The notes under the pieces: generated by a model
Told to the model about the DNA's origin: nothing
Seen by the model: the letters and a program-made list of their open reading frames with translations, nothing else
The model's database searches: none
Made by a program: the position numbers and the translations under genes
Shown here: positions 1-64,000 of the stretch, one piece after another
Position numbering within the stretch: position 1 is the stretch's first letter
How the letters are laid out: every line of letters begins with the position of its first letter
Assembly (NCBI GenBank): GCA_040882865.1
Contig: JBBEAN010000008.1
Span: 556,437-620,436 of the forward strand
DNA length: 64,000 nt
Origin: Gammaproteobacteria bacterium
GTDB taxonomy: Bacteria > Pseudomonadota > Gammaproteobacteria > Natronospirales > JAIVGZ01
Direction of reading: 5' to 3'

Positions 1-1
1 G

Positions 2-469
2 GATATCGTCTTCGAGGTCGAGCAGGTTTTCGTCTGGGGTCAGGCGACCGGCAACGCGACCTACCTCGGTGAAACCCGCCCGTTCAACGCCGTGATGTGT
101 GCGGCGGTTGTCGATTCCGAATGGGTCGGTTGGGCAGGCTGTGACGGCGTCCAAGACGTGAATGGCAGCTACGTGATGTTCAACACGGACGCGACCGAGA
201 GTTCAGTCAACAACACCTTCTACGGGGTCATCAACGCAAACTACGACGCGATCGTCGGAGGGACGTTGAATGGCGACTCCGGCGTCGCCGGCCACACCGT
301 GGGCTGTTCCGCGCCGATCGGCTACGCGGGGGAATTCGCAGTCACCACCAGCCGGGTATCCGAGCCAACGTCTATCGACGACTGCAAGAAGGGAAATTGG
401 GAACAGTTCGGATTCAGCAATCAAGGTCGGTGCATCCAGTATCTCAATACGGGGAAAGACAGCCGCTAA
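2..469 (+). CDS. hypothetical protein, 3' fragment (frame open to the left window edge)
   Basis: The frame is open from base 2 (DIVFEVEQVFVWGQ...) to TAA 467-469, so the GTG/ATG at 92-97 in the ORF track is probably internal. C-terminal Cys motif DDCKKGNWEQFGFSNQGRCIQY. No family recognised. Confidence 0.4.
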   Translation, partial: DIVFEVEQVFVWGQATGNATYLGETRPFNAVMCAAVVDSEWVGWAGCDGVQDVNGSYVMFNTDATESSVNNTFYGVINANYDAIVGGTLNGDSGVAGHTVGCSAPIGYAGEFAVTTSRVSEPTSIDDCKKGNWEQFGFSNQGRCIQYLNTGKDSR

Positions 470-1323
470 GGCAATGGCTGCCCGCAGTGCTCGCAGCGGC
501 CACGGGCGTCGTTTACCTCGCCACGCTTCACGCGCTCGAGTTCGTCGACGAACGCGGCGCCGAGGATGGCGGTCGGTAGCGCGAACATCGCGATGCCGAG
601 TACGGAAATGACACCGCCCAGCAGACGGCCGAGCCCGGTCACCGGGTAAAGGTCCCCGTAGCCAACGGTGGTGAGCGTCGCGACCGAGTACCACATGGTC
701 GCCGGGATGCTCGTGTACACGTCGGGCTGCGCGGGGTTTTCGACGTAGTAAATCAGCGTCGAAGCGATCAACCACAGCACCGATCCGATCGCGAGCGTCA
801 CACCGAGTTCATAGCGTTTCGCCGTGAACACGCGTCCGAGCGCCTGCATCGCCGCCGAGTAGCGCGTCAGCTTGGCGAGGCGCAGGATGCGGAACAAGCG
901 CAACGCACGCAGCGCACGCAAATCGACAGCGATGAACGCGAGATAGAACGGCAGGATCGCGAGCAGGTCGAAAATCGCGAGGGGTGACGCCATATAGCGC
1001 AGCCGGCCCCAAACCGGATGCGCATAACGCGGGGACTCGACAGCCGCCCACACGCGCGCGATGTACTCGACCGTGAATACGGACACCGCGACGACTTCGA
1101 TGCTCCAGAACCACGTGCGGTAATCCGCCCCGAGCGGTTCGACGGTCTCCAGGACGAGAGCGACGATCGACAGAACAATCAGCGTGATGATGATGCGGTG
1201 AACCCACGCCTCCAACGGGCTGTGGGCCGGTGTATCGAGTATCTCGTGCGTTCTCGCGCGGATTCGCATCAACGCTACTTTACCCGGACGACCGGTCAGT
1301 TGTCCGCAAGGGCGACAAGGCAC
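466..1323 (-). CDS. voltage-gated potassium channel (6TM ion transport protein)
   Basis: K+ selectivity filter TTVGYGD. S4-like arginine ladder LRALRALRLFRILRLAKLTR. Several TM helices. Start is either GTG 1323 or ATG 1269 (MRIRARTHEILD). Confidence 0.85.
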   Translation of the reverse strand: MPCRPCGQLTGRPGKVALMRIRARTHEILDTPAHSPLEAWVHRIIITLIVLSIVALVLETVEPLGADYRTWFWSIEVVAVSVFTVEYIARVWAAVESPRYAHPVWGRLRYMASPLAIFDLLAILPFYLAFIAVDLRALRALRLFRILRLAKLTRYSAAMQALGRVFTAKRYELGVTLAIGSVLWLIASTLIYYVENPAQPDVYTSIPATMWYSVATLTTVGYGDLYPVTGLGRLLGGVISVLGIAMFALPTAILGAAFVDELERVKRGEVNDARGRCEHCGQPLP

Positions 1324-1324
1324 A

Positions 1325-2542
1325 TCAGGTCGGCAACGTATACCCGTCGTCGCGGAACAGCTTCAGGCACGCGGCGGCAGCCGCGAGGTCGTACAGCGTG
1401 CCCGCGCCCCGCTCGATTTCGGCGAGCGCCGCGTCGATGCCGAGGCCCGCGCGGTACGGCCGGTGCGACGCCATCGACTCGACGACGTCCGCGATCGCGA
1501 TGATGCGTGCCTCAAGCAATATCTCGTCGCCCTTGAGGCCGCGCGGATAGCCGCTGCCATCGATGCGTTCGTGATGCTGGCGCGCGACTTCGGCGACCGG
1601 CCACGGGAACTCGACGCCTTTCAGGATTTCATAACCAGCCTGCGCGTGCTCTTTCACCAGGCTGAATTCGATGGCGCTCAGCCGCGACGGCTTGGTCAAT
1701 ATTTCGGACGGAACCTGGATCTTGCCGACGTCGTGCAGCGAGCCGGCGATGCGCAGACCACGAAGCATGTGGTCGTCGTGGCCCATCACTTGAGCGATTG
1801 CCGCCGCAATTTCGCCGACGCGATGCTCGTGGCCGGCGGTGTACGGGTCGCGGACCTCGACCATGTGCGACACGACATCGACCGTCGCGGCGAGCGTACG
1901 GTCAGTGCGCGCGATCGAGTTGCGCAACGCTTCCTCGATCGCGACACGCGCGCTGATGTCGGTCCACGCACCGACGATTTGCGCCGGCTCCGTCGCGGTC
2001 GCGTCGATGTAGCGAAGTTCATCGTGAATGTAGGCAACCCTGCCGTCCGCGCGCAAAAACCGGTATTCGTGGACGACAGACCCTAGGTCGACGACCTTGC
2101 CCAATGCGTCGACCACCGCCTCGATGTCGTCTGGATGTACGTGCTCGTGCCACCACCCCGGTGCGAGCGCCTCGTCGAGCGTATAGCCGAAGGTACTCTG
2201 GAGGTTGTCACTGACCCACACTGGATGGAAGTTGGCGCCATCACGCTCGAGCGCGTACACAACCACCGGAATCGAAGAGAAGAACTGCGGCACGCGTCGC
2301 GTCAGCGTCCGGTTGCCGGCCTCGGCACTGTGCGCGCGTCGTTCGCTTGAGGACAGCCGGTGCAGGATGATGAACAGGATGACCGAGGTGACGAGTACGA
2401 ACCCCGCTCCCTTGAGCATGCTCGCATCGGCCAGCGCCTCGGGAGCCACGAGTTGGAGCATCAGCCAGTCGCTGCCGAGCACCCAACCGGTCGCAAGCAC
2501 TGCGTAGAGTCCGACGATCCGCCAGATCCGGTTGCTGTCCAT
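1325..2542 (-). CDS. membrane-anchored PAS / HD-GYP domain protein (c-di-GMP phosphodiesterase type)
   Basis: HD motif (SLHDVGK) and HHERIDGSGYP (HD-GYP signature). Two N-terminal TM helices and a PAS-like middle region. AGGAGG lies 6 nt upstream of ATG 2542. Confidence 0.9.
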   Translation of the reverse strand: MDSNRIWRIVGLYAVLATGWVLGSDWLMLQLVAPEALADASMLKGAGFVLVTSVILFIILHRLSSSERRAHSAEAGNRTLTRRVPQFFSSIPVVVYALERDGANFHPVWVSDNLQSTFGYTLDEALAPGWWHEHVHPDDIEAVVDALGKVVDLGSVVHEYRFLRADGRVAYIHDELRYIDATATEPAQIVGAWTDISARVAIEEALRNSIARTDRTLAATVDVVSHMVEVRDPYTAGHEHRVGEIAAAIAQVMGHDDHMLRGLRIAGSLHDVGKIQVPSEILTKPSRLSAIEFSLVKEHAQAGYEILKGVEFPWPVAEVARQHHERIDGSGYPRGLKGDEILLEARIIAIADVVESMASHRPYRAGLGIDAALAEIERGAGTLYDLAAAAACLKLFRDDGYTLPT

Positions 2543-2577
2543 TGCGCCTCCTTGGCCTCCCGATACTATACTGATTC

Positions 2578-2994
2578 ATGGTCAACGAACGCTATCGCGA
2601 CCTCGCGCCGCTCGTGTTCCGCCTGTTTCTCGCGTTCGTGTTGATTTATGGCACGCTCGACAACGTCTTGAGCCAAGAACGCATGGTGGAGTTTCGTGAT
2701 TTCCTCGCGCAGAATGGCTTCCCGTACCCGCCGTACGCGGCGTACCTTGGCGTGTATGCGCAGTTCATCGCCGGTATCCTGTTCGCGCTGGGCTTGTTCA
2801 TCCGGTACGCCGCGGCGGTGATGGTGGTGAATTGGATTGTCGCAATCGTGATGGTGCATTGGGGGCTGCCCTTCCAGCAGAACATCGCGGTCATCGCGAT
2901 GCTGGTCGGGGCGGTGTTCTTCGTGTTGTACGGCGCGCCGCGTTACTCATTGGATGCGTGGCGCAGGAGGGGAGTGACACATGGCCAAATCTAA
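2578..2994 (+). CDS. DoxX family membrane protein
   Basis: 138 aa, four TM helices, DoxX-like sequence (FLAFVLIYGTLDNV..., YLGVYAQFIAGILFALGLF). Confidence 0.75.
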   Translation: MVNERYRDLAPLVFRLFLAFVLIYGTLDNVLSQERMVEFRDFLAQNGFPYPPYAAYLGVYAQFIAGILFALGLFIRYAAAVMVVNWIVAIVMVHWGLPFQQNIAVIAMLVGAVFFVLYGAPRYSLDAWRRRGVTHGQI

Positions 2995-3079
2995 AGACCA
3001 GAAACGGGAAACCAAGAAGCAACCAAAGATGACCTTGCAGGAAAAGCGCGTCGCAAAACGCGAGAAAAAAGGGAAGTAA
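2981..3079 (+). CDS. candidate small lysine-rich protein (32 aa)
   Basis: Below the ORF-track size cut-off. ATG 2981 is preceded by AGGAGGGGAG (2966-2975). Translation MAKSKDQKRETKKQPKMTLQEKRVAKREKKGK, stop TAA 3077-3079. Overlaps the DoxX 3' end by 14 nt. Confidence 0.35.
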   Translation: MAKSKDQKRETKKQPKMTLQEKRVAKREKKGK

Positions 3080-3081
3080 AC

Positions 3082-3264
3082 TCAGTCGTACGGCGGCGGC
3101 TGGTCGGTCGCCTGTTGCGGGCCGATCAGCAGCAACACGATGAACGCGAGGAACGGGCTCGCGAGCAGCGACAGGATGAAATAGCCGAACAGCGAACGGC
3201 CGCGGTTGCGCGCGAACACGCCCACCATGACCGAGAACAATAGGTAGAGCAGTACGAGAACCAT
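3082..3264 (-). CDS. small membrane protein (2 TM)
   Basis: 60 aa with two hydrophobic helices separated by ARNRGRS and a Pro-rich tail. ATG start 3262-3264. Confidence 0.5.
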   Translation of the reverse strand: MVLVLLYLLFSVMVGVFARNRGRSLFGYFILSLLASPFLAFIVLLLIGPQQATDQPPPYD

Positions 3265-3371
3265 CGGTGCAGTTTACACTTGATCTGCACGGTGTTCCTC
3301 CATGTGGACTACACTACCCCCATGCCTGCGCCTCGAGGAAAGCTGGCAGACCGAGTCGGCGCGCTGCCGCT

Positions 3372-4985
3372 ATGACTGCGTACCGCGCCTTCCTTGTCGC
3401 ACTCATTTTCGTCGGCCTGATCGTCGTCGGCGCGGTTTTCGTCACGCTGCAGGCGGCTGAGACAACCGCCGCCCGGACCGAAGCGGCTGGACGTCTGTTG
3501 TTGCTCGAGCGGGTGAAAGTGAGCCTGCTGCGCAGCGAAAGCACGCAACGCGCCTACCTGTTGACCGGAGACGGCGCATACCTGCAGTTGTCCGAGCGGA
3601 ATGCGGCCGACGTCGTCCAGCACCTCGATAGGCTGCGCGCCGGCGGCTATGCCGCCCACACACTGCCTGCGGACATCGCCGAATTGCATGCCGCGGCGCG
3701 CGGGCGCATCGATTCGCTGCGCGAGGTCATCGACACGAACGGTCGCGACGGGCCTGATAGGGCCCAGCTGCTCATCCGTGATCGCGCGTCGGCCGACATG
3801 GACCGCTACCTCACCGTGAGTGCGCGGATCGAGCAGAGCGAGACCGTTCACCTGCAATCGCTGCGGGACCATTCAACAGTCCTGGCGACGCGCTTGCTGT
3901 GGCTGCTCGGTCTTGGTGCCGTGCTGAATCTCGCGTTGCTCTGGCTCGTCTACCGTGTCATGCGCGGCGACATGCGCCTGAAGCAACAGCTGATCGACCG
4001 GATGGAGAAGAGCGGAGACGAAATCGTCCACCTGAACGAGATGAACAGCGCATTGCTGTCCTGCAGCGACCAGCAGGAGGCGAATCAAGTTGTGCGTCAC
4101 TACATCCGATTGCTCTTCCCCGGTACCGCTGGCGGCCTGTACTTGTACCGCGCATCGCGCAACCTGCTGGAACTGCAGGCCACGTGGGGTACGCCTGACG
4201 GCGCCGTCGCTGATTCGATACTGAGCGACGAATGCTGGTCGTTGCGGCGCGGTGCCACCCATCTCCACCGTGGCGACGACGACCTCGCATGCACGCATGT
4301 CGACCCGAGCGGCACGGGTTACTGTTGTGTACCGATGATGGCGCTCGGCGAGACGCTGGGCATGCTCCATACGCAGTGCGATTCCTCTGACACCGAGCGG
4401 GTGCGGTTGATTGAGACCGTCGCGACACAGGTAGCGAGCGCGATGGCGAATTTAAATCTACGCGCCGCGTTGCATGCGCAATCTATCAAGGATCCGTTGA
4501 CCGGCCTTTTCAACCGCCGCTACCTCGAGGAGACCGTCCAGCGCGAGACGCTCCGGGCGTTGCGCAACGACGGTTCGATGGGTGTGGTCATCCTGGACAT
4601 AGACCACTTCAAGACCTTCAACGACAGCCACGGGCACCAAGCCGGCGACTATGTGCTGCAAGTGGTCGGCGAAGCGCTGCGCAATGCGATCCGCGGCGAC
4701 GATATTGCGTGTCGCTACGGTGGCGAGGAGTTCACCTTGATTCTGCCGGGCGCCACGCTCGAGCAAGCGGTGCAGCGCGCGGAACAGGTGCGCATCGCAA
4801 TTTCACAACTGCCGTTACACGTCGGCGGGCGCACGCTCGACGCGATTACGATATCGCTCGGCGTCGCGTCGTTCCCGGCACATGGCAACGACTGGCCTCG
4901 TGTATTGCAGGCGGCCGACGCCGCTCTCTATCAGGCGAAACAAAAGGGCCGTAACTGCGTCGTCACCGCGGTACGCCCTGAATGA
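3372..4985 (+). CDS. diguanylate cyclase, CHASE3 sensor / GAF-like / GGDEF
   Basis: Active site RYGGEEF with an RxxD I-site (RGDD) 5 residues upstream. CHASE3-like periplasmic region (STQRAYLLTGDGAYLQ) lies between two TM helices. ATG 3372 (MTAYRAFLVALIF) is preferred because the GTG at 3267 sits only 2 nt from the divergent gene's start codon. Confidence 0.85.
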   Translation: MTAYRAFLVALIFVGLIVVGAVFVTLQAAETTAARTEAAGRLLLLERVKVSLLRSESTQRAYLLTGDGAYLQLSERNAADVVQHLDRLRAGGYAAHTLPADIAELHAAARGRIDSLREVIDTNGRDGPDRAQLLIRDRASADMDRYLTVSARIEQSETVHLQSLRDHSTVLATRLLWLLGLGAVLNLALLWLVYRVMRGDMRLKQQLIDRMEKSGDEIVHLNEMNSALLSCSDQQEANQVVRHYIRLLFPGTAGGLYLYRASRNLLELQATWGTPDGAVADSILSDECWSLRRGATHLHRGDDDLACTHVDPSGTGYCCVPMMALGETLGMLHTQCDSSDTERVRLIETVATQVASAMANLNLRAALHAQSIKDPLTGLFNRRYLEETVQRETLRALRNDGSMGVVILDIDHFKTFNDSHGHQAGDYVLQVVGEALRNAIRGDDIACRYGGEEFTLILPGATLEQAVQRAEQVRIAISQLPLHVGGRTLDAITISLGVASFPAHGNDWPRVLQAADAALYQAKQKGRNCVVTAVRPE

Positions 4986-5063
4986 CTATTTGGGAATTTT
5001 TACTCTCAAATAGTGTGATGCAGTTCGCACCGCTGGCCGATTCGGGCGCGTACAAATCCTCAC

Positions 5064-5423
5064 ATGAACGAAGACATCACCCAAATCCGGCGCCGCGCGG
5101 TCATGAGCCGCGCGCTGCTTCGCACGACGAGCCGCCTCGGTCTGAGCCGCGAACGGCTCGCGTCCGCGACCGGCCTGCGTCTTGCCGAAATCGCCTCGCT
5201 GGAAAACGAAGCGGGCGAGCTCGACCCGGCCGACCCGCGCTGGAATGCGTTCGTCGAACTCGTCCGCTTATGCTGGATCCTGGACGTCGTGTCGGCGGGC
5301 GACGACGCCGCCATGCGCGACTGGATGCATTGCTACAATCGCGACCTCAACGCCGTTCCGGCCGACTTCATTGCAGGCGAACGCGGGCTCAGCGAGGCAA
5401 TCCGTTACCTCGAGGCCCACTAA
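5064..5423 (+). CDS. Xre-like HTH / DUF2384 (MbcA-ParS type) antitoxin-like protein, no toxin partner
   Basis: 119 aa. The C-terminal part (DDAAMRDWMHCYNRDLNAVPADFIAGERGLSEAIRYLE) resembles the DUF2384 toxin-binding domain of RES-toxin antitoxins. No RES-type ORF is adjacent. Confidence 0.55.
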   Translation: MNEDITQIRRRAVMSRALLRTTSRLGLSRERLASATGLRLAEIASLENEAGELDPADPRWNAFVELVRLCWILDVVSAGDDAAMRDWMHCYNRDLNAVPADFIAGERGLSEAIRYLEAH

Positions 5424-5438
5424 CCACTCGTTTCAGCT

Positions 5439-5777
5439 TTAGTGGCCTTCGTGATCCTTCCGGCCCTTACCCTTGCCTTTGCCTTTGTGCATCTTTTCCA
5501 TCTTCGCGATCTGGTCTTCATTGAGAAGCGCGCGAATCTCGGTGCGGACCTGCTCGTGCGACTTCTTGATTTGCTCACGCGCGTCTGCGGTCCGCTCGTG
5601 ATGCTGCTTCATAAGCGCTTCGACCTGGGCGCGCTGGCTGTCGGTGAGATCCAGCCGCTCGGCCATGCGGTCCATGTGCCGCTCGTGCCTGTCGCCGCCA
5701 TGCTCGCCGGGGTTCGCCCAGGCGCCGCTCGCCAGTGTGAGGCCCAGCGCCGCGGCCGTCAGTAGAGTCATTCTCAT
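5439..5777 (-). CDS. Spy/CpxP-family periplasmic protein (LTxxQ motif)
   Basis: Signal peptide MRMTLLTAAALGLTLASGAWA. LTDSQRAQVEALMKQHHE motif. His/Lys-rich tail. GGAG lies upstream of ATG 5777. Confidence 0.75.
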   Translation of the reverse strand: MRMTLLTAAALGLTLASGAWANPGEHGGDRHERHMDRMAERLDLTDSQRAQVEALMKQHHERTADAREQIKKSHEQVRTEIRALLNEDQIAKMEKMHKGKGKGKGRKDHEGH

Positions 5778-5850
5778 GATGCATCTCCGTAGTGGGACGT
5801 ATGGCAGTATGAACCGGATCCCCCCACAAAGTTCCGTTGCGAGCAATCGC

Positions 5851-6960
5851 CTACGACGTCGCCCGGCGGCGGGTGAACATCACCGGCACGAATCGCACGA
5901 AATAAACGAGGAAGCCGGCCACCCAGAGCGCCGCCGCCACAACCAGTGCGAGCCGCCCGGCATTGAACGGCAGCAATGGATAGATGAGTCGCGGTACCAC
6001 CGCGGTCGCAATCAGTACGAATGCAGTGACCATCCAGCCATCGGCGCGCAGGGGCCGGCCACTGTGGCCAAGCGCCACGCGCGTCATCATGCCGATTGCA
6101 AGGCTGCCGAGCGCACCCATCGTCAGCGCGTGCAGCGTCGCCGCGGGTGGGAATGGCGTCGCCCGTAACGCGAGTGCGATGACAATCCAGAGATAGCCGA
6201 CGTGGAGTATCCACAACAACGGAACGCCCAGCGTGCCCCAAGGCTTCCAGTACGTCATGCGGGCCGCGAGCAACAACGCCGCGGCGACCGCGACCCAACC
6301 CGGCCACGCAGCGGTCGGCGCGAGCCAACCGGCAATCACCGCGGCAATGACCGCCGCCACGGACACGTGTCCAAGCTGCGCATTGTCCTTGACGCCGAGT
6401 GTCGGCAATCCACGCCCGGTGAAAAACGGGATCACACGCGCACCGATGAAGACCAGGAGGATCATCACGACATCGATCGCCGCCCTCAAGAACGCGACCG
6501 ACGGCCAAAGGTGCACCGCGACGCCCGCGAGCGATAAGGCCGTGAGAATCGCGAGCACCGGGTAATTGCGACGATTCCGAGTCGCGAGGATTGGCACGGC
6601 GACCACAAGGGTCAGCGCCGGGAAGAAGGCTGCCGCAAGCACCTCAACGACGGGCATCGGCAGAACCGGCCAGACGAGGCCGATGCGCGGCACCAGCCAG
6701 AGGACGGCAAGGCCCGCGATGAGCCGCGGCCCGGCGACGAGCCGACCGGTCCAGTTGCCGACGGCCGTGAGCAAGAATCCGGCAATCAGCGCCGCCGCGA
6801 AGCCGAACACCATCTCGTGCCCGTGCCACACCAACGGCGACCAGCCGACCGCGCCCTGGCCGCTGCCGGTGAGGAACGCGACCCAAGCGATGACGTGGAA
6901 CACCGCGAAACCGGAAGCGGCGAGGAAGAACGGACGAAACCCATCGGAAAATAGCGGCAT
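5851..6960 (-). CDS. NnrS family membrane protein
   Basis: Starts MPLFSDGFRPFFLAASGFAVFHV, a typical NnrS N-terminus, followed by about 12 TM helices. The 528-aa track ORF is an upstream over-extension that overlaps the next + strand gene. Confidence 0.8.
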   Translation of the reverse strand: MPLFSDGFRPFFLAASGFAVFHVIAWVAFLTGSGQGAVGWSPLVWHGHEMVFGFAAALIAGFLLTAVGNWTGRLVAGPRLIAGLAVLWLVPRIGLVWPVLPMPVVEVLAAAFFPALTLVVAVPILATRNRRNYPVLAILTALSLAGVAVHLWPSVAFLRAAIDVVMILLVFIGARVIPFFTGRGLPTLGVKDNAQLGHVSVAAVIAAVIAGWLAPTAAWPGWVAVAAALLLAARMTYWKPWGTLGVPLLWILHVGYLWIVIALALRATPFPPAATLHALTMGALGSLAIGMMTRVALGHSGRPLRADGWMVTAFVLIATAVVPRLIYPLLPFNAGRLALVVAAALWVAGFLVYFVRFVPVMFTRRRATS

Positions 6961-7056
6961 TGCCGCACCATAGGCGGTCGCGCCCCGTCGGACGTTGCGC
7001 CAGCGCAAACCGCACGGTACCGTACTGGACGATTGCCTTGGAATCAGGAGCACGCA

Positions 7057-7617
7057 ATGCCGTTGACAATCAACTTCGAACTCAGTGATCAGGACCTCGA
7101 ACATTTCCGCGAGCTCATGCAAAAGGCGATCACGGCCGCGGCAACGGAGGCCCCGTCCGCCATCATTGCGGGTACCGAGAAGCTGCTCGCGCGGCTGCGC
7201 GGTGTTGAGCTGCCGGAGTTCATCCGCACGCGGATGACGAGCCTCGAGATGATGAAAACGATGCTCGAGGACAAGGGCTTCGACCTGCCTGACGAAGAGC
7301 GCCAGCGCGTGGTGAGCGCCCTGACCTACTTCCTCGATCCGGACGACATCATCGCTGACGACATCCCCGTGCTGGGTTTCCTCGACGACGCGATCATGAT
7401 CGAGTTGATCAACGAGGAGCTCCAGGAAGAGCTGCACGCGTACCGCGACTTCTGCCAGTTCCGGGAGACCGAATGCAACCGGCGCGGCACCGAGATCTCG
7501 CTGATGACGCGTGAAGAGTGGATGGACTCGAAGCGGATTGAGCTCATCGACCGGATCCGCGAACGCCGTGCCGAGCGCGGCCGCCGCGGCCGCCGGTCGC
7601 TATTCGGCGGCTACTGA
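7057..7617 (+). CDS. DUF1232 (YkvA-like) domain protein
   Basis: DIPVLGFLDDAIMIELI matches the DUF1232 core. AGGAG lies 6 nt upstream of ATG 7057. Confidence 0.55.
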   Translation: MPLTINFELSDQDLEHFRELMQKAITAAATEAPSAIIAGTEKLLARLRGVELPEFIRTRMTSLEMMKTMLEDKGFDLPDEERQRVVSALTYFLDPDDIIADDIPVLGFLDDAIMIELINEELQEELHAYRDFCQFRETECNRRGTEISLMTREEWMDSKRIELIDRIRERRAERGRRGRRSLFGGY

Positions 7618-7621
7618 CGCT

Positions 7622-8971
7622 TCACTCGAGTTTCCGATACAGGGTGCGGCGCCCGATGTCGAGAATTTCGGCAGCGCGCCGCTTGTTGTCACCCGTGTAC
7701 TCCAATACCCAGCGGATGTAGCGCCGCTCGAGCTCGGCGAGCGTGATCGGCATCGCATCGCCGAGTCCGAAGGGGTCCGACTTCGCCTGTGACGCCTCGT
7801 CGCCGCCCGCGCGAACGCGATCCGGTAAGTGGCGCGGTTCGATTCGGTTACCGGAGCAAAAGGTCGCGGCGCGCGTGAGCGTGTTCTGCAATTCGCGCAC
7901 GTTGCCGGGGAACGGGTACTTCTGGATCATCTCGAGCGTCGCATCCGCGAGCATCAACGACGGCCGCCCCAGGTCGCGGGCGAGCCGCGCGAGGATGTGT
8001 GCGGCGAGCTCGATTTTGTCGTCGCCGCGCTCACGCAGCGGCGGCAGGTGCAGTTGCAGCGCCTCGAGCCGGTAATACAGGTCCTCCCGCACTGCGCCCG
8101 CAGCGACTTCATCCTCGAGCTTGCGGTTCGTCGCGGTGATGATGCGGACATCCACCTCGATTTCGGCGTTACCCCCGACCGGCCGCACCTTATGGTCCTG
8201 CAGTACCCGAAGGAGTTTTGCCTGCAGCGCCAGCGGCATTTCGCCGAGCTCGTCGAGGAACAGCGAACCGCCGCCCGCTTCCGCAAACAGCCCCGCGCGG
8301 GCGCCGCGGGCGCCCGTGAAGGCGCCGGCCGTGTGTCCGAAAAATTCCGCTTCCAGCAACGCCTCGGGGATACTCGCGCAGTTCACCGGCACGAACGGAC
8401 CCGCCCGACGCTCGCTCTCGTCGTGGATTGCGCGCGCGACGAGTTCCTTGCCGGTGCCCGACTCGCCCGTGATCAGAACGGGTTCCGATGAGCGCGCGAC
8501 CTGGCGGATCGCGGTGTACACGCGCTGCATCACCGTGCTCGATCCGACCATGCCGTGAAATTCCGACGCACCCCGCAGCGCATCGAGATCCGCGCGCGCG
8601 CGCCGCTGTGCGAGCACGCGGTCGACGCGAATGACCAGGTGCTCGAGATCGAGCGGCTTCGTCAAAAAATCATCGGCGCCCTTCTTCAACGCTTCGACCG
8701 CCTGGGGCACCGAGCCGAACGCGGTAATCAGCACGATACCGGGGCTGCCGGGCTGCGCGCGCAGCGACTCGAGCAGGTCCATCCCGTTACCGTCGGGTAA
8801 TCGAAGGTCGCTGATGACGACGTCGCACGGACTCGCCGAAAGGAATTGCCGAGCCGCCTTGATACCGGGCGCGGTCTCCACCGTGTAGCCATGCTCGGCG
8901 AGCTCGTCCGCCAGTAATTGCCGAAGCGCGTCGTCATCCTCGACGATCAGGATCGTTGCGTACTCAGGCAT
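7622..8971 (-). CDS. sigma-54-dependent response regulator (NtrC family)
   Basis: REC domain, AAA+ domain with Walker A GESGTGKE and the sigma-54 contact loop GAFTGA, and a C-terminal HTH (RRAAEILDIGRRTLYRKL). Confidence 0.9.
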   Translation of the reverse strand: MPEYATILIVEDDDALRQLLADELAEHGYTVETAPGIKAARQFLSASPCDVVISDLRLPDGNGMDLLESLRAQPGSPGIVLITAFGSVPQAVEALKKGADDFLTKPLDLEHLVIRVDRVLAQRRARADLDALRGASEFHGMVGSSTVMQRVYTAIRQVARSSEPVLITGESGTGKELVARAIHDESERRAGPFVPVNCASIPEALLEAEFFGHTAGAFTGARGARAGLFAEAGGGSLFLDELGEMPLALQAKLLRVLQDHKVRPVGGNAEIEVDVRIITATNRKLEDEVAAGAVREDLYYRLEALQLHLPPLRERGDDKIELAAHILARLARDLGRPSLMLADATLEMIQKYPFPGNVRELQNTLTRAATFCSGNRIEPRHLPDRVRAGGDEASQAKSDPFGLGDAMPITLAELERRYIRWVLEYTGDNKRRAAEILDIGRRTLYRKLE

Positions 8972-10412
8972 CGCTGCGGAACCTCATCTCGAAGCCGGCG
9001 CCGCCGAGGTCCTCGCTGCGGTACACGATGAGTTCGGCGCGGTGGTCGGCCGCGACGCCGAGGACGATCGCGAGCCCGAGTCCGCTGCCCTCGCCGGGCG
9101 CCTTGGTGGTGAAGAACGGGTCGAACATGCGCTCGCGCACCGCATCGTCGATGCCGGGGCCCGAATCCTCGACGAACAGGGCCGGGTCATCGTGGTGCAA
9201 GCGCCAGCCGACCCGGACCGTACCGCCCGGTGCTGCCTGCGCGGCGTTACGCAGCAAGTGGCCGAGCGCCTCGCGCAAACGGCCAAAGTCGGCACGCGGC
9301 ACGTCCGCATCGCCATCCGGAAGTCGCACGTCAACGAGTGTTCCTTCGGCGCGGCAGCGCTCGCGGGTATCCGTCGCTGCGAGCGACACGAGTTGCCTTA
9401 GCGACACATCGGCGAGCGCCGCGTGGCTCGCGCGGCCGAAACCGAGCAGTTGCCGGATCACCGACGACATCCGGTCCACCGCATTGCGGATGCCGATCGA
9501 AATATTCCCGAACTGAGTACCGGGCTCGGCGATGCGCGCGAGCTTCTGTGCGTGCGCGTCGACGACTGCGAGCGGCGTGCCGAGCTCGTGCGCAACGCCC
9601 GACGCGAGCCGGCCGACCATCGCGTACTTCGCGCTCTCGCGCAGCCGTGCCTCGAGTTTTTCTTGATGTTCGCGCTTCGCCGCGAGGTCCGCATCCTTCT
9701 CGATCATCGCCTCGAGCATGCCGTTGAAGCGGTGAGCGAGCTGGCGCAGTTCGCCCGGACCGCGTTCTTCCGCGCGCACCGAGCTATCACCCCCAGCGAC
9801 CGCATCCATCGTGTGCTTAAGCGACTGTAGCGGCCGGCCGATCGCGAGGTAGTGGCCGACATAGACGAGGATTCCGAACAAGACCGCGCCCATCAGCAGC
9901 AGCCAGACACCGTTGCGCCGTAACTGCGCGAGGTAGGCGCGCATCGCGCCGGCGTCGCGCGTGACTTCGAGCAGGCCGATCACCTGGCCGCTCGTTGCGT
10001 ACAAAGGCACGAAGTACGAGTACATCTCGCGCCCGCCGACTGACGACGCGTACTCGCCGCCGGCTGCTTGGGTCCCGGGTCCGGCAACCGCGCGCCGTGG
10101 CTGCCGCACGGCCGGGTCCTGGTCCGCGGCCGCGACAAGTTCGCCGTGCTCGTCGTAGACGTACACGCCGTAGACGCGCCCCGTGCCGTACGCCGACCAC
10201 AGCGCGAGATCGAGTTCGCGGTCGCTGCGGCTCTGAAGCGACCGGCTCATCGGCGCCTGCAGCGTCCGGGCAATCAGCTCAATGTCCTCCTTCATGCGGT
10301 CCTCGATCCGCTCTTCGAGCGCCTGCACGGCTAAAAGCCCCACCGCGAACGCGACGAGGAGCGGCAGCGACACGAGGACGATCAGGACCAGGCGGATACC
10401 GATGTTGTGCAT
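8964..10412 (-). CDS. sensor histidine kinase (periplasmic sensor, HAMP, HisKA, HATPase)
   Basis: H-box SGVAHELGTPLAV and G-boxes DSGPGI / GEGSGLGLAIV. Two TM helices flank a periplasmic domain of about 150 aa. Overlaps the regulator gene by 8 nt. ATG 10412 (MHNIGIRLVLIVLV) is preferred over the longer track ORF. Confidence 0.85.
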   Translation of the reverse strand: MHNIGIRLVLIVLVSLPLLVAFAVGLLAVQALEERIEDRMKEDIELIARTLQAPMSRSLQSRSDRELDLALWSAYGTGRVYGVYVYDEHGELVAAADQDPAVRQPRRAVAGPGTQAAGGEYASSVGGREMYSYFVPLYATSGQVIGLLEVTRDAGAMRAYLAQLRRNGVWLLLMGAVLFGILVYVGHYLAIGRPLQSLKHTMDAVAGGDSSVRAEERGPGELRQLAHRFNGMLEAMIEKDADLAAKREHQEKLEARLRESAKYAMVGRLASGVAHELGTPLAVVDAHAQKLARIAEPGTQFGNISIGIRNAVDRMSSVIRQLLGFGRASHAALADVSLRQLVSLAATDTRERCRAEGTLVDVRLPDGDADVPRADFGRLREALGHLLRNAAQAAPGGTVRVGWRLHHDDPALFVEDSGPGIDDAVRERMFDPFFTTKAPGEGSGLGLAIVLGVAADHRAELIVYRSEDLGGAGFEMRFRSDA

Positions 10413-10605
10413 GGGGACCAGCGTAGCGTGCGCGTGCGCATGTGCCGATTTGGCAAAAACCCTATATGGAGCCGGAAAAAGCGGGGTTTTTCCCCCGCTG
10501 GATTCAGTCGTGTGCCAGATTGTCCCAACCCGCGGAAAGGTCAACGCTTGACGCACCTACCGCGAGAGGCGCCCCACTCAAGGCTTTTCGCCATTCGAAG
10601 TGTTC

Positions 10606-10621
10606 TGGCATGGGCCTTGCA
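10606..10621 (+). promoter_or_regulatory. sigma-54 (-24/-12) promoter
   Basis: TGGCATgggccTTGCA matches TGGCAC-N5-TTGCW, with GG at 10607-08 and GC at 10619-20. It lies 45 nt upstream of ATG 10666 and is divergent from the sigma-54 regulator operon. Confidence 0.65.
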
Positions 10622-10665
10622 TCTATGTCAGCACACTCAAACTTTACCTTGAAGGAGGTATACCA

Positions 10666-11556
10666 ATGCATCTGACAAAAGCACTGGCAGCACTGAGCGC
10701 CGGGTCGCTTCTGTTGATCGGGCACTCGACACTCGCCTACGCACAGGATGATCCGTATACGGACGACACACGCGACGAGCAGTCGACCGAAACCACCACG
10801 CAGGACGACACTTGGTCGAGCGACACCGAGACCACAGCCGATGCCGACGTGGACATGCAGGATGATTCCGATGTCGAGTCCGACTCGACGATGGACACGT
10901 ATGCCCAGAACGAGGATGACGAGTACAGCGCCGAAGTGGATGTCGACTCGAGTTCCGAGTCGGATTCCGACGTGTACGCGCGTACCGAAGATGACGAGTT
11001 CCGTGCCGACGTAGACGTCGATGCGGAAAGCGACACCTATGCTGCGACCCGGGACGACGATGAGTTCCGTGCCGACGTAGACGTCGATGCGGATGCCGAC
11101 AGCGACACCAGCTCGTCGACCTACGCGCAGACCGAAGACGATGGCTTTGACGCCAGCGCCGACGTGAACGCGGATGTCGACAGCAGCGCTTCGCCGGACC
11201 TGCAGGAGCAGGTCGCCCAGATTGACGTCGAAGTGGACGTCGACGCGGCGAAGATCGAGGAGCTCGCGCAGATCCACGTGGAAATGCAGAAAGAGACCCG
11301 CGATCTTGCCGACCAGATGTCGGGCGCCGGTTCGACTGCAGACGCGCAGGAACTTCAGGCGCAGATGGTCGACCGCCAGGTCGAGGTGATTGAACGCCAC
11401 GGTTGGACCCGCGATGAGTACAACGCGGTCGTCGACACCGTGAACGAGAATCCCGACCTCCGCGCGCAGTTCATCGAAAATGTGGTGAACAGCGATACCG
11501 CGGTCGCGCAGACTGAGTCGGAAGACCCGGCTGCCGAGGAAGACACCGACTGGTAA
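10666..11556 (+). CDS. secreted, highly acidic repeat protein with C-terminal DUF4168-like domain
   Basis: GGAGG RBS and signal peptide MHLTKALAALSAGSLLLIGHSTLAYA. About 190 aa are dominated by D/E/T/S with repeated Y-A-x-T-E-D-D-E-F-R-A-D-V-D-V-D-A units. The C-terminus (ELAQIHVEMQKE...WTRDEYNAVVDTVNENPDLRAQF) resembles DUF4168. Confidence 0.7.
   Translation: MHLTKALAALSAGSLLLIGHSTLAYAQDDPYTDDTRDEQSTETTTQDDTWSSDTETTADADVDMQDDSDVESDSTMDTYAQNEDDEYSAEVDVDSSSESDSDVYARTEDDEFRADVDVDAESDTYAATRDDDEFRADVDVDADADSDTSSSTYAQTEDDGFDASADVNADVDSSASPDLQEQVAQIDVEVDVDAAKIEELAQIHVEMQKETRDLADQMSGAGSTADAQELQAQMVDRQVEVIERHGWTRDEYNAVVDTVNENPDLRAQFIENVVNSDTAVAQTESEDPAAEEDTDW
10996..11093 (+). repeat. intragenic tandem duplication (66-nt period) in the acidic protein gene
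   Basis: The 32-nt string GAGTTCCGTGCCGACGTAGACGTCGATGCGGA occurs identically at 10996-11027 and 11062-11093. Confidence 0.85.
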
Positions 11557-11655
11557 AAGCAGCGGTCAAGTCCGGCCCTAGCAGACGCATCGGTACGAAG
11601 CAGTAGCAGTGAGTCGTCAGCCGAAGCAGTAAACGTACCGATTTAGGTCCGGCAA

Positions 11656-11689
11656 GCGCCCGTCAGTCCCTGACGGGCGCTTTTTTTTT
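11656..11689 (+). terminator. rho-independent terminator
   Basis: 10-bp stem GCGCCCGTCA / TGACGGGCGC with a 5-nt loop, followed by a run of nine T. Confidence 0.8.
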
Positions 11690-11692
11690 GGT

Positions 11693-11950
11693 TCAATGAT
11701 TGCGAAGCGCGCTGATCAACTCGCCTTTGTCCATTCTTGACCGGCCGTCGATGCCGATTTCGGAGGCGCGCTTTTCCAGTGCCTCTTTCGTCCAATCTTC
11801 GTAATCACCGGCTTTACCGCCTTTCCGTCCGACGGCTTCGCGGCCTTCGTTCGCCGCAGCGTTCGCGATGCGGGCGGCTTTCTCTTTGCTCGCGCCGTCC
11901 TTACGCAGTTCCTGGTACGTCTCTTCATCTTTGATCTGTTTCGATGGCAT
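11693..11950 (-). CDS. small Rho_N (SAP-like) domain protein
   Basis: 85 aa. EETYQELRKDGASKEKAARIANAAA... and the C-terminal KGELISALRNH are typical of small Rho-termination-factor-N-terminal-domain proteins. Confidence 0.65.
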   Translation of the reverse strand: MPSKQIKDEETYQELRKDGASKEKAARIANAAANEGREAVGRKGGKAGDYEDWTKEALEKRASEIGIDGRSRMDKGELISALRNH

Positions 11951-12048
11951 GAAGGGGCTCCTCCGCTCCGGGTGTGCACGGGATGGTCGCAGGGGCGGGT
12001 CGTCTGGTATGTTGGCTGCCTCACACAGTGCATTGAATTGGAGGCTTT

Positions 12049-13836
12049 ATGCTTCGCCGCGCCCTCGTTATCGTGATGTTGCCCATCTTCCTGCTCGCAG
12101 GCTGCGCCCAGGAGGAGGCACAGACGCAGACCGCCGCCGACGCCGGCGCCGAACTCAACGCGCTGTTCGAGCGCCATTTCGAACAGAACCTGGAGCTGAA
12201 TCCGCTCGGTTCGACCTTCCTCGGCGAACGGCGGTACAACGACCGCTTCCCGAACAGCATCGGCCCTGAACATCGCGCTGAGCAGCTCGCGCTTGAGCAG
12301 CGATTCCTCGAGGAGATTCGTGCAATCGACCCATCGGGGTTGGGTGAGCAAGATCGGCTGAGTTACGAGATGTTCGTTGCCGACCGCGAACGCGCAATCG
12401 CCGGCGAGCGCTTCCCGAACCACTTGATGCCGTTGAACCAGTTCTATTCGACGCCAAATTTCTTCGTGCAACTCGGCTCCGGTTCGAGCGCGCAACCGTT
12501 CGAGACGGTCGAGGATTACGAAAACTTCTTGAGCCGTATCGACGGGTTCGTGGTCTGGGTTGACCAGGCGAAAACCAACTTCCGCGAGGGCATCGAGCAG
12601 GACGTGGTGCTGCCGCGCATCCTCGTCGAGCGCACACTGCCGCAGCTCGCCGCACATGTCGTCGACGACCCGGAGCAGAGCCTGTTTTGGCGCCCCATCA
12701 CGAACATGCCGGACGCCATCATCGGCGACGATCGCACGCGGATCATGGATGCTTACCGTGCTGCAATCACGGACCAACTCGTACCGGCGTACGCCGGGCT
12801 GCATGATTTCCTGCGCGACGAGTACCTGCCGCATGCACGCGAGACGGTGGGTATGAATGCGTTGCCGAACGGTGAAGAGTGGTACGAATTCCGCGTCGCG
12901 AACATCACGACGACGGACCTCACCCCGGCCGAGATCCACGAAATCGGTCTCGCCGAAGTCGCGCGCATCCACGAAGAAATCCGCGGGGTGATGGCCGACG
13001 TGGGTTTCGAGGGAACGTTGCACGAATTCTTCGTTTACACCGAAACCGATTCGCAGTTCTTCTACGAAACGGGTGAAAAGTTGATCCAGGGTTACCGCGA
13101 CCTGCAGGCGGTTGTCGACCCTCTGTTACCCGCGCTGTTCGACCTCGCGCCGAAGGCGAATTACGAAGTTCGCGCGGTCGAGCCGTTCCGTGAGCAGTCC
13201 GCGGCCGGCGGTTCTTACATGCGGCCATCGCCGGATGGCTCGCGGCCGGGCGTTTTTTATGCGAACACGTACGACATCAAGGCGCGCCCCATTTGGGCGA
13301 TGGAATCCCTGTCGCTGCATGAGGCCTCGCCGGGCCATCACTTCCAGCTTTCGATCCAGCAGGAGCTCGAAGGCCTGCCGCGCTTCCGCCGCTTCGGCGG
13401 CTATACGGCGTACACCGAGGGCTGGGCGTTGTATGCCGAGACGCTCGGTAAGGAACTCGGCGTGTACACCGACCCGTATCAGTATTACGGGGCGCTGTCC
13501 GCGGAGCTCTGGCGCGCGATCCGGCTCGTTGTCGACACCGGGTACCACCACCACGGCTGGACACGCGAGCAGGTGCTCGAGTACATGGACGCGAACTCGG
13601 CGACGGCACCCGCGCGAGCGATTGCCGAGGCCGAACGCTACATCGCCATCCCGGGCCAGGCGGTCTCGTACAAGATCGGCCAGCTGAAAATTTCCGAGCT
13701 CCGTGCGCGCGCGGAGCAAGCGCTTGGCGATCGCTTCGATGTGCGCGCATTCCACACCGAAATCCTGAAGGACGGAGCACTTCCGCTCGACGTGCTGGAG
13801 GGCAAAATCAATCGGTGGATTGAGACCCAGCTATGA
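12049..13836 (+). CDS. DUF885 family lipoprotein (metallopeptidase-like)
   Basis: Lipobox LLAGC. HEASPGHHFQ motif typical of DUF885. 595 aa. Confidence 0.8.
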   Translation: MLRRALVIVMLPIFLLAGCAQEEAQTQTAADAGAELNALFERHFEQNLELNPLGSTFLGERRYNDRFPNSIGPEHRAEQLALEQRFLEEIRAIDPSGLGEQDRLSYEMFVADRERAIAGERFPNHLMPLNQFYSTPNFFVQLGSGSSAQPFETVEDYENFLSRIDGFVVWVDQAKTNFREGIEQDVVLPRILVERTLPQLAAHVVDDPEQSLFWRPITNMPDAIIGDDRTRIMDAYRAAITDQLVPAYAGLHDFLRDEYLPHARETVGMNALPNGEEWYEFRVANITTTDLTPAEIHEIGLAEVARIHEEIRGVMADVGFEGTLHEFFVYTETDSQFFYETGEKLIQGYRDLQAVVDPLLPALFDLAPKANYEVRAVEPFREQSAAGGSYMRPSPDGSRPGVFYANTYDIKARPIWAMESLSLHEASPGHHFQLSIQQELEGLPRFRRFGGYTAYTEGWALYAETLGKELGVYTDPYQYYGALSAELWRAIRLVVDTGYHHHGWTREQVLEYMDANSATAPARAIAEAERYIAIPGQAVSYKIGQLKISELRARAEQALGDRFDVRAFHTEILKDGALPLDVLEGKINRWIETQL

Positions 13837-14816
13837 TTCGAACCCGAAATATCCTTCTCGCCGGTTGCGCGCTGGCGGTTGCGGCCTGTTCGACAACGCC
13901 GGAGGACCACCACGAGCGATTCCAGGCCGTGAGCCACCCGCCGGTGATGCTGAGCCACCTGCACGCACTCGCGCGTTCGAACAACGACTTGCGCCGCAAC
14001 TCGCTCGTCGCGATGCTGAAGACCCACGGCTTGGAACCGGAACTGACCGAGTTTCCGAATAGCTTCCCGGACCGCGGCGATCCGCGCGGGAGCGGTACGA
14101 ACATCAGCTTCACGGTCGGCGAGGGCGAGAAGGAAATCATCGTCGGCGCGCATTACGACGCGGCCCGACTTGCCGACGGCTCGATATCCGAGGGCATGGT
14201 CGACAACGGCGCGAGCGTGATTGCGCTCATTCATGTCGCGGACGAACTGCGCCAGCACAGAGAGACCAACCACAAGGTCCGCTTCGTATTTTTTGATATG
14301 GAGGAAATTGGGCTCGTCGGGTCGCGTCACTTTGCCCAATCGCTCGACCCTGAGAAGGTCGTCGCGATGATCAATCTCGACGTCAATGCTTACGGCGAGA
14401 CCGTGTTCTATGGCGCGACGCAGCACGGCCACGCGCCGCTGTACGACGCGATGCGCGCCGCTTGCCGCGATCTCGAGCGCGAGTGCGTTGATTTCCCCGA
14501 CTATCCGCCGAGCGACTACCTGAGCTTCGAGGAGGTTGCGATTCCGAACGTGTCGCTCTCCGTGCTACCGCGTAGCGAGGCGTACGAGCTGTGGCTCGCA
14601 ATGAATGCAGGCGCGACCACCCGCTTCGCCGACGATTTCGTCCCGGGCGTGTTCCGCCGGATCCACAGCGACGGCGACACCTTCGAAACCGTCCAACCCG
14701 CAGCAATCGTCGCCGTGTGCGACGTCGTCCTCGGCCTGCTCCACCACCTGAACCACGTCGAGTTCCCGCCGCGCGAACCCGACCCCGAAATACCGATGCG
14801 CGAGCCCGTTCCCTAG
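13833..14816 (+). CDS. M28 family peptidase, lipoprotein
   Basis: Lipobox VAAC. M28 metal-ligand context (IIVGAHYDAA, DNGASVIALI, FVFFDMEEIGLVGSRHF). ATGA overlap with the upstream gene. Confidence 0.8.
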   Translation: MIRTRNILLAGCALAVAACSTTPEDHHERFQAVSHPPVMLSHLHALARSNNDLRRNSLVAMLKTHGLEPELTEFPNSFPDRGDPRGSGTNISFTVGEGEKEIIVGAHYDAARLADGSISEGMVDNGASVIALIHVADELRQHRETNHKVRFVFFDMEEIGLVGSRHFAQSLDPEKVVAMINLDVNAYGETVFYGATQHGHAPLYDAMRAACRDLERECVDFPDYPPSDYLSFEEVAIPNVSLSVLPRSEAYELWLAMNAGATTRFADDFVPGVFRRIHSDGDTFETVQPAAIVAVCDVVLGLLHHLNHVEFPPREPDPEIPMREPVP

Positions 14817-14822
14817 CGCGGC

Positions 14823-16382
14823 ATGAACCTGCCGACGAAGTCATTGGCGCAGGAGCGTTTCGGCCTGATTGTTCATCCGACGGTGTTTTTCGCGTCGGTC
14901 GCGCTCATCGCATTCTTTGTAATACTCACGATCGTCGCGCTCGGCGACATGCGTATCATTTACGCGGACATACAGAGCTGGATCGCCGAGAATCTCGGCT
15001 GGCTGTTCATACTCCTCGTGCAGGGATTCCTCGTATTTTCGGTGGTCCTCATGCTCACGCGGTTCGGCCGGGTGCGCCTCGGCGGCGCCGGCGCGAAGCC
15101 CGCGTATTCCTACGCCGGTTGGCTATCGATGTTGTTTTCGGCCGGGATGGGCATTGGACTCGTGTATTGGGCCGTCGCAGAACCGGTGATGCACTTTTCT
15201 GCGCCGCCGTTTGCGGAGCCCGGAACCGCGGCCGCCGCGAAGGAGGCGATGCAGTACACCTTCCTGCACTGGGGCCTGCATGCATGGGGAATCTACGCGG
15301 TGGTGGCCATCTCGCTCGCCTATTTCGCGTATAACCGCGGCCTACCGCTGACGATTCGTTCCGCGTTCCACCCGCTGATCGGCGACCGCATCTTCGGCTG
15401 GATGGGTGACGTGATCGACATTCTGGCGGTGCTCGCGACGATGTTCGGCATCGCGACCTCGCTCGGCCTCGGCGTAAACCAGATCGGCGCCGGAATCGGA
15501 CACGTGTTCGGCGTAGAATCGTCGACCGCGCTCGAAATCTTCCTGATCTTCGCGATCACGCTGCTCGCGACCACCTCGGTCGTGCTCGGGCTCGACAAGG
15601 GTGTGAAGCGGCTGTCCGAGGGGAACATGATCCTCGCCGCCGCGCTGATGACGTTCGTGCTGCTACTGGGGCCGACGCTGTTCATCCTGAAATCTTTCGT
15701 GCAGAACACCGGCGAATACCTACAGAACTTGTTCCAGCTCGCGAGTTGGACCGAGGCCTACCGACCCGACGCCGATTGGCAAGCGGGGTGGACCGTATTC
15801 TATTGGGCGTGGTGGATCGCGTGGTCCCCGTTCGTCGGCATGTTCATCGCGCGCGTGTCGTACGGACGCACGATCCGCGAATTGATCCTCGCCGTGCTTG
15901 CGGTGCCGACGCTGATGACGCTGCTGTGGATGAGCGTGTTCAGCGGCGCAGCGTTGTCGGGCGCGCTGGCCGGCACGAGCGACATCGTCGCGGCCGTGAA
16001 CGAGAACCTGTCGACTTCGCTGTTCGTGCTGCTCGAGGGCTTCCCGTTGAGTTCGTTGACGTCCGGCCTCGCAATCCTGCTGATCATCGTGTTCTTCGTG
16101 ACCTCATCCGACTCCGGCTCGCTCGTGATCGACACGATCACGTCCGGCGGCAACACCGACCCACCGGTCGTACAGCGTGTGTTCTGGGCCGGCACCGAGG
16201 GCGTCGTTGCCGCGGCGCTGCTCCTCGGCGGCGGTCTTGGCGCGCTGCAGACTGCGTCGATAACGACCGGCCTGCCGTTCTCGATCGTGCTCGCTTTGAT
16301 GTGCGTCGGGTTGTTGAAGGCGTTGATGCACGATTACCCGGCGCCACCGATTCTCGGCCGCCGCAAGCTCACTTCGACGTAG
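14823..16382 (+). CDS. BCCT family (betaine/carnitine/choline) transporter
   Basis: Signature Trp-rich segment WTVFYWAWWIAWSPFVGMFIARVSYGRTIRE. 12 TM helices. Confidence 0.9.
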   Translation: MNLPTKSLAQERFGLIVHPTVFFASVALIAFFVILTIVALGDMRIIYADIQSWIAENLGWLFILLVQGFLVFSVVLMLTRFGRVRLGGAGAKPAYSYAGWLSMLFSAGMGIGLVYWAVAEPVMHFSAPPFAEPGTAAAAKEAMQYTFLHWGLHAWGIYAVVAISLAYFAYNRGLPLTIRSAFHPLIGDRIFGWMGDVIDILAVLATMFGIATSLGLGVNQIGAGIGHVFGVESSTALEIFLIFAITLLATTSVVLGLDKGVKRLSEGNMILAAALMTFVLLLGPTLFILKSFVQNTGEYLQNLFQLASWTEAYRPDADWQAGWTVFYWAWWIAWSPFVGMFIARVSYGRTIRELILAVLAVPTLMTLLWMSVFSGAALSGALAGTSDIVAAVNENLSTSLFVLLEGFPLSSLTSGLAILLIIVFFVTSSDSGSLVIDTITSGGNTDPPVVQRVFWAGTEGVVAAALLLGGGLGALQTASITTGLPFSIVLALMCVGLLKALMHDYPAPPILGRRKLTST

Positions 16383-16403
16383 CGCCTACGGTATCATCGT
16401 CGG

Positions 16404-17324
16404 ATGGATACCAGTCACATCAATCGCTGCCTCGACCAAGTCAACCGCGTCATCGTCGGCAAGTCGCATGAAGTCCGACTGTCGGTCGCCTGTCTTCTCG
16501 CGCACGGCCATCTGCTCATTGAGGACGTGCCAGGCGTCGGCAAGACCACACTCGCCCACGCGCTCGCGCGCACGCTCGGCCTGCGCTACCAGCGCATCCA
16601 GTTCACCTCCGACATGCTGCCCGCGGATATCATCGGTGTGTCCGTGTTCGAGCGCGATGCAGGCACGTTCCGGTTCCATCCCGGGCCGATTTTCGCGCAG
16701 CTCATCCTCGCCGACGAGGTGAACCGAGCGACGCCGAAGACGCAGTCGGCGTTGCTCGAGGCGATGGAAGAACACCAGGTCACCGCCGAGGGCGAGACAC
16801 GGCCGTTGCCCGACCCGTTTTTCGTGATCGCGACGCAAAACCCCTTGCGGCAGATCGGGACGTTCCCGCTGCCGGAATCGCAGCTCGACCGCTTCCTGAT
16901 GCGTATCACGCTCGGGTTCCCGGGCGAGGACGCCGAGCGCCTGTTGCTTCGAGGCGAGGACCGGCGCGCGATGGTGTCCCAGCTCACCCCATCGGTCGAG
17001 GCGGCGACGCTGGTCGCGTTGCAGCGCCAGGTGCGTACGGTCCACGTCGCTGACGCGCTGCTCGACTACGTGCAGGCGCTTCTCCGCTACAGCCGGGAAG
17101 CGGCATCGTTCGACAGCGGTCTGTCGCCCCGCGCGGGCCTCGCGCTGGTGCACGCCGCGCAAGCGTGGGCATTGATGGATGGGCGCGATGCGGTGCTGCC
17201 CGAAGACGTACAGGCGATCGCACCGGGTGTGTTCAGTCATCGACTACGAGGCGCGGGCGACCTCGCCGACGCGCACGGTGAGCGACTCGCGCAAACGCTG
17301 CTCGCCGCGGTAGCGGTCCCCTAA
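16404..17324 (+). CDS. MoxR-like AAA+ ATPase
   Basis: Walker A DVPGVGKTT, Walker B LILADEVNRATPKTQSALLEAMEE. Typical size of 306 aa. Confidence 0.9.
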   Translation: MDTSHINRCLDQVNRVIVGKSHEVRLSVACLLAHGHLLIEDVPGVGKTTLAHALARTLGLRYQRIQFTSDMLPADIIGVSVFERDAGTFRFHPGPIFAQLILADEVNRATPKTQSALLEAMEEHQVTAEGETRPLPDPFFVIATQNPLRQIGTFPLPESQLDRFLMRITLGFPGEDAERLLLRGEDRRAMVSQLTPSVEAATLVALQRQVRTVHVADALLDYVQALLRYSREAASFDSGLSPRAGLALVHAAQAWALMDGRDAVLPEDVQAIAPGVFSHRLRGAGDLADAHGERLAQTLLAAVAVP

Positions 17325-17330
17325 GCGCCC

Positions 17331-18296
17331 GTGATTGCGGCGCTGCGTCGGCGCTGGTCCGATACGACCCAGGCCTGGTTGCTCGCGCGCCAGGGGCGCG
17401 ACAGCGAACGTGCCGTCCTGCGACGCGGCCGCATCTACATCCTCCCGACCGCGTTCGGCTTCGTCTACGCGTTGTTCGTGTTCGGCCTGTTGCTCGGCTC
17501 GATGAACTACACGAACAGCATGGGATTCATCCTGACCTTCCTGCTCGGCGCACTGGGGCTGCTCGCGATGCACCATACCCACCGGAACCTGCTCGGTCTT
17601 GTCATCGAGCGCGGCCGCGTGGAGTCACCATTCGCCGGCCAGCAGGCGGTGTTCACGCTGCACGTGACCAACCCGAGTGACACGCGGTGTTGGGCAATCG
17701 GCGCGGACAGTGAAGCGATGCCATCGTGGTTCGTCGACATTGAGCCGCGCGACTCGGCGCTGTTGCCGCTGCCCGTCGCCGCGCCGCGGCGTGGGTTGCT
17801 CGCACTGCCGTCCGCGCGCGTCTACACGCGGTATCCATTCGGCCTTTTCCACGCGTGGGCCGTACTCCATATGGACCTGAGGGTCATCGTATACCCGAAA
17901 CCTGCGGCCGCGGCCCCGCCCGTGCCGACCTCGGATGGCGACGGTCGCGGTACGCTCGAAGCGCGCGGGCAGGACGACTTTGCGGGTCTGCGCGATTACC
18001 GCGCGGGTGAGTCACCGAGACAGATCGCATGGAAGGCGTTCGCGCGCGACGAACAGCTCCGCTCGAAACAATTCAGCGGCGCGATGCAGTCGGCGCCATG
18101 GTTCGAATTCGAAGCGCTGGACGGTATGGATACCGAGCAGCGTTTGTCGGTGCTTTGCCGCTGGGTGCTTGACGCCGAACGCGACGGTCTGCGCTACGGG
18201 CTGCGACTGCCGGGCACGGTCATCGAGCCGGCGGGGGGCGACTCGCATCGGCGCGCGTGCCTCGAGGCGCTCGCGCTGTACGAGCCCGCGCGATGA
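17331..18296 (+). CDS. DUF58 domain protein (MoxR partner)
   Basis: Position immediately after MoxR. Two N-terminal TM helices. DFAGLRDYRAGESPRQIAWKA motif. Confidence 0.8.
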   Translation: MIAALRRRWSDTTQAWLLARQGRDSERAVLRRGRIYILPTAFGFVYALFVFGLLLGSMNYTNSMGFILTFLLGALGLLAMHHTHRNLLGLVIERGRVESPFAGQQAVFTLHVTNPSDTRCWAIGADSEAMPSWFVDIEPRDSALLPLPVAAPRRGLLALPSARVYTRYPFGLFHAWAVLHMDLRVIVYPKPAAAAPPVPTSDGDGRGTLEARGQDDFAGLRDYRAGESPRQIAWKAFARDEQLRSKQFSGAMQSAPWFEFEALDGMDTEQRLSVLCRWVLDAERDGLRYGLRLPGTVIEPAGGDSHRRACLEALALYEPAR

Positions 18297-20256
18297 GCTT
18301 CGCCCGGCTCGCCGACCCCAACCTGACGTCGGATCGACTGTCATGGTTGCTCGTGAGCTTGGTCCTGGTACTCGCCCCGCACGTCGTGCGGCTGCCGCTT
18401 TGGGTGACGGCGTTGTTCGTCGCGCTCGCGATTTGGCGACTCGGTGCCGCGCGCGTGGGTTGGAAGATGCCGCCCGCGTGGCTGCGCGCCGCGCTTGCGC
18501 TCGGTGGCTTCGCAGCAATCGGCCTTCAATTCCGAGAATGGGGTGGGCAGGAAGCCGGCATCGCAATGCTCGTCGTGATGGTTTCGTTGAAGCTCACGGA
18601 GACCACTCGAAAGCGCGACGGCGTCGTTCTGGTCCTGATCGGCTACATCCTTGTCATCGGCAACTTCCTGTATTCGCAAACGCTGCCGACCGGCGCGTAC
18701 ATGCTGTTCGCCGTCTGGGTGATCACCGCGACGCTGCTGCACCTGAACCATCCGACGGGCGGTGTGCCGCTCGCACCGCGTCTGCGTCAGTCGGGCGTGT
18801 TGCTCGCGCAGGCGCTGCCCGTCGCGCTTGTGCTGTTCCTGTTGTTCCCGCGTGTGCCCGGCCCGCTGTGGGGCGTGCCGACCGGCCAGGACGCGACGGG
18901 CGGCCTCACTGACCGGATGGAGCCCGGGAGCATCGCCGAGCTTTCGCAATCCGATGTGGTGGCGTTCCGCGTCGAATTCGACGGCGCTATCCCGCCGCGT
19001 GGGCAGCTTTACTGGCGCGGGCCGGTGTTGCGCCAATTCGACGGTCGTGCGTGGACGCAGGGACTCGACCTGCTCGCCGAAGGCTTCACCTACGAATCGC
19101 GCGGCGCGCCTGTCGCGTACGAAGTGTCGCTCGAACCGCACCGCTATCGCTGGCTGTTCGCGCTCGACCTGCCCGCGATGGTGCCTGACGAAGCACGACT
19201 CACGCGCGCATTCCAGCTCTATGACGCCGAGCCCGTGCGCGAGCGGAAGCGCTACGCGATGGAGTCGCACCTCGATTACACGACAGGCGCCGAGACTTCG
19301 CCGTATGAGATGCGCTACGCGCTGCAGTTGCCGCGTGGCGGCAATCCGCAGGCGCGCGCGCTCGCCGCACGCCTGCGCGATGAGTACGCCGATCCACGCG
19401 ACCGGGTCAACGCGATACTGCTGTATTTCCGCACCGAACCATTTTTCTATACGCTGTCGCCTCCGCTACTCGGCCAGCACTCGGTCGACGAATTTCTGTT
19501 CGGCACCCGGCGCGGCTTCTGCGAGCACTATGCGGGCGCCTTCGCGTTCGTGATGCGCGCGGCCGGTGTCCCGACGCGCGTCGTGCTCGGATACCAAGGC
19601 GGCGAGCTGAACCCCGTCGGCGATTATTTGATTGTGCGCCAGTCCGACGCGCACGCATGGACCGAAGTACATTTCGACGACGTCGGCTGGGTACGGGTGG
19701 ACCCGACCGCGGCGGTGTCGCCCGACCGCATCGAGTTCGGCGCGAGCGGGATGGCCGAACTCGAGGGCCGGGCACGCGGCGCGCTCGGCGAACTCGCGTG
19801 GGTCAACCGCCTGCGGTTGCAGTGGGACGACCTGAATAACCGTTGGAATCAGTTCGTGCTTGGTTACAACCGCGACCGGCAGCGCGAGCTGCTCGAGGAG
19901 TTCGGCTTCCGCGACGTCGGCTATCGCACGCTCGTGGTGCTGCTCGTCGTGTCACTCGCACTCGTGATGGGCGCGTTGGGGCTCTGGTTGTTCTGGCAAG
20001 CGCGTCCAGCGCGCGTGCGCGACCCCGCGGTTCGGCTGTACCTGAAGCTGCAGCGCCTGCTCGAGCGGCGCGGCGTTCTGCCGCGCCGGCCCGACGAAGG
20101 GCCGCGTGATTACGCGGCGCGCGCGTCCGCCGCAAACCCGGCGCTCGCAACCGCGGTCGGCGCGTTCATCGATGCATTCGTACAGTACCGATACCACCCA
20201 GCGCCGTCGGCAGCAGAACTCGCGGCGATGAAGCAGGCGCTCGCGTCGCTGAAAAA

Positions 20257-20260
<4 letters not shown>
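18293..20260 (+). CDS. transglutaminase TgpA-like membrane protein (DUF3488 + transglutaminase core)
   Basis: N-terminal polytopic region. Catalytic Cys context [12 protein letters not shown], then SDAHAWTEV...VRVDP. ATGA overlap with the DUF58 stop at 18293-18296. Confidence 0.85.
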
Positions 20261-21843
<1,583 letters not shown>

Positions 21844-21881
21844 CAGAACCGCGCATTTTAACAGAAGGGTTCAGAACAAAG

Positions 21882-22349
21882 TTAGAGTGGAAGCGCCAGC
21901 ACGATGGCGTCTTCGCGCTGGCCGCGAGCCGCCGGGTAATAGTTGTTCCGCAAACCGACCTCGACGAACCCGGCGACGCGATACAGATGCAGTGCCGCGT
22001 CGTTCGATGGGCGTACCTCGAGGAACAGGGCCTTGGCGCGGTGGCTCCGCGCCAGCTCAAACACGTGGTCGAGCATCATCCGGCCCAGGCCCGTGCGCTG
22101 CCGCGCCGGTGCCACGCACAGGTTGAGCAGATGTGCCTCACCTGCGCCGACTGACATCACCACATAGCCGGCGACACCGTCGTCGGCCTCGGCGATCCAG
22201 CAGCAGTATCCGATGCGTAGGCAGTCGCGGAAGATTCCCGCGGTCCACGGGTAGGGATAAGCCGCGCGCTCGACTTCCATGACCGCGTCGATGTCGCTGG
22301 TGCGCATCGGCCGCAGTTGCACGGGTGCCGGCTCGCGTTGCGCACTCAT
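21882..22349 (-). CDS. rimI: ribosomal-protein-alanine N-acetyltransferase
   Basis: GNAT core (RQRTGLGRMML) and RimI-like N-terminus (MRTSDIDAVMEVERAAYPYPW). Start ATG 22349 forms an ATGA overlap with the upstream stop. The longer track ORF is an over-extension. Confidence 0.8.
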   Translation of the reverse strand: MSAQREPAPVQLRPMRTSDIDAVMEVERAAYPYPWTAGIFRDCLRIGYCCWIAEADDGVAGYVVMSVGAGEAHLLNLCVAPARQRTGLGRMMLDHVFELARSHRAKALFLEVRPSNDAALHLYRVAGFVEVGLRNNYYPAARGQREDAIVLALPL

Positions 22350-23098
22350 GCGACGGGCTCCGCGACGCTCAGCGCGAGCTTGAGGTCGTCCCACGCGCGG
22401 CGCTTCTGTCCCGGTGATCGCAGCAGGTACGCCGGGTGATACGTTGCGACAAGCGGTGTTTCTCGCGTGCCATACCGATGCACGGTGCCGCGCAGTTTGC
22501 CGATTGGCTGGTCGCTTGCGAGCAGCGTCTGCGCGGCGATGCGGCCCACGACGAGAATGAGTTCGGGTTCCACGAGCGCGATTTGGCGATCCAGGAATGC
22601 ACGGCACGCCGTGAGCTCATCAGACTTCGGGTCGCGGTTGTCGGGCGGCCGGCACTTGAGCGTGTTCGCGATGTACACGCGCTCACGCGGCGCGCCCGCG
22701 GCCGCGAGCATCGCATTGAGGAGTTGCCCGGCGCGACCGACGAACGGCTCGCCTTGGCGATCCTCCTCCGCGCCCGGCGCCTCACCCACAAGCATCCAAC
22801 GCGCGTTGCGATCGCCCGTGCCGAATACGGTTTGCGTGCGGCTTCGGTGGAGGTCGCAGGCGGTGCAGGTGGAGACGGTTTGCTGGAGGGTGTCCCAATC
22901 GAGGGTCGAGGCATCGGCGAGTTCGCGGCGCGAAGGCGCCGCTCCAACAGGGGCTGGTGGTGACTCGGGCACATCGCGGCGCAAAGGCGCCGCTCCTACA
23001 GGTGTCGACTCCGGTAATGGCGCCGCTCCTACAATCGGTGGCCTGACATAGAGCTGAACACCGAGGGCGTCGAGGTAGTGGCGGCGCCGCGCGTCCAC
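22346..23098 (-). CDS. uracil-DNA glycosylase, family 4, with REP-derived N-terminal linker
   Basis: Motif A GEAPGAEED, motif B HPAYLLR, Cys cluster (CTACDL...), N-terminal YLDALGVQLY motif. GTG start. Confidence 0.85.
   Translation of the reverse strand: MDARRRHYLDALGVQLYVRPPIVGAAPLPESTPVGAAPLRRDVPESPPAPVGAAPSRRELADASTLDWDTLQQTVSTCTACDLHRSRTQTVFGTGDRNARWMLVGEAPGAEEDRQGEPFVGRAGQLLNAMLAAAGAPRERVYIANTLKCRPPDNRDPKSDELTACRAFLDRQIALVEPELILVVGRIAAQTLLASDQPIGKLRGTVHRYGTRETPLVATYHPAYLLRSPGQKRRAWDDLKLALSVAEPVA
22922..23036 (+). repeat. REP elements x2.5 (orientation A), in frame inside the UDG gene
   Basis: 22922-22953 TTCGCGGCGCGAAGGCGCCGCTCCAACAGGGG. 22973-23004 ATCGCGGCGCAAAGGCGCCGCTCCTACAGGTG. 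Half copy at 23019-23036 GGCGCCGCTCCTACAATC. The 51-nt period equals 17 codons. Confidence 0.9.
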
Positions 23099-23893
23099 TC
23101 AATCAATCTCGGGCTTCGCGGTCCGCCGACGCTGCCAGAGGCGCCACAGCATGACGGCCGGGCCGGACAATGCGTAAAAGAAGGCCATCAGGAACAAGAC
23201 GCGTGGCGGGTTCAGCGCAATCAGGATGAACACGAGCGGGACCATCACAAGCACCGGGAACGACACACGCTGGCTGAGGTTCAAGTCCTTGAAGCTGTAA
23301 TAGCGCACGCGCGAGACCATCAGCGCGCCCGCAGCAATCGTGAAGAAAATCGCGAGGGCGACGAGGTCGCCGCCCGCGTAGCCCATCGTGTTGCCGACCC
23401 ACACGAAGGTTGCGAGCAGCCCTGCGGCGGCCGGGCTCGAGATGCCCACAAAGTAACGTCTGTCGGCGGTGCCGGCCTGGGTGTTGAAGCGCGCGAGGCG
23501 CATCGCGGCCGCGACTGCGTAAAAGAAGGCGGCGAGCCAGCCGATCTTCGACCAGAACCAGCCACCCAGACCCTCGAGCGCCCACTGATACATCACGAGC
23601 GACGGCGCGATGCCGAACGACACGAGGTCCGACATTGAGTCGTACTCCTTGCCGAAGTCGCTCTGGGTGTTGGTCATGCGGGCGATGCGCCCATCGAGCC
23701 CATCGAGGATGCCAGCGATGATGATGGCAATGGCCGCTGTCTGGAATCGTCCGCCCATTGCCGCGATGATTGCGTAAAAGCCTGCGAACATCGCCGCCGT
23801 CGTGAACAGGTTCGGCAACAGATAAATCGCGCGCCGGCGCTCGGCGGGATGGTCGGTGGTCGTGCCTGGCTCTTCGGGGGTCTGCATGGCCAA
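23099..23893 (-). CDS. pssA: CDP-diacylglycerol--serine O-phosphatidyltransferase
   Basis: CDP-alcohol phosphatidyltransferase motif GILDGLDGRIARMTNTQSDFGKEYDSMSDLVSFG. Start is TTG 23893 or ATG 23887. Confidence 0.85.
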   Translation of the reverse strand: MAMQTPEEPGTTTDHPAERRRAIYLLPNLFTTAAMFAGFYAIIAAMGGRFQTAAIAIIIAGILDGLDGRIARMTNTQSDFGKEYDSMSDLVSFGIAPSLVMYQWALEGLGGWFWSKIGWLAAFFYAVAAAMRLARFNTQAGTADRRYFVGISSPAAAGLLATFVWVGNTMGYAGGDLVALAIFFTIAAGALMVSRVRYYSFKDLNLSQRVSFPVLVMVPLVFILIALNPPRVLFLMAFFYALSGPAVMLWRLWQRRRTAKPEID

Positions 23894-23902
23894 GCCAGTC
23901 TA

Positions 23903-24502
23903 TCAGGCGCTCGGGTGGGTGAGCACCCCGAGCAAGTCGGCACCGGCGAGTACGCGGCGGCCGGGTGCAACCGAAATGTGAGCGTCGGCGGGCAGATACA
24001 CCTCCGCAACGCGCGCGAGGCGCAGCCAGCCACAGCGCTGGCCTTGTCCGACGCGCGAACCGTAACCGACGATGGACTTCGGACACGCAAATCCCGGTGC
24101 CGTATTGATGTACAGAATCACATCGTCGCCCTCGTCCGTCTGCAAGCGCATCCCGCGCGGACCGGCGAGGTCGAGCACTTTGCCCTCGACGGGCGCGCGG
24201 CCGCTGTACGCGCCGAAGAAGCTCACCCGGATGCGGATGCGCACCGCGGTGCGGTTCAACGCCGGATCGGGTACCGTTTCGACGAGCTCGACGATGCCGT
24301 CGACGGGGCTCACCACGCCGAGCGGCTCGGATGGAATGATTCGCTCCGGATCGCGGAACTTGAAGACCAGCGCAAATGCCAGCGCACCGGCGAGCAAGGT
24401 CAACTGAGATTCGAAGAACCAGGCCGCGGCAGTGGCGATGACCGCAAGGGTAATGAGGGGCCAACCCTCTCGGGCGACGGCTGGATGACGTTGTCGTGCC
24501 AT
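23903..24502 (-). CDS. phosphatidylserine decarboxylase-related protein (short type)
   Basis: 199 aa with two N-terminal TM helices, located directly upstream of pssA. Sequence resembles short archaetidylserine/phosphatidylserine decarboxylase proenzymes. Confidence 0.7.
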   Translation of the reverse strand: MARQRHPAVAREGWPLITLAVIATAAAWFFESQLTLLAGALAFALVFKFRDPERIIPSEPLGVVSPVDGIVELVETVPDPALNRTAVRIRIRVSFFGAYSGRAPVEGKVLDLAGPRGMRLQTDEGDDVILYINTAPGFACPKSIVGYGSRVGQGQRCGWLRLARVAEVYLPADAHISVAPGRRVLAGADLLGVLTHPSA

Positions 24503-24522
24503 GAAGGGCGCGTATTCTACGC

Positions 24523-25533
24523 TTATCCCTTGCGGTGGGAAGCCCCCAAAAAAGCCATTCTCGCGCGGAGCGCCGCACCCACCGCCTCAATCGCGTCGGC
24601 GCGGGCGGTGGCCTGCGCTTTCCCGAGGGCCGGGTAGCCCGCGTCGACCTCGGCGGCGAGCTCGCGCGCGAACGCGCCTGAGCGGATTTCCTCAAGAATC
24701 AATCGCATGGACGCCCGAACGGATGCGTCGATCAGGCGCGGGCCCCGAGTGCAGTCGCCGAAGGCAGCGGTGCTCGAAATGGATTCGCGCATGCCGGCGA
24801 TGCCGCGCGCATACATCAAGTCGGCGATGAGCTTGATTTCATGCAGGCACTCGAAATACGCGAGCTCCGCGGGATAGCCCGCATCAACGAGCGTGTCGAA
24901 GCCGGCATTCGCGAGTGCGGTAATGCCGCCGCAGAGCACCGCCTGCTCCCCAAACAGGTCAGTCTCGGTCTCGTCGGCGAACGTGGTCTCGAGCACCACG
25001 GCCCGTCCATGGCCGACCGCGCGCGCGTAGCCGAGCGCACGTTCGAGCGCCACGCCGCTCGCGTCCTGTTGCACCGCGACCAGGCCCGGCACGCCGTGGC
25101 CCGCCGCGTACGTCGCGCGTACCTGGTCGCCGATGCCCTTCGGCGCCACCAGCAGGACGTCGAGGTCGGCCCGCGGCATGATCCGCGCGTAGTGGATGTT
25201 GTAACCGTGGGCGAACAAAAGCGCCGCGCCTTTTTTCAACTTGGGCGCGAGCGACACGTCGTACAGCTCGGGTTGCACCTCATCGGGTACGAGCAATACC
25301 GCAAGGTCCGCCTGCGCGGCGCCGTCGGCGATTCCGACGACGGCGATGTCGTCGTCGGCTGCGCGCGCCCGACGCTGCGAGCTTTCACGCAACCCAACCG
25401 CGACATCCACGCCCGAATCACGCAGGTTCTGCGCGTGGGCGCGGCCCTGCGCGCCGTAGCCGAAAACGATGACGCGCTGCCCGTCGAGGGCATGCGCGTC
25501 GATTTCCCGGTCGGTCCAGCTTTTGAGTGCCAT
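24523..25533 (-). CDS. ilvC: ketol-acid reductoisomerase (class I)
   Basis: [25 protein letters not shown] fold and a full-length IlvC-like sequence. ATG 25533 (MALKSW...) preferred. Confidence 0.95.
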
Positions 25534-25561
25534 GGCTGATAGTAGGCTATCATCTCCGCCC

Positions 25562-27262
25562 ATGAAAACGAGCCAGTTCCCGCTTTATACCGAGAAGGAA
25601 ACGCCGGCCGACGCCGAGATTGTCAGCCACCGCTTGATGCTCCGCGCCGGCCTGATCCGCAAGCTCGCAGCGGGGCTTTATACGTGGATGCCTCTCGGGT
25701 TGCGCGTGATGCGGAAGGTCGAGCGCATCGTGCGCGAAGAAATGGATGCGGCGGGCGCGCTCGAACTCTTGATGCCGGCCGTCCAACCTGCCGAGCTGTG
25801 GCAGGAATCCGGCCGCTGGCAGAAGTACGGGCCCGAACTGTTGCGCATGACCGACCGGCACGACCGTGAATTCTGCTTCGGCCCGACGCACGAGGAAGTC
25901 ATCACCGACATCGCTCGCCGCGAGCTCAAGAGCTACAAGCAACTGCCCATCACGTTCTATCAGGTGCAGACCAAGTTCCGCGATGAGATTCGACCGCGCT
26001 TCGGCGTCATGCGCGCGCGCGAGTTCGTGATGAAGGACGCATACTCGTTCCACGCAACGCAGGCGTCTCTGCAAGAAACCTACGACCGAATGTTCGTCGC
26101 GTACTCGAACGTCTTCTCGCGTTCCGGCCTCGAATTCCGCCCGGTGCGCGCGGCTACCGGGGCGATCGGCGGCAACTACTCGCACGAGTTCCACGTGCTC
26201 GCAGATTCCGGCGAGGATGCGATTGCGTTCTCGGACGCGAGCGACTACGCCGCGAACGTGGAACTGTGCGAGGCACCGTTACCGGCCGCACCCCGCCCCG
26301 CCCCATCGACCGCGATGACGAAAGTCGCGACGCCGGGCGTGCGCACGATGGACGATCTGTGCCGGCACCTTAATATCGACGCATCGCACGGCGTCAAGAC
26401 GCTCGTCGTCGAGGGCACGGATGGCCGCCTTGTCGCGTTCGTGCTTCGCGGCGACCATGAGCTGAATCCCCTGAAGGCAGAGCGCGTCGAGGGCGTCGCG
26501 TCCCCGCTCGCGTTCGCGAGCGAAGAGCGCATCCGCGCCGCCTTCGGGGCGGGTCCGGGTTCGCTCGGGCCGGTCGGTCTCGATGTCCCGGTGTTCATCG
26601 ATCGCGCGGCGTCCGTGCTCGCCGATTTCACCTGTGGCGCGAACGAGGACGGCTTCCATTACACCGGCGTGAATTTCGACCGCGACCTGCCGTTGCCGGC
26701 CATCGCCGACCTGCGCCAGGTCGTCGCAGGCGACCCGAGCCCCGATGGCAAGGGCACGCTGTCCATCGCACGCGGCATCGAGGTCGGACACATCTTCCAG
26801 CTCGGCACGAACTACAGCGAGAAGCTCGGCGCGGCCGTCGTCGCCGAGGACGGTAACGAGACGCCCTTGATTATGGGTTGTTACGGCATCGGCGTGTCGC
26901 GCATCGTCGCAGCGGCGATCGAGCAGAACCACGACGACAAGGGCATCGTCTGGCCGATGCCGATCGCGCCGTTCCAGGTCGCGATCCTGCCGATGAATGC
27001 GCACAAGTCCGACCACGTGCGCGAAGCCGCCGAGGTGCTGTACCGCGATCTTACAGTCGCGGGCTTCGAGGTCCTGCTCGACGACCGCGGCGTGCGGCCC
27101 GGCGTGATGTTCGCGGAGATGGAACTAATCGGCATCCCGCATCGCATCGTGGTCGGGGAGAAAGGACTCGACGCCGGCACATTCGAGTACAAGGGCCGGC
27201 GCGACGCCGAGCCAACGCAGGTCTCGTGCAATGAGATTCTCGCTCATCTTCGCAGTCGTTAG
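25562..27262 (+). CDS. proS: proline--tRNA ligase
   Basis: [34 protein letters not shown] is a classic bacterial ProRS N-terminus. Class II motifs and an INS editing domain are present. ATG 25562. Confidence 0.95.
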
Positions 27263-27797
27263 CGCGCTCGCGCTCGTGGGTCCCGTCGGCGCGCAACCCG
27301 CGCCCGACCCGGAACTGCGCGCGATCCTCGCGCAGGCGGTCACCACCGCCGACAGCTTCGAGGACCGGTTCGACGCCGAGGTCTGGCTGCTCGATATGTC
27401 GCAGCGGCTCGCGCAGCGTGTCCCCGACCCGGTCGAGCGCATTGAGCTGTTGAAACTCATCCACCGCGAGGCGACGCGCGTCGACCTGCCACCCGAACTC
27501 GTGCTTGCGGTGATCGACATCGAGAGCGGCTTCGACCGCTACGCCGTGTCGCGTGCGGGTGCACAGGGCCTCATGCAAATCATGTCGTTCTGGCTCGACG
27601 AACTGGACACCGAGCACGCGAACCTGTTCGATCCGGCGCTGAACCTGCGCATGGGTTGCACCATCCTGCGTGTGTATCTCGACCGCGAGCGCGGCAACCT
27701 CCCCGGCGCACTCGCCCGCTACAACGGCAGCCACGGTCGCCGCGCGTACCCCGACAAGGTGCTCAGTGCGCTGTCGGCCAAGTGGTACCGCGAATGA
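27231..27797 (+). CDS. lytic transglycosylase (SLT domain), secreted
   Basis: Signal peptide [21 protein letters not shown]. Catalytic context [25 protein letters not shown]. Confidence 0.8.
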
Positions 27798-28717
27798 GCA
27801 TCATCTCCGTGAAGGGCCTCACGAAGCGATATGCATCCGGCCTGACCGCGCTGCATGGTATCGACCTCGACATCCGAAAGGGCGAGATATTTGCGTTGCT
27901 CGGGCCGAACGGCGCGGGCAAGACCACGCTCATCAGCATCATCTGCGGCATCGTTAAGCCGACCACCGGCACGATCACCGCCGACGGCCACGACGTCATC
28001 ACCGACTATCGCGCCGCGCGCGCGAAGATCGGGCTCGTCCCGCAAGAACTCACCACGAACGCCTTCGAGACCGTGTGGGCGACCGTGAACTTCAGCCGCG
28101 GCCTGTTCGGCCTGCCGAAGAACCACGCCTACCTCGAGAAGTTGCTGCGCCAGCTGTCGCTGTGGGACAAGCGCAGCGCGCGCATCATGGAGCTGTCGGG
28201 CGGCATGAAGCGGCGCGTGATGATCGCAAAAGCGCTGTCGCACGAGCCGACGATTCTCTTCCTCGACGAACCGACCGCGGGCGTCGACGTCGAACTCCGG
28301 CGCGACATGTGGGACATGGTCCGGTCGATGCGCTCGACCGGCGTCACGATCATCCTGACGACCCACTACATCGCGGAGGCCGAGGAAATGGCCGACCGCA
28401 TCGGCGTCATCAACAAGGGCCGCCTCATTCTCGTCGACGACAAGGCCGTTCTGATGCACAAACTCGGCCGCAAGCAATTGCGCATCGCGTTGCAACAACC
28501 CCTCGCGCGCGTGCCCGATGCAATCGCGGCGTTCGAACTCGAACTCGCCGACGACGGCCGCGAACTCGTGTTCACGTTCGACGCGCAGCGCGAGGACACC
28601 GGCATCGCCGAGTTGTTACGCGAGCTCGGCGGTGCGGGCATTGAGTTCAAGGACCTCAAATCGCGGCAAAGCTCGCTCGAGGAGATATTCGTGGACCTGG
28701 TGACGGAGCGCCGATGA
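27794..28717 (+). CDS. ABC transporter ATP-binding protein (YadG-like)
   Basis: Walker [10 protein letters not shown], signature LSGGMKRR, Walker [12 protein letters not shown] 27794 overlaps the upstream stop. Confidence 0.9.
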
Positions 28718-29475
28718 ACGTCTACGCGATTCGCGCGATTTACCACTTCGAGATGGCACGCGCCGGCCGCACGCTGATGCAGAGCATCCTGTCGCCGGTG
28801 CTCTCCACGTCGCTGTATTTCGTCGTGTTCGGCGCGGCCATCGGCGCGCGCATGGGGCCCATCGAGGGCGTGAGCTACGGCGCCTACATCATCCCGGGCC
28901 TCGTGATGCTGTCGCTGCTGAACGAGAGCATCTCGAACGCCTCGTTCGGGATTTACTTTCCGAAGTTCACCGGCACCATTTACGAGATCCTGTCCGCGCC
29001 CATCTCGACACTTGAGATTGTGATCGGATTTGTCGGCGCCGCGGCCTCGAAATCCATCATCCTCGGGGTGTTGATCCTCATTGTCGCGCGCCTGTTCGTG
29101 GACTACGACATCGCGCACCCGCTCTGGACCCTCGCGTTCCTGACGCTGACTGCATTCGCGTTCAGCCTGTTCGGCTTCCTGATCGGCGTGTGGGCCGACG
29201 GCTTCGAAAAGCTACAGGTCATCCCGATGATGATCGTGACGCCACTGACGTTCCTGGGCGGCGCGTTCTACTCGATCGACATGCTGCCCGAGCCGTGGCA
29301 CACCCTGACCCTCTTCAACCCGGTCGTGTATTTGATCAACGGCTTCCGCTGGAGCCTGTATGGCATCTCCGACGTGAGCGTCGTGTTCAGTATCTCCATG
29401 GTCGCTCTGTTCTTGCTCGTTTGCCTCACCGCCGTCTGGTGGATCTTCAAGACCGGCTATCGGCTGCGTACGTGA
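28714..29475 (+). CDS. ABC-2 type transporter permease (YadH-like)
   Basis: 253 aa, 6 TM helices. ATGA overlap with the ATPase gene. Confidence 0.85.
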
Positions 29476-29741
29476 GGACGGTCCGCTGCATCGTGACCGG
29501 CCGCGTGCAGGGCGTATGGTTCCGCGGCTCGACGCAAAAGGAAGCGCAGCGCTTCGGCGTGACTGGCTGGGCGTTGAACCGAGACGACGGCAGCGTCGAA
29601 GTCGTCGCGCACGGCGACGACGCCGCGGTCAACGCGTTGGTCGCCTGGCTTCATAAGGGCCCCCGCCTCGCACGCGTCGACGCAGTGCAGGTCGAACCCG
29701 CCGAAACCAAATCTCCACTCACCACTTTCGAGGTCCGCTGA
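29472..29741 (+). CDS. acyP: acylphosphatase
   Basis: [16 protein letters not shown] and [13 protein letters not shown] motifs. GTG 29472 overlaps the permease stop. 89 aa. Confidence 0.8.
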
Positions 29742-29744
29742 ACC

Positions 29745-30158
29745 ATGAAATCCGTACTGTTTCTTTGCACCGGCAACGCCTGCCGCAGCCAAATGGCCGA
29801 GGGTTGGGCGAGGCACCTGCGCGCCGACGACTTCACCGCCCACTCGGCCGGTGTCGCACCACATGGCGTTGATCCGCGCGCGGTCCAGGTGATGGCCGAG
29901 GCCGGCGTCGATATCTCCGACCACCGCTCGAAGCACGTGGACGAGCTGCTCGACGCACCGCTCGACCTCGTCGTGACCGTCTGCGACAGCGCGGCCGAGG
30001 CGTGCCCGGTATTCCCGCGCGCGGTGCCGAAGCGACACCACTCGTTCGAAGACCCACCGGCGCTCGCGCGCGACGCGGAGAATGAAGACGAAGCGCTCGC
30101 GCACTATCGGCGCGTGCGCGACGAGATCCGCGCGTTCGTGGAAGCGCTCGAGGTATGA
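29745..30158 (+). CDS. arsC: arsenate reductase (LMW-PTPase type)
   Basis: P-loop [16 protein letters not shown] (CX5R). 137 aa. Directly followed by ACR3. Confidence 0.85.
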
Positions 30159-31177
30159 GCTTTCTCGATCGCTGGCTGACAATCTGGATCTTCCTCGCGA
30201 TGGCGGCCGGCATCGCGCTCGGCCACTTCGTGCCGACCCTTCCATCCCACCTCGCGGTGTTCGAGGTCGGCACGACGAACCTGCTGATCGCCGCAGGACT
30301 CATCGTGATGATGTACCCGCCGCTCGCGCGCGTGCGGTACGAGCTGCTGCCCCAGGTATTCGCGGACCGACGCGTGCTTGGGCTGTCGCTGTTCCTGAAT
30401 TGGATTGTCGGTCCGCTGTTGATGTTCGCGGTCGCAATCATCTTTCTGCACGACCACCCGCATTACATGACCGGCCTGATTCTCGTCGGCATCGCCCGCT
30501 GCATCGCGATGGTGCTGGTGTGGAACCACCTCGCGCGCGGCAGCGCTGAATACGGGGCCGGCCTCGTCGCGTTCAATTCGCTGTTCCAGATCGTGACCTA
30601 CGGGGTGTACGCGTGGTTCTTCATCACCGTGCTGCCGCGCTGGTTCGGGCTCGAGGGTCAAGTCATCGACATCGAGACGCTCGCGGTCGTGAAGAGCGTG
30701 TTGATCTATCTCGGCATCCCATTCGCCGCGGGTTACTTCTCGCGCAAGGTACTCATCGCGCACCGCGGCCGTGACTGGTACGAGTCGGTATTCGTGCCGC
30801 GCGTGAGCCCGTTCACGTTATACGCATTGCTGTTCACCATCGTCGTGATGTTCGCGCTGCAGCGCGACCTGCTCGACCGCCTGCCCGACGTGTTCTTGAT
30901 CGCGATGCCGCTCGCGTTGTACTTCGTGCTGATGTTCTTCACGAGTTTCTGGCTCGCGTGGAAGATGGGCGCAGATTACGAGCGCAGCACGAGCCTCGCG
31001 TTCACCGCTTCGGGCAACAATTTCGAGCTCGCGATCGCGGTCGCGATCGCCGTCTTCGGCATCGGCTCGCCGGTCGCGTTCGCGACCGTCGTCGGCCCGC
31101 TTGTCGAAGTGCCGGTGCTGATCGCGCTCGTGAACGCGGCGTTCTGGTTACGCCGCCGGTGGTACGCCGGAACTTGA
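30155..31177 (+). CDS. acr3: ACR3 family arsenite efflux transporter
   Basis: 340 aa, 10 TM helices, ACR3-like sequence ([30 protein letters not shown]). ATGA overlap with arsC. Confidence 0.9.
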
Positions 31178-31178
31178 A

Positions 31179-31652
31179 CTAGTTCAGGCGCTCGAGGATC
31201 CGCTCCATCTCCGCGATTTCCTCTTTCTGCGCCCGCACGATTTCGTCGCACAGCGTGAGGATTTGGGGGTCTTTGATGGTCGCTTCCTCGCACATCGTGA
31301 TGGCGCTCGAGTGATGCGGAATCATGGATCGCAGGAACTGCCGGTCGCCGACGCCGGCCTGCGTGCGGATGGCGATGATGAGCGCGATGATCGCCACGAC
31401 GCAGCCTACTTGGATCGCGATGTTCGCGGCCTTGTTCTCGTACATCGAGCGCATCACCACGATCATCATGAGCAGCATCGGCGCGACCATGAGGAGCGCC
31501 ATGTAGACGCGGTTCACGTTCACGTGGAAGTGGCTCGGGGACCAGAGGTTCACGAACATGATCAGGAACATCACGACCGCGTTGATCGAGATGACGAGGG
31601 CGAGTTTCTTGTACATCACGCTATCGTGCGAAAACACCGTGTTCACGGCCAT
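31179..31652 (-). CDS. DUF305 domain membrane protein
   Basis: MIPHHSSAITMCE and the C-terminal helix bundle are typical of DUF305. Three N-terminal TM helices. Start is ATG 31652 or GTG 31667. Confidence 0.65.
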   Translation of the reverse strand: MAVNTVFSHDSVMYKKLALVISINAVVMFLIMFVNLWSPSHFHVNVNRVYMALLMVAPMLLMMIVVMRSMYENKAANIAIQVGCVVAIIALIIAIRTQAGVGDRQFLRSMIPHHSSAITMCEEATIKDPQILTLCDEIVRAQKEEIAEMERILERLN

Positions 31653-31667
31653 CAGGTAATCACCCAC

Positions 31668-31700
31668 AAAAAAAGGCCCCGCCGGAGCGGGGCCTTTTTT
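31668..31700 (-). terminator. rho-independent terminator (A-run and T-run on both sides)
   Basis: AAAAAAA-GGCCCCGC-CGGA-GCGGGGCC-TTTTTT, an 8-bp GC stem. Lies downstream of the LysM gene (minus strand) and just after a REP. Confidence 0.7.
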
Positions 31701-31701
31701 G

Positions 31702-31731
31702 AATCGCGACGCCGAGAGCGTCGCTCCTACA
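31702..31731 (+). repeat. REP element, orientation A, stem variant GCGACGC/GCGTCGC
   Basis: AATCGCGACGCCGAGAGCGTCGCTCCTACA. Abuts the LysM stop codon (TTA 31732-34 on the + strand). Confidence 0.9.
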
Positions 31732-33097
<1,366 letters not shown>

Positions 33098-33104
33098 GTC
33101 GATC

Positions 33105-33133
33105 ATCGCGACGCCAAGAGCGTCGCTCCCACA
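33105..33133 (+). repeat. REP element, orientation A, stem variant GCGACGC/GCGTCGC
   Basis: ATCGCGACGCCAAGAGCGTCGCTCCCACA. Ends directly at ATG 33134 of the next gene. Confidence 0.9.
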
Positions 33134-33478
33134 ATGAGATCACTCCCGCCTCACGTGCTTCAGGCGTTGGTACTGCTGTGTTGGGCGGTGTTGTTCTTCG
33201 GGCAGATGGCGTGGTGGGGCTGGCTCGCGGAGGCACCGTTGTTGCCGCGCGCCGCGCTGATCTTCATCGCGGCGGGCCCGCTCCTGCTGCCGCTGCGCGG
33301 GTTGCTACACGATCGACCGCGGAGTTATTTCTGGTTCAACCTGCTCGCGCTGTTGTACTTCGCCGGGGGTATCGCGGGCGCGTACGCGAGCGGCGGGACG
33401 AACTTCGTTGCGTGGTCGCAGATTCTCGCGAGCGTGGGTGGGTTCGCCGCGGGTTTTTACCGCACCAAAGTCCTGTAA
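33134..33478 (+). CDS. DUF2069 membrane protein
   Basis: 114 aa, 4 TM helices. Usual position downstream of wrbA. Confidence 0.65.
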   Translation: MRSLPPHVLQALVLLCWAVLFFGQMAWWGWLAEAPLLPRAALIFIAAGPLLLPLRGLLHDRPRSYFWFNLLALLYFAGGIAGAYASGGTNFVAWSQILASVGGFAAGFYRTKVL

Positions 33479-33518
33479 TCGCGGCACCTGTAGGAGCGGC
33501 GCCTTTGCGCCGCGATTA
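33476..33518 (-). repeat. REP element (orientation B) with extra head fragment, filling the gap between two convergent stop codons
   Basis: TAATCGCGGC-ACCTGTAGGAGCGGCGCCTTTGC-GCCGCGATTA. The 10-bp perfect terminal inverted repeats contain TAA 33476-78 (DUF2069) and TTA 33516-18 (hda stop on the minus strand). Confidence 0.9.
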
Positions 33519-34187
33519 TAAAATGCTTTTGAGCAACGGGATGGTCACCTTGCGTTGCTGCGACAGCGACGCGCGATCAATATCGTCGAGTACGCGGTAC
33601 AGCGAGTTCATGTCGCGCGGCGCATGCTTCAGCAAATAGCGCGCGACCTCTTCCGGTAACTCGAAGCCGCGCTGGTGCGCGCGCAGTGTGAGCGCCGCAA
33701 CGCGGCCGTCGTCGTCGAGGGGCTGCAATACGAACACGGGCCCTGCCGCCAAGCGCGACGCGAGATCCGGCAGCGCAAAACCGAGCACGCTCGGCACATC
33801 CGCGCCCGCCGCGAGCCAGCGCCCGCCACGCGCGCGCAGCGCGTTGTAGATGCCGAACAGGGCGTGCTCCCAGGCGGCGTCCCCCGCGACTGCGTCGACA
33901 TCGTCAACGCACACGAGGTCAAACGCGTCCCAGCCGTCGATGACCGCGGGATCGAGCGATGAATGCTGCGCGAGCGGCAAGAGTGCGGCCCGAAGGCCCG
34001 CGCCGGTGGTCGCCGCACACGCGGCCTGCAACAAATGCGTCTTACCGACGCCGGCGGCGCCGACCAGAAACAATATGGGCTCTGCGCCGGCGACCGCCGC
34101 GACCGCGCCCGCATTCGGGCCGGCGTAGTACGTGGCGAAGACCGCGCTGTCCGGGAGACCGACGCCGAGCGGGAGTTGCAGGCCCAT
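33516..34187 (-). CDS. hda: DnaA regulatory inactivator Hda
   Basis: Walker A GAAGVGKTHLL and an Hda-like sequence to the C-terminal IPLLKSIL. ATG 34187. The longer track ORF is an over-extension. Confidence 0.8.
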   Translation of the reverse strand: MGLQLPLGVGLPDSAVFATYYAGPNAGAVAAVAGAEPILFLVGAAGVGKTHLLQAACAATTGAGLRAALLPLAQHSSLDPAVIDGWDAFDLVCVDDVDAVAGDAAWEHALFGIYNALRARGGRWLAAGADVPSVLGFALPDLASRLAAGPVFVLQPLDDDGRVAALTLRAHQRGFELPEEVARYLLKHAPRDMNSLYRVLDDIDRASLSQQRKVTIPLLKSIL

Positions 34188-34729
34188 CAGGCGGCGCTGC
34201 GGAGCTGGGTCTCGCGGCGCACCCAGAGCCCCAGATAGAGCAGGCCGCTGAACACAGTCGTGAGGAGCGTGACGGCTATCCAGCTGTCGATCAGCACGCG
34301 GTTCGCGCCGAACGCTGCGTCGTACACGACGAGTACGACGCAGCCGGTCTGCGCAAACGTATTGAGTTTGGAAATCGTCGTCGGCTCCGCGCTGACCGGC
34401 ACCCGGCGGTGCCAGTACAACGCGACGATGATGACATCGCGCGCGAACACGGTCCAAACGAGCCACCACGGCACGAGCCCGAGCCAGCCGATAGTGAAGA
34501 AGGCTGCGACGAGCAGCACCTTGTCTGCCGCAGGGTCCAGCAGCGCGCCGACGCGCGTCTGCCAGCCGAACCGGCGGGCGAAGAATCCGTCGAGCGCGTC
34601 GCTGCAGCCCGCGACCACGAACAGCCAGAGCGCAGGCTCGTATTGACCGTCGAGCAGCCACAGTGTGACCGGGACGACGAGCAACAGGCGCGCGATGCTG
34701 ATCGCGTTGGGCAGATGCTGGAGTGTCAT
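34187..34729 (-). CDS. CDP-alcohol phosphatidyltransferase family protein
   Basis: Motif DALDGFFARRFGWQTRVGALLDPAADKV. 180 aa, 4-5 TM helices. Confidence 0.8.
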   Translation of the reverse strand: MTLQHLPNAISIARLLLVVPVTLWLLDGQYEPALWLFVVAGCSDALDGFFARRFGWQTRVGALLDPAADKVLLVAAFFTIGWLGLVPWWLVWTVFARDVIIVALYWHRRVPVSAEPTTISKLNTFAQTGCVVLVVYDAAFGANRVLIDSWIAVTLLTTVFSGLLYLGLWVRRETQLRSAA

Positions 34730-35832
34730 GGCCGAAGGGTGTAGCGCAGCGAACCCGTCAGTGCTTCGAAGTCGTCCGGGGCACGTGTGAGCTCCGAGCC
34801 CAGTGCAATTGCCCGCTCGAGTTGCTCGGCAGTCCCTCGCAACTCAAGCGCGAAGACGACCTGGTCGCGCTCGACGCGCTCGACCGCCACACCGGCGACC
34901 GGCGACAGCGAACGGAGATAGCCGAGAACGCTCGCGTAATCGGGGATACCGTCGATGCCGGCGACGACGATGCGCGTGCGCCCATCGGCTGCCGTGTCGG
35001 GCATTAGCGAGAATTGCTCGGCGAAGCCATCGGCAATCCAATGCACGCCATCGGCAACGACCGCGTCAAGCGGCCCAGGCTCGGTTGACTTGTGGCTGCT
35101 CGCGCCGTCGGAATACAGAATCCAGCGCGCGCCCCAACGCTCTGTGTCGGCGCGGAACAGGCGGCCGACCAGGATGGCGTCCGAGCGATAACGCTGCGAT
35201 GCACCGGCGATCGCATCGTCGAACCCGCCCCATAAATCGGAGAACGGCAACGAGGTCCGGTCCTGCAGATCCATCAACGGCGGAATGATCGGCACGCCGC
35301 GCCGACGCGCGGTCGCGGTCAGCGCAGCGAGGATGCCATGGGGTGCATCGCTATCGACCAGGTCGCGCTCGAAGCCGTCGTCGTAGGCGAGCCAGACGAG
35401 CACCGCCGGCCGTTCGCGGCCCCAGATCGGCACGTCGCGCTCGACGAGCGCGCGCTGCACGGCGACCGCGTCGAAGCGCGCCCATAGATTCAGCTGCTGG
35501 CGCGGCTCGCCGGTCTCAGGGTCCGTCACTGTCTGCTGCTCGAACCGAAACTGCTGCACCAGCCGGGTCGCCTCGACGTCGATCGCCGCGGCATCGCGGC
35601 GGCCACTCGCACGCACGAACACGATGGCCAGCGCGTCCTTGAGCCCTCGCTGCTGGGACGCGGCGGACTGGTCGGCGACCGGGACCGTGGCCTCGTACAA
35701 ACGCTCGACGACCACCGCCTGCACGGGCGCAGCGGCAAACAAGAGCGACACGGACAGCGTCGCCAGTACGATCAGGGGTCGAGTCGGCACTCGTGTAAAA
35801 TACCATGCTCCGCCTGGCCGAGACATGCTCAT
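34726..35832 (-). CDS. DUF2066 domain protein (secreted)
   Basis: Conserved position between the CDP-alcohol transferase gene and purM. The signal-like segment [24 protein letters not shown] suggests the real start may be GTG 35790. Confidence 0.65.
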
Positions 35833-36859
35833 GCCCGTTCGTACACCGCTTACCTATCGTGACGCTGGCGTCGACATCGACGCGGGAGATGCACTGGTCG
35901 AGCGGATAAAGGACGCCGCGGCCCGCACCCGCCGGCCGGGTGTGCTCGCCGGGCTCGGCGGATTCGGTGCGCTATTCGAACTGCCCACTGGTTATGAGCG
36001 ACCGGTGCTCGTCTCCGGCACGGACGGCGTCGGCACGAAGTTGAAGCTCGCGATTCAGTGCGGCAAGCACGATACGATTGGCCAGGATCTCGTCGCGATG
36101 TGCGCGAACGACATCGTGGTAGTCGGCGCGGAACCGCTGTTCTTCCTCGACTACTACGCGAGTGGCAAGCTCGACGTCGACACGGCCGCAGAAATCGTGG
36201 GCGGGATCGCCACAGGCTGCGAGCTCGCAGGCTGTGCGCTCGTCGGCGGCGAGACAGCGGAGCTCCCCGGCATGTACCACGACGGCGATTACGACCTCGC
36301 TGGTTTCTGCGTCGGTATCGTCGAGAAGGCGCGCATCATCGATGGCGCGCGCGTCGCCGATGGTGATGCCGTTCTCGGCATTGCATCGTCGGGCCTTCAT
36401 TCAAACGGATATTCGCTTGCGCGCAAGATCGTCGAGGTTTCCGGCGCATCGCTCACCGAAGGTTTCGACGGCCGTCCACTCGGTGAGGTCCTGCTCGAGC
36501 CGACGCGCATCTACGTGAAAGCGCTGCTCGCGCTCACCGCATCCGTCGACGTGCACGCGCTCGCGCACATCACCGGCGGTGGCCTGCCCGGCAACCTGCC
36601 GCGCGTATTGCCCGACGGCGCCGGTGCGACAATCGATGCATCGGCGTGGCAGCGGCCGCGGATTTTCGACTGGCTGCAAGCCGAGGGTGCGGTCGTCGAC
36701 GACGAGATGTACCGCACGTTCAACTGCGGAATCGGCATGTGCGTGGTCGTGGCGGCGGCCGACGCCACGCGCGCAATCGAGGTCCTCGCGCAGCACGGCG
36801 AGCGAGCGAACGTTATCGGACGCATCTCAAACGACGTGGACGGCGTGGTCATCGACTGA
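35831..36859 (+). CDS. purM: phosphoribosylformylglycinamidine cyclo-ligase
   Basis: [21 protein letters not shown] and [12 protein letters not shown], full-length PurM. Start is ATG 35831 or 35825. Confidence 0.95.
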
Positions 36860-37518
36860 TGATGTCCGTCGCCGTTCTCGCGTCGGGCCGCGGCTCGAAT
36901 CTCCAAGCGCTCATCGACGCGGCTGCGCGACCGGGCAGCCAGTTCGCCATTCGGTGCGTGGTCTCGGACCGGGCAGATGCCGGCGCGCTCGCGCGCGCGC
37001 ACGCGGCAGGTATCCCTGCCCATTTCATCGACCCGGCCATACACGCCGACCGCGCATCGTTCGACGCCGCGCTCGACGCCGCGTTCGCCGGACACGACCT
37101 TACGGTCCTCGCGGGCTTCATGCGCGTTTTGGGTTCAGCGCTCGTTCAGAAGTGGGCGGGCAGGATGGTGAACGTCCACCCTTCCCTGCTGCCCAAATAC
37201 CGGGGCCTGAACACCCACCAACGTGCGCTGGACGCCAGCGACACTGAACATGGAGCGAGCGTGCATTTCGTGACCGAGACACTCGATAGTGGACCCGTGA
37301 TTCTGCAGGCGGTCATTCCGGTCAATGCGAGCGACGACGCAGCGACCCTCGCGGCGCGCGTGCAGGCCCAGGAGCACCGCATCTACCCGTTCGTCGTCGG
37401 CCTGTTCGCGCAAGGTCGCGTCGCACTCGTTGACGGAGTCGCGACACTCGACGGCAAGGCGCTGGCCATGCCACTGCGCGTCGACGCGGATACGGACCTC
37501 GAATGTATCGCGGCCTGA
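36859..37518 (+). CDS. purN: phosphoribosylglycinamide formyltransferase
   Basis: VLASGRGSNLQALIDAA, NVHPSLLPKYRGLNTHQRAL, GASVHFVT. ATG 36859 overlaps the purM stop. Confidence 0.9.
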   Translation: MMSVAVLASGRGSNLQALIDAAARPGSQFAIRCVVSDRADAGALARAHAAGIPAHFIDPAIHADRASFDAALDAAFAGHDLTVLAGFMRVLGSALVQKWAGRMVNVHPSLLPKYRGLNTHQRALDASDTEHGASVHFVTETLDSGPVILQAVIPVNASDDAATLAARVQAQEHRIYPFVVGLFAQGRVALVDGVATLDGKALAMPLRVDADTDLECIAA

Positions 37519-38246
37519 TTGTAGGAGCGGCGCTTGTGGGAGCGGCGCTCTACGCCGCGATGCCAACGCATGCAACTCCACGGGACGCCGGCCCGTCGCT
37601 CACGCCGTTCGAAGCGACCTACACCGTCACGCGCGGACATATTCGCCTCGGCGAGATGAGCGCGACGCTGCACGCGCCTGTCGACGGTGTGTGGCGCTAT
37701 CACTCGCATTCTGAGACGAGCGGCTTCGTGGCGATGTTCCGCCAGATCACGATCGACGAGCAGTCGACGTTCCGAATGGAGCAGGGCCGCCCCGTTCCAC
37801 TCGCGCACGAATATCGCATGGGCGGAAGCCGCAAGAATCGTGACTTCTCCTTGGCGTTCGACTGGGTCGCACGGGAAGTCCACGGCGTCGTTCGCGGCGA
37901 GACAGTCACTGAACCCCTGGGGCCCGGCGCGATTGACCGGCACTCGGCGCCGCTATCGGTCGCGCTCGCAGCGGCCGGCGGACGCGCGTTCCCGTTCGAT
38001 GTCGTGATGGTCGATCGCGGCCGCACGCGCGAGTACGAGACGGCGCATCGTGGCGAGGAAACACTGAAGACCGATGCCGGTGAGATCGCGACCGTACGCG
38101 TGCTGCTCGTACGTAAAGACGAACCCGATCGCCAGTTCCGGTTCTGGTTCGCGCCGGCGCTCGATCATGTGCCCGTGCGCATCCAGAGCGTGGATGACGA
38201 CGGCAAGACCATCACGCTGCAGTTGAAGTCCTACACCCGCAGCTAG
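37503..38246 (+). CDS. DUF3108 domain protein
   Basis: Conserved position after purN. The beta-rich body is DUF3108-like. The N-terminus MYRGLIVGAALVGAALYAAMPTHA is encoded by REP sequence. Confidence 0.65.
   Translation: MYRGLIVGAALVGAALYAAMPTHATPRDAGPSLTPFEATYTVTRGHIRLGEMSATLHAPVDGVWRYHSHSETSGFVAMFRQITIDEQSTFRMEQGRPVPLAHEYRMGGSRKNRDFSLAFDWVAREVHGVVRGETVTEPLGPGAIDRHSAPLSVALAAAGGRAFPFDVVMVDRGRTREYETAHRGEETLKTDAGEIATVRVLLVRKDEPDRQFRFWFAPALDHVPVRIQSVDDDGKTITLQLKSYTRS
37507..37561 (-). repeat. composite REP (head fragment plus 1.5 copies, orientation B) spanning the purN stop and the DUF3108 start
   Basis: ATCGCGGCCTGATTGTAGGAGCGGCGCTTGTGGGAGCGGCGCTCTACGCCGCGATG. Confidence 0.85.
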
Positions 38247-38249
38247 CTC

Positions 38250-38337
38250 ATTCGCGACGCCAAGAGCGTCGCTCCCACCTGAAGCTGCCGAACCTTCTGC
38301 AAGAACAGGTGGGAGCGACGCTCTTGGCGTCGCGATT
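38250..38337. repeat. REP doublet (REPIN-like), tail-to-tail, variant GCGACGC/GCGTCGC
   Basis: 38250-38281 ATTCGCGACGCCAAGAGCGTCGCTCCCACCTG. 38306-38337 CAGGTGGGAGCGACGCTCTTGGCGTCGCGATT. The arms match at 31/32 positions as reverse complements, with a 24-nt spacer. Lies between convergent genes. Confidence 0.9.
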
Positions 38338-38344
38338 CCAATTG

Positions 38345-38911
38345 TCAGGTTTTCGGCAGCGTCACGCCCTGCTGGCCCTGATACTTGCCGCCGCGATCCT
38401 TGTACGAGGTCTCGCACACTTCATCGGCCTCCAAGAACAGCATCTGCGCGACGCCCTCGTTCGCGTAGATCTTCGCCGGCAGCGGCGTGGTGTTCGAGAA
38501 CTCCAGCGTTACGTGACCTTCCCACTCGGGTTCGAGCGGTGTCACGTTCACGATGATGCCGCAGCGCGCGTACGTTGACTTGCCGAGACAGATTGTGAGC
38601 ACGCTGCGCGGAATGCGGAAATACTCGACCGTGCGCGCGAGCGCGAACGAGTTGGGTGGGATGATGCAGCAGTCGCCCTTGAAGTCGACGAAGCTTTTGG
38701 AGTCGAACGCTTTCGGGTCGACAACTGAACTGTTGATGTTCGTGAATATCTTGAATTCATCGGCGCAGCGCACATCGTAGCCGTAGCTTGACGTCCCGTA
38801 CGACACGATCTTGCCGCCGCCGTTCTCGCGCACCTGGCCGGGCTCGAAGGGCTCGATCATGCCGTGCTCGGACGCCATGCGGCGGATCCACTTGTCTGCT
38901 TTTATCGACAT
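38345..38911 (-). CDS. dcd: dCTP deaminase
   Basis: Full-length Dcd-like sequence ([13 protein letters not shown]...GMIEPFEP..., [23 protein letters not shown]). Confidence 0.95.
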
Positions 38912-38922
38912 CTATTCTCCCC

Positions 38923-38955
38923 AAATCGCGGCGCAAAGGCGCCGCTCCAACAGTG
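38923..38955 (+). repeat. REP element, orientation A
   Basis: AAATCGCGGCGCAAAGGCGCCGCTCCAACAGTG. Lies between the apbC stop (38956) and the dcd start (38911). Confidence 0.9.
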
Positions 38956-40041
38956 TTACTCCATGACGATGCGGGGAAATTTCCCGGCGTGGTCCTTGGC
39001 GGTCAGCGACAGCTTGGCGGTCATGCGACGTGCGATGTCGCGGTAGCGTTGCGCGAGTTCGCCGTCGGGCTCCGCGACGACGGTCGGGTTGCCGCCGTCA
39101 GCCTGCTCGCGGATGCGGATATCCAACGGCAACGAGCCCAGGAACGGAACCTCGTACTGCGCGGCGAGCTTCTCACCACCACCCGCGCCGAACAGATGCT
39201 CCTCGTGGCCGCAGTTCGAGCACACGTGCGTGCTCATGTTCTCGATCACGCCGAGCACCGACACTTCGACCTTCTGGAACATCTTAAGGCCCTTGCGCGC
39301 GTCGAGCAGCGCGATGTCCTGCGGCGTCGTCACGATCACCGCGCCCGCGACCGGCACTTTTTGCGACAACGTAAGCTGCGTGTCGCCGGTACCCGGCGGC
39401 ATGTCGACGATCAAATAATCGAGTTCGCCCCAGTTCGTCTCACCGAGCAGCTGCGTGAGCGCCTGCGTGACCATCGGCCCGCGCCAGACCATCGGCTGCT
39501 CTTCGTCGATCAGATAACCGATGGACATCGTCTTCAGGCCATGCGCGACGACCGGGTTCACGGACTTGTTCTCGCCCGCGGTCGGGCGCTCGGTCGCGCC
39601 GAGCATGCGCGGCTGGCTCGGCCCGTAAATGTCGGCATCGAGCAGCCCGACGGCGGCACCTTCCGCGGCGAGCGCGAGCGCGAGGTTGACGGCGGTCGTC
39701 GACTTGCCGACGCCGCCCTTGCCGGACGCGACCGCGATCACATTCTTGATTCCCGCCATCGGCTGCAGCTGGCGCTGGACCGCATGCGCGATGACGCGCC
39801 AAGACACCGCGGCATCGACCGATTCGACGCCCGGCACTGCACCCAATACGGACTTCAGGCGCGCCGACAATTCGTCCGCGTACGCGCTCATTGGAAAGCC
39901 GAGTTCGACACGAGCACGGACACGCCCACCGTCGGTCGCGAGCTCGCGAACCGCTTTGGCGGTGTAGAGGTCGCAGCCCAGCCAGGGGTCGATATCGTCG
40001 CGGAGCGCCGCTTCCAGCGCGGCGGGGTCAGGGCTCGTCAT
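38956..40041 (-). CDS. apbC: iron-sulfur cluster carrier protein ApbC/Mrp
   Basis: Deviant Walker A SGKGGVGKST and the CSNCGH (CxxC) motif. Divergent from metG, as in many gammaproteobacteria. ATG 40041. Confidence 0.9.
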   Translation of the reverse strand: MTSPDPAALEAALRDDIDPWLGCDLYTAKAVRELATDGGRVRARVELGFPMSAYADELSARLKSVLGAVPGVESVDAAVSWRVIAHAVQRQLQPMAGIKNVIAVASGKGGVGKSTTAVNLALALAAEGAAVGLLDADIYGPSQPRMLGATERPTAGENKSVNPVVAHGLKTMSIGYLIDEEQPMVWRGPMVTQALTQLLGETNWGELDYLIVDMPPGTGDTQLTLSQKVPVAGAVIVTTPQDIALLDARKGLKMFQKVEVSVLGVIENMSTHVCSNCGHEEHLFGAGGGEKLAAQYEVPFLGSLPLDIRIREQADGGNPTVVAEPDGELAQRYRDIARRMTAKLSLTAKDHAGKFPRIVME

Positions 40042-40112
40042 GGGGCGGCATTTTAGCACCGACCGATATGGCATAATTCGCGTTTGCAGAAACCAGCGGA
40101 AAACCCGTCCCG

Positions 40113-42125
40113 ATGACCCAGCGAACCCGCCGGATCCTGGTCACCAGCGCGCTCCCGTACGCGAATGGCCCGATCCATATCGGCCACCTGCTCGAGTACA
40201 TCCAGACCGACGTCTGGGTCCGATTCCAGCAGGCGCGCGGCCACGAGTGCGTGTACGTGTGCGCGAACGACGCCCACGGAACACCGATCATGCTGCGCGC
40301 GCGCCAGGACGGTGTGACGCCCGAGCAGCTGATCGAGCGCATCCGCGGCGAGCACACGCGCGACTTCGCGGATTTCTTGGTCGACTTCGACAACTTCCAC
40401 ACCACGCACTCGGACGAGAACCGCGAACTCACCGAGCTGTTCTACGCGCGCCTGCGCGATGGCGGCCACATCGTCGAGCGCGAAATCGAGCAGGCCTGGG
40501 ATCCGCAGGAAAAGATGTTCCTGCCCGACCGCTATATCCGCGGCGAGTGCCCGCGCTGCGGCGCCGACGACCAGTACGGTGACTCCTGCGAAATCTGCGG
40601 TGCGACTTACGCACCCGCAGAGCTCAAGAACCCACGCTCGGTCGTGTCCGGCGCGACGCCCGAGACGCGCAAATCGCTGCATTATTTCGTGAAGCTCGCC
40701 GACTTCGAGGCGATGCTCAAGGACTGGACCACCACCGGCGCGCACGTGCAGGTACCCGTCGCGAAAAAACTCGGCGAATGGTTCGCGGACGGGCTGCGCG
40801 ACTGGGACATCTCGCGCGACGCACCCTACTTCGGCTTCCGCATCCCGGGGAGCGACGATAAGTACTTCTACGTCTGGCTCGACGCGCCGATTGGCTACAT
40901 GGCGAGCCTGAAGAACCTCGCCGCAAAACGCGACGGAATCGACTTTGACGCGTTTTGGGATACCGGCAGCGACGCCGAGGTGTACCACTTCATCGGCAAG
41001 GACATCATCTACTTCCACACGCTGTTCTGGCCGGCAATCCTGCACGGTGCCGGCTTCCGCAAGCCGACCGCGGTGCACGCACACGGCTTCCTGACCGTGA
41101 ATGGCCAGAAAATGTCCAAGTCGCGCGGCACGTTCATCACCGCGCGCGCGTACCTTGACCACCTCGACCCCGAGGCACTGCGCTACTACTACGCGGCAAA
41201 GCTCGGCCCCGGCATCGATGACATCGACCTGAACCTCGACGACTTCGTGAACCGCGTGAACGCGGATCTCGTGGGCAAGCTCGTGAACATCGCGAGCCGC
41301 TGCGCGGGCTTCATCACGAAGCGTTTCGACGGAACGCTCGCGGCAGCGCTGCCCGACCCCGCGTTGTTCGAGTCGTTCGCGGCCGAGGCCGAAGCGATCG
41401 CAGAGCGCTACGAGCAGCGCGACTTCGCCGGCGCGATGCGGCAAGTCATGGCGCTCGCGGACCGCGCGAACCAGTACATCGATGAGCACAAGCCATGGGT
41501 GATCGCGAAGGACCCATCGCGCACCGACGAAGTGCAAGCGGTCTGTACGCAGGGCCTGAACCTATACCGGCAACTCATTACGTATCTGGCGCCCGTGCTC
41601 CCGCGCACCGCGCAGCGCAGCGCGGACTTCCTCGGCGTCGACGCGCTGTGCTGGCAGGACGCACAGACGCCGTTGCTCGCCCACACAATCAATCCATTCA
41701 CACCGCTGATCACGCGGATTGACCCCGCACAGGTGGCCAAGATGACCGACACGACCGAGACCTCCTCCGCAGCGGCCGCAGGGCCCACCGACCTCGCGCC
41801 GGAGTGCACCATCGACGACTTCACGAAAGTGGACCTGCGCGTCGCGCGCATCGTGAAGGCGGAGCACGTCGAGGGCGCGGATAAGCTCCTCAAACTCACG
41901 CTTGACCTCGGTGGCGCCACGCGCAACGTGTTCGCGGGCATCAAGTCGGCGTACTCGCCCGAGCAACTCGAAGGCCGCCTCACGGTGATGGTGGCGAACC
42001 TCGCGCCGCGCAAGATGCGCTTCGGACTCTCCGAGGGCATGGTGCTCGCCGCGGGTCCGGGTGGCGAAGACCTGTTCATCCTCTCCCCCGACGATGGCGC
42101 GCAGCCCGGTCAGCGCGTAAAGTGA
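40113..42125 (+). CDS. metG: methionine--tRNA ligase
   Basis: HIGH region [17 protein letters not shown] (QKMSKSRG), zinc knuckles CPRCG / CEICG, and a C-terminal tRNA-binding domain. Confidence 0.95.
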
Positions 42126-42126
42126 A

Positions 42127-42708
42127 GTGGTGAACGAATACGCACTGCTGCTCGTCGGCACAGTGCTCGTCAACAACTTCGTCCTCGTCAAGTTCCTTGG
42201 GCTCTGCCCGTTCATGGGCGTCTCGCGCAAGCTCGAGACTGCGGGCGGCATGGCGCTCGCGACCACTTTCGTGCTCACGCTGTCGTCGGTCGCCGGCTGG
42301 GCGCTGCATAAGTGGCTGCTCGTGCCGCTGGGCCTCGAGTACCTGCGCACCCTCACGTTCATCCTCGCGATTGCCGCGGTCGTGCAGTTCACGGAAATGG
42401 CGGTCAAGCGCACGAGCCCGCTGCTGCATCAGGTGCTCGGTATCTATCTGCCGTTGATCACGACCAACTGCGCGGTGCTCGGCGTCGCATTGTTGAACGT
42501 ACAGGAGGACCACGGCCTGGTGTCGTCGGCGCTGTACGGCTTCGGTGCTGCGATCGGTTTCTCGATGGTGCTGGTCGCATTCGCCGCGATGCGCGAGCGC
42601 ATCGCAGCCGCCGACGTGCCAGTCGCGTTCCAGGGCGCCGCAATCGCGCTCGTGACCGCGGGCATGATGTCGCTCGCATTCATGGGTTTCGCGGGCTTGG
42701 TGCGCTGA
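42127..42708 (+). CDS. rnfA: electron transport complex subunit RnfA/RsxA
   Basis: [26 protein letters not shown], 193 aa, 6 TM helices. Confidence 0.9.
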
Positions 42709-42709
42709 A

Positions 42710-43249
42710 ATGCTGAGCGCAATCGTCGCCATCACCACACTCGCCGCCGTGTTCGGGCTGCTGCTCGGCTTTTCGGCCGTGCGCTTTCGCGTCGATGGCG
42801 ACCCGATCGCCGATCAGGTCGAGGCCCTGCTGCCGCAGACGCAGTGCGGGCAATGCACGTTCCCGGGATGTCGCCCGTATGCGGAAGCGATCGTGCGCGG
42901 CGAAGCCGACATCAATCAATGCCCGCCGGGCGGCGAGGCGACCATCCGCGCGCTCGCCGACTTGCTCGACCGCGAACCAAAGGCCTTGAATCCCGACAAC
43001 GGCGCCGAGAAGCCGCGCGTGCTGGCGCTGATCGACGAGCCGCGGTGCATCGGCTGCACGCTCTGCATCCAGGCGTGCCCCGTCGACGCGATCGTCGGCG
43101 CGCCGAAACAGATGCACACGGTCATCGCCGCCGAGTGCACCGGCTGCGAACTGTGCCTGCCGCCCTGCCCGGTCGACTGCATCGACCTGGTGCCCGCCGA
43201 CGACGGAATCGCTGCGTGGCGGTGGCCGGAGCCCGACCATGGTGCATGA
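42710..43249 (+). CDS. rnfB: electron transport complex subunit RnfB/RsxB
   Basis: N-terminal TM helix, [10 protein letters not shown] cluster, and two 4Fe-4S ferredoxin motifs ([24 protein letters not shown]). Confidence 0.9.
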
Positions 43250-43256
43250 GCCGGGA

Positions 43257-43290
43257 AAATCGCGGCGCAAAGGCGCCGCTCCAACAGGTG
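43257..43290 (+). repeat. REP element, orientation A, intra-operon (rnfB-rnfC spacer)
   Basis: AAATCGCGGCGCAAAGGCGCCGCTCCAACAGGTG. Confidence 0.9.
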
Positions 43291-43295
43291 CCAGG

Positions 43296-44786
43296 ATGCA
43301 CGGCGGGTTGAAGCTTGAGCCGCACAAAGCCGAGTCAACGCGCGAGCCGATTCTGCGCGGCCCGCGTCCGAGCGAGCTCGTACTGCCGCTCGCACAGCAC
43401 ATGGGCGCCGCGGCGAAGGCGCGTGTCGCGGTCGGTGACCACGTCGCGCGCGGCCAGCCGCTTGCCGACGCCGACGGTTACCTGAGCGCGCCAGTGCATG
43501 CCCCTGCCTCAGGCACCGTTGTAGCCATCGAGCCGCGCCGCATCGCGCATCCGTCAGGCCTCGCGACGCCCTGCATCGTGCTCGAGACCGACGCCGCCGA
43601 CCATGACTGGGACGGCCTGCACGCGCACCCACAATGGCGCGACCTCACCCCCGAGCAGGTGCGAACGCTCGTGCGCGATGCCGGCATCGTCGGCCTCGGC
43701 GGCGCCGCGTTTCCGACCCACGTGAAACTCAATCCCGCGCTGACCGTCGACACGCTCGTCCTCAACGGCGCGGAGTGCGAGCCGTACATCAGCTGCGACG
43801 ACCGGCTGATGCGCGAGCGCGCGGCGCAGGTCGTCGCGGGTGCGGAGATCCTGCTGCACGCGCTGCAGGCAAAGCGGTGCGTGATCGCGATTGAGGAAGA
43901 CAAGCCAGAAGCGATCGCGGCCATCAAAACAGGAATCGCGGCGCAAAGGCGCCGCTCCAACACCAGCGACTTCGACCTGGCTTTGGAGGTGGTGCCTGCG
44001 ATTTACCCTCAGGGCGGCGAGCGGCAGTTGATTGCCACGGTGACGGGACGGCGGGTCCCGAGCGGCGGCTTACCGCTGAACGTCGGCGTCGTCTGCCACA
44101 ACGTCGCGACCGCGGCCGCGGTCGCCGCAGCGGTGCTGGACGGCGAGCCGCTCACGCGGCGCGTTGTCACCATGACCGGCGACGCGATGGCAGCACCGCG
44201 CAATGTCGACGCGCTGTACGGCACGCCCGTCTCAGCGCTCATCGCCGCGTGCGGTGGCTACGACGCGCCGGTGGACCGACTTGTAATGGGCGGTCCGATG
44301 ATGGGCTTCGCGCTGCCCGGCGACGACGTACCCGTCGTGAAGGCGATGAATTGCATCTTGGCGGAGTCCGATGCGATCGCGGCGCAAAGGCGCCGCTCCG
44401 TCAAACAGGTTCAGCCCTGCATTCGGTGTACGGCGTGTGAAGACGCGTGCCCGGCCGAGCTCCTGCCGCAGCAGCTGCACTGGTTCGCGCGCGCGCGGGA
44501 TTTCGACCAGGCCCGCGATCACGCGCTGTTCGATTGCATCGAATGCGGCGTCTGCGACGCCGTGTGTCCGAGCGACATACCGCTCGCCGCGCAGTTTCGC
44601 TGGGCGAAGGCAGAGATCCGCGCGCGCGATGACGAACGCAGTCGCGCCGAGCTCGCGAAACACCGCTTCGAGGCGCGCGCGCAGCGCCTCGCTGACGAGA
44701 AGCGCGAGCGCGAAGAACGCTTGAAGAAGAAACAGGACCCCGCCGCCATCGAAGCAGCGCTCGCACGCGTGAAGGCGAGCCGATGA
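43296..44786 (+). CDS. rnfC: electron transport complex subunit RnfC/RsxC
   Basis: GLGGAAFPTHVKL, NGAECEPYISCDDRLM, and two 4Fe-4S motifs (CIRCTACEDACP, CIECGVCDAVCP). ATG 43296 is preferred. The GTG at 43239 would read through the REP. Confidence 0.9.
   Translation: MHGGLKLEPHKAESTREPILRGPRPSELVLPLAQHMGAAAKARVAVGDHVARGQPLADADGYLSAPVHAPASGTVVAIEPRRIAHPSGLATPCIVLETDAADHDWDGLHAHPQWRDLTPEQVRTLVRDAGIVGLGGAAFPTHVKLNPALTVDTLVLNGAECEPYISCDDRLMRERAAQVVAGAEILLHALQAKRCVIAIEEDKPEAIAAIKTGIAAQRRRSNTSDFDLALEVVPAIYPQGGERQLIATVTGRRVPSGGLPLNVGVVCHNVATAAAVAAAVLDGEPLTRRVVTMTGDAMAAPRNVDALYGTPVSALIAACGGYDAPVDRLVMGGPMMGFALPGDDVPVVKAMNCILAESDAIAAQRRRSVKQVQPCIRCTACEDACPAELLPQQLHWFARARDFDQARDHALFDCIECGVCDAVCPSDIPLAAQFRWAKAEIRARDDERSRAELAKHRFEARAQRLADEKREREERLKKKQDPAAIEAALARVKASR
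43933..43964 (+). repeat. REP element, orientation A, in frame inside rnfC
   Basis: GAATCGCGGCGCAAAGGCGCCGCTCCAACACC, translated as (G)IAAQRRRSNT. Confidence 0.9.
44375..44410 (+). repeat. REP element, orientation A, in frame inside rnfC
   Basis: GATCGCGGCGCAAAGGCGCCGCTCCGTCAAACAGGT, translated as AIAAQRRRSVKQV. Confidence 0.9.
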
Positions 44787-45640
44787 ACGACGTGCAGGCC
44801 CTCATGACGAAGGTACTGGTCGCGCTGATTCCGGCCGGCGCAATCCACGTCTGGCTGTTCGGCCCCGGCCTGCTGATCAACTGCACGATTGCCGTCGCCG
44901 CAGCACTCGCGGCAGAAGCCTTGATGCTCAAGCTGCGCGGACGCCCGCTCGTCCCCGCGTTGCTCGACTTGAGCGCGCCCGTCACTGCGGTCCTGCTCGC
45001 GTTTGCGCTGCCACCACTCGTGCCTTGGTGGATTCCGGTCGTGGGGACGCTGTTCGCCATCGTCGTCGCGAAGCAACTTTACGGCGGCATCGGCTTCAAC
45101 CTGTTCAACCCCGCGATGGCGGGTTACGTCGTCTTGTTGATTTCGTTTCCAATCGAGATGACACGCTGGCCGGGGCCGTTCGATGGCGTCACCGCGGCGA
45201 CCCCGCTCGATCAAGTCAACGAGGTCGCGACCATTGCGGGCGGCTGGGAATGGCTGTCGCTTGCGGTGCTGGCGGGCGGGCTTTGGCTCCTGTCCCAGCG
45301 CGTGATTCGATGGCCGATCCCGGTTGCGGTGCTCGGCAGCCTCACGGTCATCGCGACCGTGTTCTGGCTCCTCGACCCAGGTCGCTTTGCCTCACCGGCG
45401 TTCCATCTCGCGGGCGGTGCGACGATGCTGTGCGCGTTCTTCATCGCGACGGACCCGGTCACCGCCGCGACGACGCCACGCGGCCGCATTGTCTACGGCG
45501 TCGGTATCGGCACGCTGATCTGGGTACTGCGTAACTTCAGTGTGTATCCCGATGGCGTCGCGTTCGCCGTCCTGCTGATGAACATGGCGGCACCGGCGCT
45601 TGACCACTTCCTCAGACCGCGGGGCGCGGATGCGCGCTGA
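44783..45640 (+). CDS. rnfD: electron transport complex subunit RnfD/RsxD
   Basis: FNPAMAGYVVLLISFP and the FMN attachment region FFIATDPVTAATTPRGR. Shorter (285 aa) than enteric homologues as I recall them, mainly in a periplasmic loop. Confidence 0.85.
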   Translation: MNDVQALMTKVLVALIPAGAIHVWLFGPGLLINCTIAVAAALAAEALMLKLRGRPLVPALLDLSAPVTAVLLAFALPPLVPWWIPVVGTLFAIVVAKQLYGGIGFNLFNPAMAGYVVLLISFPIEMTRWPGPFDGVTAATPLDQVNEVATIAGGWEWLSLAVLAGGLWLLSQRVIRWPIPVAVLGSLTVIATVFWLLDPGRFASPAFHLAGGATMLCAFFIATDPVTAATTPRGRIVYGVGIGTLIWVLRNFSVYPDGVAFAVLLMNMAAPALDHFLRPRGADAR

Positions 45641-46250
45641 CGTTCGCAACGCGCTCGTCGCCGCCACGGTGCTCGCTGCATTCGCACTGGCGGGGACGGC
45701 GCTCGTCACGACCGCGGAGCACTCGACTCGAGCGCGCATCGCGGACAATGAGCGACAGGCGTTGCTGGAATCGCTCGCGCTCATCGTGGATCCTGCACGC
45801 TACGACAATGATCCGCTGGCCGACACAATTCAGCTCGCCGACGTGCGGCTCGGCGATGGTCCAATCACGGTGTTCCGTGCGCGTCGCGCCGACGAACCGG
45901 TCGCAGCCGTTTTCGCCGTGACCGCGCCGGATGGCTACGCCGGGCCCATCCGCATCCTCGTCGCCGTTAACGTAGACGGCACGGTCTCCGGCGTGCGCGT
46001 GATCGCGCACCGCGAGACGCCCGGGCTCGGCGATCCGATCGACGCGTCACGCTCTGACTGGATCCACACCTTCGCCGGGCGCTCACTCGGCGACCCGCCG
46101 CGCGCGCGCTGGACCGTGCGTAAGGACGGCGGCGCATTCGACCAATTTACCGGCGCGACAATCACCCCGCGCACGGTCGTGCACGCCGTCCGCCGCGCGC
46201 TAGAATTCTTCGAGGAGAATCAGGAGGCGCTCTTTGCAACAAGCAACTGA
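45630..46250 (+). CDS. rnfG: electron transport complex subunit RnfG/RsxG
   Basis: N-terminal TM helix, HRETPGLGD, and the FMN-binding [15 protein letters not shown] 45630 overlaps the rnfD stop. Confidence 0.85.
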
Positions 46251-46905
46251 AGGTCTCTGGCGCAACAATCCGGCGCTCGTGCAGCTGCTTGGGCTGTGTC
46301 CGCTGCTCGCGGTTACCGGCACCGCGGTCAACGGGCTCGGTCTCGGGCTCGCGACGCTGTTCGTGCTCGTCGGTTCGAATCTCGTCGTGTCGCTTATCCG
46401 CGGCGCGCTGAGACCCGAAGTGCGGATTCCAATTTTCGTGCTCGTGATTGCGGCCTTGGTCACGACCGTCGAGCTCACGATGAACGCGTTCTTCCACGAG
46501 CTGTACACGACGCTCGGAATCTTCATTCCGCTGATCGTCACGAATTGCGCAATCATCGCGCGTGCAGAGACGTTCGCGTCACGCAACGGCCCGTTACGGT
46601 CGGTGCTCGACGGCCTGTGGATGGGCAGCGGCTTCGCACTCGTGCTCGTGACGCTCGGCGCGGTGCGAGAAATCGTCGGTCACGGCACGCTGTTCGCGGG
46701 CGCCGAACATCTGTTCGGACCCGCCGCCGCCGATCTCGAGCTTCACTGGACGGCGTACCGCGGCTTCCTGCTCGCCGCGCTGCCGCCGGGCGCATTCTTC
46801 GGGCTCGGGCTCCTGATTGCAGCGAAGAACGCGATCGATGCAAGACGGCCCGCGCGAGCTCCGGTGCGGACTCGCGTCACCGCCTCGGACGCAGCGGCCC
46901 TCTGA
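46234..46905 (+). CDS. rnfE: electron transport complex subunit RnfE/RsxE
   Basis: [35 protein letters not shown]. Confidence 0.9.
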
Positions 46906-47546
46906 TGGGACCGGTCTCGCGCACACGTCTGTTTGAACGCCTCAAAGCGCTCGACCCCGCCCCGACGACCGAGCTGGTGTACCGCACGCCGTTCGAACTT
47001 CTGGTCGCCGTCATCCTGTCTGCGCAAGCGACGGACATCGGCGTCAACAAGGCGACCGTAAAACTTTTCGCAGTCGCGAACACGCCGGACGCGATTCTCG
47101 CGCTCGGCGAGGCGCGGCTGAAGCGCTTCGTGAAGACCATCGGCCTGTTCAATACCAAGGCGAAGAACATCATGAAGACTTGTCGCATCCTCGTCGATGA
47201 GCACGGCGGCGAAGTGCCGCGCAACCGCGCGGCGCTCGAGCGGCTGCCAGGCGTCGGTCGCAAGACCGCTAACGTAATCCTGAATACGGCATTCGGCGAG
47301 CCCACCATCGCGGTCGACACACATATCTTCCGCGTGTCGAACCGCACCGGTCTTGCGCCCGGGAAAAACCCGCTCGAGGTGGAGCGCGCGCTGATGCAGC
47401 GGGTTCCGCCGCGCTATCGCAAGGACGCGCACCACTGGCTCATCCTGCATGGGCGCTACACCTGTAAGGCCCGCAAGCCGCTGTGTGGCGACTGCGTCAT
47501 CGCGGACCTGTGCGAATGGCCGGGGCGGGTGGTCGGTGTTCGGTAA
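46905..47546 (+). CDS. nth: endonuclease III
   Basis: HhH-GPD (LPGVGRKTANVIL) and the 4Fe-4S motif CKARKPLCGDCVIADLC. ATG 46905 overlaps the rnfE stop. Confidence 0.9.
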   Translation: MGPVSRTRLFERLKALDPAPTTELVYRTPFELLVAVILSAQATDIGVNKATVKLFAVANTPDAILALGEARLKRFVKTIGLFNTKAKNIMKTCRILVDEHGGEVPRNRAALERLPGVGRKTANVILNTAFGEPTIAVDTHIFRVSNRTGLAPGKNPLEVERALMQRVPPRYRKDAHHWLILHGRYTCKARKPLCGDCVIADLCEWPGRVVGVR

Positions 47547-47964
47547 CAACCGGAACGCAATGCGCGCACGGTACCTTGCGATCTGGCGCAAGCTTCAGGC
47601 GCGCGCGCCGCTCGAGCCGCTGGAAGCGGTCATCGCGTCGGTCATCGAGGACCACCCCGAATACCACGCGCTGTTCGAAAAGGGTGAAGTCGCCCTCGCT
47701 GAAGAATGGTCGCCCGAGGGTGGCCAGTCGAATCCATTCCTCCACCTCGGCCTGCACATCGCCGTCCGCGAACAGGTCGCGGCCGACCGACCGCTCGGCG
47801 TACGTGGCGTTTTCGAGTCGCTCGCGCGCGCGGCCAGCGACCCTCTCGAAGCCGAACACCGCATGATCGAATGCCTCGCCGCGACGCTGTGGGAAGCCGG
47901 CCGCAGCGGCGTCCCGCCGGATGAGGCCGCGTATCTTGAGCGCCTGCGCAGGCTGAAATGCTGA
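47536..47964 (+). CDS. DUF1841 family protein
   Basis: (M)FGNNRNAMRARYLAIWRKLQ...EDHPEYHALFE is DUF1841-like. GTG 47536 overlaps the nth stop. Alternative start ATG 47560. Confidence 0.6.
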   Translation: MFGNNRNAMRARYLAIWRKLQARAPLEPLEAVIASVIEDHPEYHALFEKGEVALAEEWSPEGGQSNPFLHLGLHIAVREQVAADRPLGVRGVFESLARAASDPLEAEHRMIECLAATLWEAGRSGVPPDEAAYLERLRRLKC

Positions 47965-47998
47965 AACGGTGAAATTTAATGCCGCGGTGCCGGTCTTC
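47953..47998 (+). promoter_or_regulatory. candidate ECF-type promoter and triple TGAAA repeat upstream of the RiPP operon
   Basis: CTGAAATG-CTGAAACG-GTGAAATT (47953-47976). TGAAAT (47970-75) is followed after 17 nt by GTCTTC (47993-98). GGAGG RBS at 48014-18. Confidence 0.3.
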
Positions 47999-48025
47999 TA
48001 AGTACCCCCAACTGGAGGAAACACC

Positions 48026-48361
48026 ATGACGAAGTCCCGTAACTACACGCTGGCGCTCGCCGTCGGCACCGCCCTGGCCGCCGCGCCCGCAGCGGCCGCC
48101 GCCAACCCGTTCGGCCTCTCCGACCTCGGCGCCGGTTACATGCTCGGCGCGGCAGCAGCGGGCGACCCGGCGCCGGCAGCGAAAGACGCCGAAGGCAAAT
48201 GCGGCGAGGACAAGGCCAAGAAGGACGCCGAGGGCAAGTGCGGTGAAGGCAAGTGCGGTGAGGACAAGGACAAGGCCGAGGCGAAGGATGGCGAGGGCAA
48301 GTGCGGTGAGGAGAAAGACAAGGCCAAGACGAAAGATGGCGAGGGTAAGTGCGGGGCCTGA
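48026..48361 (+). CDS. secreted Cys-repeat RiPP precursor (five EGKCG motifs; HvfA/oxazolin-like metallophore precursor)
   Basis: Signal peptide MTKSRNYTLALAVGTALAAAPAAAAA. After it comes NPFGLSDLGAGYML, then a K/E/D-rich tail with EGKCG x5 (Cys codons at 48200, 48239, 48254, 48302, 48350), ending EGKCGA-stop. Directly followed by DUF692 and DUF2063 genes. Confidence 0.8.
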   Translation: MTKSRNYTLALAVGTALAAAPAAAAANPFGLSDLGAGYMLGAAAAGDPAPAAKDAEGKCGEDKAKKDAEGKCGEGKCGEDKDKAEAKDGEGKCGEEKDKAKTKDGEGKCGA

Positions 48362-49158
48362 ACGGCACCGGCCTTGGCCTGCGCCGGCCGTTGATCGAGC
48401 CCTTGCTCGAACAGCGGCCGGCGCAACTTTCGTTTCTGGAAGTCGCACCCGAAAACTGGCTCGGTATCGGCGGCCGACTGGGCCGGCAGCTGCGCGCGCT
48501 GTCAGAGCGTTACCCGCTCGCGAGCCACGGCCTCTCGCTGTCGCTCGGGGGTCCCGGCCCGCTCGATGAGGCCTTCGTGCTCGAGCTCAAACGGTTTTTC
48601 GACGAATACGGCATCACGACGTGCAGCGAGCACCTGTCCTACTGCAGCGACGATGGCCAGCTTTATGACCTCCTTCCGATTCCCTTCACCGAGGAAGCCG
48701 TCCACTGGGTCGCCGCGCGCATTCGCCGCGTCGAAGCCCTGCTAGAACGCCCGCTCGCCATCGAGAACGTGTCGTACTACGCAGCGCCTGGCGCCGAGAT
48801 GCGCGAGATCGAATTCGTGAACGCGGTCCTCGAGGAAGCGGATTGCCGACTGCTGCTCGACGTGAACAACGTGCTCGTCAATTCGGTCAACCACGCGTAC
48901 GACCCGGTCGAGTTCATCCACGCTTTGCCCGCGGACCGCGTCGAGTACTTGCACATGGCCGGGCACACCATCGAGGCCGAAGACCTGCGCATCGATACAC
49001 ATGGCAGCGACGTGCCGGACGAGGTGTGGCGATTGCTCGCCGTCGCGTACGCACACTGCGGGCCACTGCCGACGCTGCTCGAGCGCGACTTCAACATCCC
49101 TCCGCTCGACACGCTGCTCGCAGAAGTCGACCGCATCGTCGAAGCACAGCGCGCATGA
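48349..49158 (+). CDS. DUF692 / MNIO family peptide maturase (MbnB-HvfB-BufB like)
   Basis: Motif series SHGLSLSLGG, SEHLSYC, AIENVSYY, LLLDVNN, YLHMAGH, IDTHG (TIM-barrel metal-ligand pattern of DUF692). GTG 48349 overlaps the precursor by 13 nt. Confidence 0.85.
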   Translation: MRGLNGTGLGLRRPLIEPLLEQRPAQLSFLEVAPENWLGIGGRLGRQLRALSERYPLASHGLSLSLGGPGPLDEAFVLELKRFFDEYGITTCSEHLSYCSDDGQLYDLLPIPFTEEAVHWVAARIRRVEALLERPLAIENVSYYAAPGAEMREIEFVNAVLEEADCRLLLDVNNVLVNSVNHAYDPVEFIHALPADRVEYLHMAGHTIEAEDLRIDTHGSDVPDEVWRLLAVAYAHCGPLPTLLERDFNIPPLDTLLAEVDRIVEAQRA

Positions 49159-49871
49159 GTCTGCGCGCCGACCAACTCGAATTCGCCGCGCACTTGCGCG
49201 ACCCCGACGGACACCCGGCCCCGCCGGGCCTCGAGCCACGCCGCGTCGCCGTGTACCGCGGCCTGCTGTTCAAGAACGTGCTCAGCTTCATGCAGAACGG
49301 TTTTCCGGTCATCCGCAAGACGCTCGGCGACGACGCGTTCGCGACGCTCGTGCGCACATGGTTCGCGCAACACCGCGCGACGACGCCGATTTTTCCGCGC
49401 ATGCCGGGCGAGCTCATCGCATGGCTGGCCGATACACCGCGCGCCGCCGCGGGTGCGCCGCCGTGGCTCACAGAGCTTGCGCACTACGAATGGATCGAAC
49501 TGGAACTCCAACTGGATCCGGCGGAAATCGACGTCGACGGCGTGGACGCCGACGGCGATTTGCGCATGGGGGTGCCGGTGTTATCGCCGCTCGCGCGCGT
49601 CCTCGCGTACGATTGGCCGGTCCACCGGATCGGACCGGATTACCGTCCCGAGACGCCGGAACCGACCACCCTGCTCGTGTACCGAGACCGCAGTGACGGC
49701 GTGCGCTTCATGGAGACCAACGCGATGACGCACGCCCTGTTGGCGCTGTTGCGGGACAACGAGACCGCGACCGGTGAGACGCTGCTGCGCGGGCTCGCGG
49801 TCCGTGATGCGGCGCTGTCTCTGCTCGAGTCGCTGCGTGAGCGCGACATCATCGCCGGGGCACGGTCATGA
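49155..49871 (+). CDS. DUF2063 family partner protein (HvfC/BufC-like)
   Basis: N-terminus MSLRADQLEFAAHLRDP...RVAVYRGLLFKNV... is typical of DUF2063. ATGA overlaps on both sides. Confidence 0.8.
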   Translation: MSLRADQLEFAAHLRDPDGHPAPPGLEPRRVAVYRGLLFKNVLSFMQNGFPVIRKTLGDDAFATLVRTWFAQHRATTPIFPRMPGELIAWLADTPRAAAGAPPWLTELAHYEWIELELQLDPAEIDVDGVDADGDLRMGVPVLSPLARVLAYDWPVHRIGPDYRPETPEPTTLLVYRDRSDGVRFMETNAMTHALLALLRDNETATGETLLRGLAVRDAALSLLESLRERDIIAGARS

Positions 49872-50350
49872 CCATTCTCGTCGTGGTTCGCGATTGTCTG
49901 GAAAAGGTCGGCACGTGGTTGCCACAGCTTGCGCTCCGGCTGCTGCTCGCCTGGGAGTACGGCGAAGCGGGCGTGACCAAGCTGCGCGGTGAGAACTGGT
50001 TCGGGCACGTGCAGGACAAGTTCCTGTTCCCGTTCAACTACGTGCCGCCGGCGATCAGTTGGACGCTCGCGACCTGGACGGAAATCATCGGCGCGCTCCT
50101 GCTCGTCATCGGTCTCGGAACGCGCTTCGTCAGCGTTGCGTTCATCGGGCTCACGGTCGTCGCCATCGGCGCCGTCCATTGGCCCGACCAGTGGTCAACG
50201 ATCGGTGACCTGCTGAGCGGGTACACGATTTCCGACCAGGGTCATGGCAATTTCAAGTTGCCGGTCATATTCATCGTCATGCTCCTGCCCTTATTGTTCT
50301 GGGGAGCAGGCAAGGCGAGCGTCGACCATTGGATCCGGACGCGTGACTGA
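49868..50350 (+). CDS. DoxX family membrane protein (BufD/GigT-like)
   Basis: 160 aa, 4 TM helices. Coupled to the DUF2063 gene by an ATGA overlap. Confidence 0.8.
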   Translation: MTILVVVRDCLEKVGTWLPQLALRLLLAWEYGEAGVTKLRGENWFGHVQDKFLFPFNYVPPAISWTLATWTEIIGALLLVIGLGTRFVSVAFIGLTVVAIGAVHWPDQWSTIGDLLSGYTISDQGHGNFKLPVIFIVMLLPLLFWGAGKASVDHWIRTRD

Positions 50351-50855
50351 CAAGCGTCGCAAGTTCGGGACCCTCGTCGCAGCGCTCCTGCCGCAGCTGT
50401 ACCGGTATGCCTACTGGTTGAATCAGGACGGGCAGATCGCCGAGGACGTGGTGCAGGACGCATTGTTACGCGCGTGGCGCGCAATCGATTCCCTGAAAGA
50501 CGAGACGCGGGCGAAGGCGTGGTTGCTCACCATCGTCCGGCGGGAGCACGCGCGTCGGTTCGAGGGCGTGCAGCCGGTCTTCGTCGACCTCGGCGCGCTC
50601 GAACTCGCGGACACGGCCTATCCGGCGGAGGCCGCTGCCGACGCCGCTGACTTGCGGCGGCTCATTGCTGAACTCGAGCCCGCCTACCGCGAACCGCTGG
50701 TGTTACAGGTCGTCGTCGGTCTGTCCTGCGAGGAGATCGCCGAACTGCTGGACTTGAACAAAGCGACGGTGCTGACGCGCTTGTTCCGCGCCCGGCGCCT
50801 TTTGACCCAACGCGTGGCTGCGCCCGTCGTCACGGACGCAGGAGGAATCCTATGA
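50343..50855 (+). CDS. ECF (group IV) RNA polymerase sigma factor
   Basis: Region 2 (DVVQDALLRAWRAIDSL, WLLTIVRRE) and region 4 HTH (LSCEEIAELLDLNKATVLTRLFRARRLL). GTG 50343 overlaps the DoxX stop by 8 nt. Confidence 0.85.
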   Translation: MTDKRRKFGTLVAALLPQLYRYAYWLNQDGQIAEDVVQDALLRAWRAIDSLKDETRAKAWLLTIVRREHARRFEGVQPVFVDLGALELADTAYPAEAAADAADLRRLIAELEPAYREPLVLQVVVGLSCEEIAELLDLNKATVLTRLFRARRLLTQRVAAPVVTDAGGIL

Positions 50856-51547
50856 ACTGTCTCGAGTATCGGCGCACGCTGTTGGAGCGGCCCACCGACC
50901 CCGGTAGCGGCGCGCGCGAACACCAGCTCGCGTGTCGCGCCTGCGCCGACTGGACAACCCAGCAGCAACGGTTCGAACAGCGGCTCGCGTACGCCCTGTC
51001 CGTTCCGGTTCCCGAGGGCGTCGCCGAGCGCGTGATGCTGCACGCCGCCTGGCGCTCACCCCGTCCGCATTGGCAAACCATCGCCGCGACGGTCGCCGCC
51101 GTCACGCTCGGCGCACTACTTGCTATCCAGCTCGCCGACCAGCCGGTGCTCGCACAATCGGTGCTCACGCACGTGTACGACGAACCAGACCTGCTAATAC
51201 CGGGCAGCGAGCCCGTCGATCCCGCACGACTGAAGGCGGTGCTGGAGCGCGTTGGCGGCACACTCGACGGCACAATCGGTTCGGTGCTGCACGCGGGACT
51301 TTGCCCGGTCGGCGGCAAACTCGCCGCGCACCTCGTCGTCGCTGGTGAACACGGACCGATTGCGGTGCTCGTGATGCCGGAATACGGCGTCGCGACAAAC
51401 ACAGCCGTCGGTGACGACAAGCTGCACGGCGCAATCGTGCCGGTTGGCCGTGGCAGCGTCGCGGTCATCGGTTTCCGTGGAGAATCGCTTGATGTGCTCG
51501 CAGAGCGCGTGCGCACTCAACTAAGTATCGCTGACCATGGCGCTTGA
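50852..51547 (+). CDS. anti-sigma factor (zinc-binding HxxxCxxC, single TM; DUF3379-like)
   Basis: MNCLEYRRTLL...EHQLACRAC (H-x3-C-x2-C), TM helix WQTIAATVAAVTLGALLAIQL, and a periplasmic C-domain. ATGA overlap with the sigma gene. Confidence 0.8.
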   Translation: MNCLEYRRTLLERPTDPGSGAREHQLACRACADWTTQQQRFEQRLAYALSVPVPEGVAERVMLHAAWRSPRPHWQTIAATVAAVTLGALLAIQLADQPVLAQSVLTHVYDEPDLLIPGSEPVDPARLKAVLERVGGTLDGTIGSVLHAGLCPVGGKLAAHLVVAGEHGPIAVLVMPEYGVATNTAVGDDKLHGAIVPVGRGSVAVIGFRGESLDVLAERVRTQLSIADHGA

Positions 51548-51932
51548 CCCACGACTCGCGGCGGACACGCTGTCCGTTGCGCAACTCCCGCTTTGCAGTG
51601 TGCGGCTGATGAATGACGCGCGTTACCCGTGGATCATCCTGGTTCCGCGCGTCGAGGATGCCGTCGAGCTGCTCGACCTCTCGGATGCCGACCAACAGCG
51701 CCTATACGACGAAATCAGGCAGTGCGCGCGCGTGCTACAGGAACACACAAGCGCCGACAAACTGAACATCGCTGCCCTCGGTAACGTCGTGCGCCAGCTG
51801 CACGTCCACGTCGTCGCGCGCTTTCACGACGACGACGCGTGGCCGAAGCCGGTCTGGGGCGTGCACCCGGCGGTCCCCTATGAGGACGACGCCGCGGCAA
51901 CGCTGATTCAGGCGCTGGCGACGCGCCTATGA
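51537..51932 (+). CDS. HIT family hydrolase
   Basis: Histidine triad QLHVHVVARF. 131 aa. Overlaps the anti-sigma gene by 11 nt. Confidence 0.8.
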   Translation: MALDPRLAADTLSVAQLPLCSVRLMNDARYPWIILVPRVEDAVELLDLSDADQQRLYDEIRQCARVLQEHTSADKLNIAALGNVVRQLHVHVVARFHDDDAWPKPVWGVHPAVPYEDDAAATLIQALATRL

Positions 51933-52013
51933 ATCGCGGCGCGAAGGCGCCGGCCTATTCGCGGCGCAAAGGCGCCGTTTATTCGCGGCGCAAAGGCGCC
52001 GCTCCTACAGTTG
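51931..52013 (+). repeat. three tandem REP units (orientation A), 24-26-nt period
   Basis: GAATCGCGGCGCGAAGGCGCCGGCCT / ATTCGCGGCGCAAAGGCGCCGTTT / ATTCGCGGCGCAAAGGCGCCGCTCCTACAGTTG. Only the last unit keeps the CTCCTACAG tail. The array begins inside the HIT stop codon (TGA 51930-32). Confidence 0.9.
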
Positions 52014-52021
52014 CGGCGCGA

Positions 52022-52513
52022 TCATTTCAACGCGGTCTGCCAGACCTTCAATTTGTCGGCGTACCGCGTCGTGTTCGCGGGGCTCGACGACGGCAGCACG
52101 TGCACGTCGAGTCCGAACGACGCAACGTGCGCGACGTGTTTCGCCGCGGTCTTGCCGTTGAAGCAAGCGGTCACGAGCTTCGGGCAGCGCGCGATGAGCC
52201 GCGCAAAATCGTTGAACTCCGCGTCGCGGATGTTGCCGTCGAGGCTGCCCTCACGCCGACATCGACCGATCACGTCCCACAAGCCGATGCCGGCGCGCTT
52301 CAACGCGGCGAGCCGATGTCGATACGGCATGCCATGCAGTTCGACGCCGACTGAATCACCGACGAGTCGCCAGAACTGATTCTGCGGGTATGCGTAATAC
52401 TGCTGCGCCGCGAGCGACGCCGCGCCGGGGAAGCTCCCCAGCACCAATACGCGCGTGTCACGCGTGACCACCGGTAGGAGACCCACCAACACCTTGCTCG
52501 TTTTCGAACGCAC
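52022..52513 (-). CDS. DNA-deoxyinosine (hypoxanthine) glycosylase, UDG family 6-like
   Basis: RVLVLGSFPGAASLAAQQYYAYPQNQFW and the C-terminal LPSSSPAN are typical. GTG 52513 gives 163 aa. The 214-aa track ORF would overlap the divergent gene. Confidence 0.6.
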   Translation of the reverse strand: MRSKTSKVLVGLLPVVTRDTRVLVLGSFPGAASLAAQQYYAYPQNQFWRLVGDSVGVELHGMPYRHRLAALKRAGIGLWDVIGRCRREGSLDGNIRDAEFNDFARLIARCPKLVTACFNGKTAAKHVAHVASFGLDVHVLPSSSPANTTRYADKLKVWQTALK

Positions 52514-52533
52514 ATCGCTAATATACTGGCTCC

Positions 52534-52857
52534 ATGGCGGGTGAACTGCGCGAGCGTATATATGCACTGGTCCGGGAGATTCCCGCCGGGTGCGTGACGA
52601 CGTATGGCGCCGTCGCACGCCGCATCGGGTGCGGTGCCCGACAGGTCGGCTACGCGATGGCCGCACTGCCCGCCGGCAGCGACGTCCCGTGGCATCGCGT
52701 GTTGAACAGCCGCGGCGAGGTCAGTATCCCGGGCGACACCGGCGTGCGGCAGCGGTCACTACTCGTTGCCGAAGGCATTGCATTTGATGCACACGACCGT
52801 GTCGACCTCGACCGCGTCGGTTGGGAGCGGGTGCGTGACCGAACGGAAATGAGATAA
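52534..52857 (+). CDS. alkyltransferase-like (ATL) protein, MGMT fold without the acceptor Cys
   Basis: MGMT DNA-binding domain (IPAGCVTTYGAVA). The active-site PCHRV is replaced by PWHRV. Confidence 0.75.
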   Translation: MAGELRERIYALVREIPAGCVTTYGAVARRIGCGARQVGYAMAALPAGSDVPWHRVLNSRGEVSIPGDTGVRQRSLLVAEGIAFDAHDRVDLDRVGWERVRDRTEMR

Positions 52858-52900
52858 GTCGCTGGTTAGCCTCTTCGCATCTGCCGAAAAGAGGTGAGCC

Positions 52901-53959
52901 ATGTCCGTAAAACTCAAACCGCTGAAACAGCAAACCATCGTGATCATGGGCGCAAGCTCCGGCATCGGCCTTGCGACCGCGCGGATGGCGTGCAAGCGTG
53001 GCGCAAACGTCGTGCTCGTCTCCCGTAACGGTGAGGCACTCGAGAACATCTGCAACGACTTGCGCCGCGAAGGTGGCCGTGCCGATTTCATCGTCGCCGA
53101 CGTCGGCGTACGTGAGCAGGTTCGCAACGTCGTCGAGACCGTGATTTCACGGCACGGTGGATTCGACACGTGGATCAACAACGCAGGCGTCGGCGTGTAC
53201 GCGAGAATCGAGGATACGACCGACGAGGACCACGAGCGCATCTTCCAGACCAATTACTGGGGCGTCGTGTACGGCTGCACAGAAGCCCTGAAACATCTGC
53301 GAAAACGCGGCGGTGCGTTGATCAATACGGGCTCGATTTCGTCCGACATCCCTGCGCCGGTCCTTGGCATCTATACCGCGACGAAGCATGCGGTGAAGGG
53401 CTTCACGAATTCGCTGCGGCTCGAGCTCAACCATGACAATGCGCCGGTCTCGCTGACGCTGATCAAGCCGAGCGGCATCAATACCCCGTTCGGCGACCAC
53501 GCGCGCAACTACATGAAACATGCGTCGCAGGTCCCGCCTCCGGTCTATTCGCCGAAGGTCGTCGCCAGCGCGATGCTCCACGCAGCGGAGCATCCGACAC
53601 GCGAACTCGTGATCGGTGGCTCGGGCGCGTCGCTCATCTCGTTTGTGCGCTTCCTGCCACGGGTTGCCGACCGTGTGCTCGAGAAGATGTTTTTCAAGAC
53701 CGCGGTCGACCGCGACCGGCCGCCGCGGGAGACCGAATCGCTGCACGAAGCCGGCGACGGTGGCCGCACGCGCGGCGACCAAAAGGGCTACACGCTGAAG
53801 ACGAGCGCCTACACCTCGGCGAAGAAACACCCCGGCGCGACACTCGGCATCGGCCTTGCGACGGTGGCCGCGGTCGTCGCGGCCCGGCAACTCGTCGCGG
53901 ATCGCAATCAAAACTTCATCGAGCGGGTCTCAAAACGATTGCCGCTACCTAAGGACTGA
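52901..53959 (+). CDS. SDR family oxidoreductase with C-terminal extension and TM anchor
   Basis: TGxxxGIG-like IMGASSGIGLATA, NNAG, and catalytic YTATK. The C-terminal segment [17 protein letters not shown] is hydrophobic. Confidence 0.8.
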   Translation: MSVKLKPLKQQTIVIMGASSGIGLATARMACKRGANVVLVSRNGEALENICNDLRREGGRADFIVADVGVREQVRNVVETVISRHGGFDTWINNAGVGVYARIEDTTDEDHERIFQTNYWGVVYGCTEALKHLRKRGGALINTGSISSDIPAPVLGIYTATKHAVKGFTNSLRLELNHDNAPVSLTLIKPSGINTPFGDHARNYMKHASQVPPPVYSPKVVASAMLHAAEHPTRELVIGGSGASLISFVRFLPRVADRVLEKMFFKTAVDRDRPPRETESLHEAGDGGRTRGDQKGYTLKTSAYTSAKKHPGATLGIGLATVAAVVAARQLVADRNQNFIERVSKRLPLPKD

Positions 53960-53998
53960 GGGTTGACCCGGCGGATCAGGGGGTGAGATTGTCGGCGC

Positions 53999-54430
53999 AT
54001 GTTGATTCGGCCCGCAACGCTTGAGGACGTCCCGGGCGGACTCAAGATGCTCGCAGCGGCGGGCTTGCCCATCGAGGGCACGCTCGCCGCGACCCGGGTT
54101 GCGGCGTCCCAGGCCAGGGAGTCGCCGAGCATCGCACTCGTCGCCGTCGATGATGATGGCAAGATTGCCGGCGGTATCGCGTTCGACATTGTTCCGAGCC
54201 TTGACGAGAACGGCGCGACCGCGTGCGTCCAGATCATGGCGGTCGCACCCGCATTCCAGCGGCGCGGTATCGGCCGCCTGCTGCTTGACGATGTCGAGCG
54301 GCGCGCCTGGGAGAGTGGCTGCGGTCGCGTGGAAATCGTGCCGGGCGTCCAGCGGCCAGAGGCGCGCGCGTTCTACACTGCGCAGGGTTACCGCAAGGTC
54401 AACAACCGGATGGTTAAACGCCGGATATAA
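53999..54430 (+). CDS. GNAT family N-acetyltransferase
   Basis: FQRRGIGRLLL acetyl-CoA loop. 143 aa. Confidence 0.75.
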   Translation: MLIRPATLEDVPGGLKMLAAAGLPIEGTLAATRVAASQARESPSIALVAVDDDGKIAGGIAFDIVPSLDENGATACVQIMAVAPAFQRRGIGRLLLDDVERRAWESGCGRVEIVPGVQRPEARAFYTAQGYRKVNNRMVKRRI

Positions 54431-54437
54431 TCACCAG

Positions 54438-54469
54438 CAGGTGGGAGCGACACTCTCTGTGTCGCGATG
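54438..54469 (-). repeat. REP element, orientation B, stem variant GCGACAC/GTGTCGC
   Basis: CAGGTGGGAGCGACACTCTCTGTGTCGCGATG. Confidence 0.85.
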
Positions 54470-54586
54470 AAAATGCCACGGCGCCGGGCATGGCTCGCTC
54501 AGCTCGTGGGAAGTCACAAACCGACTTCCATCTCGCCTCGCGAGATGCCCATCGCCGGGTTCGCGCTGGTGGACCCACCGGAAGAA

Positions 54587-54618
54587 CAGGTGGGAGCGAC
54601 GCTCTTGGCGTCGCGAAT
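54587..54618 (-). repeat. REP element, orientation B, stem variant GCGACGC/GCGTCGC
   Basis: CAGGTGGGAGCGACGCTCTTGGCGTCGCGAAT. Ends 2 nt before the lpdA stop codon. Confidence 0.9.
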
Positions 54619-54620
54619 CA

Positions 54621-56375
54621 TCACAAATCCGTCAGCGTCCCCGCGAACGCTTCCGCCGAGAAGGCCACCGTCTCCGACAGCGTCGGGTGGGGGTGGATCA
54701 CAAGGCCGATGTCGTGCGCATCCGCGCCCATCTCGATCGCGAGCACCGCTTCTGAAATGAGATCGCCCGCGTTCGGGCCGACGATGCCCGCGCCGATCAC
54801 GCGTCCGGTCTTTTCATCGAACAGCAACTTGCTGAACCCGTCCTGCGCGTCGAGCGCGAGCGCACGACCGCTCGCCGCCCACGGGAAGCGGCCCTTGCCG
54901 ACCTTGATGCCTTTCTGTTTGGCTTCGGTCTCGGTCATGCCGCACCACGCGACCTCCGGGTCGGTATATGCGACCGACGGAATCACGCGCGCGTCGAACG
55001 CCGATTTTTGGCCGGCGGTGACTTCCGCCGCGACTTTCGCTTCGTGCGTCGCCTTGTGCGCGAGCATCGGATTGCCGGCGACGTCGCCGATCGCGAAGAT
55101 GTTCGGCTGGTTCGTGCGCATCTGTTCGTCCACGGGGATGAAGCCGCGGTCGTCGACCGTGACGCCAGCCGCGTCCGCGCCAAGGCCGCGCCCGTTCGGC
55201 TTGCGTCCGATGGCAACGAGTACACGGTCGAAGGTCTGAGATTCCGGCGCGTCCTTGCCGTCGAACGACACCGCGATGCCGCCTTTTTTCGCCTCGAGTT
55301 TCGCGACTTTCGTCGAGAGCCAGATGGCTTCGCACTTCGACTCGAGGCGCTTCTGGAGCACCTTCACGAGGTCGCGGTCGGTTCCCGGCATCAGTCCATC
55401 GGAAAGCTCCACGACACTGACTTTCGTACCCAGCGCCGCGTACACCGTCGCCATTTCGAGCCCGATGATGCCGCCGCCGACCACGAGCAGGCTCGCCGGC
55501 ACATCCTCGAGCGCGAGCGCGCCGGTGGAGTCGATGATGCGCGGGTCTTCGGGCGCACCCGGGAGCTTCACGACGGACGAACCGGCCGCGATGATCGCGT
55601 GCTCGAAATGGATGAGTTCGTTCTTGTCGCCCTCGACCGCGAGGTGATTCGCGTCCTTGAAGCGGCCGACGCCGGTCACGACCGATACCTTGCGTTTTTT
55701 CGCGAGCGCCTTGAGCCCGCCCGTGAGCTGACCGACCACGCCGTCCTTGAACCCGCGCAGCTTTTCGAGGTCGAGCTTCGGCTCACCGAATGAAACGCCG
55801 TGCGTGCCGAGCGTCTCGACTTCCGCCATCACGCGCGCGACGTGCAGCAATGCTTTCGACGGGATGCAGCCCACGTTCAGGCATACGCCGCCGAGCGTCG
55901 GGTAGCGCTCGACCAATATGACTTTCTTGCCGAGGTCGGCTGCGCGGAACGCCGCGGTATAGCCGCCGGGGCCGGCGCCGAGGACCAGCACATCGCACGC
56001 CAACGTGGTGTCCTTACGGGTGGGAGCGGCGCTCTGCGCCGCGATTGGCTCGGATTTCTCCGGCGCCGGTTTTTCCTCGCGGCGCGAAGGCGCCGCTCCT
56101 GCATCCAGGTCACCTGTAGGAGCGGCACCTTCGTGCCGCGATCCGTCAGAAGCTTCGAGCTCGGCAATCTCGCTGCCCTGCGACACCTTGTCGCCGGCCT
56201 TGACCAGGAGCTTCGTGACTTTACCGGCGTGGGTCGATGGCACGTCCATCGCAGCCTTGTCGGTCTCGATGGTGATCAGGCCCTGCTCGGCCTCGACCGA
56301 TTCGCCTTCGGCGACCAGCACCTCGATGACCTCGACGTCCGAGAAATTCCCGATGTCGGGAACGAGAATTTTCAT
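54621..56375 (-). CDS. lpdA: dihydrolipoyl dehydrogenase (E3) with N-terminal lipoyl domain
   Basis: Lipoyl domain (ITIETDKAAMDVPS), FAD site LVLGAGPGGY, redox disulfide CLNVGCIPSK, and HPHPTLSE. 584 aa. Confidence 0.9.
   Translation of the reverse strand: MKILVPDIGNFSDVEVIEVLVAEGESVEAEQGLITIETDKAAMDVPSTHAGKVTKLLVKAGDKVSQGSEIAELEASDGSRHEGAAPTGDLDAGAAPSRREEKPAPEKSEPIAAQSAAPTRKDTTLACDVLVLGAGPGGYTAAFRAADLGKKVILVERYPTLGGVCLNVGCIPSKALLHVARVMAEVETLGTHGVSFGEPKLDLEKLRGFKDGVVGQLTGGLKALAKKRKVSVVTGVGRFKDANHLAVEGDKNELIHFEHAIIAAGSSVVKLPGAPEDPRIIDSTGALALEDVPASLLVVGGGIIGLEMATVYAALGTKVSVVELSDGLMPGTDRDLVKVLQKRLESKCEAIWLSTKVAKLEAKKGGIAVSFDGKDAPESQTFDRVLVAIGRKPNGRGLGADAAGVTVDDRGFIPVDEQMRTNQPNIFAIGDVAGNPMLAHKATHEAKVAAEVTAGQKSAFDARVIPSVAYTDPEVAWCGMTETEAKQKGIKVGKGRFPWAASGRALALDAQDGFSKLLFDEKTGRVIGAGIVGPNAGDLISEAVLAIEMGADAHDIGLVIHPHPTLSETVAFSAEAFAGTLTDL
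56016..56046 (-). repeat. REP element, orientation B, 3-nt loop, in frame inside lpdA
   Basis: ACGGGTGGGAGCGGCGCTCTGCGCCGCGATT. Sense-strand translation IAAQSAAPTR. Confidence 0.9.
56075..56144. repeat. REP doublet (tail-to-tail, no spacer) in frame inside lpdA
   Basis: 56075-56110 CCTCGCGGCGCGAAGGCGCCGCTCCTGCATCCAGGT (orientation A). 56111-56144 CACCTGTAGGAGCGGCACCTTCGTGCCGCGATCC (orientation B, stem variant GCGGCAC/GTGCCGC). Sense-strand translation GSRHEGAAPTGDLDAGAAPSRRE. Confidence 0.9.
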
Positions 56376-56378
56376 AGC

Positions 56379-56447
56379 GAATCGCGGCGCAAAGGCGCCG
56401 CTCGTACAACTCTGGCACCTGTAGGAGCGGCGCCTTTGCGCCGCGAC
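56379..56447. repeat. REP doublet (REPIN-like), tail-to-tail, 5-nt spacer, aceF-lpdA intergenic
   Basis: GAATCGCGGCGCAAAGGCGCCGCTCGTACAAC-tctgg-CACCTGTAGGAGCGGCGCCTTTGCGCCGCGAC. Confidence 0.9.
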
Positions 56448-56454
56448 AAGCCGC

Positions 56455-57735
56455 TCATAGCACCAACCCTTCGACGTCGTGCAAGACTTTCGCCAAGTGC
56501 GTCGTGAACCGCGCAGCGGCCGCGCCGTCGATCACGCGATGGTCGTACGACAGCGACAGCGGCAGCATGAGCCGCGGCTTGAAGTCGTCGCCGTCCCACA
56601 CGGGCTTCATCTGCGACTTCGACACGCCGAGGATCGCGACTTCGGGCGCGTTCACGATCGGCGTGAACGCGGTGCCGCCGATACCGCCGAGGCTCGACAC
56701 CGAGAAGGTACCGCCCTGCATGTCCTTCGCTTTGAGTTTCTTGTCGCGCGCCTTGCCGCTGATCTCGCCGAGTTCCTTCGCGATGTCGAAGACGTTCTTC
56801 TTGTCCGCGTCGCGGATGACCGGTACGACGAGACCCTCGGGGGTGTCGACCGCGAAGCCGATGTGGAAGTACTGCTTCACGATGAGCTGGTCACCGTCGA
56901 GCGACGAATTGAAGCGCGGGAATTCCTTCAGCGTCAGCGCACACGCCTTGATGATGAACGCGAGCGGCGTGAGCTTCGCGCCGAGCTTCTCCGCGTCGGC
57001 CTTCAGCGACTGGCGCACCGTTTCCATATCGGTGATGTCCGCTTCGTCGTGCTGCGTGACGTGCGGAATCGTCGCCCACGCGCGCTGCAGGTGCGGCCCG
57101 GCGATTTTCTGGATGCGCGTGAGCAGCTCGGCCTCGACCGGCCCCCACTGCGAGAAATCGATGCGCGGCGCGGGCTCGAACGACGGGCCGCCCATACCGC
57201 CGCCCTGCATCACGCCCTTCACGAACGCTTTCACGTCGTCGTGGGTGATACGGCCTTTTTTTGCGCTGCCGTTGACGCGCGTGAGGTCGACGCCGAGTTC
57301 GCGCGCAAGTTTGCGGACCGATGGTGACGCGTGGGGTGGCGTGCCGTCAGCGCGGCGGCTGGGCGCCGGTTCCTGTTCGCGGTGCGAAGGCGCCGCTCCT
57401 ACAGGTGGCTCCGAAGGCGCGCCTTTTTCTTCGCGGCGCGAAGGTGCAGGTTCCTTTTCGCGGCGCGAAGGCGCCGCTCCTACATCTTGCTTCTCGGTGG
57501 CTTCGATCTCCGCGATCGGCGTGCCTTCGGAGACCTTGTCGCCGGCCTTCACGAGCAGCTTCGTGATCTTGCCCGCGTGCGTCGACGGCACGTCCATCGC
57601 GGCCTTGTCGGTTTCGATGGTGATGAGGCCGTCCTCGACCGCGACGGTGTCGCCCTCGGCGACCATGACTTCGATGACTTCGACGCCCTCGAAGTTACCG
57701 ATATCGGGGACCTTGATCTGGACCGTGTCAGACAT
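56455..57735 (-). CDS. aceF: dihydrolipoamide acetyltransferase (E2), single lipoyl domain
   Basis: Lipoyl domain (ITIETDKAAMDVPS), E3-binding domain (SPSVRKLARELGVDLTRVNGSAKKGRI), and catalytic SLSYDHRVIDGA. Confidence 0.9.
   Translation of the reverse strand: MSDTVQIKVPDIGNFEGVEVIEVMVAEGDTVAVEDGLITIETDKAAMDVPSTHAGKITKLLVKAGDKVSEGTPIAEIEATEKQDVGAAPSRREKEPAPSRREEKGAPSEPPVGAAPSHREQEPAPSRRADGTPPHASPSVRKLARELGVDLTRVNGSAKKGRITHDDVKAFVKGVMQGGGMGGPSFEPAPRIDFSQWGPVEAELLTRIQKIAGPHLQRAWATIPHVTQHDEADITDMETVRQSLKADAEKLGAKLTPLAFIIKACALTLKEFPRFNSSLDGDQLIVKQYFHIGFAVDTPEGLVVPVIRDADKKNVFDIAKELGEISGKARDKKLKAKDMQGGTFSVSSLGGIGGTAFTPIVNAPEVAILGVSKSQMKPVWDGDDFKPRLMLPLSLSYDHRVIDGAAAARFTTHLAKVLHDVEGLVL
57345..57486 (+). 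repeat. four to five REP-derived units (orientation A), in frame inside aceF
   Basis: 57375-57408 GTTCGCGGTGCGAAGGCGCCGCTCCTACAGGTGG. 57429-57450 CTTCGCGGCGCGAAGGTGCAGG. 57456-57486 TTTCGCGGCGCGAAGGCGCCGCTCCTACATC. A degenerate unit lies at 57345-57373. Confidence 0.85.
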
Positions 57736-60412
57736 CGGCGTGCGTGGCCTTCAACGGCGACGCCTTGTCGGCATCGATCCGATATTTCGTCATGGCCTCG
57801 GTCACGGTCTTCATCGAGATCGTGCCGTCGTCCGCGAGCGCGCGCAGCGCCGCGATCGTGATCCAGCGGCGGTCGACCTCGAAGAAGTGCCTCAGCTGTT
57901 CGCGCGAATCGCTACGACCGAAGCCGTCGGTGCCGAGCACCGTGTAGCGACCACGCACCCACGGTCGGACCTGGTCGGCGACCGCGCGCATATAGTCGGT
58001 CGCAGCAACCACCGGCCCGTCGGTGTCATCGAGGCACTCGGCGACGTACGCGCGCTGTGGGGTCTTCGCGCCGGGGTTCAACAGATTCCAACGGTCGGCT
58101 GCGATGCCGTCGCGGCGCAGTTCATTGAAACTCGTCGCACTCCAGACGTCGGCTTCGACGCCCCAGTCGTCGCGCAGCCATTCGGCCGCGGCGATGACTT
58201 CGCGCAGGATGGTGCCGCTGCCGAGCAACTGCACGCGGGCCTTCGCTTTCTTCTTGCCCTCGCTGAATCGATACAGGCCCTTGAGGATGCCGGGCGCCGC
58301 GCCGTCGGGCATCGCCGGATGCGTGTAATTCTCGTTCATCATCGTGATGTAATAGAAAACGTTCTCGTAATCGGTGTACATGCGGCGCAAGCCGTCATGG
58401 ATGATCACCGCAAGTTCGTACGCGAACGTCGGGTCGTAGCTGATGCAGTTCGGAACCGTTGACGACAACAAGTGACTGTGGCCGTCCTGATGCTGCAGGC
58501 CCTCGCCGTTCAGCGTCGTGCGGCCGGCGGTCCCGCCGAGCAGGAAGCCACGCGCGCCCGCGTCGCCAGCGGCCCACGCGAGGTCGCCGATGCGCTGGAA
58601 GCCGAACATCGAATAGAACAGGAAGAACGGAATCGTCGGCACGCCGTGGTTCGCGTACGCGGTCGCCGCGGCGATCCACGAACTCATCGAGCCGGCTTCT
58701 GTGATGCCCTCCTGCAGTATCTGCCCGTCCTTGCTCTCCTTGTAGAACATCAGCTGGTCGGCGTCCTGCGGCGTGTAAAGCTGGCCTTGCGACGAATAGA
58801 TGCCGAGTTGGCGGAACATGCCTTCCATGCCGAAAGTCCGTGCCTCGTCCGGCACGATCGGCACGATGTACTTGCCGACCTTCTTGTCCTTCAGCAGCGC
58901 GTTCAGGATGCGCACGACCGCCATCGTCGACGAGATCTCGCGATCACCGCTCGATTCGAGTTGCGACTTGAACAGCTCGAGCGACGGCATCTCGAGCGAA
59001 GGCTTCTCGGTGCTGCGCGCGGGCAGATAGCCGCCGAGCTTCTCGCGCTGTTCCTGCAGGTATTTGAGCTCCGGGCTGTCGTCGGCCGGCTTGCAGAACG
59101 GGATGCTCGCGATCTGGTCGTCGCTGACGGGGATGTTGAAGCGGTCGCGGAATGCCTTCAGCGCGTCCTCGTCCATTTTCTTGGATTGATGCGCCGTGTT
59201 CTGGCCTTCACCTGCGGCACCCATGCCGAAGCCCTTCACCGTCTTCGCGAGGATGACGGTCGGCTGGCCGGTATGCTCCATCGCGGCCTTGTATGCAGTA
59301 TTCACTTTGCGCGCGTCGTGCCCGCCGCGGTTCAGGCGCCAGATTTCCTCGTCGCTCATGTTCGCGACCATTTCTTTCAGCTCGGGATATTTGCCGAAGA
59401 AATTCTCGCGCGTGTACGCACCGCCCTTCGCCTTGTAGTTCTGGTACTCGCCGTCGACGGATTCTTCCATCACACGGCGCAATTGGCCGAGTCGGTCACG
59501 CTCGAGCAGCGGGTCCCAACGCGAGCCCCACAGCACCTTGATGACGTTCCAGCCGGAACCGCGGAAGCTCGCTTCGAGTTCCTGGATGATCTTGCCGTTG
59601 CCGCGCACCGGGCCGTCGAGCCGCTGCAGGTTGCAGTTCACGACGAAGACAAGGTTATCGAGGCCTTCGCGACCGGCGAGGCTCGTCGCGCCGAGTGATT
59701 CCGGCTCGTCCATTTCACCATCGCCGAGGAACGCCCACACTTTGCGCTTCGAGGTGTCGGAAAGTCCGCGGTGCTCGAGGTAGCGCATGAATCGCGCTTG
59801 GTAGATCGCCATGATCGGCCCAAGCCCCATCGATACCGTCGGGAATTGCCAGAAGTTCGGCATGATCCACGGGTGCGGATACGACGTGATGCCCTTGCCG
59901 TCGACGTCTTCGCGGTAATGCGCGAGCTGCTCGCGCGTGAGACGCCCTTCGAGGAACGCGCGCGCGTAGATACCGGGCGAACTGTGGCCCTGGATGTAGA
60001 CGAGGTCGCCGCCGTGTTCATCGGACGGCGCGTGCCAGTAATGGTTGAAGCCGACTTCGTACAGGATCGCTGACGACGCGTAGGTGGAGATATGCCCCCC
60101 GAGGTCCGTGCCCTTACGGTTCGCGTGCACGACCATCGCCATCGCGTTCCAGCGGATGTACGCCTCGATACGCTTCTCGAGTTCGCGGTTCCCGGGGTAC
60201 TGCGCGTCGAGGTGCGGCGGAATCGTGTTCACGTAAGCGGTGTTCTGCGAGAACGGCAGGTGGGTGCCCTCGCGGCGCGCGCGGTCAATCAATTGCTCGA
60301 GCAGGAAGTGGGCGCGCTCGGGGCCTTCGACCGCGAGGACGGCTTCCATCGCATCCAGCCACTCACGGGTTTCGGTCGGGTCGGTGTCGCGCGCTGTGCG
60401 TTCGTCTGCCAT
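57728..60412 (-). CDS. aceE: pyruvate dehydrogenase E1 component (homodimeric type)
   Basis: 894 aa. N-terminus [18 protein letters not shown], ThDP motif region [10 protein letters not shown]. 8-nt overlap with aceF. Confidence 0.95.
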
Positions 60413-60489
60413 GCCGGGGAGTGGGCCTTATGCGTTAACGGGACCTGTTATCATCGGCGTTTGCCGGTCCGCGGTCAAGGCGATAAGCA

Positions 60490-61995
60490 ATGAACACAAC
60501 GCTCCCAACCCTCGAAAAAATAGCGATAAAACAGTCAACGACGAAGGCCTCGGAACGCCGCATCGATACGTTGCCGCAACTGCTGTTGATCGTACCCAAG
60601 ACAAAGCGCGCGCACGTCGCGGACTCCGTGCCGTACGCGGATGCGCTCAACACGCGACTCTCGCGCGGCGGCTGGTCGAAGACGCCATCGCACGCGGTCG
60701 TCGAACTCCCGAACGAACGCGCGACGCGCGTCGTAGTCGGTTTCGTCGATAAGGAGGTCGATGCATTCGCCCGTCAAGCGGCCGCGCGCAAGCTCGTCGC
60801 CGCGGCGCGTTTCGAATCAGCGACCGCCATGACCGTCCTCATCGACGGCGTCCAAGGCGCGTCCGCTTGGGCCGAAGCCGTGGTGCTCGCTGCCGGCGCA
60901 GCGTCGTTCGAGCTCGCCAATTTCAAACAGAAGAAAACGCCGCGCAAGCCGCTGAAGCAGATTGAGTTCCTCGCGCTGCCGGCGCGTCATGATTTCGCGC
61001 ACACGCTCGCCGCGGTCCACGGCAATAACCTCGCGCGTTGGTTGTCCGCGCTGCCGCCGAACGCGCTGACCCCGGCGAAGTACCGCCGCTACATCGCGCA
61101 GCTCGCGAAGCGCTACGGCTGGCAGGTCGAGACGATGGGTGAGGTCGCGCTCGCGAAAAAGGGTTGCGGTGCGTTCCTCGCCGTGGTCCAGGGCAGTCCT
61201 GACCGGGACGCCGCGCTGGTGCGTGTGAAATACCGTCCAAAGAAATCGACGCAGCGCACGCTCGCGCTCGTCGGCAAGGGCCTTTGCTATGACACGGGTG
61301 GCGTCAATGTGAAGCCGGCGCGCTACATGTTCGGCATGCACGAGGACATGCTCGGCTCGTCGGTCGCGCTCGGCACACTGCTTGCGCTGACCGAACTCGA
61401 AGCTCCGTTCGCGGTCGACTGTTGGCTCGCGCTCGCGCAGAACCACATCGGACCGGATGCGTACAAGCCGAACGACGTCGTGACGGCGTGCGACGGCACG
61501 ACGATCGAAGTCGTACACACGGATGCAGAGGGGCGCATGGTCCTCGCCGATACGCTCGCGCTCGTCCGCAAATCGAAGCCCGCTCTCGCGATCGACTTCG
61601 CGACGCTGACGGGAAGTTGCGTCGCTGCGCTCGGCACGCGTTACTCCGGTGTGTTCACTAACGACGACGCGCTGCATGAGCCGCTCATCGCGGCCGGCAA
61701 GGCGAGCGGCGAGCGTGTGTGGCCGTTCCCACAGGACGCCGATTACGACAAGGCGCTCGACAGCGACGTTGCGGACATCAAACAGTGCAGCCTTGAAAAC
61801 GATGCAGACCACATCCTCGCCGCGCGCTTCCTGTCGCGGTTCATCGGCAAGGACGTACCGTGGGTGCACGTCGACCTGTCGGCCGGCAATACCAAGGGCG
61901 GCCTCGGCGCGGTGCCGACCGAGAGTACGGGCTTCGGCGTGCGCTTCACGCTCGAGGCGTTGCTGGGTCCGAGGTCAATTCTCTCCGCGAAATAA
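60490..61995 (+). CDS. M17 family leucyl aminopeptidase-like protein
   Basis: VGKGLCYDTGGVNVKP and the NTDAEGR-type motif VHTDAEGRMVLAD. 501 aa. Confidence 0.8.
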   Translation: MNTTLPTLEKIAIKQSTTKASERRIDTLPQLLLIVPKTKRAHVADSVPYADALNTRLSRGGWSKTPSHAVVELPNERATRVVVGFVDKEVDAFARQAAARKLVAAARFESATAMTVLIDGVQGASAWAEAVVLAAGAASFELANFKQKKTPRKPLKQIEFLALPARHDFAHTLAAVHGNNLARWLSALPPNALTPAKYRRYIAQLAKRYGWQVETMGEVALAKKGCGAFLAVVQGSPDRDAALVRVKYRPKKSTQRTLALVGKGLCYDTGGVNVKPARYMFGMHEDMLGSSVALGTLLALTELEAPFAVDCWLALAQNHIGPDAYKPNDVVTACDGTTIEVVHTDAEGRMVLADTLALVRKSKPALAIDFATLTGSCVAALGTRYSGVFTNDDALHEPLIAAGKASGERVWPFPQDADYDKALDSDVADIKQCSLENDADHILAARFLSRFIGKDVPWVHVDLSAGNTKGGLGAVPTESTGFGVRFTLEALLGPRSILSAK

Positions 61996-62158
61996 CGAGT
62001 ATGAGGTGCCCGCGGCCGCTACGGGCTGCGCACCTCGAGCCGTTCGCTGTCTGTGCTTAAAACCGTCAGGTGGCCTCCGGGAACCCGACTCACTATCGAG
62101 GTGCGAGCCACGCTGCGCGGCTTCGCGGCATGCTCACTACACCATCGCGTGGGTGCGA

Positions 62159-62187
62159 CAGGTGGGAGCGGCGCTCTGCGCCGCGAT
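62159..62187 (-). repeat. REP element, orientation B, 3-nt loop
   Basis: CAGGTGGGAGCGGCGCTCTGCGCCGCGAT. Lies 12 nt upstream of the pyrC ATG. Confidence 0.9.
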
Positions 62188-62198
62188 AGGGGCTTATA

Positions 62199-63242
62199 AT
62201 GCCCGCGATGGATTCTCTGACGATCACCCGACCGGACGACTGGCACCTGCACCTGCGCGACGGCGCTGCGATGGCGTCGATCCTGCCGCACAGCGCCGCG
62301 CAGTTCGCGCGCGCAATCGTGATGCCCAACCTCAAACCGCCCGTCACGACCGTTGCGCTGGCGCGCGCGTACCGCGACCGTATTCTCGCGGCGCGGCCGA
62401 ACGGCTCGACGTTCGAGCCCCTGATGACGCTGTACCTGACCGACAACACCCGCGCGACCGAAATTCTCGCGGCGAAGGACAGCGGGTTCGTACACGCGGT
62501 GAAACTCTACCCCGCCGGCGCGACCACGAACTCTGACGCAGGCGTCACCGATCTCGACAAGGCCATGCCTGCGCTCGAAGCCATGGCCGAGTGCGGCCTG
62601 CCGCTACTTGTTCACGGCGAGGTCACCGACCCGGGTATCGACCCGTTCGATCGCGAGGCCGTCTTCCTCGAGCGTGTGCTCGCACCGCTCGTCGCGCGCC
62701 TACCGACTTTGAAAATCGTGCTCGAACACGCGACGACACAGGAGGCCGTCGACTTCGTGCGCGACGCGCCTTCGACCGTCGCCGCGACGATCACCGCGCA
62801 CCATTTACTGCACGACCGCGCCGACCTGTTCCGCGGCGGGCTCCGTCCGCATTATTTCTGCCTTCCCGTGCTGAAACGCGCGCACCACCGCGAGGCGCTC
62901 ATCGCCGCAGCGACCGCAGGCGACTCGAAATTTTTCCTCGGCACCGACAGTGCACCGCACGCGCGTGCGGACAAAGAAAGTGATTGCGGCTGCGCAGGTA
63001 TCTACACCGCGCACGCGGCGCTCGAACTCTACGCGGAGGTCTTCGACACCGCAGGACGTCTCGATCATCTCGAGGGTTTTGCGTCGCACTACGGGGCGGA
63101 CTTCTACGGTCTGCCCCGCAATGAAGGGACCGTTACGCTCGCGCGCGATGCATGGACGGTACCGGCGAATTACGCACTCGGCGACGGCACGGTCGTGCCG
63201 CTACGGGCGAACGAGAATATCCTCTGGCGACTCACTGCTTAA
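62199..63242 (+). CDS. pyrC: dihydroorotase (homodimeric class II type)
   Basis: [39 protein letters not shown]. Start is ATG 62199 or 62208. Confidence 0.95.
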
Positions 63243-63273
63243 TCGCGGCGCGAAGGCGCCGCTCCTACAATTG
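63240..63273 (+). repeat. REP element, orientation A, overlapping the pyrC stop codon
   Basis: TAATCGCGGCGCGAAGGCGCCGCTCCTACAATTG. The TAA at 63240-42 is the pyrC stop. Confidence 0.9.
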
Positions 63274-63288
63274 CTGTTAAGCTGAGGT

Positions 63289-63924
63289 ATGGATTCCGAG
63301 TCACCGCGTTCCCCGCTTGCCACCCGATTTCGTGGATTTCTCCCGGTCGTCATCGACCTTGAGACCGGCGGTTTCAATGCACGTACCGACGCGCTGCTGG
63401 AGATTGCGGCCGTCACGCTTGAGGTCGACCGCGACGGTCAACTGAAGCGCCACTCGACGACCGCGTACCACGTACAACCGTTCCCCGGCGCGAACCTCGA
63501 GCCCGCATCGCTCGAAATCACCGGCATCGACCCGTACCATCCCCTGCGACCCGCACTCCCCGAAGAAGAGGCGTTACGGCGCATCTTTCGAGAAGTACGG
63601 CGCGCGGTGAAAGAAGCGGATTGCACGCGCGCGATCCTGGTCGGTCACAATGCGTGGTTCGACCTCGCGTTCCTGAACGCCGCCATCGAGCGCACCGGAA
63701 TCAAACGCAGCCCTTTCCACCCATTCAGCTCGTTCGATACGGTCACGCTCGCCGGCATCGCGGTCGGGCAGACCGTACTCGCTCGCGCCGTCGAGGCCGT
63801 CGGGATGAAGTGGGATGCGCGCGAGGCACACTCGGCGGTCTACGACGCCGAGCAGACGGCAGACCTGTTCTGCCTACTCGTCAATCAAATGTCTGAAGTT
63901 TACGGGATGATGAACAAGCGCTAG
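63289..63924 (+). CDS. rnt: ribonuclease T
   Basis: DEDDh exonuclease motifs ([39 protein letters not shown]). GAGG RBS. Confidence 0.9.
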
Positions 63925-64000
63925 CGCGCGAGCGCTTTGTCGACTTCCTGCTTCAATTCGCCGTTGTTGTACATCTGAACCACGATGTCGCACCCACCGA
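63921..64000 (-). CDS. grxD: monothiol glutaredoxin (Grx4 family), 3' fragment
   Basis: The minus strand reads ...[25 protein letters not shown]-stop, the typical Grx4 C-terminus. Runs off the right window edge. Confidence 0.6.

Follow-up and report, generated by a model that had tools for sequence, protein, structure and literature searches.

NtrBC with glnA promoter 2 combines a REC-AAA+-HTH activator carrying the GAFTGA motif, two upstream dyad enhancers and a -24/-12 promoter; the NtrC site reads TGCACC-N5-GGTGCA. CpxP, associated with CpxAR, and Spy are small periplasmic proteins that are induced by, and feed back on, envelope-stress two-component systems. In the ZraPSR system of E. coli and Salmonella, the gene of a periplasmic protein is placed on a sigma-54 promoter, divergent from the operon of a membrane kinase and an NtrC-family regulator, and this regulator is believed to bind between the two transcription units (PMC4987338, PMC7657598). 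The locus described here is part of a 64-kb stretch of DNA, the whole of which was analysed and is referred to as the window. It exhibits a sensor kinase and a sigma-54 activator back-to-back with the gene of a predicted secreted, extremely acidic DUF4168 protein; the circuit is real, though of a fairly conventional stress type (Table 1). It is laid out like ZraPSR but, as judged from its sequence, is not a ZraPSR member.

Table 1. Features of the kinase/regulator/DUF4168 locus (positions in the window).
Feature	Position	Strand	Basis or remark
Sigma-54-dependent response regulator (bEBP): REC, AAA+ sigma-54 activation domain, Fis-type HTH	7622..8971	-	Pfam
Sensor histidine kinase: HAMP, HisKA, HATPase_c	8964..10412	-	Pfam
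Distal enhancer site S1 (candidate), TGTGCCGATTTGGCAAA	10441..10457	.	12/14 to TGTGCCA-N3-TGGCACA
GC hairpin AGCGGGGTTTTTCCCCCGCT	10480-10499	-	7-bp stem, then T5 on the minus strand; terminator-like, toward the kinase gene
Proximal enhancer site S2 (candidate), TGTGCCAGATTGTCCCA	10511..10527	.	12/14 to TGTGCCA-N3-TGGCACA
Sigma-54 (-24/-12) promoter CTGGCATGGGCCTTGCAT	10605-10622	+	best sigma-54 match in the window
Shine-Dalgarno GGAGG	10654-10658	+	7 nt before ATG; conserved in relatives
Sec-type signal peptide MHLTKALAALSAGSLLLIGHSTLAYA, AYA/Q cleavage motif	10666..10743	+	read from the sequence; conserved; predicted
Polyanionic region, residues 27-190	10744..11235	+	predicted disordered
DUF4168 domain, predicted four-helix unit	11236..11520	+	Pfam PF13767
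Intrinsic terminator	11654..11691	+	13-bp stem, T9

A base-by-base check of the coordinates placed the kinase (10412..8964) and the regulator (8971..7622) on the minus strand, followed by a divergent region of 253 bp, and the ORFs of the locus also agree with an earlier note on this DNA. The regulator, in which the GAFTGA motif was found, exceeds the Pfam cut-offs for Sigma54_activat (231 bits), Response_reg (95.7) and HTH_8 (41.5), in agreement with the NtrC-type assignment of that note. It remains under every NCBIfam equivalog cut-off, the best models being AtoC (415/714 bits) and NtrC (405/559), and its nearest solved structures are Aquifex NtrC-family proteins. The kinase exhibits two TM segments and a periplasmic domain of ~145 aa with weak PAS/sCache-like matches, and no sequence relative of this sensor domain was found in the PDB. 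Relatives keep its start codon at 10412 and show indels that break the frame upstream of this codon, and its stop overlaps the start of the regulator by 8 nt.

A diverged ZraPSR, which would respond to zinc or envelope stress through a ZraP-type chaperone, would share the layout of zraP/zraSR (PMC4987338), and the regulator aligns to the ZraR model over its full length and matches the ZraR structure 1OJL. Nevertheless, the ZraR model (NF007689) gives only 337.7 bits for a cut-off of 760 and is outscored by the AtoC, NtrC and LuxO models, whereas the ZraS model (NF007688) gives 108.7 bits for a cut-off of 479, covering only residues 248-474, which form the kinase core. No sigma-54 promoter points toward the kinase: no minus-strand match with up to two mismatches is present in 10413-10665, the intergenic regions of relatives exhibit matches on the plus strand only, and no kinase-operon promoter was identified. 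With regard to the output, Pfam assigns the acidic protein to DUF4168 only, with no LTXXQ or Metal_resist match. The probability given by hhalign between DUF4168 and the LTXXQ protein of the window is 1.6%, and a PDB profile search with DUF4168 finds no ZraP, Spy or CpxP. No relation of DUF4168 to the Spy/CpxP/ZraP family was detected, and its membership of this family was rejected; we consider a diverged ZraPSR extremely improbable. The window also comprises a true Spy/CpxP/ZraP-family gene (LTXXQ), at 5774..5439. As no sigma-54 element or dyad is present upstream of it, and as its adjacency is not kept in the related locus L014, a regulatory link with the circuit was rejected.

A sigma-54 promoter was taken to require GG and GC 10 nt apart within YTGGCACG-N4-TTGCW, upstream of a gene. 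The element in Table 1 shows one mismatch to this pattern, and 44 nt separate it from the ATG at 10666; the sequence previously proposed, TGGCATGGGCCTTGCA, is present at 10606-10621. On both strands of the window, two one-mismatch matches to TGGCAC-N5-TTGCW were found, of which this element is the sole intergenic one. Counting the window with 14 others, 15 distinct DUF4168 loci carry a CTGGCAYG-N4-(C/G)TTGC element 38-47 nt before the ATG, and its position holds down to ~30-45% identity of the DUF4168 domain while the flanks diverge; as background, the search pattern matched 20 times in 181 kb, and these promoters account for most of the matches. The promoter of the earlier note is both the best match in the window and conserved in related loci. 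No sigma-70-like promoter was found in 5000-12200. Transcription of the DUF4168 gene is predicted to start near 10631-10633 and, because of the intrinsic terminator downstream, the gene is probably monocistronic.

Four elements upstream of this promoter had been singled out, of which two proved to be conserved. The palindromes TGCCGATTTGGCA (10443-10455) and TGCCAGATTGTCC (10513-10525) were found in place and are two copies of one conserved 17-bp dyad, referred to here as S1 and S2. These are the sole matches to TGTGCCANNNTGGCACA with up to two mismatches in the window, and both are inside the divergent region. Measured from the -24 GG, the centres of S1 and S2 lie 158 and 88 bp upstream, respectively, which places them 70 bp apart; the S1 centre is 28 bp away from the kinase start codon. 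Among the kinase-linked loci where both dyads could be placed, the centre-to-centre distance is 69-70 bp (the window, L001, L002, L003, L004, L006, L009, L010, L013 and L014). S1 is kept as GCGCATGTGYCA...TGGC in all kinase-linked loci, and in L009 (873-889) and L013 (2327-2343) the S2 orthologue is perfectly palindromic.

The other two elements are not conserved across the related loci. The palindrome GTCAACGCTTGAC is present at 10540-10552, but it is lost even in close relatives, where its counterparts read GTCGACGCTGGAC, GTTGAGGCTGGAC or TCCGATTGTGGAC, and it was rejected as an enhancer. Unlike the two dyads, GTCAAcgcTTGAC is not conserved. The GC hairpin does exist, one C longer than described and shifted by 1-2 nt, with phased A5/T5 tracts on both sides. 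It is restricted to the close relatives L001, L002, L004 and L006 and absent in L009, L010, L013 and L014; it is not a known RNA according to an Rfam search, which gave no match at E<=1. The structure of the 118-nt kinase leader region is not unusual (z = -0.65). No IHF site with up to one mismatch to WATCAANNNNTTR was found between S2 and the promoter (0/7 loci).

Comparison with the related loci indicates that the conserved module comprises three genes, those of the kinase, the activator and the DUF4168 protein. L001-L004, L006 and L009-L014 each have an orthologous kinase gene that runs divergently from that of the DUF4168 protein (45-94% identity in the sensor domain), and an orthologous regulator (61-96% identity) is present in every locus whose contig extends that far. 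Outside the module, L014 and the window share nothing. This comparative evidence strongly supports the ZraPSR-like layout of the earlier note, in which the sigma-54 promoter of the acidic DUF4168 protein is divergent from an NtrC-type operon and preceded by enhancer palindromes. The promoter is kept in L015 and L016, where kinase and dyad are both absent, and in L008, which exhibits weaker dyad-like sites and no adjacent two-component system; other activators could therefore serve some family members. As L018, L019 and L020 exhibit no sigma-54 promoter, the link between sigma-54 and DUF4168 fails for the family as a whole.

Based on these observations, we propose that the membrane kinase, through its periplasmic sensor domain, would phosphorylate the NtrC-type enhancer-binding regulator, which would then bind the two TGTGCCA-N3-TGGCACA dyads and use ATP to open sigma-54 RNA polymerase at the promoter. 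The product would be a monocistronic mRNA for a Sec-exported protein, in which a disordered polyanionic stretch precedes the four-helix DUF4168 domain. S1, which adjoins the kinase start codon, may in addition exert feedback on expression of the kinase operon. The sequences and their comparison show the parts themselves, a promoter kept across loci, two dyads kept at a fixed distance, and a kinase, regulator and DUF4168 gene that are inherited together. From these we infer that the adjacent regulator is the activator and that S1 and S2 are its sites, the assignment of the dyads to this regulator being one of guilt by association. Alternatively, the promoter could be real but activated by an enhancer-binding protein encoded elsewhere, the adjacent two-component system being a mere neighbour and the dyads autoregulatory operators. 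L008, L015 and L016 retain the promoter although no orthologous kinase or regulator is encoded next to it, and in the loci compared S1 directly adjoins the kinase start codon or includes part of it, a typical position for such an operator. However, the kinase and DUF4168 genes stay divergent neighbours from 96% down to ~30-45% domain identity, without other shared neighbours; S2 lies 63-89 bp upstream of the -24 element across loci, a normal enhancer distance; and the dyads vanish where the two-component system is absent. An activator encoded elsewhere is in our view quite improbable, and we assign a probability of roughly 70% to a self-contained three-gene signalling module running as proposed.

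The predicted secreted protein exhibits a net charge of about -75 and contains D-x-D-x-D runs. Its putative signal peptide, read by eye from the sequence, is MHLTK-ALAALSAGSLLLIG-HSTLAYA followed by Q, and is conserved in relatives. Residues 27-190 comprise 37% D+E and no Lys (net charge -55), with about four degenerate YAxTEDDEF(R)ADVDVD repeats, and are modelled with pLDDT <50 and no secondary structure. Tandem Repeats Finder detected no DNA-level repeats in this region; the repeats are degenerate and can be recognised only at the protein level. A halophilic origin of the acidity was rejected, as the median pI of proteins from 23 long ORFs nearby is 5.9. The PF13767 match covers residues 195-268 (31.1 bits for a cut-off of 25.8), and AlphaFold2 confidently predicts four helices for the domain (pLDDT 87.7). 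An exact-protein look-up, a first metagenome scan and a plasmid tblastn returned nothing, and word-indexed searches for homologues either were dominated by low-complexity matches or gave few matches. An HMMER search found 65 DUF4168 cluster representatives at E<=1e-3. Foldseek, the PDB profile search and hhalign gave no significant structural or profile neighbour of DUF4168 (best Foldseek match E=1.3; CnrX E=4.7, TM 0.27), and no paper was found under the Pfam name, the Pfam accession or the InterPro accession.

Most family members are ~125-145 aa long and comprise a signal peptide, a Pro-rich linker and the DUF4168 domain. What is conserved alongside the two-component system is this domain of ~85-95 aa, which relatives such as L013 and L014 carry in a protein of 133-135 aa. 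The polyanionic region is, in the relatives compared, a hypervariable, clade-specific addition of variable length, whose repeat number differs between near-identical strains. The architecture given in the earlier note stands, with the corrections that two of its four upstream elements are conserved and that the polyanionic region lies outside the conserved module. The high charge, the D-x-D-x-D runs, the strain-to-strain variation in repeat number, as in surface proteins, and weak low-complexity matches to the serine-aspartate repeat regions of SdrD and ClfA would all fit a protein acting mainly in cation handling or at the surface (divalent-metal sponge in the periplasm or outside the cell, mineral binding or SD-repeat-like adhesin), with DUF4168 as a simple anchor and no feedback on the kinase. 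Nevertheless, the SdrD and ClfA scores are far under their cut-offs (19 vs 2500 bits), and the acidic region is missing from most family members, including the two-component-linked L013 and L014, so the conserved function must lie in the DUF4168 domain; we find a mainly cation-handling or surface role rather unlikely.

By analogy with ZraP and CpxP, the DUF4168 domain may tentatively be seen as a periplasmic effector or accessory partner, the acidic region of this clade possibly binding or buffering cations; again by analogy, the circuit may have an envelope- or metal-stress role. More speculatively, DUF4168 proteins might be a hitherto overlooked family of periplasmic partners, each serving its own sigma-54 two-component system much as ZraP and CpxP serve theirs, with an unrelated fold. 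The fast-evolving, disordered polyanionic tail of this clade would then make the module both a sensor and a buffer of periplasmic cations (divalent metals, polyamines or cationic peptides), with kinase feedback. Should the DUF4168 domain prove to be a kinase accessory protein, the few families of periplasmic two-component modulators would gain another. The locus gives DUF4168 its first regulatory and genomic context and defines a compact, portable three-gene module, whose predicted enhancer motif and promoter are directly testable and whose predicted secreted output is unusual in its charge and variable repeat number.

With regard to known systems, the protein agrees with Pfam DUF4168 in its C-terminal domain, which is above the gathering threshold, whereas in this clade the linker is replaced by a polyanionic, length-variable region of 60-190 aa, the mature N-terminus reads DPYTDRTQD and is conserved, and the C-terminus carries DW. 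CpxP/CpxAR and Spy resemble the locus in having a small helical protein, predicted to be periplasmic in the locus, whose gene adjoins a two-component system and is probably under its control. In contrast, Cpx uses an OmpR-type regulator and sigma-70, where the locus exhibits an NtrC-type regulator and sigma-54, and no homology was detected between CpxP/Spy and DUF4168. NtrBC/glnA likewise combines a -24/-12 promoter with two dyads located ~90-180 bp upstream of the transcription start. It differs in its site (TGCACC-N5-GGTGCA, vs TGTGCCA-N3-TGGCACA here) and in dyad spacing (69-70 bp here); NtrB is cytoplasmic, whereas the present kinase has a periplasmic sensor domain, and the regulator stays under the NtrC cut-off (405 vs 559 bits). 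In ZraPSR, both divergent promoters depend on sigma-54 and ZraR, while the present locus has a sigma-54 promoter on the DUF4168 side only; the kinase and regulator are not orthologous to ZraS and ZraR, whose cut-offs they miss, and the target, DUF4168, shows no detectable relation to LTXXQ. The circuit logic is otherwise textbook, and the novelty is modest, the locus being a variant of a known circuit type.

The circuit architecture and regulatory elements predicted in the earlier note are confirmed and sharpened by the comparison of related loci, and we consider the circuit itself probable, at roughly 0.7-0.8. All the elements that it listed are present on the sequence, none displaced by more than 1-2 nt. 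The kinase and regulator ORFs overlap by 8 nt and are divergent from the gene for the acidic secreted protein. In Pfam searches, the kinase exhibits HAMP, HisKA and HATPase_c domains, with weak PAS/sCache-like matches in its periplasmic part, and the regulator, which carries GAFTGA, exhibits REC, Sigma54_activat (231 bits) and HTH_8 domains. In the acidic protein, of 296 aa, residues 195-268 match DUF4168 at 31.1 bits against a cut-off of 25.8. As its gene is closed by an intrinsic terminator, it is monocistronic. The regulator gene is convergent with a DUF1232 protein gene, and the acidic gene with a gene for an 85-aa DUF7218 and Rho_N-like protein.

Coordinates of the features of the locus and of the other window features discussed
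Feature	Position	Strand	Remark
LTXXQ gene	5439-5774	-	
nnrS	5851-6930	-	
DUF1232 protein gene	7033-7617	+	
Regulator ORF	8971..7622	-	ORF call
Kinase ORF	10412..8964	-	ORF call
Divergent region, kinase/acidic gene	10413-10665		253 bp
Dyad S1	10441-10457		12/14 dyad positions
GC hairpin	10480-10499		
Dyad S2	10511-10527		12/14 dyad positions
Acidic protein gene	10666-11556	+	
Intrinsic terminator	11654-11691		strong (13-bp stem, T9), 3' of acidic gene
DUF7218 and Rho_N-like protein gene	11693-11950	-	
Second-best sigma-54-like match	56238-56253	+	within ORF 54621..56375 (-)

The element TGGCATGGGCCTTGCA upstream of the acidic gene has one mismatch to TGGCAC-N5-TTGCW, and only two such matches occur in the whole window; the second-best sigma-54-like match is TGGCACGTCCATCGCA. 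A search of 5000-12200 for sigma-70-like promoters gave none. Related loci (labelled L001 onward) were gathered in three ways, namely with homologues of the acidic protein, by searching exhaustively with HMMER for the DUF4168 domain, and with small canonical DUF4168 proteins. CTGGCAYG-N4-(C/G)TTGC is found 38-47 nt 5' of the start codon in the window, L001-L004, L006-L010, L011/L012 and L013-L016, in which the DUF4168 domain is down to ~30-45% identical to that of the window and the intergenic sequence around the promoter is unalignable. Over both strands of the 181 kb of locus sequence, this pattern has only 20 hits, most of them being the promoters just described. Based on the match and its conservation, the sigma-54 promoter proposed for the acidic gene is predicted to be real. 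L018, L019 and L020 lack such a promoter, and the sigma-54 link therefore spans a large PF13767 subfamily and not the whole family. In L015 and L016, small DUF4168 genes (3832-4270 and 3827-4261, respectively) have their own sigma-54 promoters, the latter gene immediately following one for a PQQ-dependent dehydrogenase (2600-3667).

With regard to the upstream elements, the palindrome TGCCgatttGGCA and the presumed half-site TGCCagattGTCC of the earlier note turned out, on comparison of the loci, to be two copies of one conserved 17-bp dyad, TGTGCCA-N3-TGGCACA, which is perfectly palindromic in L009 (873-889) and L013 (2327-2343). These copies, S1 and S2, are the sole dyad matches with at most two mismatches in the 64 kb. 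They are 69-70 bp apart in the window, L001, L002, L003, L004, L006, L009, L010, L013 and L014, and the intervening sequence is not conserved in these loci. Across loci, 63-89 bp separate the centre of S2 from the -24 GG downstream of it, and the distance of S1 to the kinase start codon is 0-31 bp, which suggests that S1 may also mediate autoregulation of the kinase operon. The dyad is found where the kinase adjoins the DUF4168 gene. L015 and L016, which keep the promoter and have no orthologous two-component system within 4 kb, exhibit no dyad at 11/14 or better; L008, with no adjacent two-component system, retains the promoter and weaker dyad-like sites. The third proposed enhancer, GTCAACGCTTGAC, was rejected, as it is not conserved among relatives. 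The GC hairpin, located between S1 and S2, is conserved in the nearest clade only. It resembles a minus-strand terminator that points to the kinase start, with T5 after its stem, and is flanked by A5/T5 tracts at 10455, 10476 and 10487, with a phasing of ~10-21 bp; it has no Rfam match, and its region shows no unusual stability. No IHF-like site was found between S2 and the promoter.

Orthologues of the kinase and regulator, identified by tblastn with the window kinase, its sensor domain and the regulator as queries, are divergent from a DUF4168 gene in L001-L004, L006 and L009-L014, with identities to the window of 45-94% for the sensor domain and 61-96% for the regulator. As L014 has no further neighbour in common with the window, being flanked by toxin-antitoxin genes, the module consists of the kinase, the regulator and the DUF4168 gene. 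L009 exhibits two tandem acidic DUF4168 paralogues, at 1015-1944 (309 aa) and 2028-2678 (216 aa), that follow one sigma-54 promoter. As in the window, the DUF4168 gene of L002 and L003 and the tandem pair of L009 have DUF7218 and DUF885 genes downstream.

The mature acidic protein comprises 58 Asp, 29 Glu, 2 Lys and 10 Arg residues, for a net charge of about -75. This acidity is not a genome-wide trait, since the median pI of 23 long ORFs is 5.9. Residues 27-190, with 37% D+E and no Lys, comprise a degenerate repeat, YAxTEDDEF(R)ADVDVD, in about four copies. AlphaFold2, from a shallow alignment, predicted no secondary structure for these residues and gave them a pLDDT under 50. The DUF4168 domain is a confidently predicted four-helix unit (pLDDT 87.7, pTM 0.71). 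Most DUF4168 representatives have a length of 110-160 aa and contain, besides the domain, a signal peptide and a Pro-rich linker; the acidic insert is limited to one clade (P0005, P0009-P0012 and P0019). Acidic proteins of 257, 296 and 314 aa occur in relatives with 93-96% identity in the remainder of the protein (window 10744-11235, L004 6001-6942 and P0001), and the differing repeat number indicates rapid expansion and contraction of the acidic region. The mature N-terminus, (Q)D(D)PYTD(R)T(Q)D(R), of the DPYTDRTQD type (window 10744-10790), is conserved in P0005, P0006, P0009-P0011 and P0019. A C-terminal DW (window 11545-11553) is kept in most proteins of the acidic clade, P0005 and P0019 being without it, and the stretch between the N-terminal motif and the C-terminus is hypervariable. 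The two conserved motifs could be interaction or sorting motifs. Three giant proteins, P0013 (1208 aa), P0039 (1528 aa) and P0068 (1535 aa), exhibit 5-13 separately matched DUF4168-like stretches each; the domain can therefore form long tandem arrays.

A Foldseek search of the PDB with the DUF4168 domain gave nothing significant (best E=1.3), the periplasmic metal sensor CnrX reaching only E=4.7 and a TM of 0.27, and a profile search of PDB sequences did not find ZraP, Spy or CpxP. Our literature search found no paper containing DUF4168, PF13767 or IPR025433. The reading that we prefer, doubtful as it is, is that the DUF4168 domain might be a periplasmic effector or accessory partner of the kinase, to which the polyanionic tail would add cation binding in this clade.

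In the ZraPSR system, to which the earlier note had likened the locus, zraP and zraSR are transcribed from divergent sigma-54 promoters under the control of ZraR, and the ZraP protein, a zinc-dependent periplasmic chaperone, represses its own system (PMC4987338, PMC7657598). The likeness holds for the layout. Membership in ZraPSR is contradicted by every sequence criterion examined: the regulator scores 338 bits against a cut-off of 760 with the ZraR model and is scored higher by the AtoC, NtrC and LuxO models, the kinase scores 109 bits against 479 with the ZraS model, through its kinase core only, no sigma-54 promoter points toward the kinase, and the target belongs to a family unrelated to ZraP. 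A bona fide member of the Spy/CpxP/ZraP family (LTXXQ/Metal_resist), a 111-aa secreted protein with a KGKGKGKGRKDHEGH tail, is encoded ~2 kb from the two-component system, directly downstream of the NnrS-family membrane protein gene nnrS. No sigma-54 element or dyad lies upstream of this gene, its adjacency to the module is not conserved, and hhalign of its product with DUF4168 aligned the signal peptides alone (probability 1.6%). The circuit of the window is a new form of a well-known circuit type, with an unsurprising logic, and it provides a useful first handle on the unstudied DUF4168 domain family.

Follow-up and report, generated by a model that had tools for sequence, protein, structure and literature searches.

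A new REP family of GTAG-1 type, with paired stem variants and in-frame copies, in an uncultured gammaproteobacterium

A short hairpin sequence recurs between and within the genes of a 64-kb stretch of DNA (the window) from an uncultured gammaproteobacterium, raising the question of whether its copies form a genuine REP family and how their stems came to vary in pairs. Combining nhmmer with a structural scan, we counted 24 full and approximately 5 partial copies (the latter at 23019, 37518, 51932, 51957 and 57430) of TC-GCGGCGC-RAAG-GCGCCGC-TCCNACA, close to the roughly 28 of a preliminary description. Within the window, all lie between 22922 and 63274, where chance would produce none, and a 25-nt core with up to three mismatches matched 15 times in the window compared with 0 times in 100 shuffles. 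On its tagged strand, a copy consists of GT[A/G/T]G, GA, a perfect, G+C-rich 7-bp stem with a loop of 3–5 nt, and GAT. The loops include all four described earlier (AAAG, GAAG, CAAGA and AGA) together with CGAGA and AGAGA; among the window copies, four carry the tag GTTG and eight GTGG. Rfam returned no match for the repeat. The motif is not confined to this region, a possibility that we checked: in two related MAG species, 83–86% identical in synteny, it occupies at least 70 other loci, and the family is thus dispersed over at least three related genomes. Given this GTAG-1 architecture, the non-random occurrence and the presence in related genomes, the window repeats are a real REP family of the GTAG-1 (Pseudomonas-like) type; the sequence family is new, and its kind is already well described. 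As an explanation of the whole, we favour, with a probability of roughly 85%, a lineage-specific, GTAG-tagged REP family of GTAG-1 architecture with a putative RAYT-substrate hairpin and tolerated in-frame copies.

Copies occur as singlets, tail-to-tail REPIN-like doublets, tandem arrays and composite clusters, mainly just 3' of genes, between convergent or same-direction neighbours and in either orientation relative to transcription; no site lies between divergent gene pairs. A tandem cluster at 22922–23036 (+), with the stop of a pssA-like gene on one side and the region where a UDG-family gene starts on the other, comprises A-type REPs at 22922–22954 (loop GAAG, tail TCCAACA) and 22973–23005 (loop AAAG, tail TCCTACA) and a 3' half copy at 23019–23036; in MAG orthologue L075, the matching position holds two copies. 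The adjoining pssA-like gene is on the minus strand, with its stop at 23099. At 31703–31736 (+), a REP with stem GCGACGC/GCGTCGC, loop CGAGA and tail TCCTACA, missing in the MAG orthologue, directly follows a minus-strand gene's stop codon and precedes an intrinsic terminator (31668–31700). The B-type REP at 33105–33138 (+; GCGACGC CAAGA GCGTCGC TCCCAC), between the FMN_red stop and the DUF2069 start, is missing at MAG locus L010, and the A-type REP at 33484–33516 (−), which equals the consensus and separates the convergent DUF2069 and hda genes, has a GTGG-tagged positional orthologue there. Where the purN stop adjoins the beginning of a DUF3108 gene, 37515–37561 (−) holds a B2-type REP (GCGGCGT AGA GCGCCGC TCCCAC; outer stem pair T.G) and, after it, a 3' half copy. 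A-type REPs with GTTG tags lie at 38925–38957 (+), in the gap that separates the start of dcd from the stop of apbC/mrp, and at 43259–43291 (+), after rnfB (stop at 43249) and ahead of the probable start of rnfC (ATG near 43296). Both dcd and apbC/mrp are on the minus strand, in the same direction. A B2-type REP (GCGGCGC AGA GCGCCGC TCCCACCTGT) at 62156–62187 (−) separates the pepA stop from the start of an amidohydrolase gene. The A-type REP at 63242–63274 (+), whose 5' flank overlaps the amidohydrolase TAA stop upstream of an RNase T gene, equals MAG locus L004 at every base save the tag (GTAG versus GTGG).

The three inverted tail-to-tail doublets reported earlier were all recovered, with complementary arms and REPIN-like folds (folding z = −8 to −12). 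Between convergent DUF3108 and dcd genes, the B-type doublet at 38251–38336 joins members at 38251–38284 (+) and 38303–38336 (−) with their GTGG ends inside; its 41-nt arms (38252–38292 and 38295–38335) are 88% complementary, and the whole forms a single long hairpin (DNA −46.5, RNA −72.6 kcal/mol). Lying between the lpd start and the aceF stop, the A/A doublet at 56381–56447 (56381–56413, +; 56415–56447, −) has 27-nt arms (56382–56408 and 56420–56446) that are 96% complementary across an 11-nt spacer, and MAG locus L044 likewise holds a doublet. A third, internal to lpd, also has 27-nt arms (56077–56103 and 56115–56141; 89% complementary) and an 11-nt spacer, and is 83% identical to the second over 65 nt (56077–56141 and 56382–56446). 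In this lpd-internal doublet (56077/56110), pairing is intact within each REP and the mismatches fall in the long inter-REP hairpin; because intra-REP pairing is kept at the cost of the long hairpin, the small hairpin is the constrained unit. Spacing is regular overall, with gaps of 12–17 nt in A/A tail-to-tail dimers (n = 14) and 30–42 nt in B/B dimers (n = 6). A tandem array with a 24–25-nt period at 51932–52014 (+), between convergent HIT and UDG-like genes, consists of hairpin-only units at 51932–51952 and 51957–51977 and a full A-type REP at 51982–52014. Between convergent GNAT and lpd genes, the cluster at 54435–54617 (−) contains two identically oriented B-type REPs (54435–54468, GCGACAC/GTGTCGC; 54584–54617, GCGACGC/GCGTCGC), separated by a palindromic spacer of about 115 nt; this spacer is repetitive in its own right, with eight occurrences in the MAG loci.

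The label 'extragenic' is only partly true of this family, as at least 8 of the 29 copies belong to the translated reading frames of aceF, lpd and rnfC. Two A-type REPs in rnfC, at 43935–43967 (+) and 44376–44408 (+), are both read IAAQRRRS; the first is shared with rnfC of MAG orthologue L035, and the second, located after the SLBB domain and before the Fer4 domain, has no counterpart in the MAG orthologue and is thus an insertion or deletion specific to one lineage. The interdomain linker of lpd (aa 74–127) holds three copies at 56014–56142, namely 56014–56045 (−, B2) and the doublet 56077–56104 (+)/56110–56142 (−, GCGGCAC/GTGCCGC), read as ...GSRHEGAAPTGDLDAGAAPSRREE...IAAQSAAPT...; the NCBI annotation has the identical 584-aa protein. 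In the aceF (E2) linker (aa 78–133), the REP-derived stretch at 57351–57489 (+) contains full copies at 57376–57408 (GCGGTGC, with a T.G wobble) and 57457–57489, a partial copy at 57430–57447 and a degenerate unit at 57351–57375. An 81-nt unit is duplicated here, and the peptide repeats are (V)GAAPSRRE, PAPSRRE and GAAPSHRE. Because this one operon carries 6–7 copies, most of each aceF and lpd linker is REP-encoded, and the hairpins within coding sequence are still perfect. We suggest that the in-frame REPs in these flexible linkers and in rnfC are tolerated insertions.

Across the 24 aligned full copies, all 168 stem cells are in standard pairs, two being G.U, and variation is limited to two of the seven pairs and always two-sided (G:C to A:T, in 8 cells); in a permutation test, none of 500 shuffles equalled the real alignment in covariation score or in percentage paired. 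The variant stems GCGACGC/GCGTCGC (31703, 33105, 38251, 38303 and 54584), GCGACAC/GTGTCGC (54435) and GCGGCAC/GTGCCGC (56110) lie within 1–3 nt of where they had been reported, and the four versions are the 2 × 2 combinations of two transition pairs. A pairing-blind census of the related MAGs found approximately 164 copies, of which 154 had perfect stems in these four versions only, compared with about 9–10 genuine one-sided changes; the reversed-sequence control gave 19 matches versus 177 observed. The 5' and 3' stem bases were associated in this census (P = 6e-34 and 8e-27), and when the three inner pairs were left free in a scan, 91 of 96 matches were fully paired. The hairpin is therefore preserved beyond its primary sequence, as first proposed. 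By contrast, the strict pairing of CTCCTACA with GGC stems and CTCCCAC with GAC stems was overstated: copy 31703 has a GAC stem yet a TCCTACA tail, copies 37530, 56014 and 62156 have GGC stems yet TCCCAC, and in the related MAGs GGC is as common with TCCCAC as with TCCTAC. A division into two subfamilies by covariation of stem and flank is therefore inaccurate, and loop length and tail separate the subfamilies better than the stem. With variation confined to two stem pairs, in the form of transitions and in four combinations, independent compensatory events are few (about four or more).

Comparison with the MAGs bears on how these paired changes arose. At 17 shared positional orthologues, the REP core is 90% identical compared with 56% for the flanks. 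Such conservation could reflect host function instead of mobility. About 25–30 sites, roughly half of those compared between species only 15% diverged, are lineage-specific, several of them being gained or lost as clean insertions or deletions. The A-type tag is GTAG in 49 of 52 copies of one MAG and GTGG in 40 of 52 of the other, and GTGG was never seen on A-type copies in the window; this genome-specific base persists even at orthologues with identical boundaries. Two orthologue pairs (L016/L072 and L049/L050) differ alike, by GTAG with GCAC/GTGC versus GTGG with GCGC/GCGC. As positional orthologues thus differ in a genome-typical way, their sequences suggest copy replacement or concerted evolution no less than point-mutation compensation. 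We give slightly less than even odds to the view that the paired changes arose by copying, with whole variant arms or copies replacing residents through gene conversion, excision and re-insertion in place or hairpin-templated (quasi-palindrome) repair, and not by independent compensatory point mutations under site-wise selection. The restriction to four 2 × 2 versions, the linked tag and stem differences, the genome-specific tags and two copies with chimeric arms (L042, GCGGCGC/GTGTCGC; L060, GCGACGC/GCGCCGC) would all follow from copying, whereas copies with a single G.T wobble (57376 and 37530 in the window; L031 and L062 in the MAGs) fit a stepwise path from G:C through G.T to A:T. Moreover, the AA stem is found with two distinct combinations of loop and tail, which requires some four or more separate events or recombinations, and sequence from three genomes does not tell the mechanisms apart. 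Copying concerns the origin of the covariation only and is compatible with REP identity.

How would hairpin-competent variants have come to predominate? In the reading that we favour, a RAYT/TnpA-REP (HUH Y1) enzyme, encoded in another part of the genome, would act on the single-stranded hairpin and its tag. We propose that, because such an enzyme would tolerate complementary stem changes and reject mismatches, propagation or retention was limited to variants able to form the hairpin, with variant 'master' copies spreading; copies that are transcribed probably double as RNA hairpins at 3' ends. In agreement with the preliminary description, no RAYT was detected in the window by tblastn with E. 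coli TnpA-REP (query from PDB 4ER8; nothing below E = 0.7), by a RAYT profile and a HUH...Y regular expression (no match) or by a Pfam scan of approximately 60 ORFs (no Y1_Tnp). Because none was found in 446 kb of related loci either, the link to a RAYT is only inferred; tnpA and tnpB were likewise not found nearby. Some REP-bearing genomes have no RAYT. As a GTTG tag abolishes cleavage in the Stenotrophomonas maltophilia system (PMC8266576), many window copies, with their GTTG or GTGG tags, may be immobile relics or need an enzyme of other specificity.

We consider it unlikely, although deserving of some weight, that the REPs are primarily host cis-elements, currently immobile and held by purifying selection as RNA 3'-end stabilisers or as sites for gyrase, IHF or similar. 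Position directly 3' of stop codons between convergent or same-direction genes (for example, at 31703) would suit such a role, but copies occur in both orientations relative to transcription and in frame in three genes, and they are not intrinsic terminators because they lack a T-run. Similarly, the conserved core at shared sites has to be weighed against the lineage specificity of about half of all sites at only 15% divergence. An RNA hairpin of −15.5 kcal/mol and an RNA-like tolerance of G.T pairs also speak for such a role, but the doublets and arrays are stereotyped, Rfam holds no match, and the wide variation in REP family size among species in the literature disfavours a general host function. 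It is more doubtful still that a larger non-autonomous IS200/IS605-derived (PATE- or MITE-like) element had an A-type hairpin at one end and a B-type hairpin at the other, with singlets and homodimers as its debris. A unit of inverted B-type REP, ~115-nt palindromic spacer and forward A-type REP does occur eight times in the MAG loci, with a variant at 54435–54617 in the window, and head-to-head pairs with 128–134-nt gaps and B/A tandems at about 30 nt are stereotyped; however, singlets and homodimers make up most of the copies, A/B composites are outnumbered by A/A and B/B tail-to-tail dimers, head-to-head dimers with structured spacers are already known as ordinary REP arrangements, and the failure to find tnpA or tnpB nearby also counts against it. 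Although several copies lie in the Ala/Pro-rich aceF and lpd linkers, a mere by-product of G+C-rich sequence or of repeats coding for such linkers is refuted by the shuffles and the reversed-sequence control, by the mostly intergenic copies and by the recurrence of the 30-nt unit, together with its non-palindromic tail, in other genomes, where it occupies over 70 loci.

Published descriptions of REPs already cover compensatory stem variants, dimers and intragenic copies (PMC3733652, PMC3116915). Like the GTAG-1 REPs of Di Nocera, De Gregorio and Rocco (2013; PMC3733652), the window family has an unpaired GTAG/GTRG tag and a GW spacer (here GA), matches the GTAG-1/2 definition in its tag–stem dinucleotide and conserved 3-nt tail, forms subfamilies with complementary stem changes and G.T pairs, has tail-to-tail dimers more often than head-to-head ones, and lies 3' of convergent or same-direction genes with occasional intragenic copies. 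It differs in its host, an uncultured gammaproteobacterial lineage, in its frequent GTGG or GTTG tags and in its high in-frame fraction (≥8/29). Its invariant TCGCGG...CCGCTCCTACAGG is shared with the 35-bp REP of Pseudomonas putida KT2440 (Aranda-Olmedo 2002), going by the consensus given in PMC11585281. The 7-bp stem and loop (GCGGCGC-RAAG-GCGCCGC) differ from those of the REP families compared by consensus, and the sequence was not found in the literature searched. As in the REPINs of Pseudomonas fluorescens SBW25 (Bertels and Rainey 2011; PMC3116915), in which compensatory changes are called common, inverted doublets of preferred spacing form one long hairpin and recur as units; the spacers are much shorter (A/A 11–17 nt and B/B ~30 nt, versus start-to-start distances of 71 and 110 bp), and SBW25 groups are defined by a flanking RAYT, of which none was found here. 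The REPtrons of E. coli (REP/BIME with TnpA-REP; PDB 4ER8, PMC3479197) and S. maltophilia (REPtron Sm; PMC8266576) likewise use a GTAG tag and hairpin in single-stranded DNA. The E. coli stem is bulged and imperfect (PMC3479197), whereas window stems are perfect, as are the palindromes of S. maltophilia group 3 REPs (PMC8266576). On a perfect-palindrome REP, complementary stem changes had mild effects and a mid-stem mismatch nearly abolished TnpA-REP cleavage (PMC8266576), a tolerance that would therefore yield the stem pattern of the window. Finally, Rickettsia RPEs and intragenic GTAG/CGTC REPs (Additional file 3, PMC3733652) also insert in frame in functional genes, at sites that are plausibly flexible linkers or loops, and the 2-oxoacid dehydrogenase E2 genes Oter_4191 and Oter_4192 of O. 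terrae and Sala_1235 of S. alaskensis are already listed (PMC3733652); compared with these published intragenic repeats, the window has 6–7 copies in a single operon, with their hairpins still perfect.

The repeats at 22922–63274 form a genuine structured family. Combining an nhmmer profile scan with a structural scan of the window, we counted 24 full and about 5 partial copies (29) at 16 sites in 41 kb. The G+C content of the window is 63–67% throughout. The 25-nt core, searched in the window with up to three mismatches, gave 15 matches compared with 0 in 100 dinucleotide shuffles. All 24 full copies have a 7-bp stem and a 3–5-nt loop, and the calculated DNA hairpin free energy of the copies is about −8 to −11 kcal/mol. 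When the 24 were aligned, 168 of 168 stem cells were paired, two of them as G·U, and sliding the register reduced pairing to 24–66%. Both sides have changed at stem pair 4 in six copies and at pair 6 in two copies; the remaining five pairs are invariant or altered to wobble only. The covariation score of this alignment was reached by none of 500 shuffles, supporting the paired changes proposed in the preliminary description, whose stem variants and doublets were all recovered within 1–3 nt of their original positions. Full copies are split 15 to 9 between the plus and minus strands, a bias that is not significant (P = 0.31).

Rfam 15 at the gathering threshold returned 0 matches across the whole window, a full-text literature search with the consensus sequence found no paper containing a match, and plasmid BLAST of the consensus gave only one 20-nt chance match, in Bosea. 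The distribution of copies within the window is uneven: positions 1–22900 hold no REP despite the presence of intergenic space, whereas the density seen elsewhere in the window predicts about 9 sites for these first 22.9 kb (Poisson P about 1e-4). Genes in this REP-free part have mainly sensory, regulatory or accessory roles (GGDEF, HD-GYP, NnrS, a sigma-54 two-component system, BCCT and MoxR/TgpA), and those in the REP-rich part are housekeeping genes.

One genome per species was scanned with the pattern TCGCGNNNCRAAGGNNNCGCTCCNACA, in which the three inner stem pairs are left free. It matched at least 73 loci, and all but two of the matches listed fell in two MAGs, binchicken_co31_113 and binchicken_co31_439 (here co31_113 and co31_439), both labelled 'uncultured Gammaproteobacteria bacterium'. 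The free positions were fully paired in 91 of the 96 matches listed. These two related species hold at least 140 copies at no fewer than 70 loci, so the motif is not confined to the region in which it was first seen. The window is syntenic with, and 83–86% identical to, six of the MAG loci, and therefore represents a third, related species.

A pairing-blind census of the listed MAG loci, allowing up to two changes per arm, returned 177 matches compared with 19 in a reversed-sequence control. Together with the shuffles of the window, this led us to reject a chance or low-complexity origin; a coding-repeat origin was rejected because the majority of copies lie outside genes and conservation extends to the non-palindromic tail. 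Perfect stems numbered 154 and came in four versions only, the 2 × 2 combinations of G:C and A:T at pairs 4 and 6 (106, 24, 12 and 12 copies), figures that count copies, not independent events. Genuine one-sided changes were found in about 9–10 copies, mostly as G·T wobbles, and thus broken stems do not occur in these loci at the frequency expected from drift. The two sides of the variable pairs were associated with P = 6e-34 and 8e-27.

Read on the complementary strand, a copy has the layout GT[A/G/T]G-GA-(7-bp stem, loop, stem)-GAT. The GA between tag and stem (TC between stem and CNAC in the plus orientation) is invariant in the alignment, and almost no variation is seen in the ATC/TTC prefix, which reads GAT/GAA on the tagged strand. 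Tags in the 24 window copies are GTAG in 9, GTGG in 8, GTTG in 4 and other in 3; more than 90% of MAG copies carry GTAG or GTGG. The proposal that flanks co-vary with the stem does not hold as a strict rule, given that the copy at 31703 joins a GCGACGC/GCGTCGC stem to TCCTACA, and those at 37530, 56014 and 62156 join GCGGCGC/GCGCCGC to TCCCAC. Loop and tail divide the subfamilies better than stem and flank: type A combines a 4-nt RAAG loop with the tail TCC[T/A/C]ACA, and type B a 5-nt CRAGA or 3-nt AGA/GGA loop with the tail TCCCACCTG. Either stem version can be found on either type; because the A:T/A:T stem has both type-A and type-B backgrounds, a minimum of about four double changes or recombinations is needed.

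Three inverted doublets in the window are tail-to-tail, with the tag ends inside, and each folds as one long DNA hairpin (−32 to −46 kcal/mol, z = −8 to −12). Tail-to-tail pairs of two type-A copies have gaps of 12–17 nt in the pooled data (n = 14). One member of the doublet 56077/56110 has a compensated GCAC/GTGC stem, which keeps its small hairpin perfect and mismatches the long one; the small hairpin is therefore the constrained unit.

Other arrangements are more complex. A tandem array with a period of 24–25 nt lies at 51932–52014. Its first and second units are bare hairpins that lack the GTAG tail, and only the last of the three is a complete REP; slippage on the hairpin may have produced the array. 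Beside this array ends a segment of about 3.6 kb (approximately 47963–51550, including a DUF2063/NGO1945-like gene) that has no counterpart at the syntenic MAG locus L044 (4728–4743). The stretch 54435–54617 contains a palindromic spacer of about 115 nt, GGGCACC...GGAAGTCAC...GACTTCC...GGTGCCC, which is a second repeat present at MAG loci L003, L049, L059 (twice), L066, L069, L072 and L073. In the MAGs it is bordered by an inverted B-type REP on one side and an A-type REP in forward orientation on the other, the whole making a head-to-head composite about 180 nt long; the window copy is flanked by two B-type REPs of the same orientation. A further repeat of at least about 150 nt, with GTCGAGGGAAGCGGCAGCGGC, GCCGGGAGCGACCGAGACGG and GGAGCGGACGGACAAC, occurs 9–10 times near REPs in co31_113 (L003, L006, L028, L032, L057, L059, L061 and L074) and is absent from the window.

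All 16 REP sites were placed on a gene map drawn from long ORFs, third-position G+C and Pfam. None of the 16 lies between divergent genes and several copies adjoin stop codons; at 63242, the REP prefix overlaps a TAA stop codon. We rejected the possibility that the hairpins are intrinsic (Rho-independent) terminators because they have no T-run, the hairpin being followed by CTCCNACA. Terminator-like sites at 22–42 kb included no REP, and at 31703 a stop codon is followed by the REP and then by a separate canonical intrinsic terminator. The longest ORFs at 22346–23098 (UDG-family) and 37503–38246 (DUF3108) have 5′ ends that run through REP copies, and their Pfam domains begin at amino acids 92 and 39, respectively. 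Both genes probably start downstream of the REPs, in which case the longest-ORF calls are too long at the 5′ end. Genes for an LMWPc arsenate-reductase-like protein, an SBF/Acr3-like transporter and an FMN_red (ArsH-like) protein at 29745–33097 form a possible arsenic-resistance cluster; the REPs at 31703 and 33105, inside this cluster, are missing from the related MAG.

At least eight copies, in lpd, aceF and rnfC, are translated in frame, and five of the six consensus reading frames are open. The lpd gene (54621–56375, minus strand) encodes 584 amino acids, with a lipoyl domain at amino acids 3–73 and the E3 body from amino acid 128, and three REPs at 56014–56142 fall in the linker between them. 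The aceF product (56455–57735, minus strand; 426 amino acids) has a lipoyl domain at amino acids 6–77 and an E3-binding domain at 134–169. Its linker REPs (57351–57489) comprise two full, one partial and one degenerate copy, giving GAAPSRRE-like repeats, with an 81-nt internal duplication (57351–57410 versus 57432–57491). In rnfC, the copies at 43935–43967 and 44376–44408 are each read as IAAQRRRS. The hairpins within these three coding sequences are still perfect or wobble-paired. Proteins of 584 and 426 amino acids likewise appear in the NCBI annotation of the source MAG, where the window proteins are records MEX0900417-20. The related MAG has the copy at 43935 and those in lpd and aceF and lacks the copy at 44376, and a conservative ORF test found further in-frame copies in other MAG genes.

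The preliminary description saw no RAYT in the window, and our searches agree, extending the negative result to related loci totalling 446 kb. With 4ER8, its sequence verified, as the query, tblastn gave a best E-value of 0.72; a RAYT profile gave 0.34 across the window and 73 loci, an HUH...Y regular expression had 0 matches in the same set, and Pfam scans of about 60 window ORFs produced no match to Y1_Tnp. The profile was built from relatives of E. coli RayT, which were enterobacterial only among the best 120 matches. The window thus differs from a RAYT/REPtron arrangement, in which a Y1_Tnp gene lies in the region. For the TnpA-REP of S. maltophilia, Corneloup et al. 2021 (PMC8266576) found that complementary block changes of the stem are tolerated in a perfect-palindrome REP, that a mid-stem mismatch nearly inactivates the enzyme, and that cleavage needs the tag and is abolished by GTTG. 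An enzyme with similar rules would yield the stem pattern seen here.

Several observations point to copying, rather than site-by-site compensation, as the origin of the paired changes. Two pairs of positional orthologues differ by a linked set, GTAG with GCAC/GTGC versus GTGG with GCGC/GCGC, and chimeric copies are present whose arms come from different stem versions. The third base of the type-A tag is genome-specific, with GTAG in 49 of 52 copies in co31_113, GTGG in 40 of 52 in co31_439 and GTAG, GTTG and GTGG in 8, 4 and 0 of the type-A window copies. This difference also appears at orthologues with base-identical boundaries, a pattern that looks like concerted evolution; the positional orthologues are window 63242/L004, 33484/L010 and 22973/L075, and, between MAG loci, L016/L072, L049/L050 and L025/L055. 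Identity at the 17 shared sites is 90% for the core and 56% for the 40-nt flanks, and about 25–30 sites are found in one genome only, several as clean indels. Copies cleanly present in one species and absent from another, which may be gains or losses, were seen in the window (31703, 33105 and 44376) and in the MAG loci (L075:2464 and L007:4381). We read the repeat population as constrained and also turning over or being homogenized.

Candidate routes in the three genomes are selection in place, gene conversion, palindrome-templated repair and RAYT-mediated replacement. A more specific reading is that resident copies have been rewritten in place, so that orthologues carry the tag and stem version of their own genome: GTAG in co31_113, GTGG in co31_439 and either GTAG or GTTG in the window, with GCAC/GTGC accompanying the tag in two cases. 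We consider this unlikely, at roughly one chance in five. If it were true, the REP population would be homogenized within each genome faster than species diverge, with rewriting by gene conversion or by RAYT-mediated removal and re-insertion that perhaps follows a change in RAYT specificity, and the orthologues would be a direct sequence signature of ongoing RAYT–REP co-evolution at fixed sites. Less likely still, the perfect hairpins in aceF, lpd and rnfC might be kept for a nucleic-acid-level role at domain boundaries.

The family has little importance beyond annotation. It marks an uncultured gammaproteobacterial lineage, is usable for masking or typing, explains the odd Ala/Pro/Arg-rich repeats in RnfC and in the linkers of pyruvate dehydrogenase (PDH) E2 and E3, and warns that gene callers may wrongly extend N termini through REPs. 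The three-genome comparison, in which the core is highly conserved, site turnover is high and positional orthologues carry genome-specific tags, also provides a clean if small body of data on a current question about REPINs: whether REP populations are kept by in-place selection or by continual copying.

Compared with known systems, the repeats fall into a well-charted class. Di Nocera et al. 2013 (PMC3733652) define REPs as 20–40-bp units with a complementary stem of 5–13 bp and a short loop, class them by an unpaired GTAG tag, with degenerate forms such as GTRG allowed, and recognize GTAG-1/2 families by two additional unpaired bases (GW) that separate tag from stem, together with a conserved 3-nt tail opposite. 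The window REPs match this layout exactly, in GW spacer and 3-nt tail, and also agree in stem, loop and tag. Their invariant flanks, TCGCGG...CCGCTCCTACAGG, are shared with the Pseudomonas putida KT2440 REP in the form quoted in PMC11585281, c-ggcctcTTCGCGGGtaaaCCCGCtCCtaCaggg. Alternative complementary stem residues in sub-families and frequent G·T pairs are described for most REP families (PMC3733652), and compensatory changes are common in REPs (Bertels & Rainey 2011, PMC3116915); the window and MAG REPs show the same in their four perfect stem versions with wobble intermediates. The doublets have the structural features of REPINs (PMC3116915), namely an inverted pair, a spacer, a predicted long hairpin and a preferred spacing, and in family 1 tail-to-tail dimers outnumber head-to-head ones (PMC3733652). 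REPINs also have a cognate RAYT gene with the same REPs or REPINs on its flanks, and no such gene turned up in the window or the 446 kb of MAG loci. GTAG-family REPs lie chiefly between convergent or same-direction ORFs, near 3′ ends, as the window sites do, and also inside genes; Additional file 3 of PMC3733652 names E2 genes from Opitutus terrae and Sphingopyxis alaskensis among those that contain REPs, and its authors suggested a flexible-linker location for intragenic insertions. Compensatory stem variants, dimers and in-frame E2-linker copies thus all have precedent. Two features alone are mildly unusual, namely how densely the PDH operon is populated with translated copies and the fact that tags at positional orthologues are genome-specific. 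The finding is real and its first interpretation right in outline: the sequence family is new, but its kind, GTAG-1 REPs that form REPIN-like dimers, has been described thoroughly.

Follow-up and report, generated by a model that had tools for sequence, protein, structure and literature searches.

The REP/REPIN-RAYT systems of Pseudomonas, Stenotrophomonas and E. coli share an architecture in which a stem-loop follows a GT[AG]G head (PMC2817692, PMC3116915, PMC8266576). GTAG-tagged REPs that lie inside genes and are read in frame have already been described (Di Nocera, De Gregorio & Rocco 2013, BMC Genomics 14:522, PMC3733652), and a supplementary table of that paper includes a GTAG-1 REP inside recB of X. 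campestris that encodes VGAALAA. According to the same paper, REPs annotated at the N-termini of ORFs are mostly located upstream of the true start, that is, they are annotation errors. Another related system, cited there, is the Rickettsia palindromic elements (RPEs; Ogata et al. 2000), which, as far as that citation describes them, are in-frame palindromes at positions tolerated by the protein.

In this study, we analysed a 64-kb stretch of DNA (hereafter, the window) of an uncultured gammaproteobacterium, in which a REP is found at the junction of purN and a DUF3108 gene. This element is a short-loop REP of the GTAG type whose left arm was duplicated once (15 nt), and it is likely that it lies in frame inside the Sec signal-peptide segment of the DUF3108 protein. 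Like the GTAG REPs of PMC3733652, it is a short GC-rich palindrome with GTAG at one end, is present in multiple copies and in some of them is in frame with a gene, and the recB peptide VGAALAA is essentially the same as the junction peptide. However, a REP forming the core of a signal peptide is not described in that paper, and in the present case comparative data back translation. The architecture of the REP/REPIN-RAYT systems, with inverted pairs and clusters, is also seen here, but classical REPs are extragenic RNA/DNA elements, and no RAYT gene was found among the 18 window ORFs scanned. The junction REP works like an RPE while lying outside the RPE sequence families. As in the RPEs, to the extent that they are summarised in PMC3733652, a palindromic repeat is in frame in a coding gene and insert-free orthologues exist; at the junction, the repeat is translated in frame and orthologues with no recognisable repeat were found. 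The two differ in that their sequences are unrelated and that the junction REP encodes part of a presumably cleaved presequence. RPEs are about 100-150 bp long and AT-rich, and the segments that they add lie on the surface of mature proteins.

The junction element spans 37520-37561 and consists of a 15-nt left-arm unit and one full REP, both on the + strand. The left-arm unit, TGTAGGAGCGGCGCT (37520-37534), encodes VGAAL, opens a tandem array of 15-nt units and carries the GTAG tetranucleotide (37521-37524) as a REP-type head. The full copy, TGTGGGAGCGGCGCTCTACGCCGCGAT (37535-37561), is of the short-loop variant and is read as (L)VGAALYAAM; its head is the GTGG variant, which is common to about nine other copies in the window. 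Tandem Repeats Finder (TRF) reports an array at 37519-37549 with a period of 15 and 2.1 copies, which corresponds to the 1.5-copy structure. The full copy agrees with each of those at 56020 and 62162 at 25 of 26 positions, and the one differing base is in the loop. It is an imperfect palindrome within the 20-40 nt size range of REPs and forms a GC-rich stem-loop with a 6-bp stem, a 5-nt loop and a folding energy of -11.7 kcal/mol; other copies have stems of 7-8 bp and energies of -13.8 to -14.9 kcal/mol. REPs are by definition extragenic, and in this respect the junction copy departs from them, being in frame inside an ORF. Since the junction is identical base for base in two independent assemblies, it is not an assembly artefact.

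REPs are abundant in the window. The motif GTRGGAGCGRCGCT was found 19 times against 0.19 expected, and none of 100 shuffles reached 19. About 26 hairpin-bearing copies occur in these 64 kb in both orientations, as inverted pairs and in clusters. One inverted, REPIN-like pair (38251-38336) lies between the stop codon of the DUF3108 gene and that of dcd; its 41-nt arms are 88% complementary with 2 nt between them, and independent assemblies break at it. A second pair lies at 56077-56142. The frames of the REP are mostly stop-free. Of roughly 26 copies or half-copies counted in the window, the junction copy and about 11 others are in frame inside ORFs, the others being in those for RnfC, the linkers of PDH E2 and E3, and UDG. 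This intragenic share of about 40% within the 64-kb window looks high for REPs. Two of the REPs in RnfC correspond to loop insertions of 8 and 5 amino acids when compared with the A. vinelandii RnfC structure (8ahx_C), and five sit in interdomain linkers of PDH E2 and E3; REPs are thus clearly translated elsewhere in the same genome. A Pfam scan for the RAYT gene (Y1 transposase, PF01797) gave no match in the 18 window ORFs, including those beside REP clusters. The ORF at 62190-63242, which has inverted REPs on both sides, was considered as a transposase and rejected, as it encodes an amidohydrolase.

The upstream gene purN (36859-37518, + strand) encodes phosphoribosylglycinamide formyltransferase (Pfam Formyl_trans_N, E 7e-51). 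The protein ends in ...DTDLECIAA, and its final codons ATC GCG GCC TGA occupy 37507-37518, the stop being 37516-37518. The end of purN and the start of the DUF3108 gene overlap by 16 nt. The first-pass annotation had read these I-A-A-stop codons and an ATG at 37503 in the +1 frame correctly, but had also let a composite REP overlap the purN stop; in the window the first base of the REP lies 2 nt past the TGA. The I-A-A codons, ATCGCGGC (37508-37515, + strand), are outside the REP and are complementary to its 3' end, GCCGCGAT, and pairing of 37508-37515 with 37554-37561 is predicted in an 86-nt fold (-37.5 kcal/mol, z -2.15). The junction of orthologue L002, ATGCATCGCGGCCTGATT, contains the same ATCGCGGCC in the absence of a recognisable REP, and that of L005 nearly so; since L002 has the same bases, ATCGCGGCC is purN coding sequence. 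A composite REP that includes it was rejected on this ground and because it is a match of 8 nt only, with the second arm absent. In the lineage of L003 and L011, the purN stop is supplied by another REP (the TAG of GTAGGAG).

The DUF3108 gene (37503-38246, + strand) encodes 247 amino acids (Pfam PF11306, E 3.7e-24) and is identical to the NCBI product P0001. The Pfam match covers residues 39-239 with 86.1 bits against a gathering cut-off of 26. Neither a solved structure detectable by sequence nor an NCBIfam match was found for this protein. In its AlphaFold model (pLDDT 83.6), residues 1-30 are unstructured and a beta-barrel begins at residue 36, and the barrel matches envelope proteins (DUF1849 6ntr, RseB, LolA and YmcC-like 3fzx). 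DUF3108 proteins have been called outer-membrane beta-barrels (PMC4364669). By our strict heuristic, 130 of 150 representatives of the family have a signal peptide, and most of the others are signal-peptide-like too. That the family is normally exported, as the first reading of this DNA had assumed, is supported by these counts, by the envelope-type barrel and by PMC4364669.

The ORF opened by ATG 37503, in the +1 frame relative to purN, begins MYRGLIVGAALVGAALYAAMPTHATP. Read from this codon, the REP yields IVGAALVGAALYAAM inside MYRGLIVGAALVGAALYAAMPTHA, which is followed by TP. Residues 1-24 (37503-37574, + strand) form a putative signal-peptide segment with the tripartite layout of Sec signal peptidase I substrates, as judged by hydropathy and the -3/-1 rule, which are crude measures: an n-region MYR, an h-region GLIVGAALVGAALYAAM and a c-region PTHA with predicted cleavage after A24. 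R3 is positive, G4-A24 are uncharged, P21 precedes T22-H23-A24, and the best 10-residue Kyte-Doolittle window scores 2.51, which the family range (about 2.0-3.6) includes. With its third residue positively charged, 17 uncharged residues as the core, a Pro at -4 and small side chains at -3/-1, the n/h/c layout is that of known Sec signal peptides, whereas the h-region here would be a repeat-derived pentapeptide array, (VGAAL)2. The AxA-like THA proposed earlier as the end of the segment aligns with A-Y-A or A-F-A of the orthologues, and T at -3 is acceptable to signal peptidase I, though not optimal.

Most likely, then, the REP encodes the h-region of a Sec-type signal peptide. Translation would be coupled to the end of purN, which the gene overlaps, and would proceed from ATG 37503 through the REP. 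Since the resulting peptide, VGAAL-VGAALYAAM, is hydrophobic and carries no charge, it would serve as the h-region between MYR and PTHA; the earlier description of the hydrophobic core as 1.5 REP copies in the V-G-A-A-L frame stands. Signal peptidase I probably cuts after Ala24, so that the REP-encoded residues would be absent from the mature beta-barrel protein. A REP-like peptide was found in none of the 150 distant family representatives. Since these representatives and the orthologues that have no recognisable REP (L002, L005 and L009) have signal peptides at this position, the signal peptide is clearly older than the REP at the family level. A pre-existing h-region, tolerant of nearly any uncharged hydrophobic sequence, would have been partly replaced or extended by the REP. 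Thus, the suggestion that the REP was co-opted as an export signal holds in so far as the REP would serve as h-region, but not in the sense that it created the signal. The junction REP is an intragenic REP in a permissive, disposable segment and not a new export signal. The data show the identity and frame of the REP, the conservation of the start, a copy number that varies while the frame is kept, an N-terminus like that of a signal peptide and a family that is exported; actual export, the cleavage site, the arrival of the REP and the upkeep of its uniformity are what we infer.

The comparison is based on 11 orthologous junctions, the genome collection having yielded just two more loci; metagenome contigs scanned by a protein pattern and by an exact REP-plus-flank DNA pattern gave no match. 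REPs are borne by the window and by L001, L004, L006, L007 and L008. Across the orthologues, the junction holds no recognisable REP or 1, 1.5, 2, 2.5 or 3 units (the L001 array has 3.3), and the frame is kept in all of them; the differences in junction length are 15, 15 and 54 nt. The short-loop REP is read in frame 0 as VGAAL[C/Y]AAM. The variant of L003 and L011 has a loop 2 nt longer and is read in frame 2 (GSGALGAAM), and in both variants the frame used is the sole forward frame that contains neither a charged residue nor a stop. Substitutions within the REP are hydrophobic or synonymous (VGVAL in L004, AAF in L001, CTT in L008). The n-region MxRxL is also conserved, but it is constrained by the overlapping purN C-terminus as well and by itself is weak evidence for translation. 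L002 retains REP-like arms (ACGGCGC...GCGCCGC), and L002, L005 and L009 each have a REP-bearing close relative at 84-87% amino acid identity, so within the clade the REP-less state may be either ancestral or a decayed REP.

Besides being translated, the REP might be kept for a role as nucleic acid, either as an mRNA hairpin immediately past the purN stop that acts in purN-DUF3108 translational coupling or mRNA stability, or as a DNA site whose uniformity is maintained by REP-specific machinery or gene conversion. In the six REP-bearing orthologues, third codon positions are invariant in 7 of 9 REP codons as compared with 23% in the mature region (P = 7e-4), and with five genes in 8 of 9 as compared with 29%. 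The presence of the REP is patchy on the tree of the mature domain, the hairpin is retained (-11.7 kcal/mol), and there is the longer purN-REP pairing (-37.5 kcal/mol, z -2.15). However, recent recombination of N-terminal alleles would yield the same conservation: L006 and L007 share almost the same N-terminal DNA for about 140 nt, whereas the remaining gene has diverged, and the conservation is therefore explicable by recombination. In addition, L002, L005 and L009 manage without a recognisable REP, and the z-scores of the folds are modest. No promoter-like or terminator-like site was found around the purN/DUF3108 junction, and the idea of the REP as a terminator between the two genes was dropped for lack of a terminator-like site. 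An additional nucleic-acid role seems unlikely to us.

The start codon bears directly on whether the REP is translated at all. The REP could be extragenic, in a 5'-UTR or intercistronic region, with translation starting at ATG 37560 (37560-37562, + strand) at its 3' end; the 247-amino acid call would then be an over-extension through a stop-free repeat. Wherever the REP of an orthologue is intact, an in-frame ATG lies directly at its 3' end, which leaves room for downstream initiation. According to PMC3733652, most N-terminal REPs are mis-annotated, with the true start downstream, and since REP frames are largely stop-free the open frame alone proves little. In addition, ATG 37503 itself has only a weak Shine-Dalgarno sequence (GGA), so initiation there would rely on coupling to purN. 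Nevertheless, an ATG or GTG is found at the purN-overlapping position in 11 of 11 orthologues, so the comparison of DUF3108 N-termini that had been proposed as a check backs the upstream start. L002 (MHRGLILVTALLLAAPPAFA, then EL) and L009 (MRRLTVALMLLVSTSSALA, then Q) have canonical signal peptides from the upstream codon and no internal Met, and therefore the gene starts at that codon in them; the Met of ATG 37560 is missing from L002, L005 and L009 alike, and in all three the start is the codon that overlaps purN. Length varies in multiples of 3 throughout, and the REP never leaves its uncharged frame. A protein beginning MPTHATPRD... would have no signal peptide, though nearly all members of the family have one. 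ATG 37560 is not preceded by a Shine-Dalgarno sequence 5-10 nt upstream and directly adjoins a GC-rich hairpin at its 3' arm. We therefore regard initiation at ATG 37560 as quite improbable and take ATG 37503 as the most likely start codon of the DUF3108 gene.

ATG 37560 had been taken as the sole alternative start, which is wrong, as an in-frame GTG is also present (37536-37538, + strand). It lies 8 nt 3' of AGGAG (37523-37527) in the REP half-copy, which would act as its Shine-Dalgarno sequence in a near-ideal initiation context, and the protein would begin MGAALYAAMPTHA. However, AGGAG belongs to every GTAGGAG-type REP and hence is not site-specific, and the pair of Shine-Dalgarno sequence and GTG is absent from the single-REP orthologues L004, L006, L007 and L008. 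Such an N-terminus would lack a positive n-region and, with only about 8 hydrophobic residues, is too short for a Sec signal peptide. A start at GTG 37536 is very improbable. A chance likeness to REPs, arising because an ordinary signal peptide uses GC-rich codons for Gly, Ala and Leu, is hardly credible, for although the L002 signal-peptide DNA already has GGCGCTC...GCCGCG in common with the REP, the junction copy matches two other window copies at 25 of 26 positions in head and both arms, the motif is 100 times commoner than expected, and synonymous sites are conserved.

Returning to an in-frame REP within the signal peptide, a wider reading can be offered as a tentative one that we rate as doubtful: this REP family may be adapted to life inside coding sequence and kept uniform by REP-specific conversion or mobilisation. 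Its stop-free frames would give either signal-like (VGAAL[C/Y]AAM, GSGALGAAM) or linker-like (VGAAPSRRE, IAAQRRRS) peptides. Copies may settle in disposable or flexible segments such as the cleaved signal peptide, the PDH interdomain linkers and the RnfC loops, and uniformity would be maintained at the DNA level even across species with saturated synonymous sites. Slippage of 15-nt units would give 1, 2 or 3 VGAAL units depending on the lineage and may tune the length of the signal peptide. The in-frame ATG at the 3' end of the REP could permit a cytoplasmic isoform besides the exported one.

In conclusion, the junction REP is a fresh example of the known habit of REPs to settle in tolerant parts of genes. 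It suggests that a selfish or structural DNA repeat can be harmless in a gene if the segment needs hydrophobicity only and is probably cut off. It is also a counter-example to the usual rule that a REP at the 5' end of an ORF marks a mis-called start; if gene callers or curators cut N-termini back at repeats, the signal peptide of this protein would be lost by mistake. Junctions with 1, 2 and 3 VGAAL units form a natural series, a ready test system for the effect of h-region length on export. The density of translated REPs suggests that the lineage of this uncultured gammaproteobacterium is comparable to Rickettsia or Opitutus terrae with respect to intragenic repeats.

The DUF3108 ORF (247 aa, ATG 37503 to 38246, forward strand, +1 frame relative to purN) matches PF11306 at 86 bits over residues 39-239. 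It overlaps the end of purN (Pfam Formyl_trans_N, E 7e-51; GAC CTC GAA TGT ATC GCG GCC TGA, 37495-37518, forward strand), and its residues 1-26 read MYRGLIVGAALVGAALYAAMPTHATP, exactly as the first-pass annotation had it. An identical 247-aa product has been annotated by NCBI (P0001, from a MAG labelled Gammaproteobacteria bacterium). The junction and the entire DUF3108 gene were matched base for base in two independent Logan assemblies, both of which end at an inverted REP pair downstream of the gene. This REPIN-like pair (38251-38336; two 41-nt arms with 88% complementarity, spaced by 2 nt) occupies the gap between the convergent DUF3108 and dcd genes, and independent short-read assemblies stop inside it.

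The motif GTRGGAGCGRCGCT, with at most one mismatch, occurs 19 times in the window against 0.19 expected, a count that no shuffle out of 100 attained. About 26 REP copies in 64 kb came from repeat finding together with a scan for hairpins, with three main variants: GTAGGAGCGGCGCCTTTGCGCCGCGAT, GTGGGAGCGACGCTCTTGGCGTCGCGAT and the short-loop form GTGGGAGCGGCGCTCTGCGCCGCGAT. The REP family is real at 37520-37561, where a left-arm unit, TGTAGGAGCGGCGCT (37520-37534), is followed by a short-loop copy, TGTGGGAGCGGCGCTCTACGCCGCGAT (37535-37561), which differs in one loop base from the copies at 56020 and 62162. Tandem Repeats Finder (TRF) gave a 15-nt period with 2.1 copies here, and the junction copy is predicted to form the 6-bp hairpin still (-11.7 kcal/mol). 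The segment 37495-37580 is predicted to fold (-37.5 kcal/mol, z -2.15) with the REP 3' end paired to the complementary 8-mer ATCGCGGC, which has 32 occurrences in the window. The original observation was thus confirmed with two corrections. The REP does not overlap the purN stop but starts 2 nt past the TGA. ATCGCGGCC, just before it, belongs to the purN coding sequence; the orthologous locus L002, without a recognisable REP, has ATGCATCGCGGCCTGATT there. The second correction is an extra start codon, GTG 37536. Elsewhere in the window, single REPs occupy whole intergenic gaps at 33098-33133, where the REP (33105-33133) adjoins the ATG of a DUF2069 membrane-protein gene, and at 38912-38955, where it (38924-38953) lies between an apbC-like stop and the dcd Shine-Dalgarno GGGGAG. 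No RAYT gene was found among the 18 window ORFs scanned. Two low-complexity repeats of coding type, both in tandem, are unrelated to the REP: an array rich in Lys, Glu, Gly and Cys (...GKCGE...) at 48174-48323 and acidic 66-81-nt units at 10912-11182.

A protein search gave 12 family members, and junction DNA was available for 10 orthologues in addition to the window. The purM-purN-DUF3108 synteny was found in every junction locus where contig extent permits, and in all junctions an ATG or GTG occupies the same position overlapping purN. In the loci without a recognisable REP, L002 (MHRGLILVTALLLAAPPAFA|ELRPYEATY), L009/L010 (MRRLTVALMLLVSTSSALA|QIAPFEATY) and L005 (MHRRLILIAALLAA...), an ordinary signal peptide without internal Met begins at the overlapping codon, which fixes the gene start there. 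Every REP length variant preserves the reading frame between the upstream start and the mature domain, the differences being 15, 15 and 54 nt. L004, L006, L007 and L008 each have one REP (VGAAL[C/Y]AAM, or VGVALCAAM in L004, where it is partly decayed), the window has 1.5 units, L001 has 2.5 (VGAAF-VGAAL-VGAALCAAM; TRF 3.3 copies of 15 nt), and the sister lineage L011 and L003 has two or three REPs. The short-loop variant is read in frame 0 and that of L003, with a loop longer by 2 nt, in frame 2 (GSGALGAAM); for both, the frame used is free of charged residues and stops, unlike either of the other forward frames. These observations uphold ATG 37503 as the most likely translation start. The rival is a start within or after the REP. 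Every orthologue whose REP is intact has an in-frame ATG after it, and ATG 37560 (MPTHATPRD...) is not the sole alternative, as had been thought, because GTG 37536 (MGAALYAAM...) is also in frame, 8 nt past the AGGAG of the REP. Either start, however, would lose or cripple the signal peptide.

DUF3108 proteins have been described as outer-membrane beta-barrels with the YmcC fold (PMC4364669). Searching 1.8 billion representatives with a profile yielded 4,057 matches, of which the best 150 were examined with a strict signal-peptide heuristic (K or R near the N-terminus and a 10-residue Kyte-Doolittle mean >=1.8). It was passed by 130 of the 150, and most of the other 20 had N-termini that resemble full or truncated signal peptides. 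The window protein scores 2.51, within the family range. Its predicted cleavage motif, P-T-H-A, aligns with P-A-Y-A or P-A-F-A in relatives, 5-12 residues upstream of the conserved PFEATY. In its AlphaFold model (pLDDT 83.6), residues 1-30 are unstructured and the barrel starts at residue 36; Foldseek matched this barrel to 6ntr, a beta-barrel-like DUF1849 protein (E 4e-9, TM 0.61), and more weakly to RseB, LolA, LprG and the YmcC-like exported protein 3fzx. The DUF3108 family is exported, and we infer export and cleavage of the window protein itself.

No REP-like peptide was found in the best-ranked 150 of the 4,057 matches. The nearest out-group representatives have a signal peptide at the same place without a REP-like peptide (e.g. 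P0017, MHRRLTVALAFAASLTAPHA), so the REP replaced or extended part of a pre-existing h-region. Of the proposal that the REP was co-opted as an export signal, the REP-encoded h-region holds, whereas de novo co-option does not, since the signal peptide predates the REP. Most likely, the REP lies in frame in the signal-peptide segment and encodes the h-region of a signal older than itself. In-frame insertion would be tolerated because the segment needs hydrophobicity only, and the REP-encoded segment is probably removed by signal peptidase I.

About 11 of the approximately 26 REP copies or half-copies in the window are intragenic, and the family is in frame in at least four further genes. RnfC (43239-44786, forward strand) contains two reverse-orientation REPs, 43934-43963 (GIAAQRRRSNT) and 44375-44404 (AIAAQRRRSVK), which insert 8 and 5 aa into loops when compared with the solved RnfC of A. 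vinelandii (8ahx_C). A third associated REP (43258-43287) lies at the true start or just upstream. In PDH E2 (56455-57735, reverse strand), REPs at 57377-57404 (VGAAPSHRE) and 57458-57485 (VGAAPSRRE) lie in the linker that joins the lipoyl domain to the E3-binding domain. Additional APSRRE motifs there resemble right-half REPs, so much of this linker is REP-derived. The three REPs of the lipoyl-E3 gene (54621-56375, reverse strand), 56019-56045 (GSRHEGAAPTG), 56077-56104 (DAGAAPSRRE) and 56114-56142 (IAAQSAAPT), include both orientations and use two reading frames. They make up most of the interdomain linker (residues 78-119); the N-terminal lipoyl domain before it spans residues 3-73 and the FAD domain after it begins at 128. 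A 212-nt direct repeat (56152-56363 and 57500-57711, 80% identity) corresponds to the stretches that encode the lipoyl domains of E3 and E2, so the E3 lipoyl domain is a close paralogue of that of E2. A family-4 UDG ORF (22346-23098, reverse strand) has 2.5 REPs at 22920-23034 (IVGAAPL, PVGAAPLRRD, PVGAAPSRRE) in an N-terminal extension, the UDG domain beginning at about residue 78; its start codon is uncertain and these copies may be untranslated. The RnfC and PDH copies cannot be start-codon artefacts, and they demonstrate translation of this REP in this organism.

REP presence is discordant with the phylogeny of the mature domain: L004, with a REP, and L002, without a recognisable one, share 87% identity, as do L007 and L005, and L008 and L009 share 84%. 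Third-codon positions are invariant in 7 of 9 REP codons versus 23% of mature-region codons in six REP-bearing genes (binomial P = 7e-4), and in 8 of 9 versus 29% in five. The patchy REP, the conserved third positions and the near-identity of the L006 and L007 N-termini each have three candidate explanations: N-terminal alleles may have recombined, other REP copies may have homogenised the sequence, or constraint may act at the RNA or DNA level. L006 and L007 are nearly identical over the first ~140 nt of the DUF3108 gene, including the REP, versus a third-position identity of 0.73 elsewhere in the gene. The L008 N-terminus resembles those of L006/L007, yet its mature domain groups with L009. 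These three loci suggest that N-terminal alleles have recombined, or that the short contigs are chimeric. L002 retains REP-like arms (ACGGCGC...GCGCCGC), so its signal-peptide DNA may be a decayed REP. In L003 (3010-3140) and L011 (229-300), a different REP (ATAGGAG... and GTAGGAGCGGTGCTACGCACCGCGA, respectively) provides the purN stop TAG and also encodes an n-region, RVGAVLR; L003 has in addition a 54-nt in-frame duplication with a second full REP (GSGALGAAM twice). In L005 (~3005-3030), a REP head, GTGGGAGCGGCGCC, just past the signal peptide, which has no recognisable REP, is read as PQDVGAAPSL in place of the PRDAGPSL or PPDAGPTL of relatives.

The classic examples of palindromic elements inserted in frame are the RPEs of Rickettsia. 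GTAG-tagged REPs were defined by Di Nocera, De Gregorio and Rocco (PMC3733652), who found intragenic in-frame copies in several species, including a GTAG-1 REP of X. campestris that lies in recB and encodes VGAALAA (supplementary table), and cautioned that N-terminal REPs are mostly extragenic owing to mis-annotation. In a limited literature search, we found no account of a REP that acts as the core of a signal peptide. In-frame intragenic GTAG REPs are known, and the present one occupies an unusual and instructive position in the signal-peptide segment. This REP is a neat, well-supported curiosity with practical relevance to start-codon curation, and the wider pattern of translated REPs deserves a whole-genome look.

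Follow-up and report, generated by a model that had tools for sequence, protein, structure and literature searches.

In-frame intragenic REPs of the GTAG type, some of them located in the linkers of E2 acyltransferases and some present as two copies in one gene, have been described by Di Nocera et al. (2013, BMC Genomics 14:522, PMC3733652), who considered intragenic REPs neutral in view of their location in flexible linkers or loops. Palindromic repeats occurring in frame in genes for functional proteins are also represented by the RPEs of Rickettsia (Ogata et al. 2000, as cited in PMC3733652 and PMC3184786), and in R. felis 85 of the 728 RPEs are inside ORFs (PMC1166351). The REPs and REPINs of the Pseudomonas and Stenotrophomonas REP-RAYT systems have the architecture GT[A/G]GGAGC-stem-loop-stem-GCGA(T), e.g., GTAGGAGCGAGGCTTGCCCGCGA of P. 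fluorescens (Bertels and Rainey 2011, PMC3116915), and the REP class next to orthologous RAYT genes differs between related strains (Nunvar et al. 2013, PMC3686654). Small repeats such as BRE are found inside protein genes or extend their ends (Delihas 2011, a review, PMC3184786).

We describe here two REPs read in frame in rnfC of a Gammaproteobacteria metagenome-assembled genome (MAG) and a third in the spacer in front of that gene, all within the 64-kb stretch of DNA that was analyzed, hereafter the window. As in the study of Di Nocera et al., the family consists of short palindromes of the GTAG type, is high in copy number and for the most part intergenic, and has copies in frame in genes. 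However, RnfC/RsxC is absent from the host proteins listed in PMC3733652, the tails of the rnfC copies are of the GTTG type (site 1) or interrupted (site 2) in contrast to the clean GTAG of that study, and a single intragenic site with different REP variants across related species, which we found here, does not figure in it. The window REPs share architecture and inverted doublets with those of Pseudomonas and Stenotrophomonas, and the differences in REP class between strains reported in PMC3686654 parallel the lineage-specific variants at site 1; the Pseudomonas and Stenotrophomonas elements are, however, described as extragenic and are RAYT linked, whereas a limited search linked no RAYT gene to the window family. 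BRE-type repeats belong to other families with terminal-inverted-repeat or terminator-like structures in other taxa, but the REP-encoded C-terminal tails of RnfB in three relatives (L081, L085, and L086) are comparable to their gene-end fusions. RPEs find tolerance at the protein surface, and orthologues of several species often have them in common. At about 100 to 150 bp, encoding 30 to 50 residues, they are Rickettsia specific and not of the GTAG/RAYT type, whereas the rnfC unit comprises 24 to 35 nt (8 to 12 residues), is of the GTAG type in a gammaproteobacterial MAG, and differs in sequence between species at the same site; the rnfC REPs are thus not members of the RPEs and are alike in behavior only.

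The features of the locus are as follows.

42710..43249, forward strand: rnfB coding sequence, from the ORF list, with the stop codon TGA at 43247-43249
43259..43290, forward strand: spacer REP, an exact 24-mer (43259-43282) plus the tail AACAGGTG, with a fold energy of -17.0 kcal/mol
43296..44786, forward strand: rnfC/rsxC coding sequence, 496 aa, identified by Pfam, the match to 8AHX_C, and AlphaFold2/Foldseek
43935..43962, forward strand: site 1 REP, an exact 24-mer (43935-43958) followed by AACA; hairpin core, 43938-43955
44376..44410, forward strand: site 2 REP, an exact 24-mer (44376-44399), GTCA, and the tail AACAGGT; hairpin core, 44379-44396
44418..44453, forward strand: first [4Fe-4S] motif, C375-x2-C378-x2-C381-x3-C385-P, in columns invariant among 120 homologues

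The host gene lies in an rnfABCDGE operon (ORFs 42127-42708, 42710-43249, 43296-44786, 44783-45640, 45600-46250, and 46234-46905), the gene order of which matches that of the relatives L081, L086, and L207, where the Pfam domains follow in the order Rnf-Nqr, FeS/Fer4, RnfC, NQR2_RnfD_RnfE, FMN_bind, and Rnf-Nqr. Its product is identical in sequence to P0001, a Gammaproteobacteria MAG protein annotated as RsxC by NCBI, and shows the domain order RnfC_N, Complex1_51K (FMN), SLBB, and two [4Fe-4S] ferredoxin units (Pfam E = 1.8e-31, 3.8e-52, and 1.3e-9, plus Fer4 families). It matches Azotobacter vinelandii RnfC (8AHX_C) with E = 3e-115, and the AlphaFold2 model (pLDDT 94.5) superimposes on 8AHX_C and 8RBQ_C with TM scores of 0.88 to 0.92 (Foldseek). 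The cluster residues C375, C378, C381, C385, P386, C414, C417, C420, and C424 and the cofactor-motif residues G133-P140, Y237, P238, and G240, all invariant in the 120 homologues, are present, such that both CxxCxxCxxxCP motifs and the GLGGAxFP and YPxGGE motifs are intact. The preceding gene, rnfB, ends with the conserved motif WRWPEP followed by DHGA and the stop codon.

The core of the repeat family is the 24-nt ATCGCGGCGCAAAGGCGCCGCTCC, of which the window holds six exact copies. Its hairpin consists of a 7-bp GC stem (GCGGCGC/GCGCCGC) and a 4-nt AAAG loop, with fold energies of -16.4 to -17.6 kcal/mol (z scores of -5.0 and -2.1 for sites 1 and 2, respectively). With up to two mismatches allowed, the 18-nt hairpin core has 16 matches in the window, against 0.10 expected, a count that none of 100 shuffles reached; a direct-repeat search placed 13 copies in one family (D1). 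Counting sister subfamilies, which are present together with inverted dimers, there are about 28 REP units, about 20 of them outside confirmed coding sequence. Inverted, REPIN-like pairs are found at 38254/38309, 56079/56116, and 56384/56421, and tandem clusters are found at 22925-23040 and 51936-52008. The general form is [A/T]TCGCG-hairpin-CGCTCC[T/A/C]AC (reverse complement GT[A/T/G]GGAGCG-hairpin-CGCGA[A/T]), and most window copies end in CGCTCC[T/C]AC, i.e., GT[A/G]GGAGCG on the opposite strand. The site 1 copy has the GTTG variant of the tail, common to the intergenic copies at 22925, 38925, and 43259, whereas the site 2 copy has no clean GTAG, four extra nucleotides (GTCA) separating CGCTCC from AACAGGT. 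The family thus combines a stable short palindrome, a high-copy, dispersed, and mostly intergenic distribution, and an arrangement in inverted doublets and clusters. We also considered a reading as DNA uptake sequences and rejected it, because the element is a hairpin, has a tail of the GTAG type, and occurs in spacers as inverted doublets, all of which is the behavior of a REP. A tblastn search of the window for a RAYT gene with an approximate Escherichia coli RAYT query gave a best E value of 0.7, and a RAYT search of the relatives' loci that were compared found nothing; because this weak search of the window yielded no RAYT gene, RAYT mobilization of the family is taken here as an assumption.

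Within rnfC, sites 1 and 2 carry the identical 24-mer in the same orientation and frame, and both read IAAQRRRS. REP-derived DNA amounts to 28 nt at site 1, where it encodes I214-N222 (IAAQRRRSN; codon 214 is ATC at 43935, and IAAQRRRSNT spans 43935-43964), and to 35 nt at site 2, where it encodes I361-Q371 and supplies bases 1 and 2 of codon V372 (IAAQRRRSVKQ; codon 360 is GCG at 44373, and AIAAQRRRSVKQV spans 44373-44411). A preliminary description of the sequence had recognized both as in-frame REPs, and indeed each is an exact 24-mer copy of the family; its coordinates (43933-43964 and 44375-44410) were right to within 2 nt. It had also held that the reading frame differs from that used in lpdA, which proved wrong: in-frame REPs are present in the lpdA and aceF linkers of the same genome, and the lpdA linker reads a sister-subfamily REP in the same frame. 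Only two codons of rnfC are AGG, and both are REP loops, whereas 11 neighboring genes have 3 AGG among their 280 Arg codons; the AGG and CAA codons of the REP are foreign to host codon usage. The source being a MAG, and short palindromes being many in GC-rich genes, the two sites might be thought a chance GC-rich palindrome or a misassembly at a repeat. We regard this as scarcely credible, given the sixfold exact 24-nt identity and the expectation noted above for the 18-mer, frame and flanks on both sides that align unbroken to homologues, and REPs at the same site in independent assemblies of relatives; the repeat should also be shorter than typical assembly k-mers.

The third copy, whose 24-mer is identical to those of sites 1 and 2, occupies the 46-nt rnfB-rnfC spacer and begins 12 nt after the rnfB stop, where L082, L084, and L086 have an ATGA start-stop overlap. 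With the rnfC start at 43296 it is noncoding; with a start at ATG 43239 it reads SRRKGAAPT.

BLASTP against RsxC of E. coli MG1655, which bore out the E. coli strings given in the preliminary description, opens a gap of 8 residues at site 1 and one of 4 at site 2; the corresponding gaps in the alignment with A. vinelandii RnfC (8AHX_C) measure 8 and 5 residues. Among the 120 homologues, the A209-P234 segment containing site 1 has a modal length of 18 residues (81 of 120) and measures 24 in the window RnfC, and the C353-C375 segment containing site 2 has a modal length of 17 (96 of 120) and measures 21 here, the joint maximum. The net gain over the mode is therefore 6 residues at site 1 and 4 at site 2; the figure of about 8 residues given earlier for site 1 holds against E. 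coli RsxC but not against the homologue mode. A second set of 102 loci presents the same length picture at both segments, in keeping with their initial characterization as poorly conserved and length variable.

In the AlphaFold2 model, site 1 covers the C terminus of helix 204-220 together with the loop (residues 221-226) leading into strand 227-233. This helix-to-strand loop belongs to the Rossmann-like FMN domain, where the cofactor motif YPQGGE is on the opposite edge of the sheet. The helix is predicted to be 4 residues longer than the corresponding helix 212-224 of the REP-free homologue P0010 and the loop to be 1 residue longer. Site 2 is in the linker from the last SLBB strand (353-358) to Cys375 of the Fe-S domain; P0010 has only coil at this position, whereas the window protein has a lower-confidence short helix with the lowest pLDDT of the model (mean of 78 over a 10-residue block). 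The proposal that the REPs land in loops is thus borne out for the site 1 loop and the site 2 linker, but the former element also takes in the end of a helix. By the alignments and the model, both REPs are in the least conserved, length-variable, and predicted structurally permissive parts of RnfC.

Only 8 residues separate the end of the site 2 RRR tract from the first Fe-S cysteine, consistent with an earlier remark on an Arg-rich patch beside the Fe-S domain. One could accordingly conceive of protein-level exaptation, in which IAAQRRRS would give RnfC a useful basic patch, e.g., for docking of a partner or tuning of the Fe-S domain. Two identical Arg-rich peptides in one protein, one of them so close to the first cluster cysteine, are suggestive in this regard. 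So is the retention of A[N/S]HRLAPT at site 1 in both L081 and L083 despite 50% nucleotide change, which indicates that REP-coded peptides can come under constraint. However, the peptide is absent from every relative; the 86%-identical orthologue of L081 has AVSAQRAAPAK at site 2; the RRR tract is no more than the frame 0 reading of the hairpin; AGG and CAA, which are rare codons, are not adjusted to host usage; and site 2 has the lowest pLDDT. We see no sign of a role for the patch and consider exaptation highly improbable. Site 1 peptides likewise vary, from IAAQRRRSN in the window to LANHRLAPT, VRDALRRSY, IAAQST, and others in relatives, and, because the encoded peptides differ between lineages, the Arg-rich patch appears to be incidental.

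Comparison with relatives illuminates the history of the two sites. Site 1 is REP occupied throughout a clade of relatives at 64 to 86% amino acid identity, and the REP-bearing lineages form one clade with a bootstrap support of 0.92 in a neighbor-joining tree that samples the clade by seven sequences, whereas the three nearest outgroups have no REP. L081, the closest relative, with 86% amino acid identity to the window RnfC, has TCGCCAATCACAGATTGGCTCCCAC at site 1, which over 25 nt is the same as another REP located at the rnfB/C junction of L081 itself. L086 has TCGCGACGCATTGCGTCGCTCCTACG, with a 26-nt identity to a copy at position 5705 of its locus. In L085 a long-loop REP (of the family of L086 12873) is nested in an L086-type REP, between the shared flanks TTCGCGACGCATTG and GGTG, and in L082 only half a REP, ATCGCGGCGCAAAG, is left; L084, L207, and L208 have site 1 without a REP. 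At site 2, L081 has TCGGCGCAGAGAGCCGCTCCG, a decayed orthologue that cannot form the hairpin. Judged by these sequence comparisons, the insertions are not strain specific; the earlier description of them as insertions was apt as regards the extra length, but they are neither simple nor recent, site 1 being occupied clade-wide and site 2 having decayed in L081. A protein search for sister strains returned no RnfC closer than 84% identity, a scan of genome contigs gave relatives at no more than 56% identity, and the matches listed from a metagenome scan with a degenerate YPQGGERQL pattern were unrelated, mostly gut RnfC genes, with no close relative among them. Intact REPs at site 1 may bring little length gain (1 residue in L081 and none in L086), from which it follows that native loop DNA was replaced and not merely extended.

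Three same-strand REPs in the rnfB-rnfC transcript also raise the alternative that the intragenic hairpins are selected nucleic acid elements that tune operon expression, be it through protection of upstream mRNA from 3' exonucleases, ribosome pausing at a domain boundary, or uncoupling of rnfB and rnfC translation. The hairpins, of -16 to -17.6 kcal/mol, are on the sense strand, site 2 is exactly at the SLBB/ferredoxin boundary, and the spacer REP takes the place of the start-stop overlap mentioned above. Moreover, the site 1 hairpin is intact in the window, L081, L085, and L086 and retains 6 of 7 pairs in L083, where two changes are compensatory. Selection instead of turnover could be the reason for perfect hairpins in four lineages, but, because they are identical to the dispersed REP copies of each genome, turnover of the family explains their integrity. 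Further, the site 2 hairpin is lost in L081, half the site 1 element is gone in L082, REP-free rnfC genes (L084, L207, and L208) occur in genomes of the same group, and a permissive-E-value Rfam search of 42000-46000 gave no matches. Perfect stems of at least 7 bp occur 5 to 8 times per GC-rich gene in the 102 loci, with no enrichment at the two sites, so that presence of a hairpin alone is no evidence; we therefore dropped candidate REP-like elements at site 2 of L082, L083, and L085, stems not being enriched there in the 102 rnfC genes. On balance, selection for the hairpins is unlikely. A finer signal comes from L081 and L083, whose site 1 peptides are both A[N/S]HRLAPT though 12 of 24 nt differ, with mostly synonymous changes, two of them compensatory stem pairs; in that lineage, then, either the peptide or the hairpin may be under some constraint.

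A further issue is whether the present copies descend from, or have overwritten, one old insertion, or whether, instead, REPs have recently and independently entered a mutational hot spot in each of the lineages. In favor of the latter, the copy in every lineage perfectly matches the current REP variant of its own genome, and the start of the REP in L085 and L086 is displaced 8 nt upstream relative to its position in the window, L081, L082, and L083. The REP type also departs from the RnfC tree, the window and L082 having one type and L081 and L083 another, and, after L085 and L086 separated (0.82 identity at 4-fold sites), a fresh REP landed within the older REP of L085. Against this, all REP-bearing lineages belong to one clade beside REP-free outgroups, left boundary and frame coincide exactly in four lineages, and the half element of L082 and decayed site 2 of L081 argue for inheritance followed by decay. 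Furthermore, the dcd-mrp spacer REP of the window is orthologous to that of the more distant L084 with diverged stems, which shows that REP positions are long-lived in the group. Recurrent insertion into a hot spot is therefore a possible but rather doubtful account.

On the basis of these observations, we favor with good confidence the explanation that both segments are ordinary GTAG-type REP copies in permissive rnfC DNA, i.e., passengers and not protein adaptations. Elements with the architecture of the Pseudomonas REPs, which are thought to be mobilized by RAYT tyrosine transposases, would have settled in the DNA for the FMN-domain helix-to-strand loop and the SLBB-ferredoxin coil. They persist in rnfC because the GC-rich REP is without a stop codon in five of six frames and selection keeps only events that preserve frame and fold. 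Site 1 was perhaps colonized once or twice in the ancestor of the clade and later overwritten or homogenized by the current REP variant of each genome, possibly from the neighboring copy at the rnfB-rnfC junction, and the native 7-residue loop would have been replaced by the REP and not only added to. In line with such overwriting, the window and L081 have an identity of 0.64 at 4-fold sites, at which an unconstrained ancestral 24-mer would not be expected to match the consensus perfectly (about 0.8^24 = 0.005, by our estimate). More tentatively, and with less than even confidence, we propose that site 1 is a long-lived REP landing pad, captured in the clade ancestor and repeatedly overwritten in frame at the same left boundary by the RAYT-propagated variant of each genome, as in the REP-into-REP event of L085, with the hairpin, or in some lineages the peptide, perhaps under selection.

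In-frame REPs in genes were already known in 2013, and Rickettsia RPEs earlier; rnfC is a new host gene, by which a subunit of a respiratory redox enzyme joins the proteins that tolerate in-frame REP DNA. The comparative evidence is unusually clean that a REP takes over a loop and a linker, largely replacing native residues, and that what is renewed from species to species is the DNA element and not the encoded peptide. For annotation, this means that stretches like IAAQRRRS, GAAPSRRE, and SRRKGAAPT in these Gammaproteobacteria are REP read-throughs and not motifs, and that REPs blur gene boundaries, as the rnfC start and the RnfB C termini are both affected. The variants at one fixed coding position could discriminate in situ replacement from hot-spot reinsertion, a question hard to address in intergenic DNA, where no reading frame anchors the alignments. 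If the landing-pad reading is true, site 1 of rnfC would be a natural record of REP replacement in an essential-fold protein and would offer a tractable assay for REP movement.

The rnfABCDGE operon encoded in the window includes an rnfC gene whose product possesses the complete RnfC domain set, is identical to the NCBI-annotated RsxC of an uncultured gammaproteobacterial metagenome-assembled genome, and aligns with the Azotobacter vinelandii RnfC structure (chain 8AHX_C) with an E value of 3e-115. Two short palindromic repeats (REPs) lie in frame within this gene (site 1 and site 2), and a third, the junction copy, occupies the 46-nt spacer that separates rnfB from rnfC:

42710-43249, rnfB
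43259-43290, junction REP
43296-44786, rnfC (496 aa)
43935, start of codon 214, site 1
44376, start of codon 361, site 2

Sites 1 and 2 share the 24-mer ATCGCGGCGCAAAGGCGCCGCTCC in the same orientation and frame, and both are translated as IAAQRRRS; the preliminary description had located these two stretches to within 2 nt. Six exact copies of the 24-mer occur in the window, and its 18-nt hairpin core has 16 matches with up to two mismatches, against 0.10 expected from shuffles. Scanning the 64 kb for the hairpin followed by GCTCC-N-AC revealed about 28 units of three closely related subfamilies, with stems GCGGCGC or GCGACGC, loops of 3 to 5 nt, and a tail, CGCTCC(T/C/A)AC, that reads GT(A/G/T)GGAGCG on the opposite strand. 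As RNA, the hairpin forms a 7-bp GC stem and has a folding energy of -16.4 to -17.6 kcal/mol, and the units include inverted doublets and tandem clusters. This architecture is that of the Pseudomonas GTAG-type REPs, e.g., GTAGGAGCGAGGCTTGCCCGCGA (PMC3686654; PMC3733652). A tblastn search of the window with an approximate Escherichia coli query did not find a gene for RAYT, the tyrosine transposase thought to mobilize REPs. Five of the six frames of the consensus are free of stop codons; the sixth reads TAG from GTAG. The AGG codons of rnfC are confined to the two REP loops, and across eleven local genes only 3 of the 280 Arg codons are AGG, indicating that the REP DNA has not conformed to host codon usage. 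At an intergenic location (51936-52008), three tandem hairpin cores spaced 24 to 25 nt apart, the first two lacking the CTCC-N-AC tail, show that the REPs of this genome pile up beside existing ones.

Alignment of the window RnfC left gaps of 8 (site 1) and 4 (site 2) residues in E. coli RsxC and of 8 and 5 residues in A. vinelandii RnfC. The E. coli strings quoted in the preliminary description proved exact against the fetched sequence. The segment A209-P234 has a modal length of 18 in 120 homologues (81 of them) and is 24 residues long in the window, while C353-C375 has a mode of 17 (96 of 120) and reaches 21 in the window, the joint longest. A second, independent set of 102 loci was concordant, bearing out the proposal that both sites fall in length-variable segments; as to net length, they are insertions there. 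The AlphaFold2 model of the window protein is confident (pLDDT 94.5, pTM 0.90) and matches solved RnfC chains with TM scores of 0.88 to 0.92. In it, site 1 residues 214 to 220 form the final two turns of helix 204-220, followed by a loop (221-226), a strand (227-233), and the YPQGGE motif. The loop thus joins helix to strand in a Rossmann-like domain, a fold in which connections of this type generally lie at the sheet edge opposite the cofactor site. A REP-free homologue of modal length (P0010) has a helix shorter by 4 residues and a loop shorter by 1. Site 2 follows the final SLBB strand (353-358) and precedes C375, the first of the cluster cysteines; the REP-free homologue has 17 residues of coil here. 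In the window protein, the REP residues are predicted to form a short helix, and local confidence is lower there than anywhere else in the model (mean of 78 over a 10-residue block). Placement of both sites in surface loops is well supported for the monomer model only.

We then compared the DNA of the eight closest homologues by codon alignments and REP scans. These loci from related genomes are, in amino acid identity to the window RnfC, L081 (86%), L082 (75%), L083 (65%), L084, L085, and L086 (64%), and L207 and L208 (about 60%). At site 1, L081 has TCGCCAATCACAGATTGGCTCCCAC, a perfect 7-bp hairpin with the REP tail; a second copy, at the rnfB/C junction of L081 itself, matches it over 25 nt without a difference. 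In L086 the sequence is TCGCGACGCATTGCGTCGCTCCTACG, and a copy at L086 5705 agrees with it throughout 26 nt; the latter REP (5705-5727) lies in the final codons of rnfE, before the overlapping nth start. L085, which is 88% identical to L086, retains the left part of the L086 REP (TTCGCGACGCATTG) and the right flank GGTG, and between these has a 45-nt piece with a long-loop REP of a family also found at L086 12873, i.e., a REP nested in a REP, which preserves the frame and lengthens the gene by 11 codons. The element of L082 is limited to ATCGCGGCGCAAAG, corresponding to the left arm and loop of the variant found in the window, and L083 has GCGAG-CCATCGC-CTCGC at the codons used in L081, with six of seven pairs kept, two through compensatory changes. 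Neither method detected a REP at site 1 in L084, L207, or L208. In a neighbor-joining tree (300 bootstraps), the REP-bearing lineages form one clade (support 0.92) with the internal structure (((window, L081) 1.0, L082) 1.0, L083) 0.94. The window, L081, L082, and L083 agree exactly in the nucleotide at which the element begins, which belongs to the codon of a conserved hydrophobic helix residue.

Despite an intact REP, the site 1 protein segment departs from the modal length by +1 residue in L081 and by 0 in L086, and the left arm of the L086 REP encodes VRDAL, matching the family consensus LREAL. This argues that the REP took the place of most of the native 7-residue loop instead of simply extending it. 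Hence, of the earlier suggestion that the insertions are tolerated because they land in loops, the loop or linker position stands in the monomer model, but simple insertion does not, as native residues were partly replaced. The L081 codons orthologous to site 2 read TCGGCGCAGAGAGCCGCTCCG, in which the same REP is still recognizable, making the site older than the window/L081 split. A one-base deletion is compensated downstream and hairpin potential is lost, and this copy is decaying.

The junction REP is common to the window, L081, L085, and L086, and in the latter three RnfB ends in a C-terminal tail translated from it. There (L081 690-760, L085 about 185-215, and L086 1965-1997), it supplies 10 to 20 residues after the conserved WRWPEP; two additional partial units in L081 yield a repeated GANxKKV tail. 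In L082, L084, and L086, the start of rnfC and the stop of rnfB share an ATGA, an overlap that the REP has broken in the window. The public annotation starts rnfC at 43296. An in-frame ATG at 43239, overlapping the rnfB end and preceded by GGAG 7 nt upstream, would if used give RnfC a 19-residue N-terminal extension with the spacer REP read as SRRKGAAPT.

When fourfold degenerate sites are compared, the window has an identity of 0.64 to L081 and of 0.42 to 0.44 to L084, L085, and L086. A neutral 24-mer inherited from the window/L081 ancestor would have roughly a 0.5% chance of still equaling the consensus. Yet both window copies match it perfectly, and the site 1 copies of L081 and L086 are identical to others in their own genomes, which points either to periodic overwriting or homogenization from other copies or to a hot spot for fresh insertion. 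The nearest possible donor in the window and L081 is the junction copy, which belongs to the same variant and lies at a distance of 441 to 676 nt. The REP types at site 1 are discordant with the tree, the window and L082 having one and L081 and L083 another; at least two swaps, or recombination between lineages, would be needed. An orthologous REP is also seen in the dcd-mrp spacer:

38925-38951, dcd-mrp spacer REP in the window, stem GCGGCGC/GCGCCGC
5692-5716, dcd-mrp spacer REP in L084, stem GCGGCC/GGCCGC

Both stems are internally complementary, and synonymous sites are near saturation between the two genomes. Lasting REP positions with lineage-specific stems are not confined to rnfC. Nunvar et al. 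report that orthologous RAYT genes of related strains are accompanied by REPs of different classes (PMC3686654). The rnfC REPs are old in site and young in sequence.

REPs also lie within other ORFs of the window:

54621-56375, minus strand, lpdA, in-frame REPs at 56020-56139
56455-57735, minus strand, aceF, in-frame REPs at 57379-57483
22346-23098, minus strand, UDG-family ORF, tandem REP triplet at 22925-23040

Residues 74 to 127 of lpdA (three REPs) and 78 to 133 of aceF (at least two) are lipoyl-domain linkers, leading to the catalytic or E3-binding domain, and are largely made of REP-encoded peptides of the types GAAPSRRE and SRHEGAAPT and a 10-residue type. The corresponding linkers of L086 and L207 likewise contain REPs. 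The triplet of the UDG-family ORF falls within approximately its first 60 codons, ahead of the Pfam UDG domain (residues 92 to 240); the true start may be downstream of the REPs, which would then be noncoding. Among other features, a direct-repeat search found a family of about 49-nt repeats (D4; 10912-11182) encoding acidic D/E-rich units. After a small ORF with repeated EGKCGE motifs (48026-48361) comes a second ORF (48349-49158); its counterparts by synteny in L086 and L207 have Pfam MbnB_TglH_ChrH and then HvfC_N/HvfC_C, and we take this region (48026-49871) to resemble an hvfABC-type cluster for a cysteine-modified metal-binding protein.

The frame had been described as different from those used in aceF, lpdA, and the UDG gene, but a sister REP in the lpdA linker is translated in this very frame, and the Arg-rich patch is therefore not unique to rnfC. 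The patch, proposed to lie next to the Fe-S cluster domain, shows no sign of importance: the encoded peptides vary between lineages at both sites, which makes it a side effect of translating the hairpin in frame 0. An action of the hairpins on mRNA stability or translation, though conceivable, is not supported, given that the hairpin is lost at L081 site 2, that L082 site 1 is half an element, and that hairpins are not enriched at either site across 102 genes. An Rfam search returned no family at the rnfC REP region. L081 and L083 retain A(N/S)HRLAPT across 12 differences in 24 nucleotides, and so some REP-derived peptides or hairpins may have acquired constraint.

Intragenic GTAG and CGTC REPs were cataloged in several species by Di Nocera et al. 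(2013), some genes carrying two of them and E2 acyltransferases being among the hosts, and neutrality via linker or loop location was proposed; RnfC is absent from their host table (PMC3733652). The Rickettsia RPEs are the classic in-frame palindromic repeats. The rnfC REPs behave like both and belong to the intragenic REP kind. The original observation is real and its interpretation broadly right, to be restated as follows: the rnfC REPs are resident elements occupying and partly replacing an RnfC loop and linker. Their interest lies mainly in the multispecies record that they provide of REP turnover at a fixed coding position.
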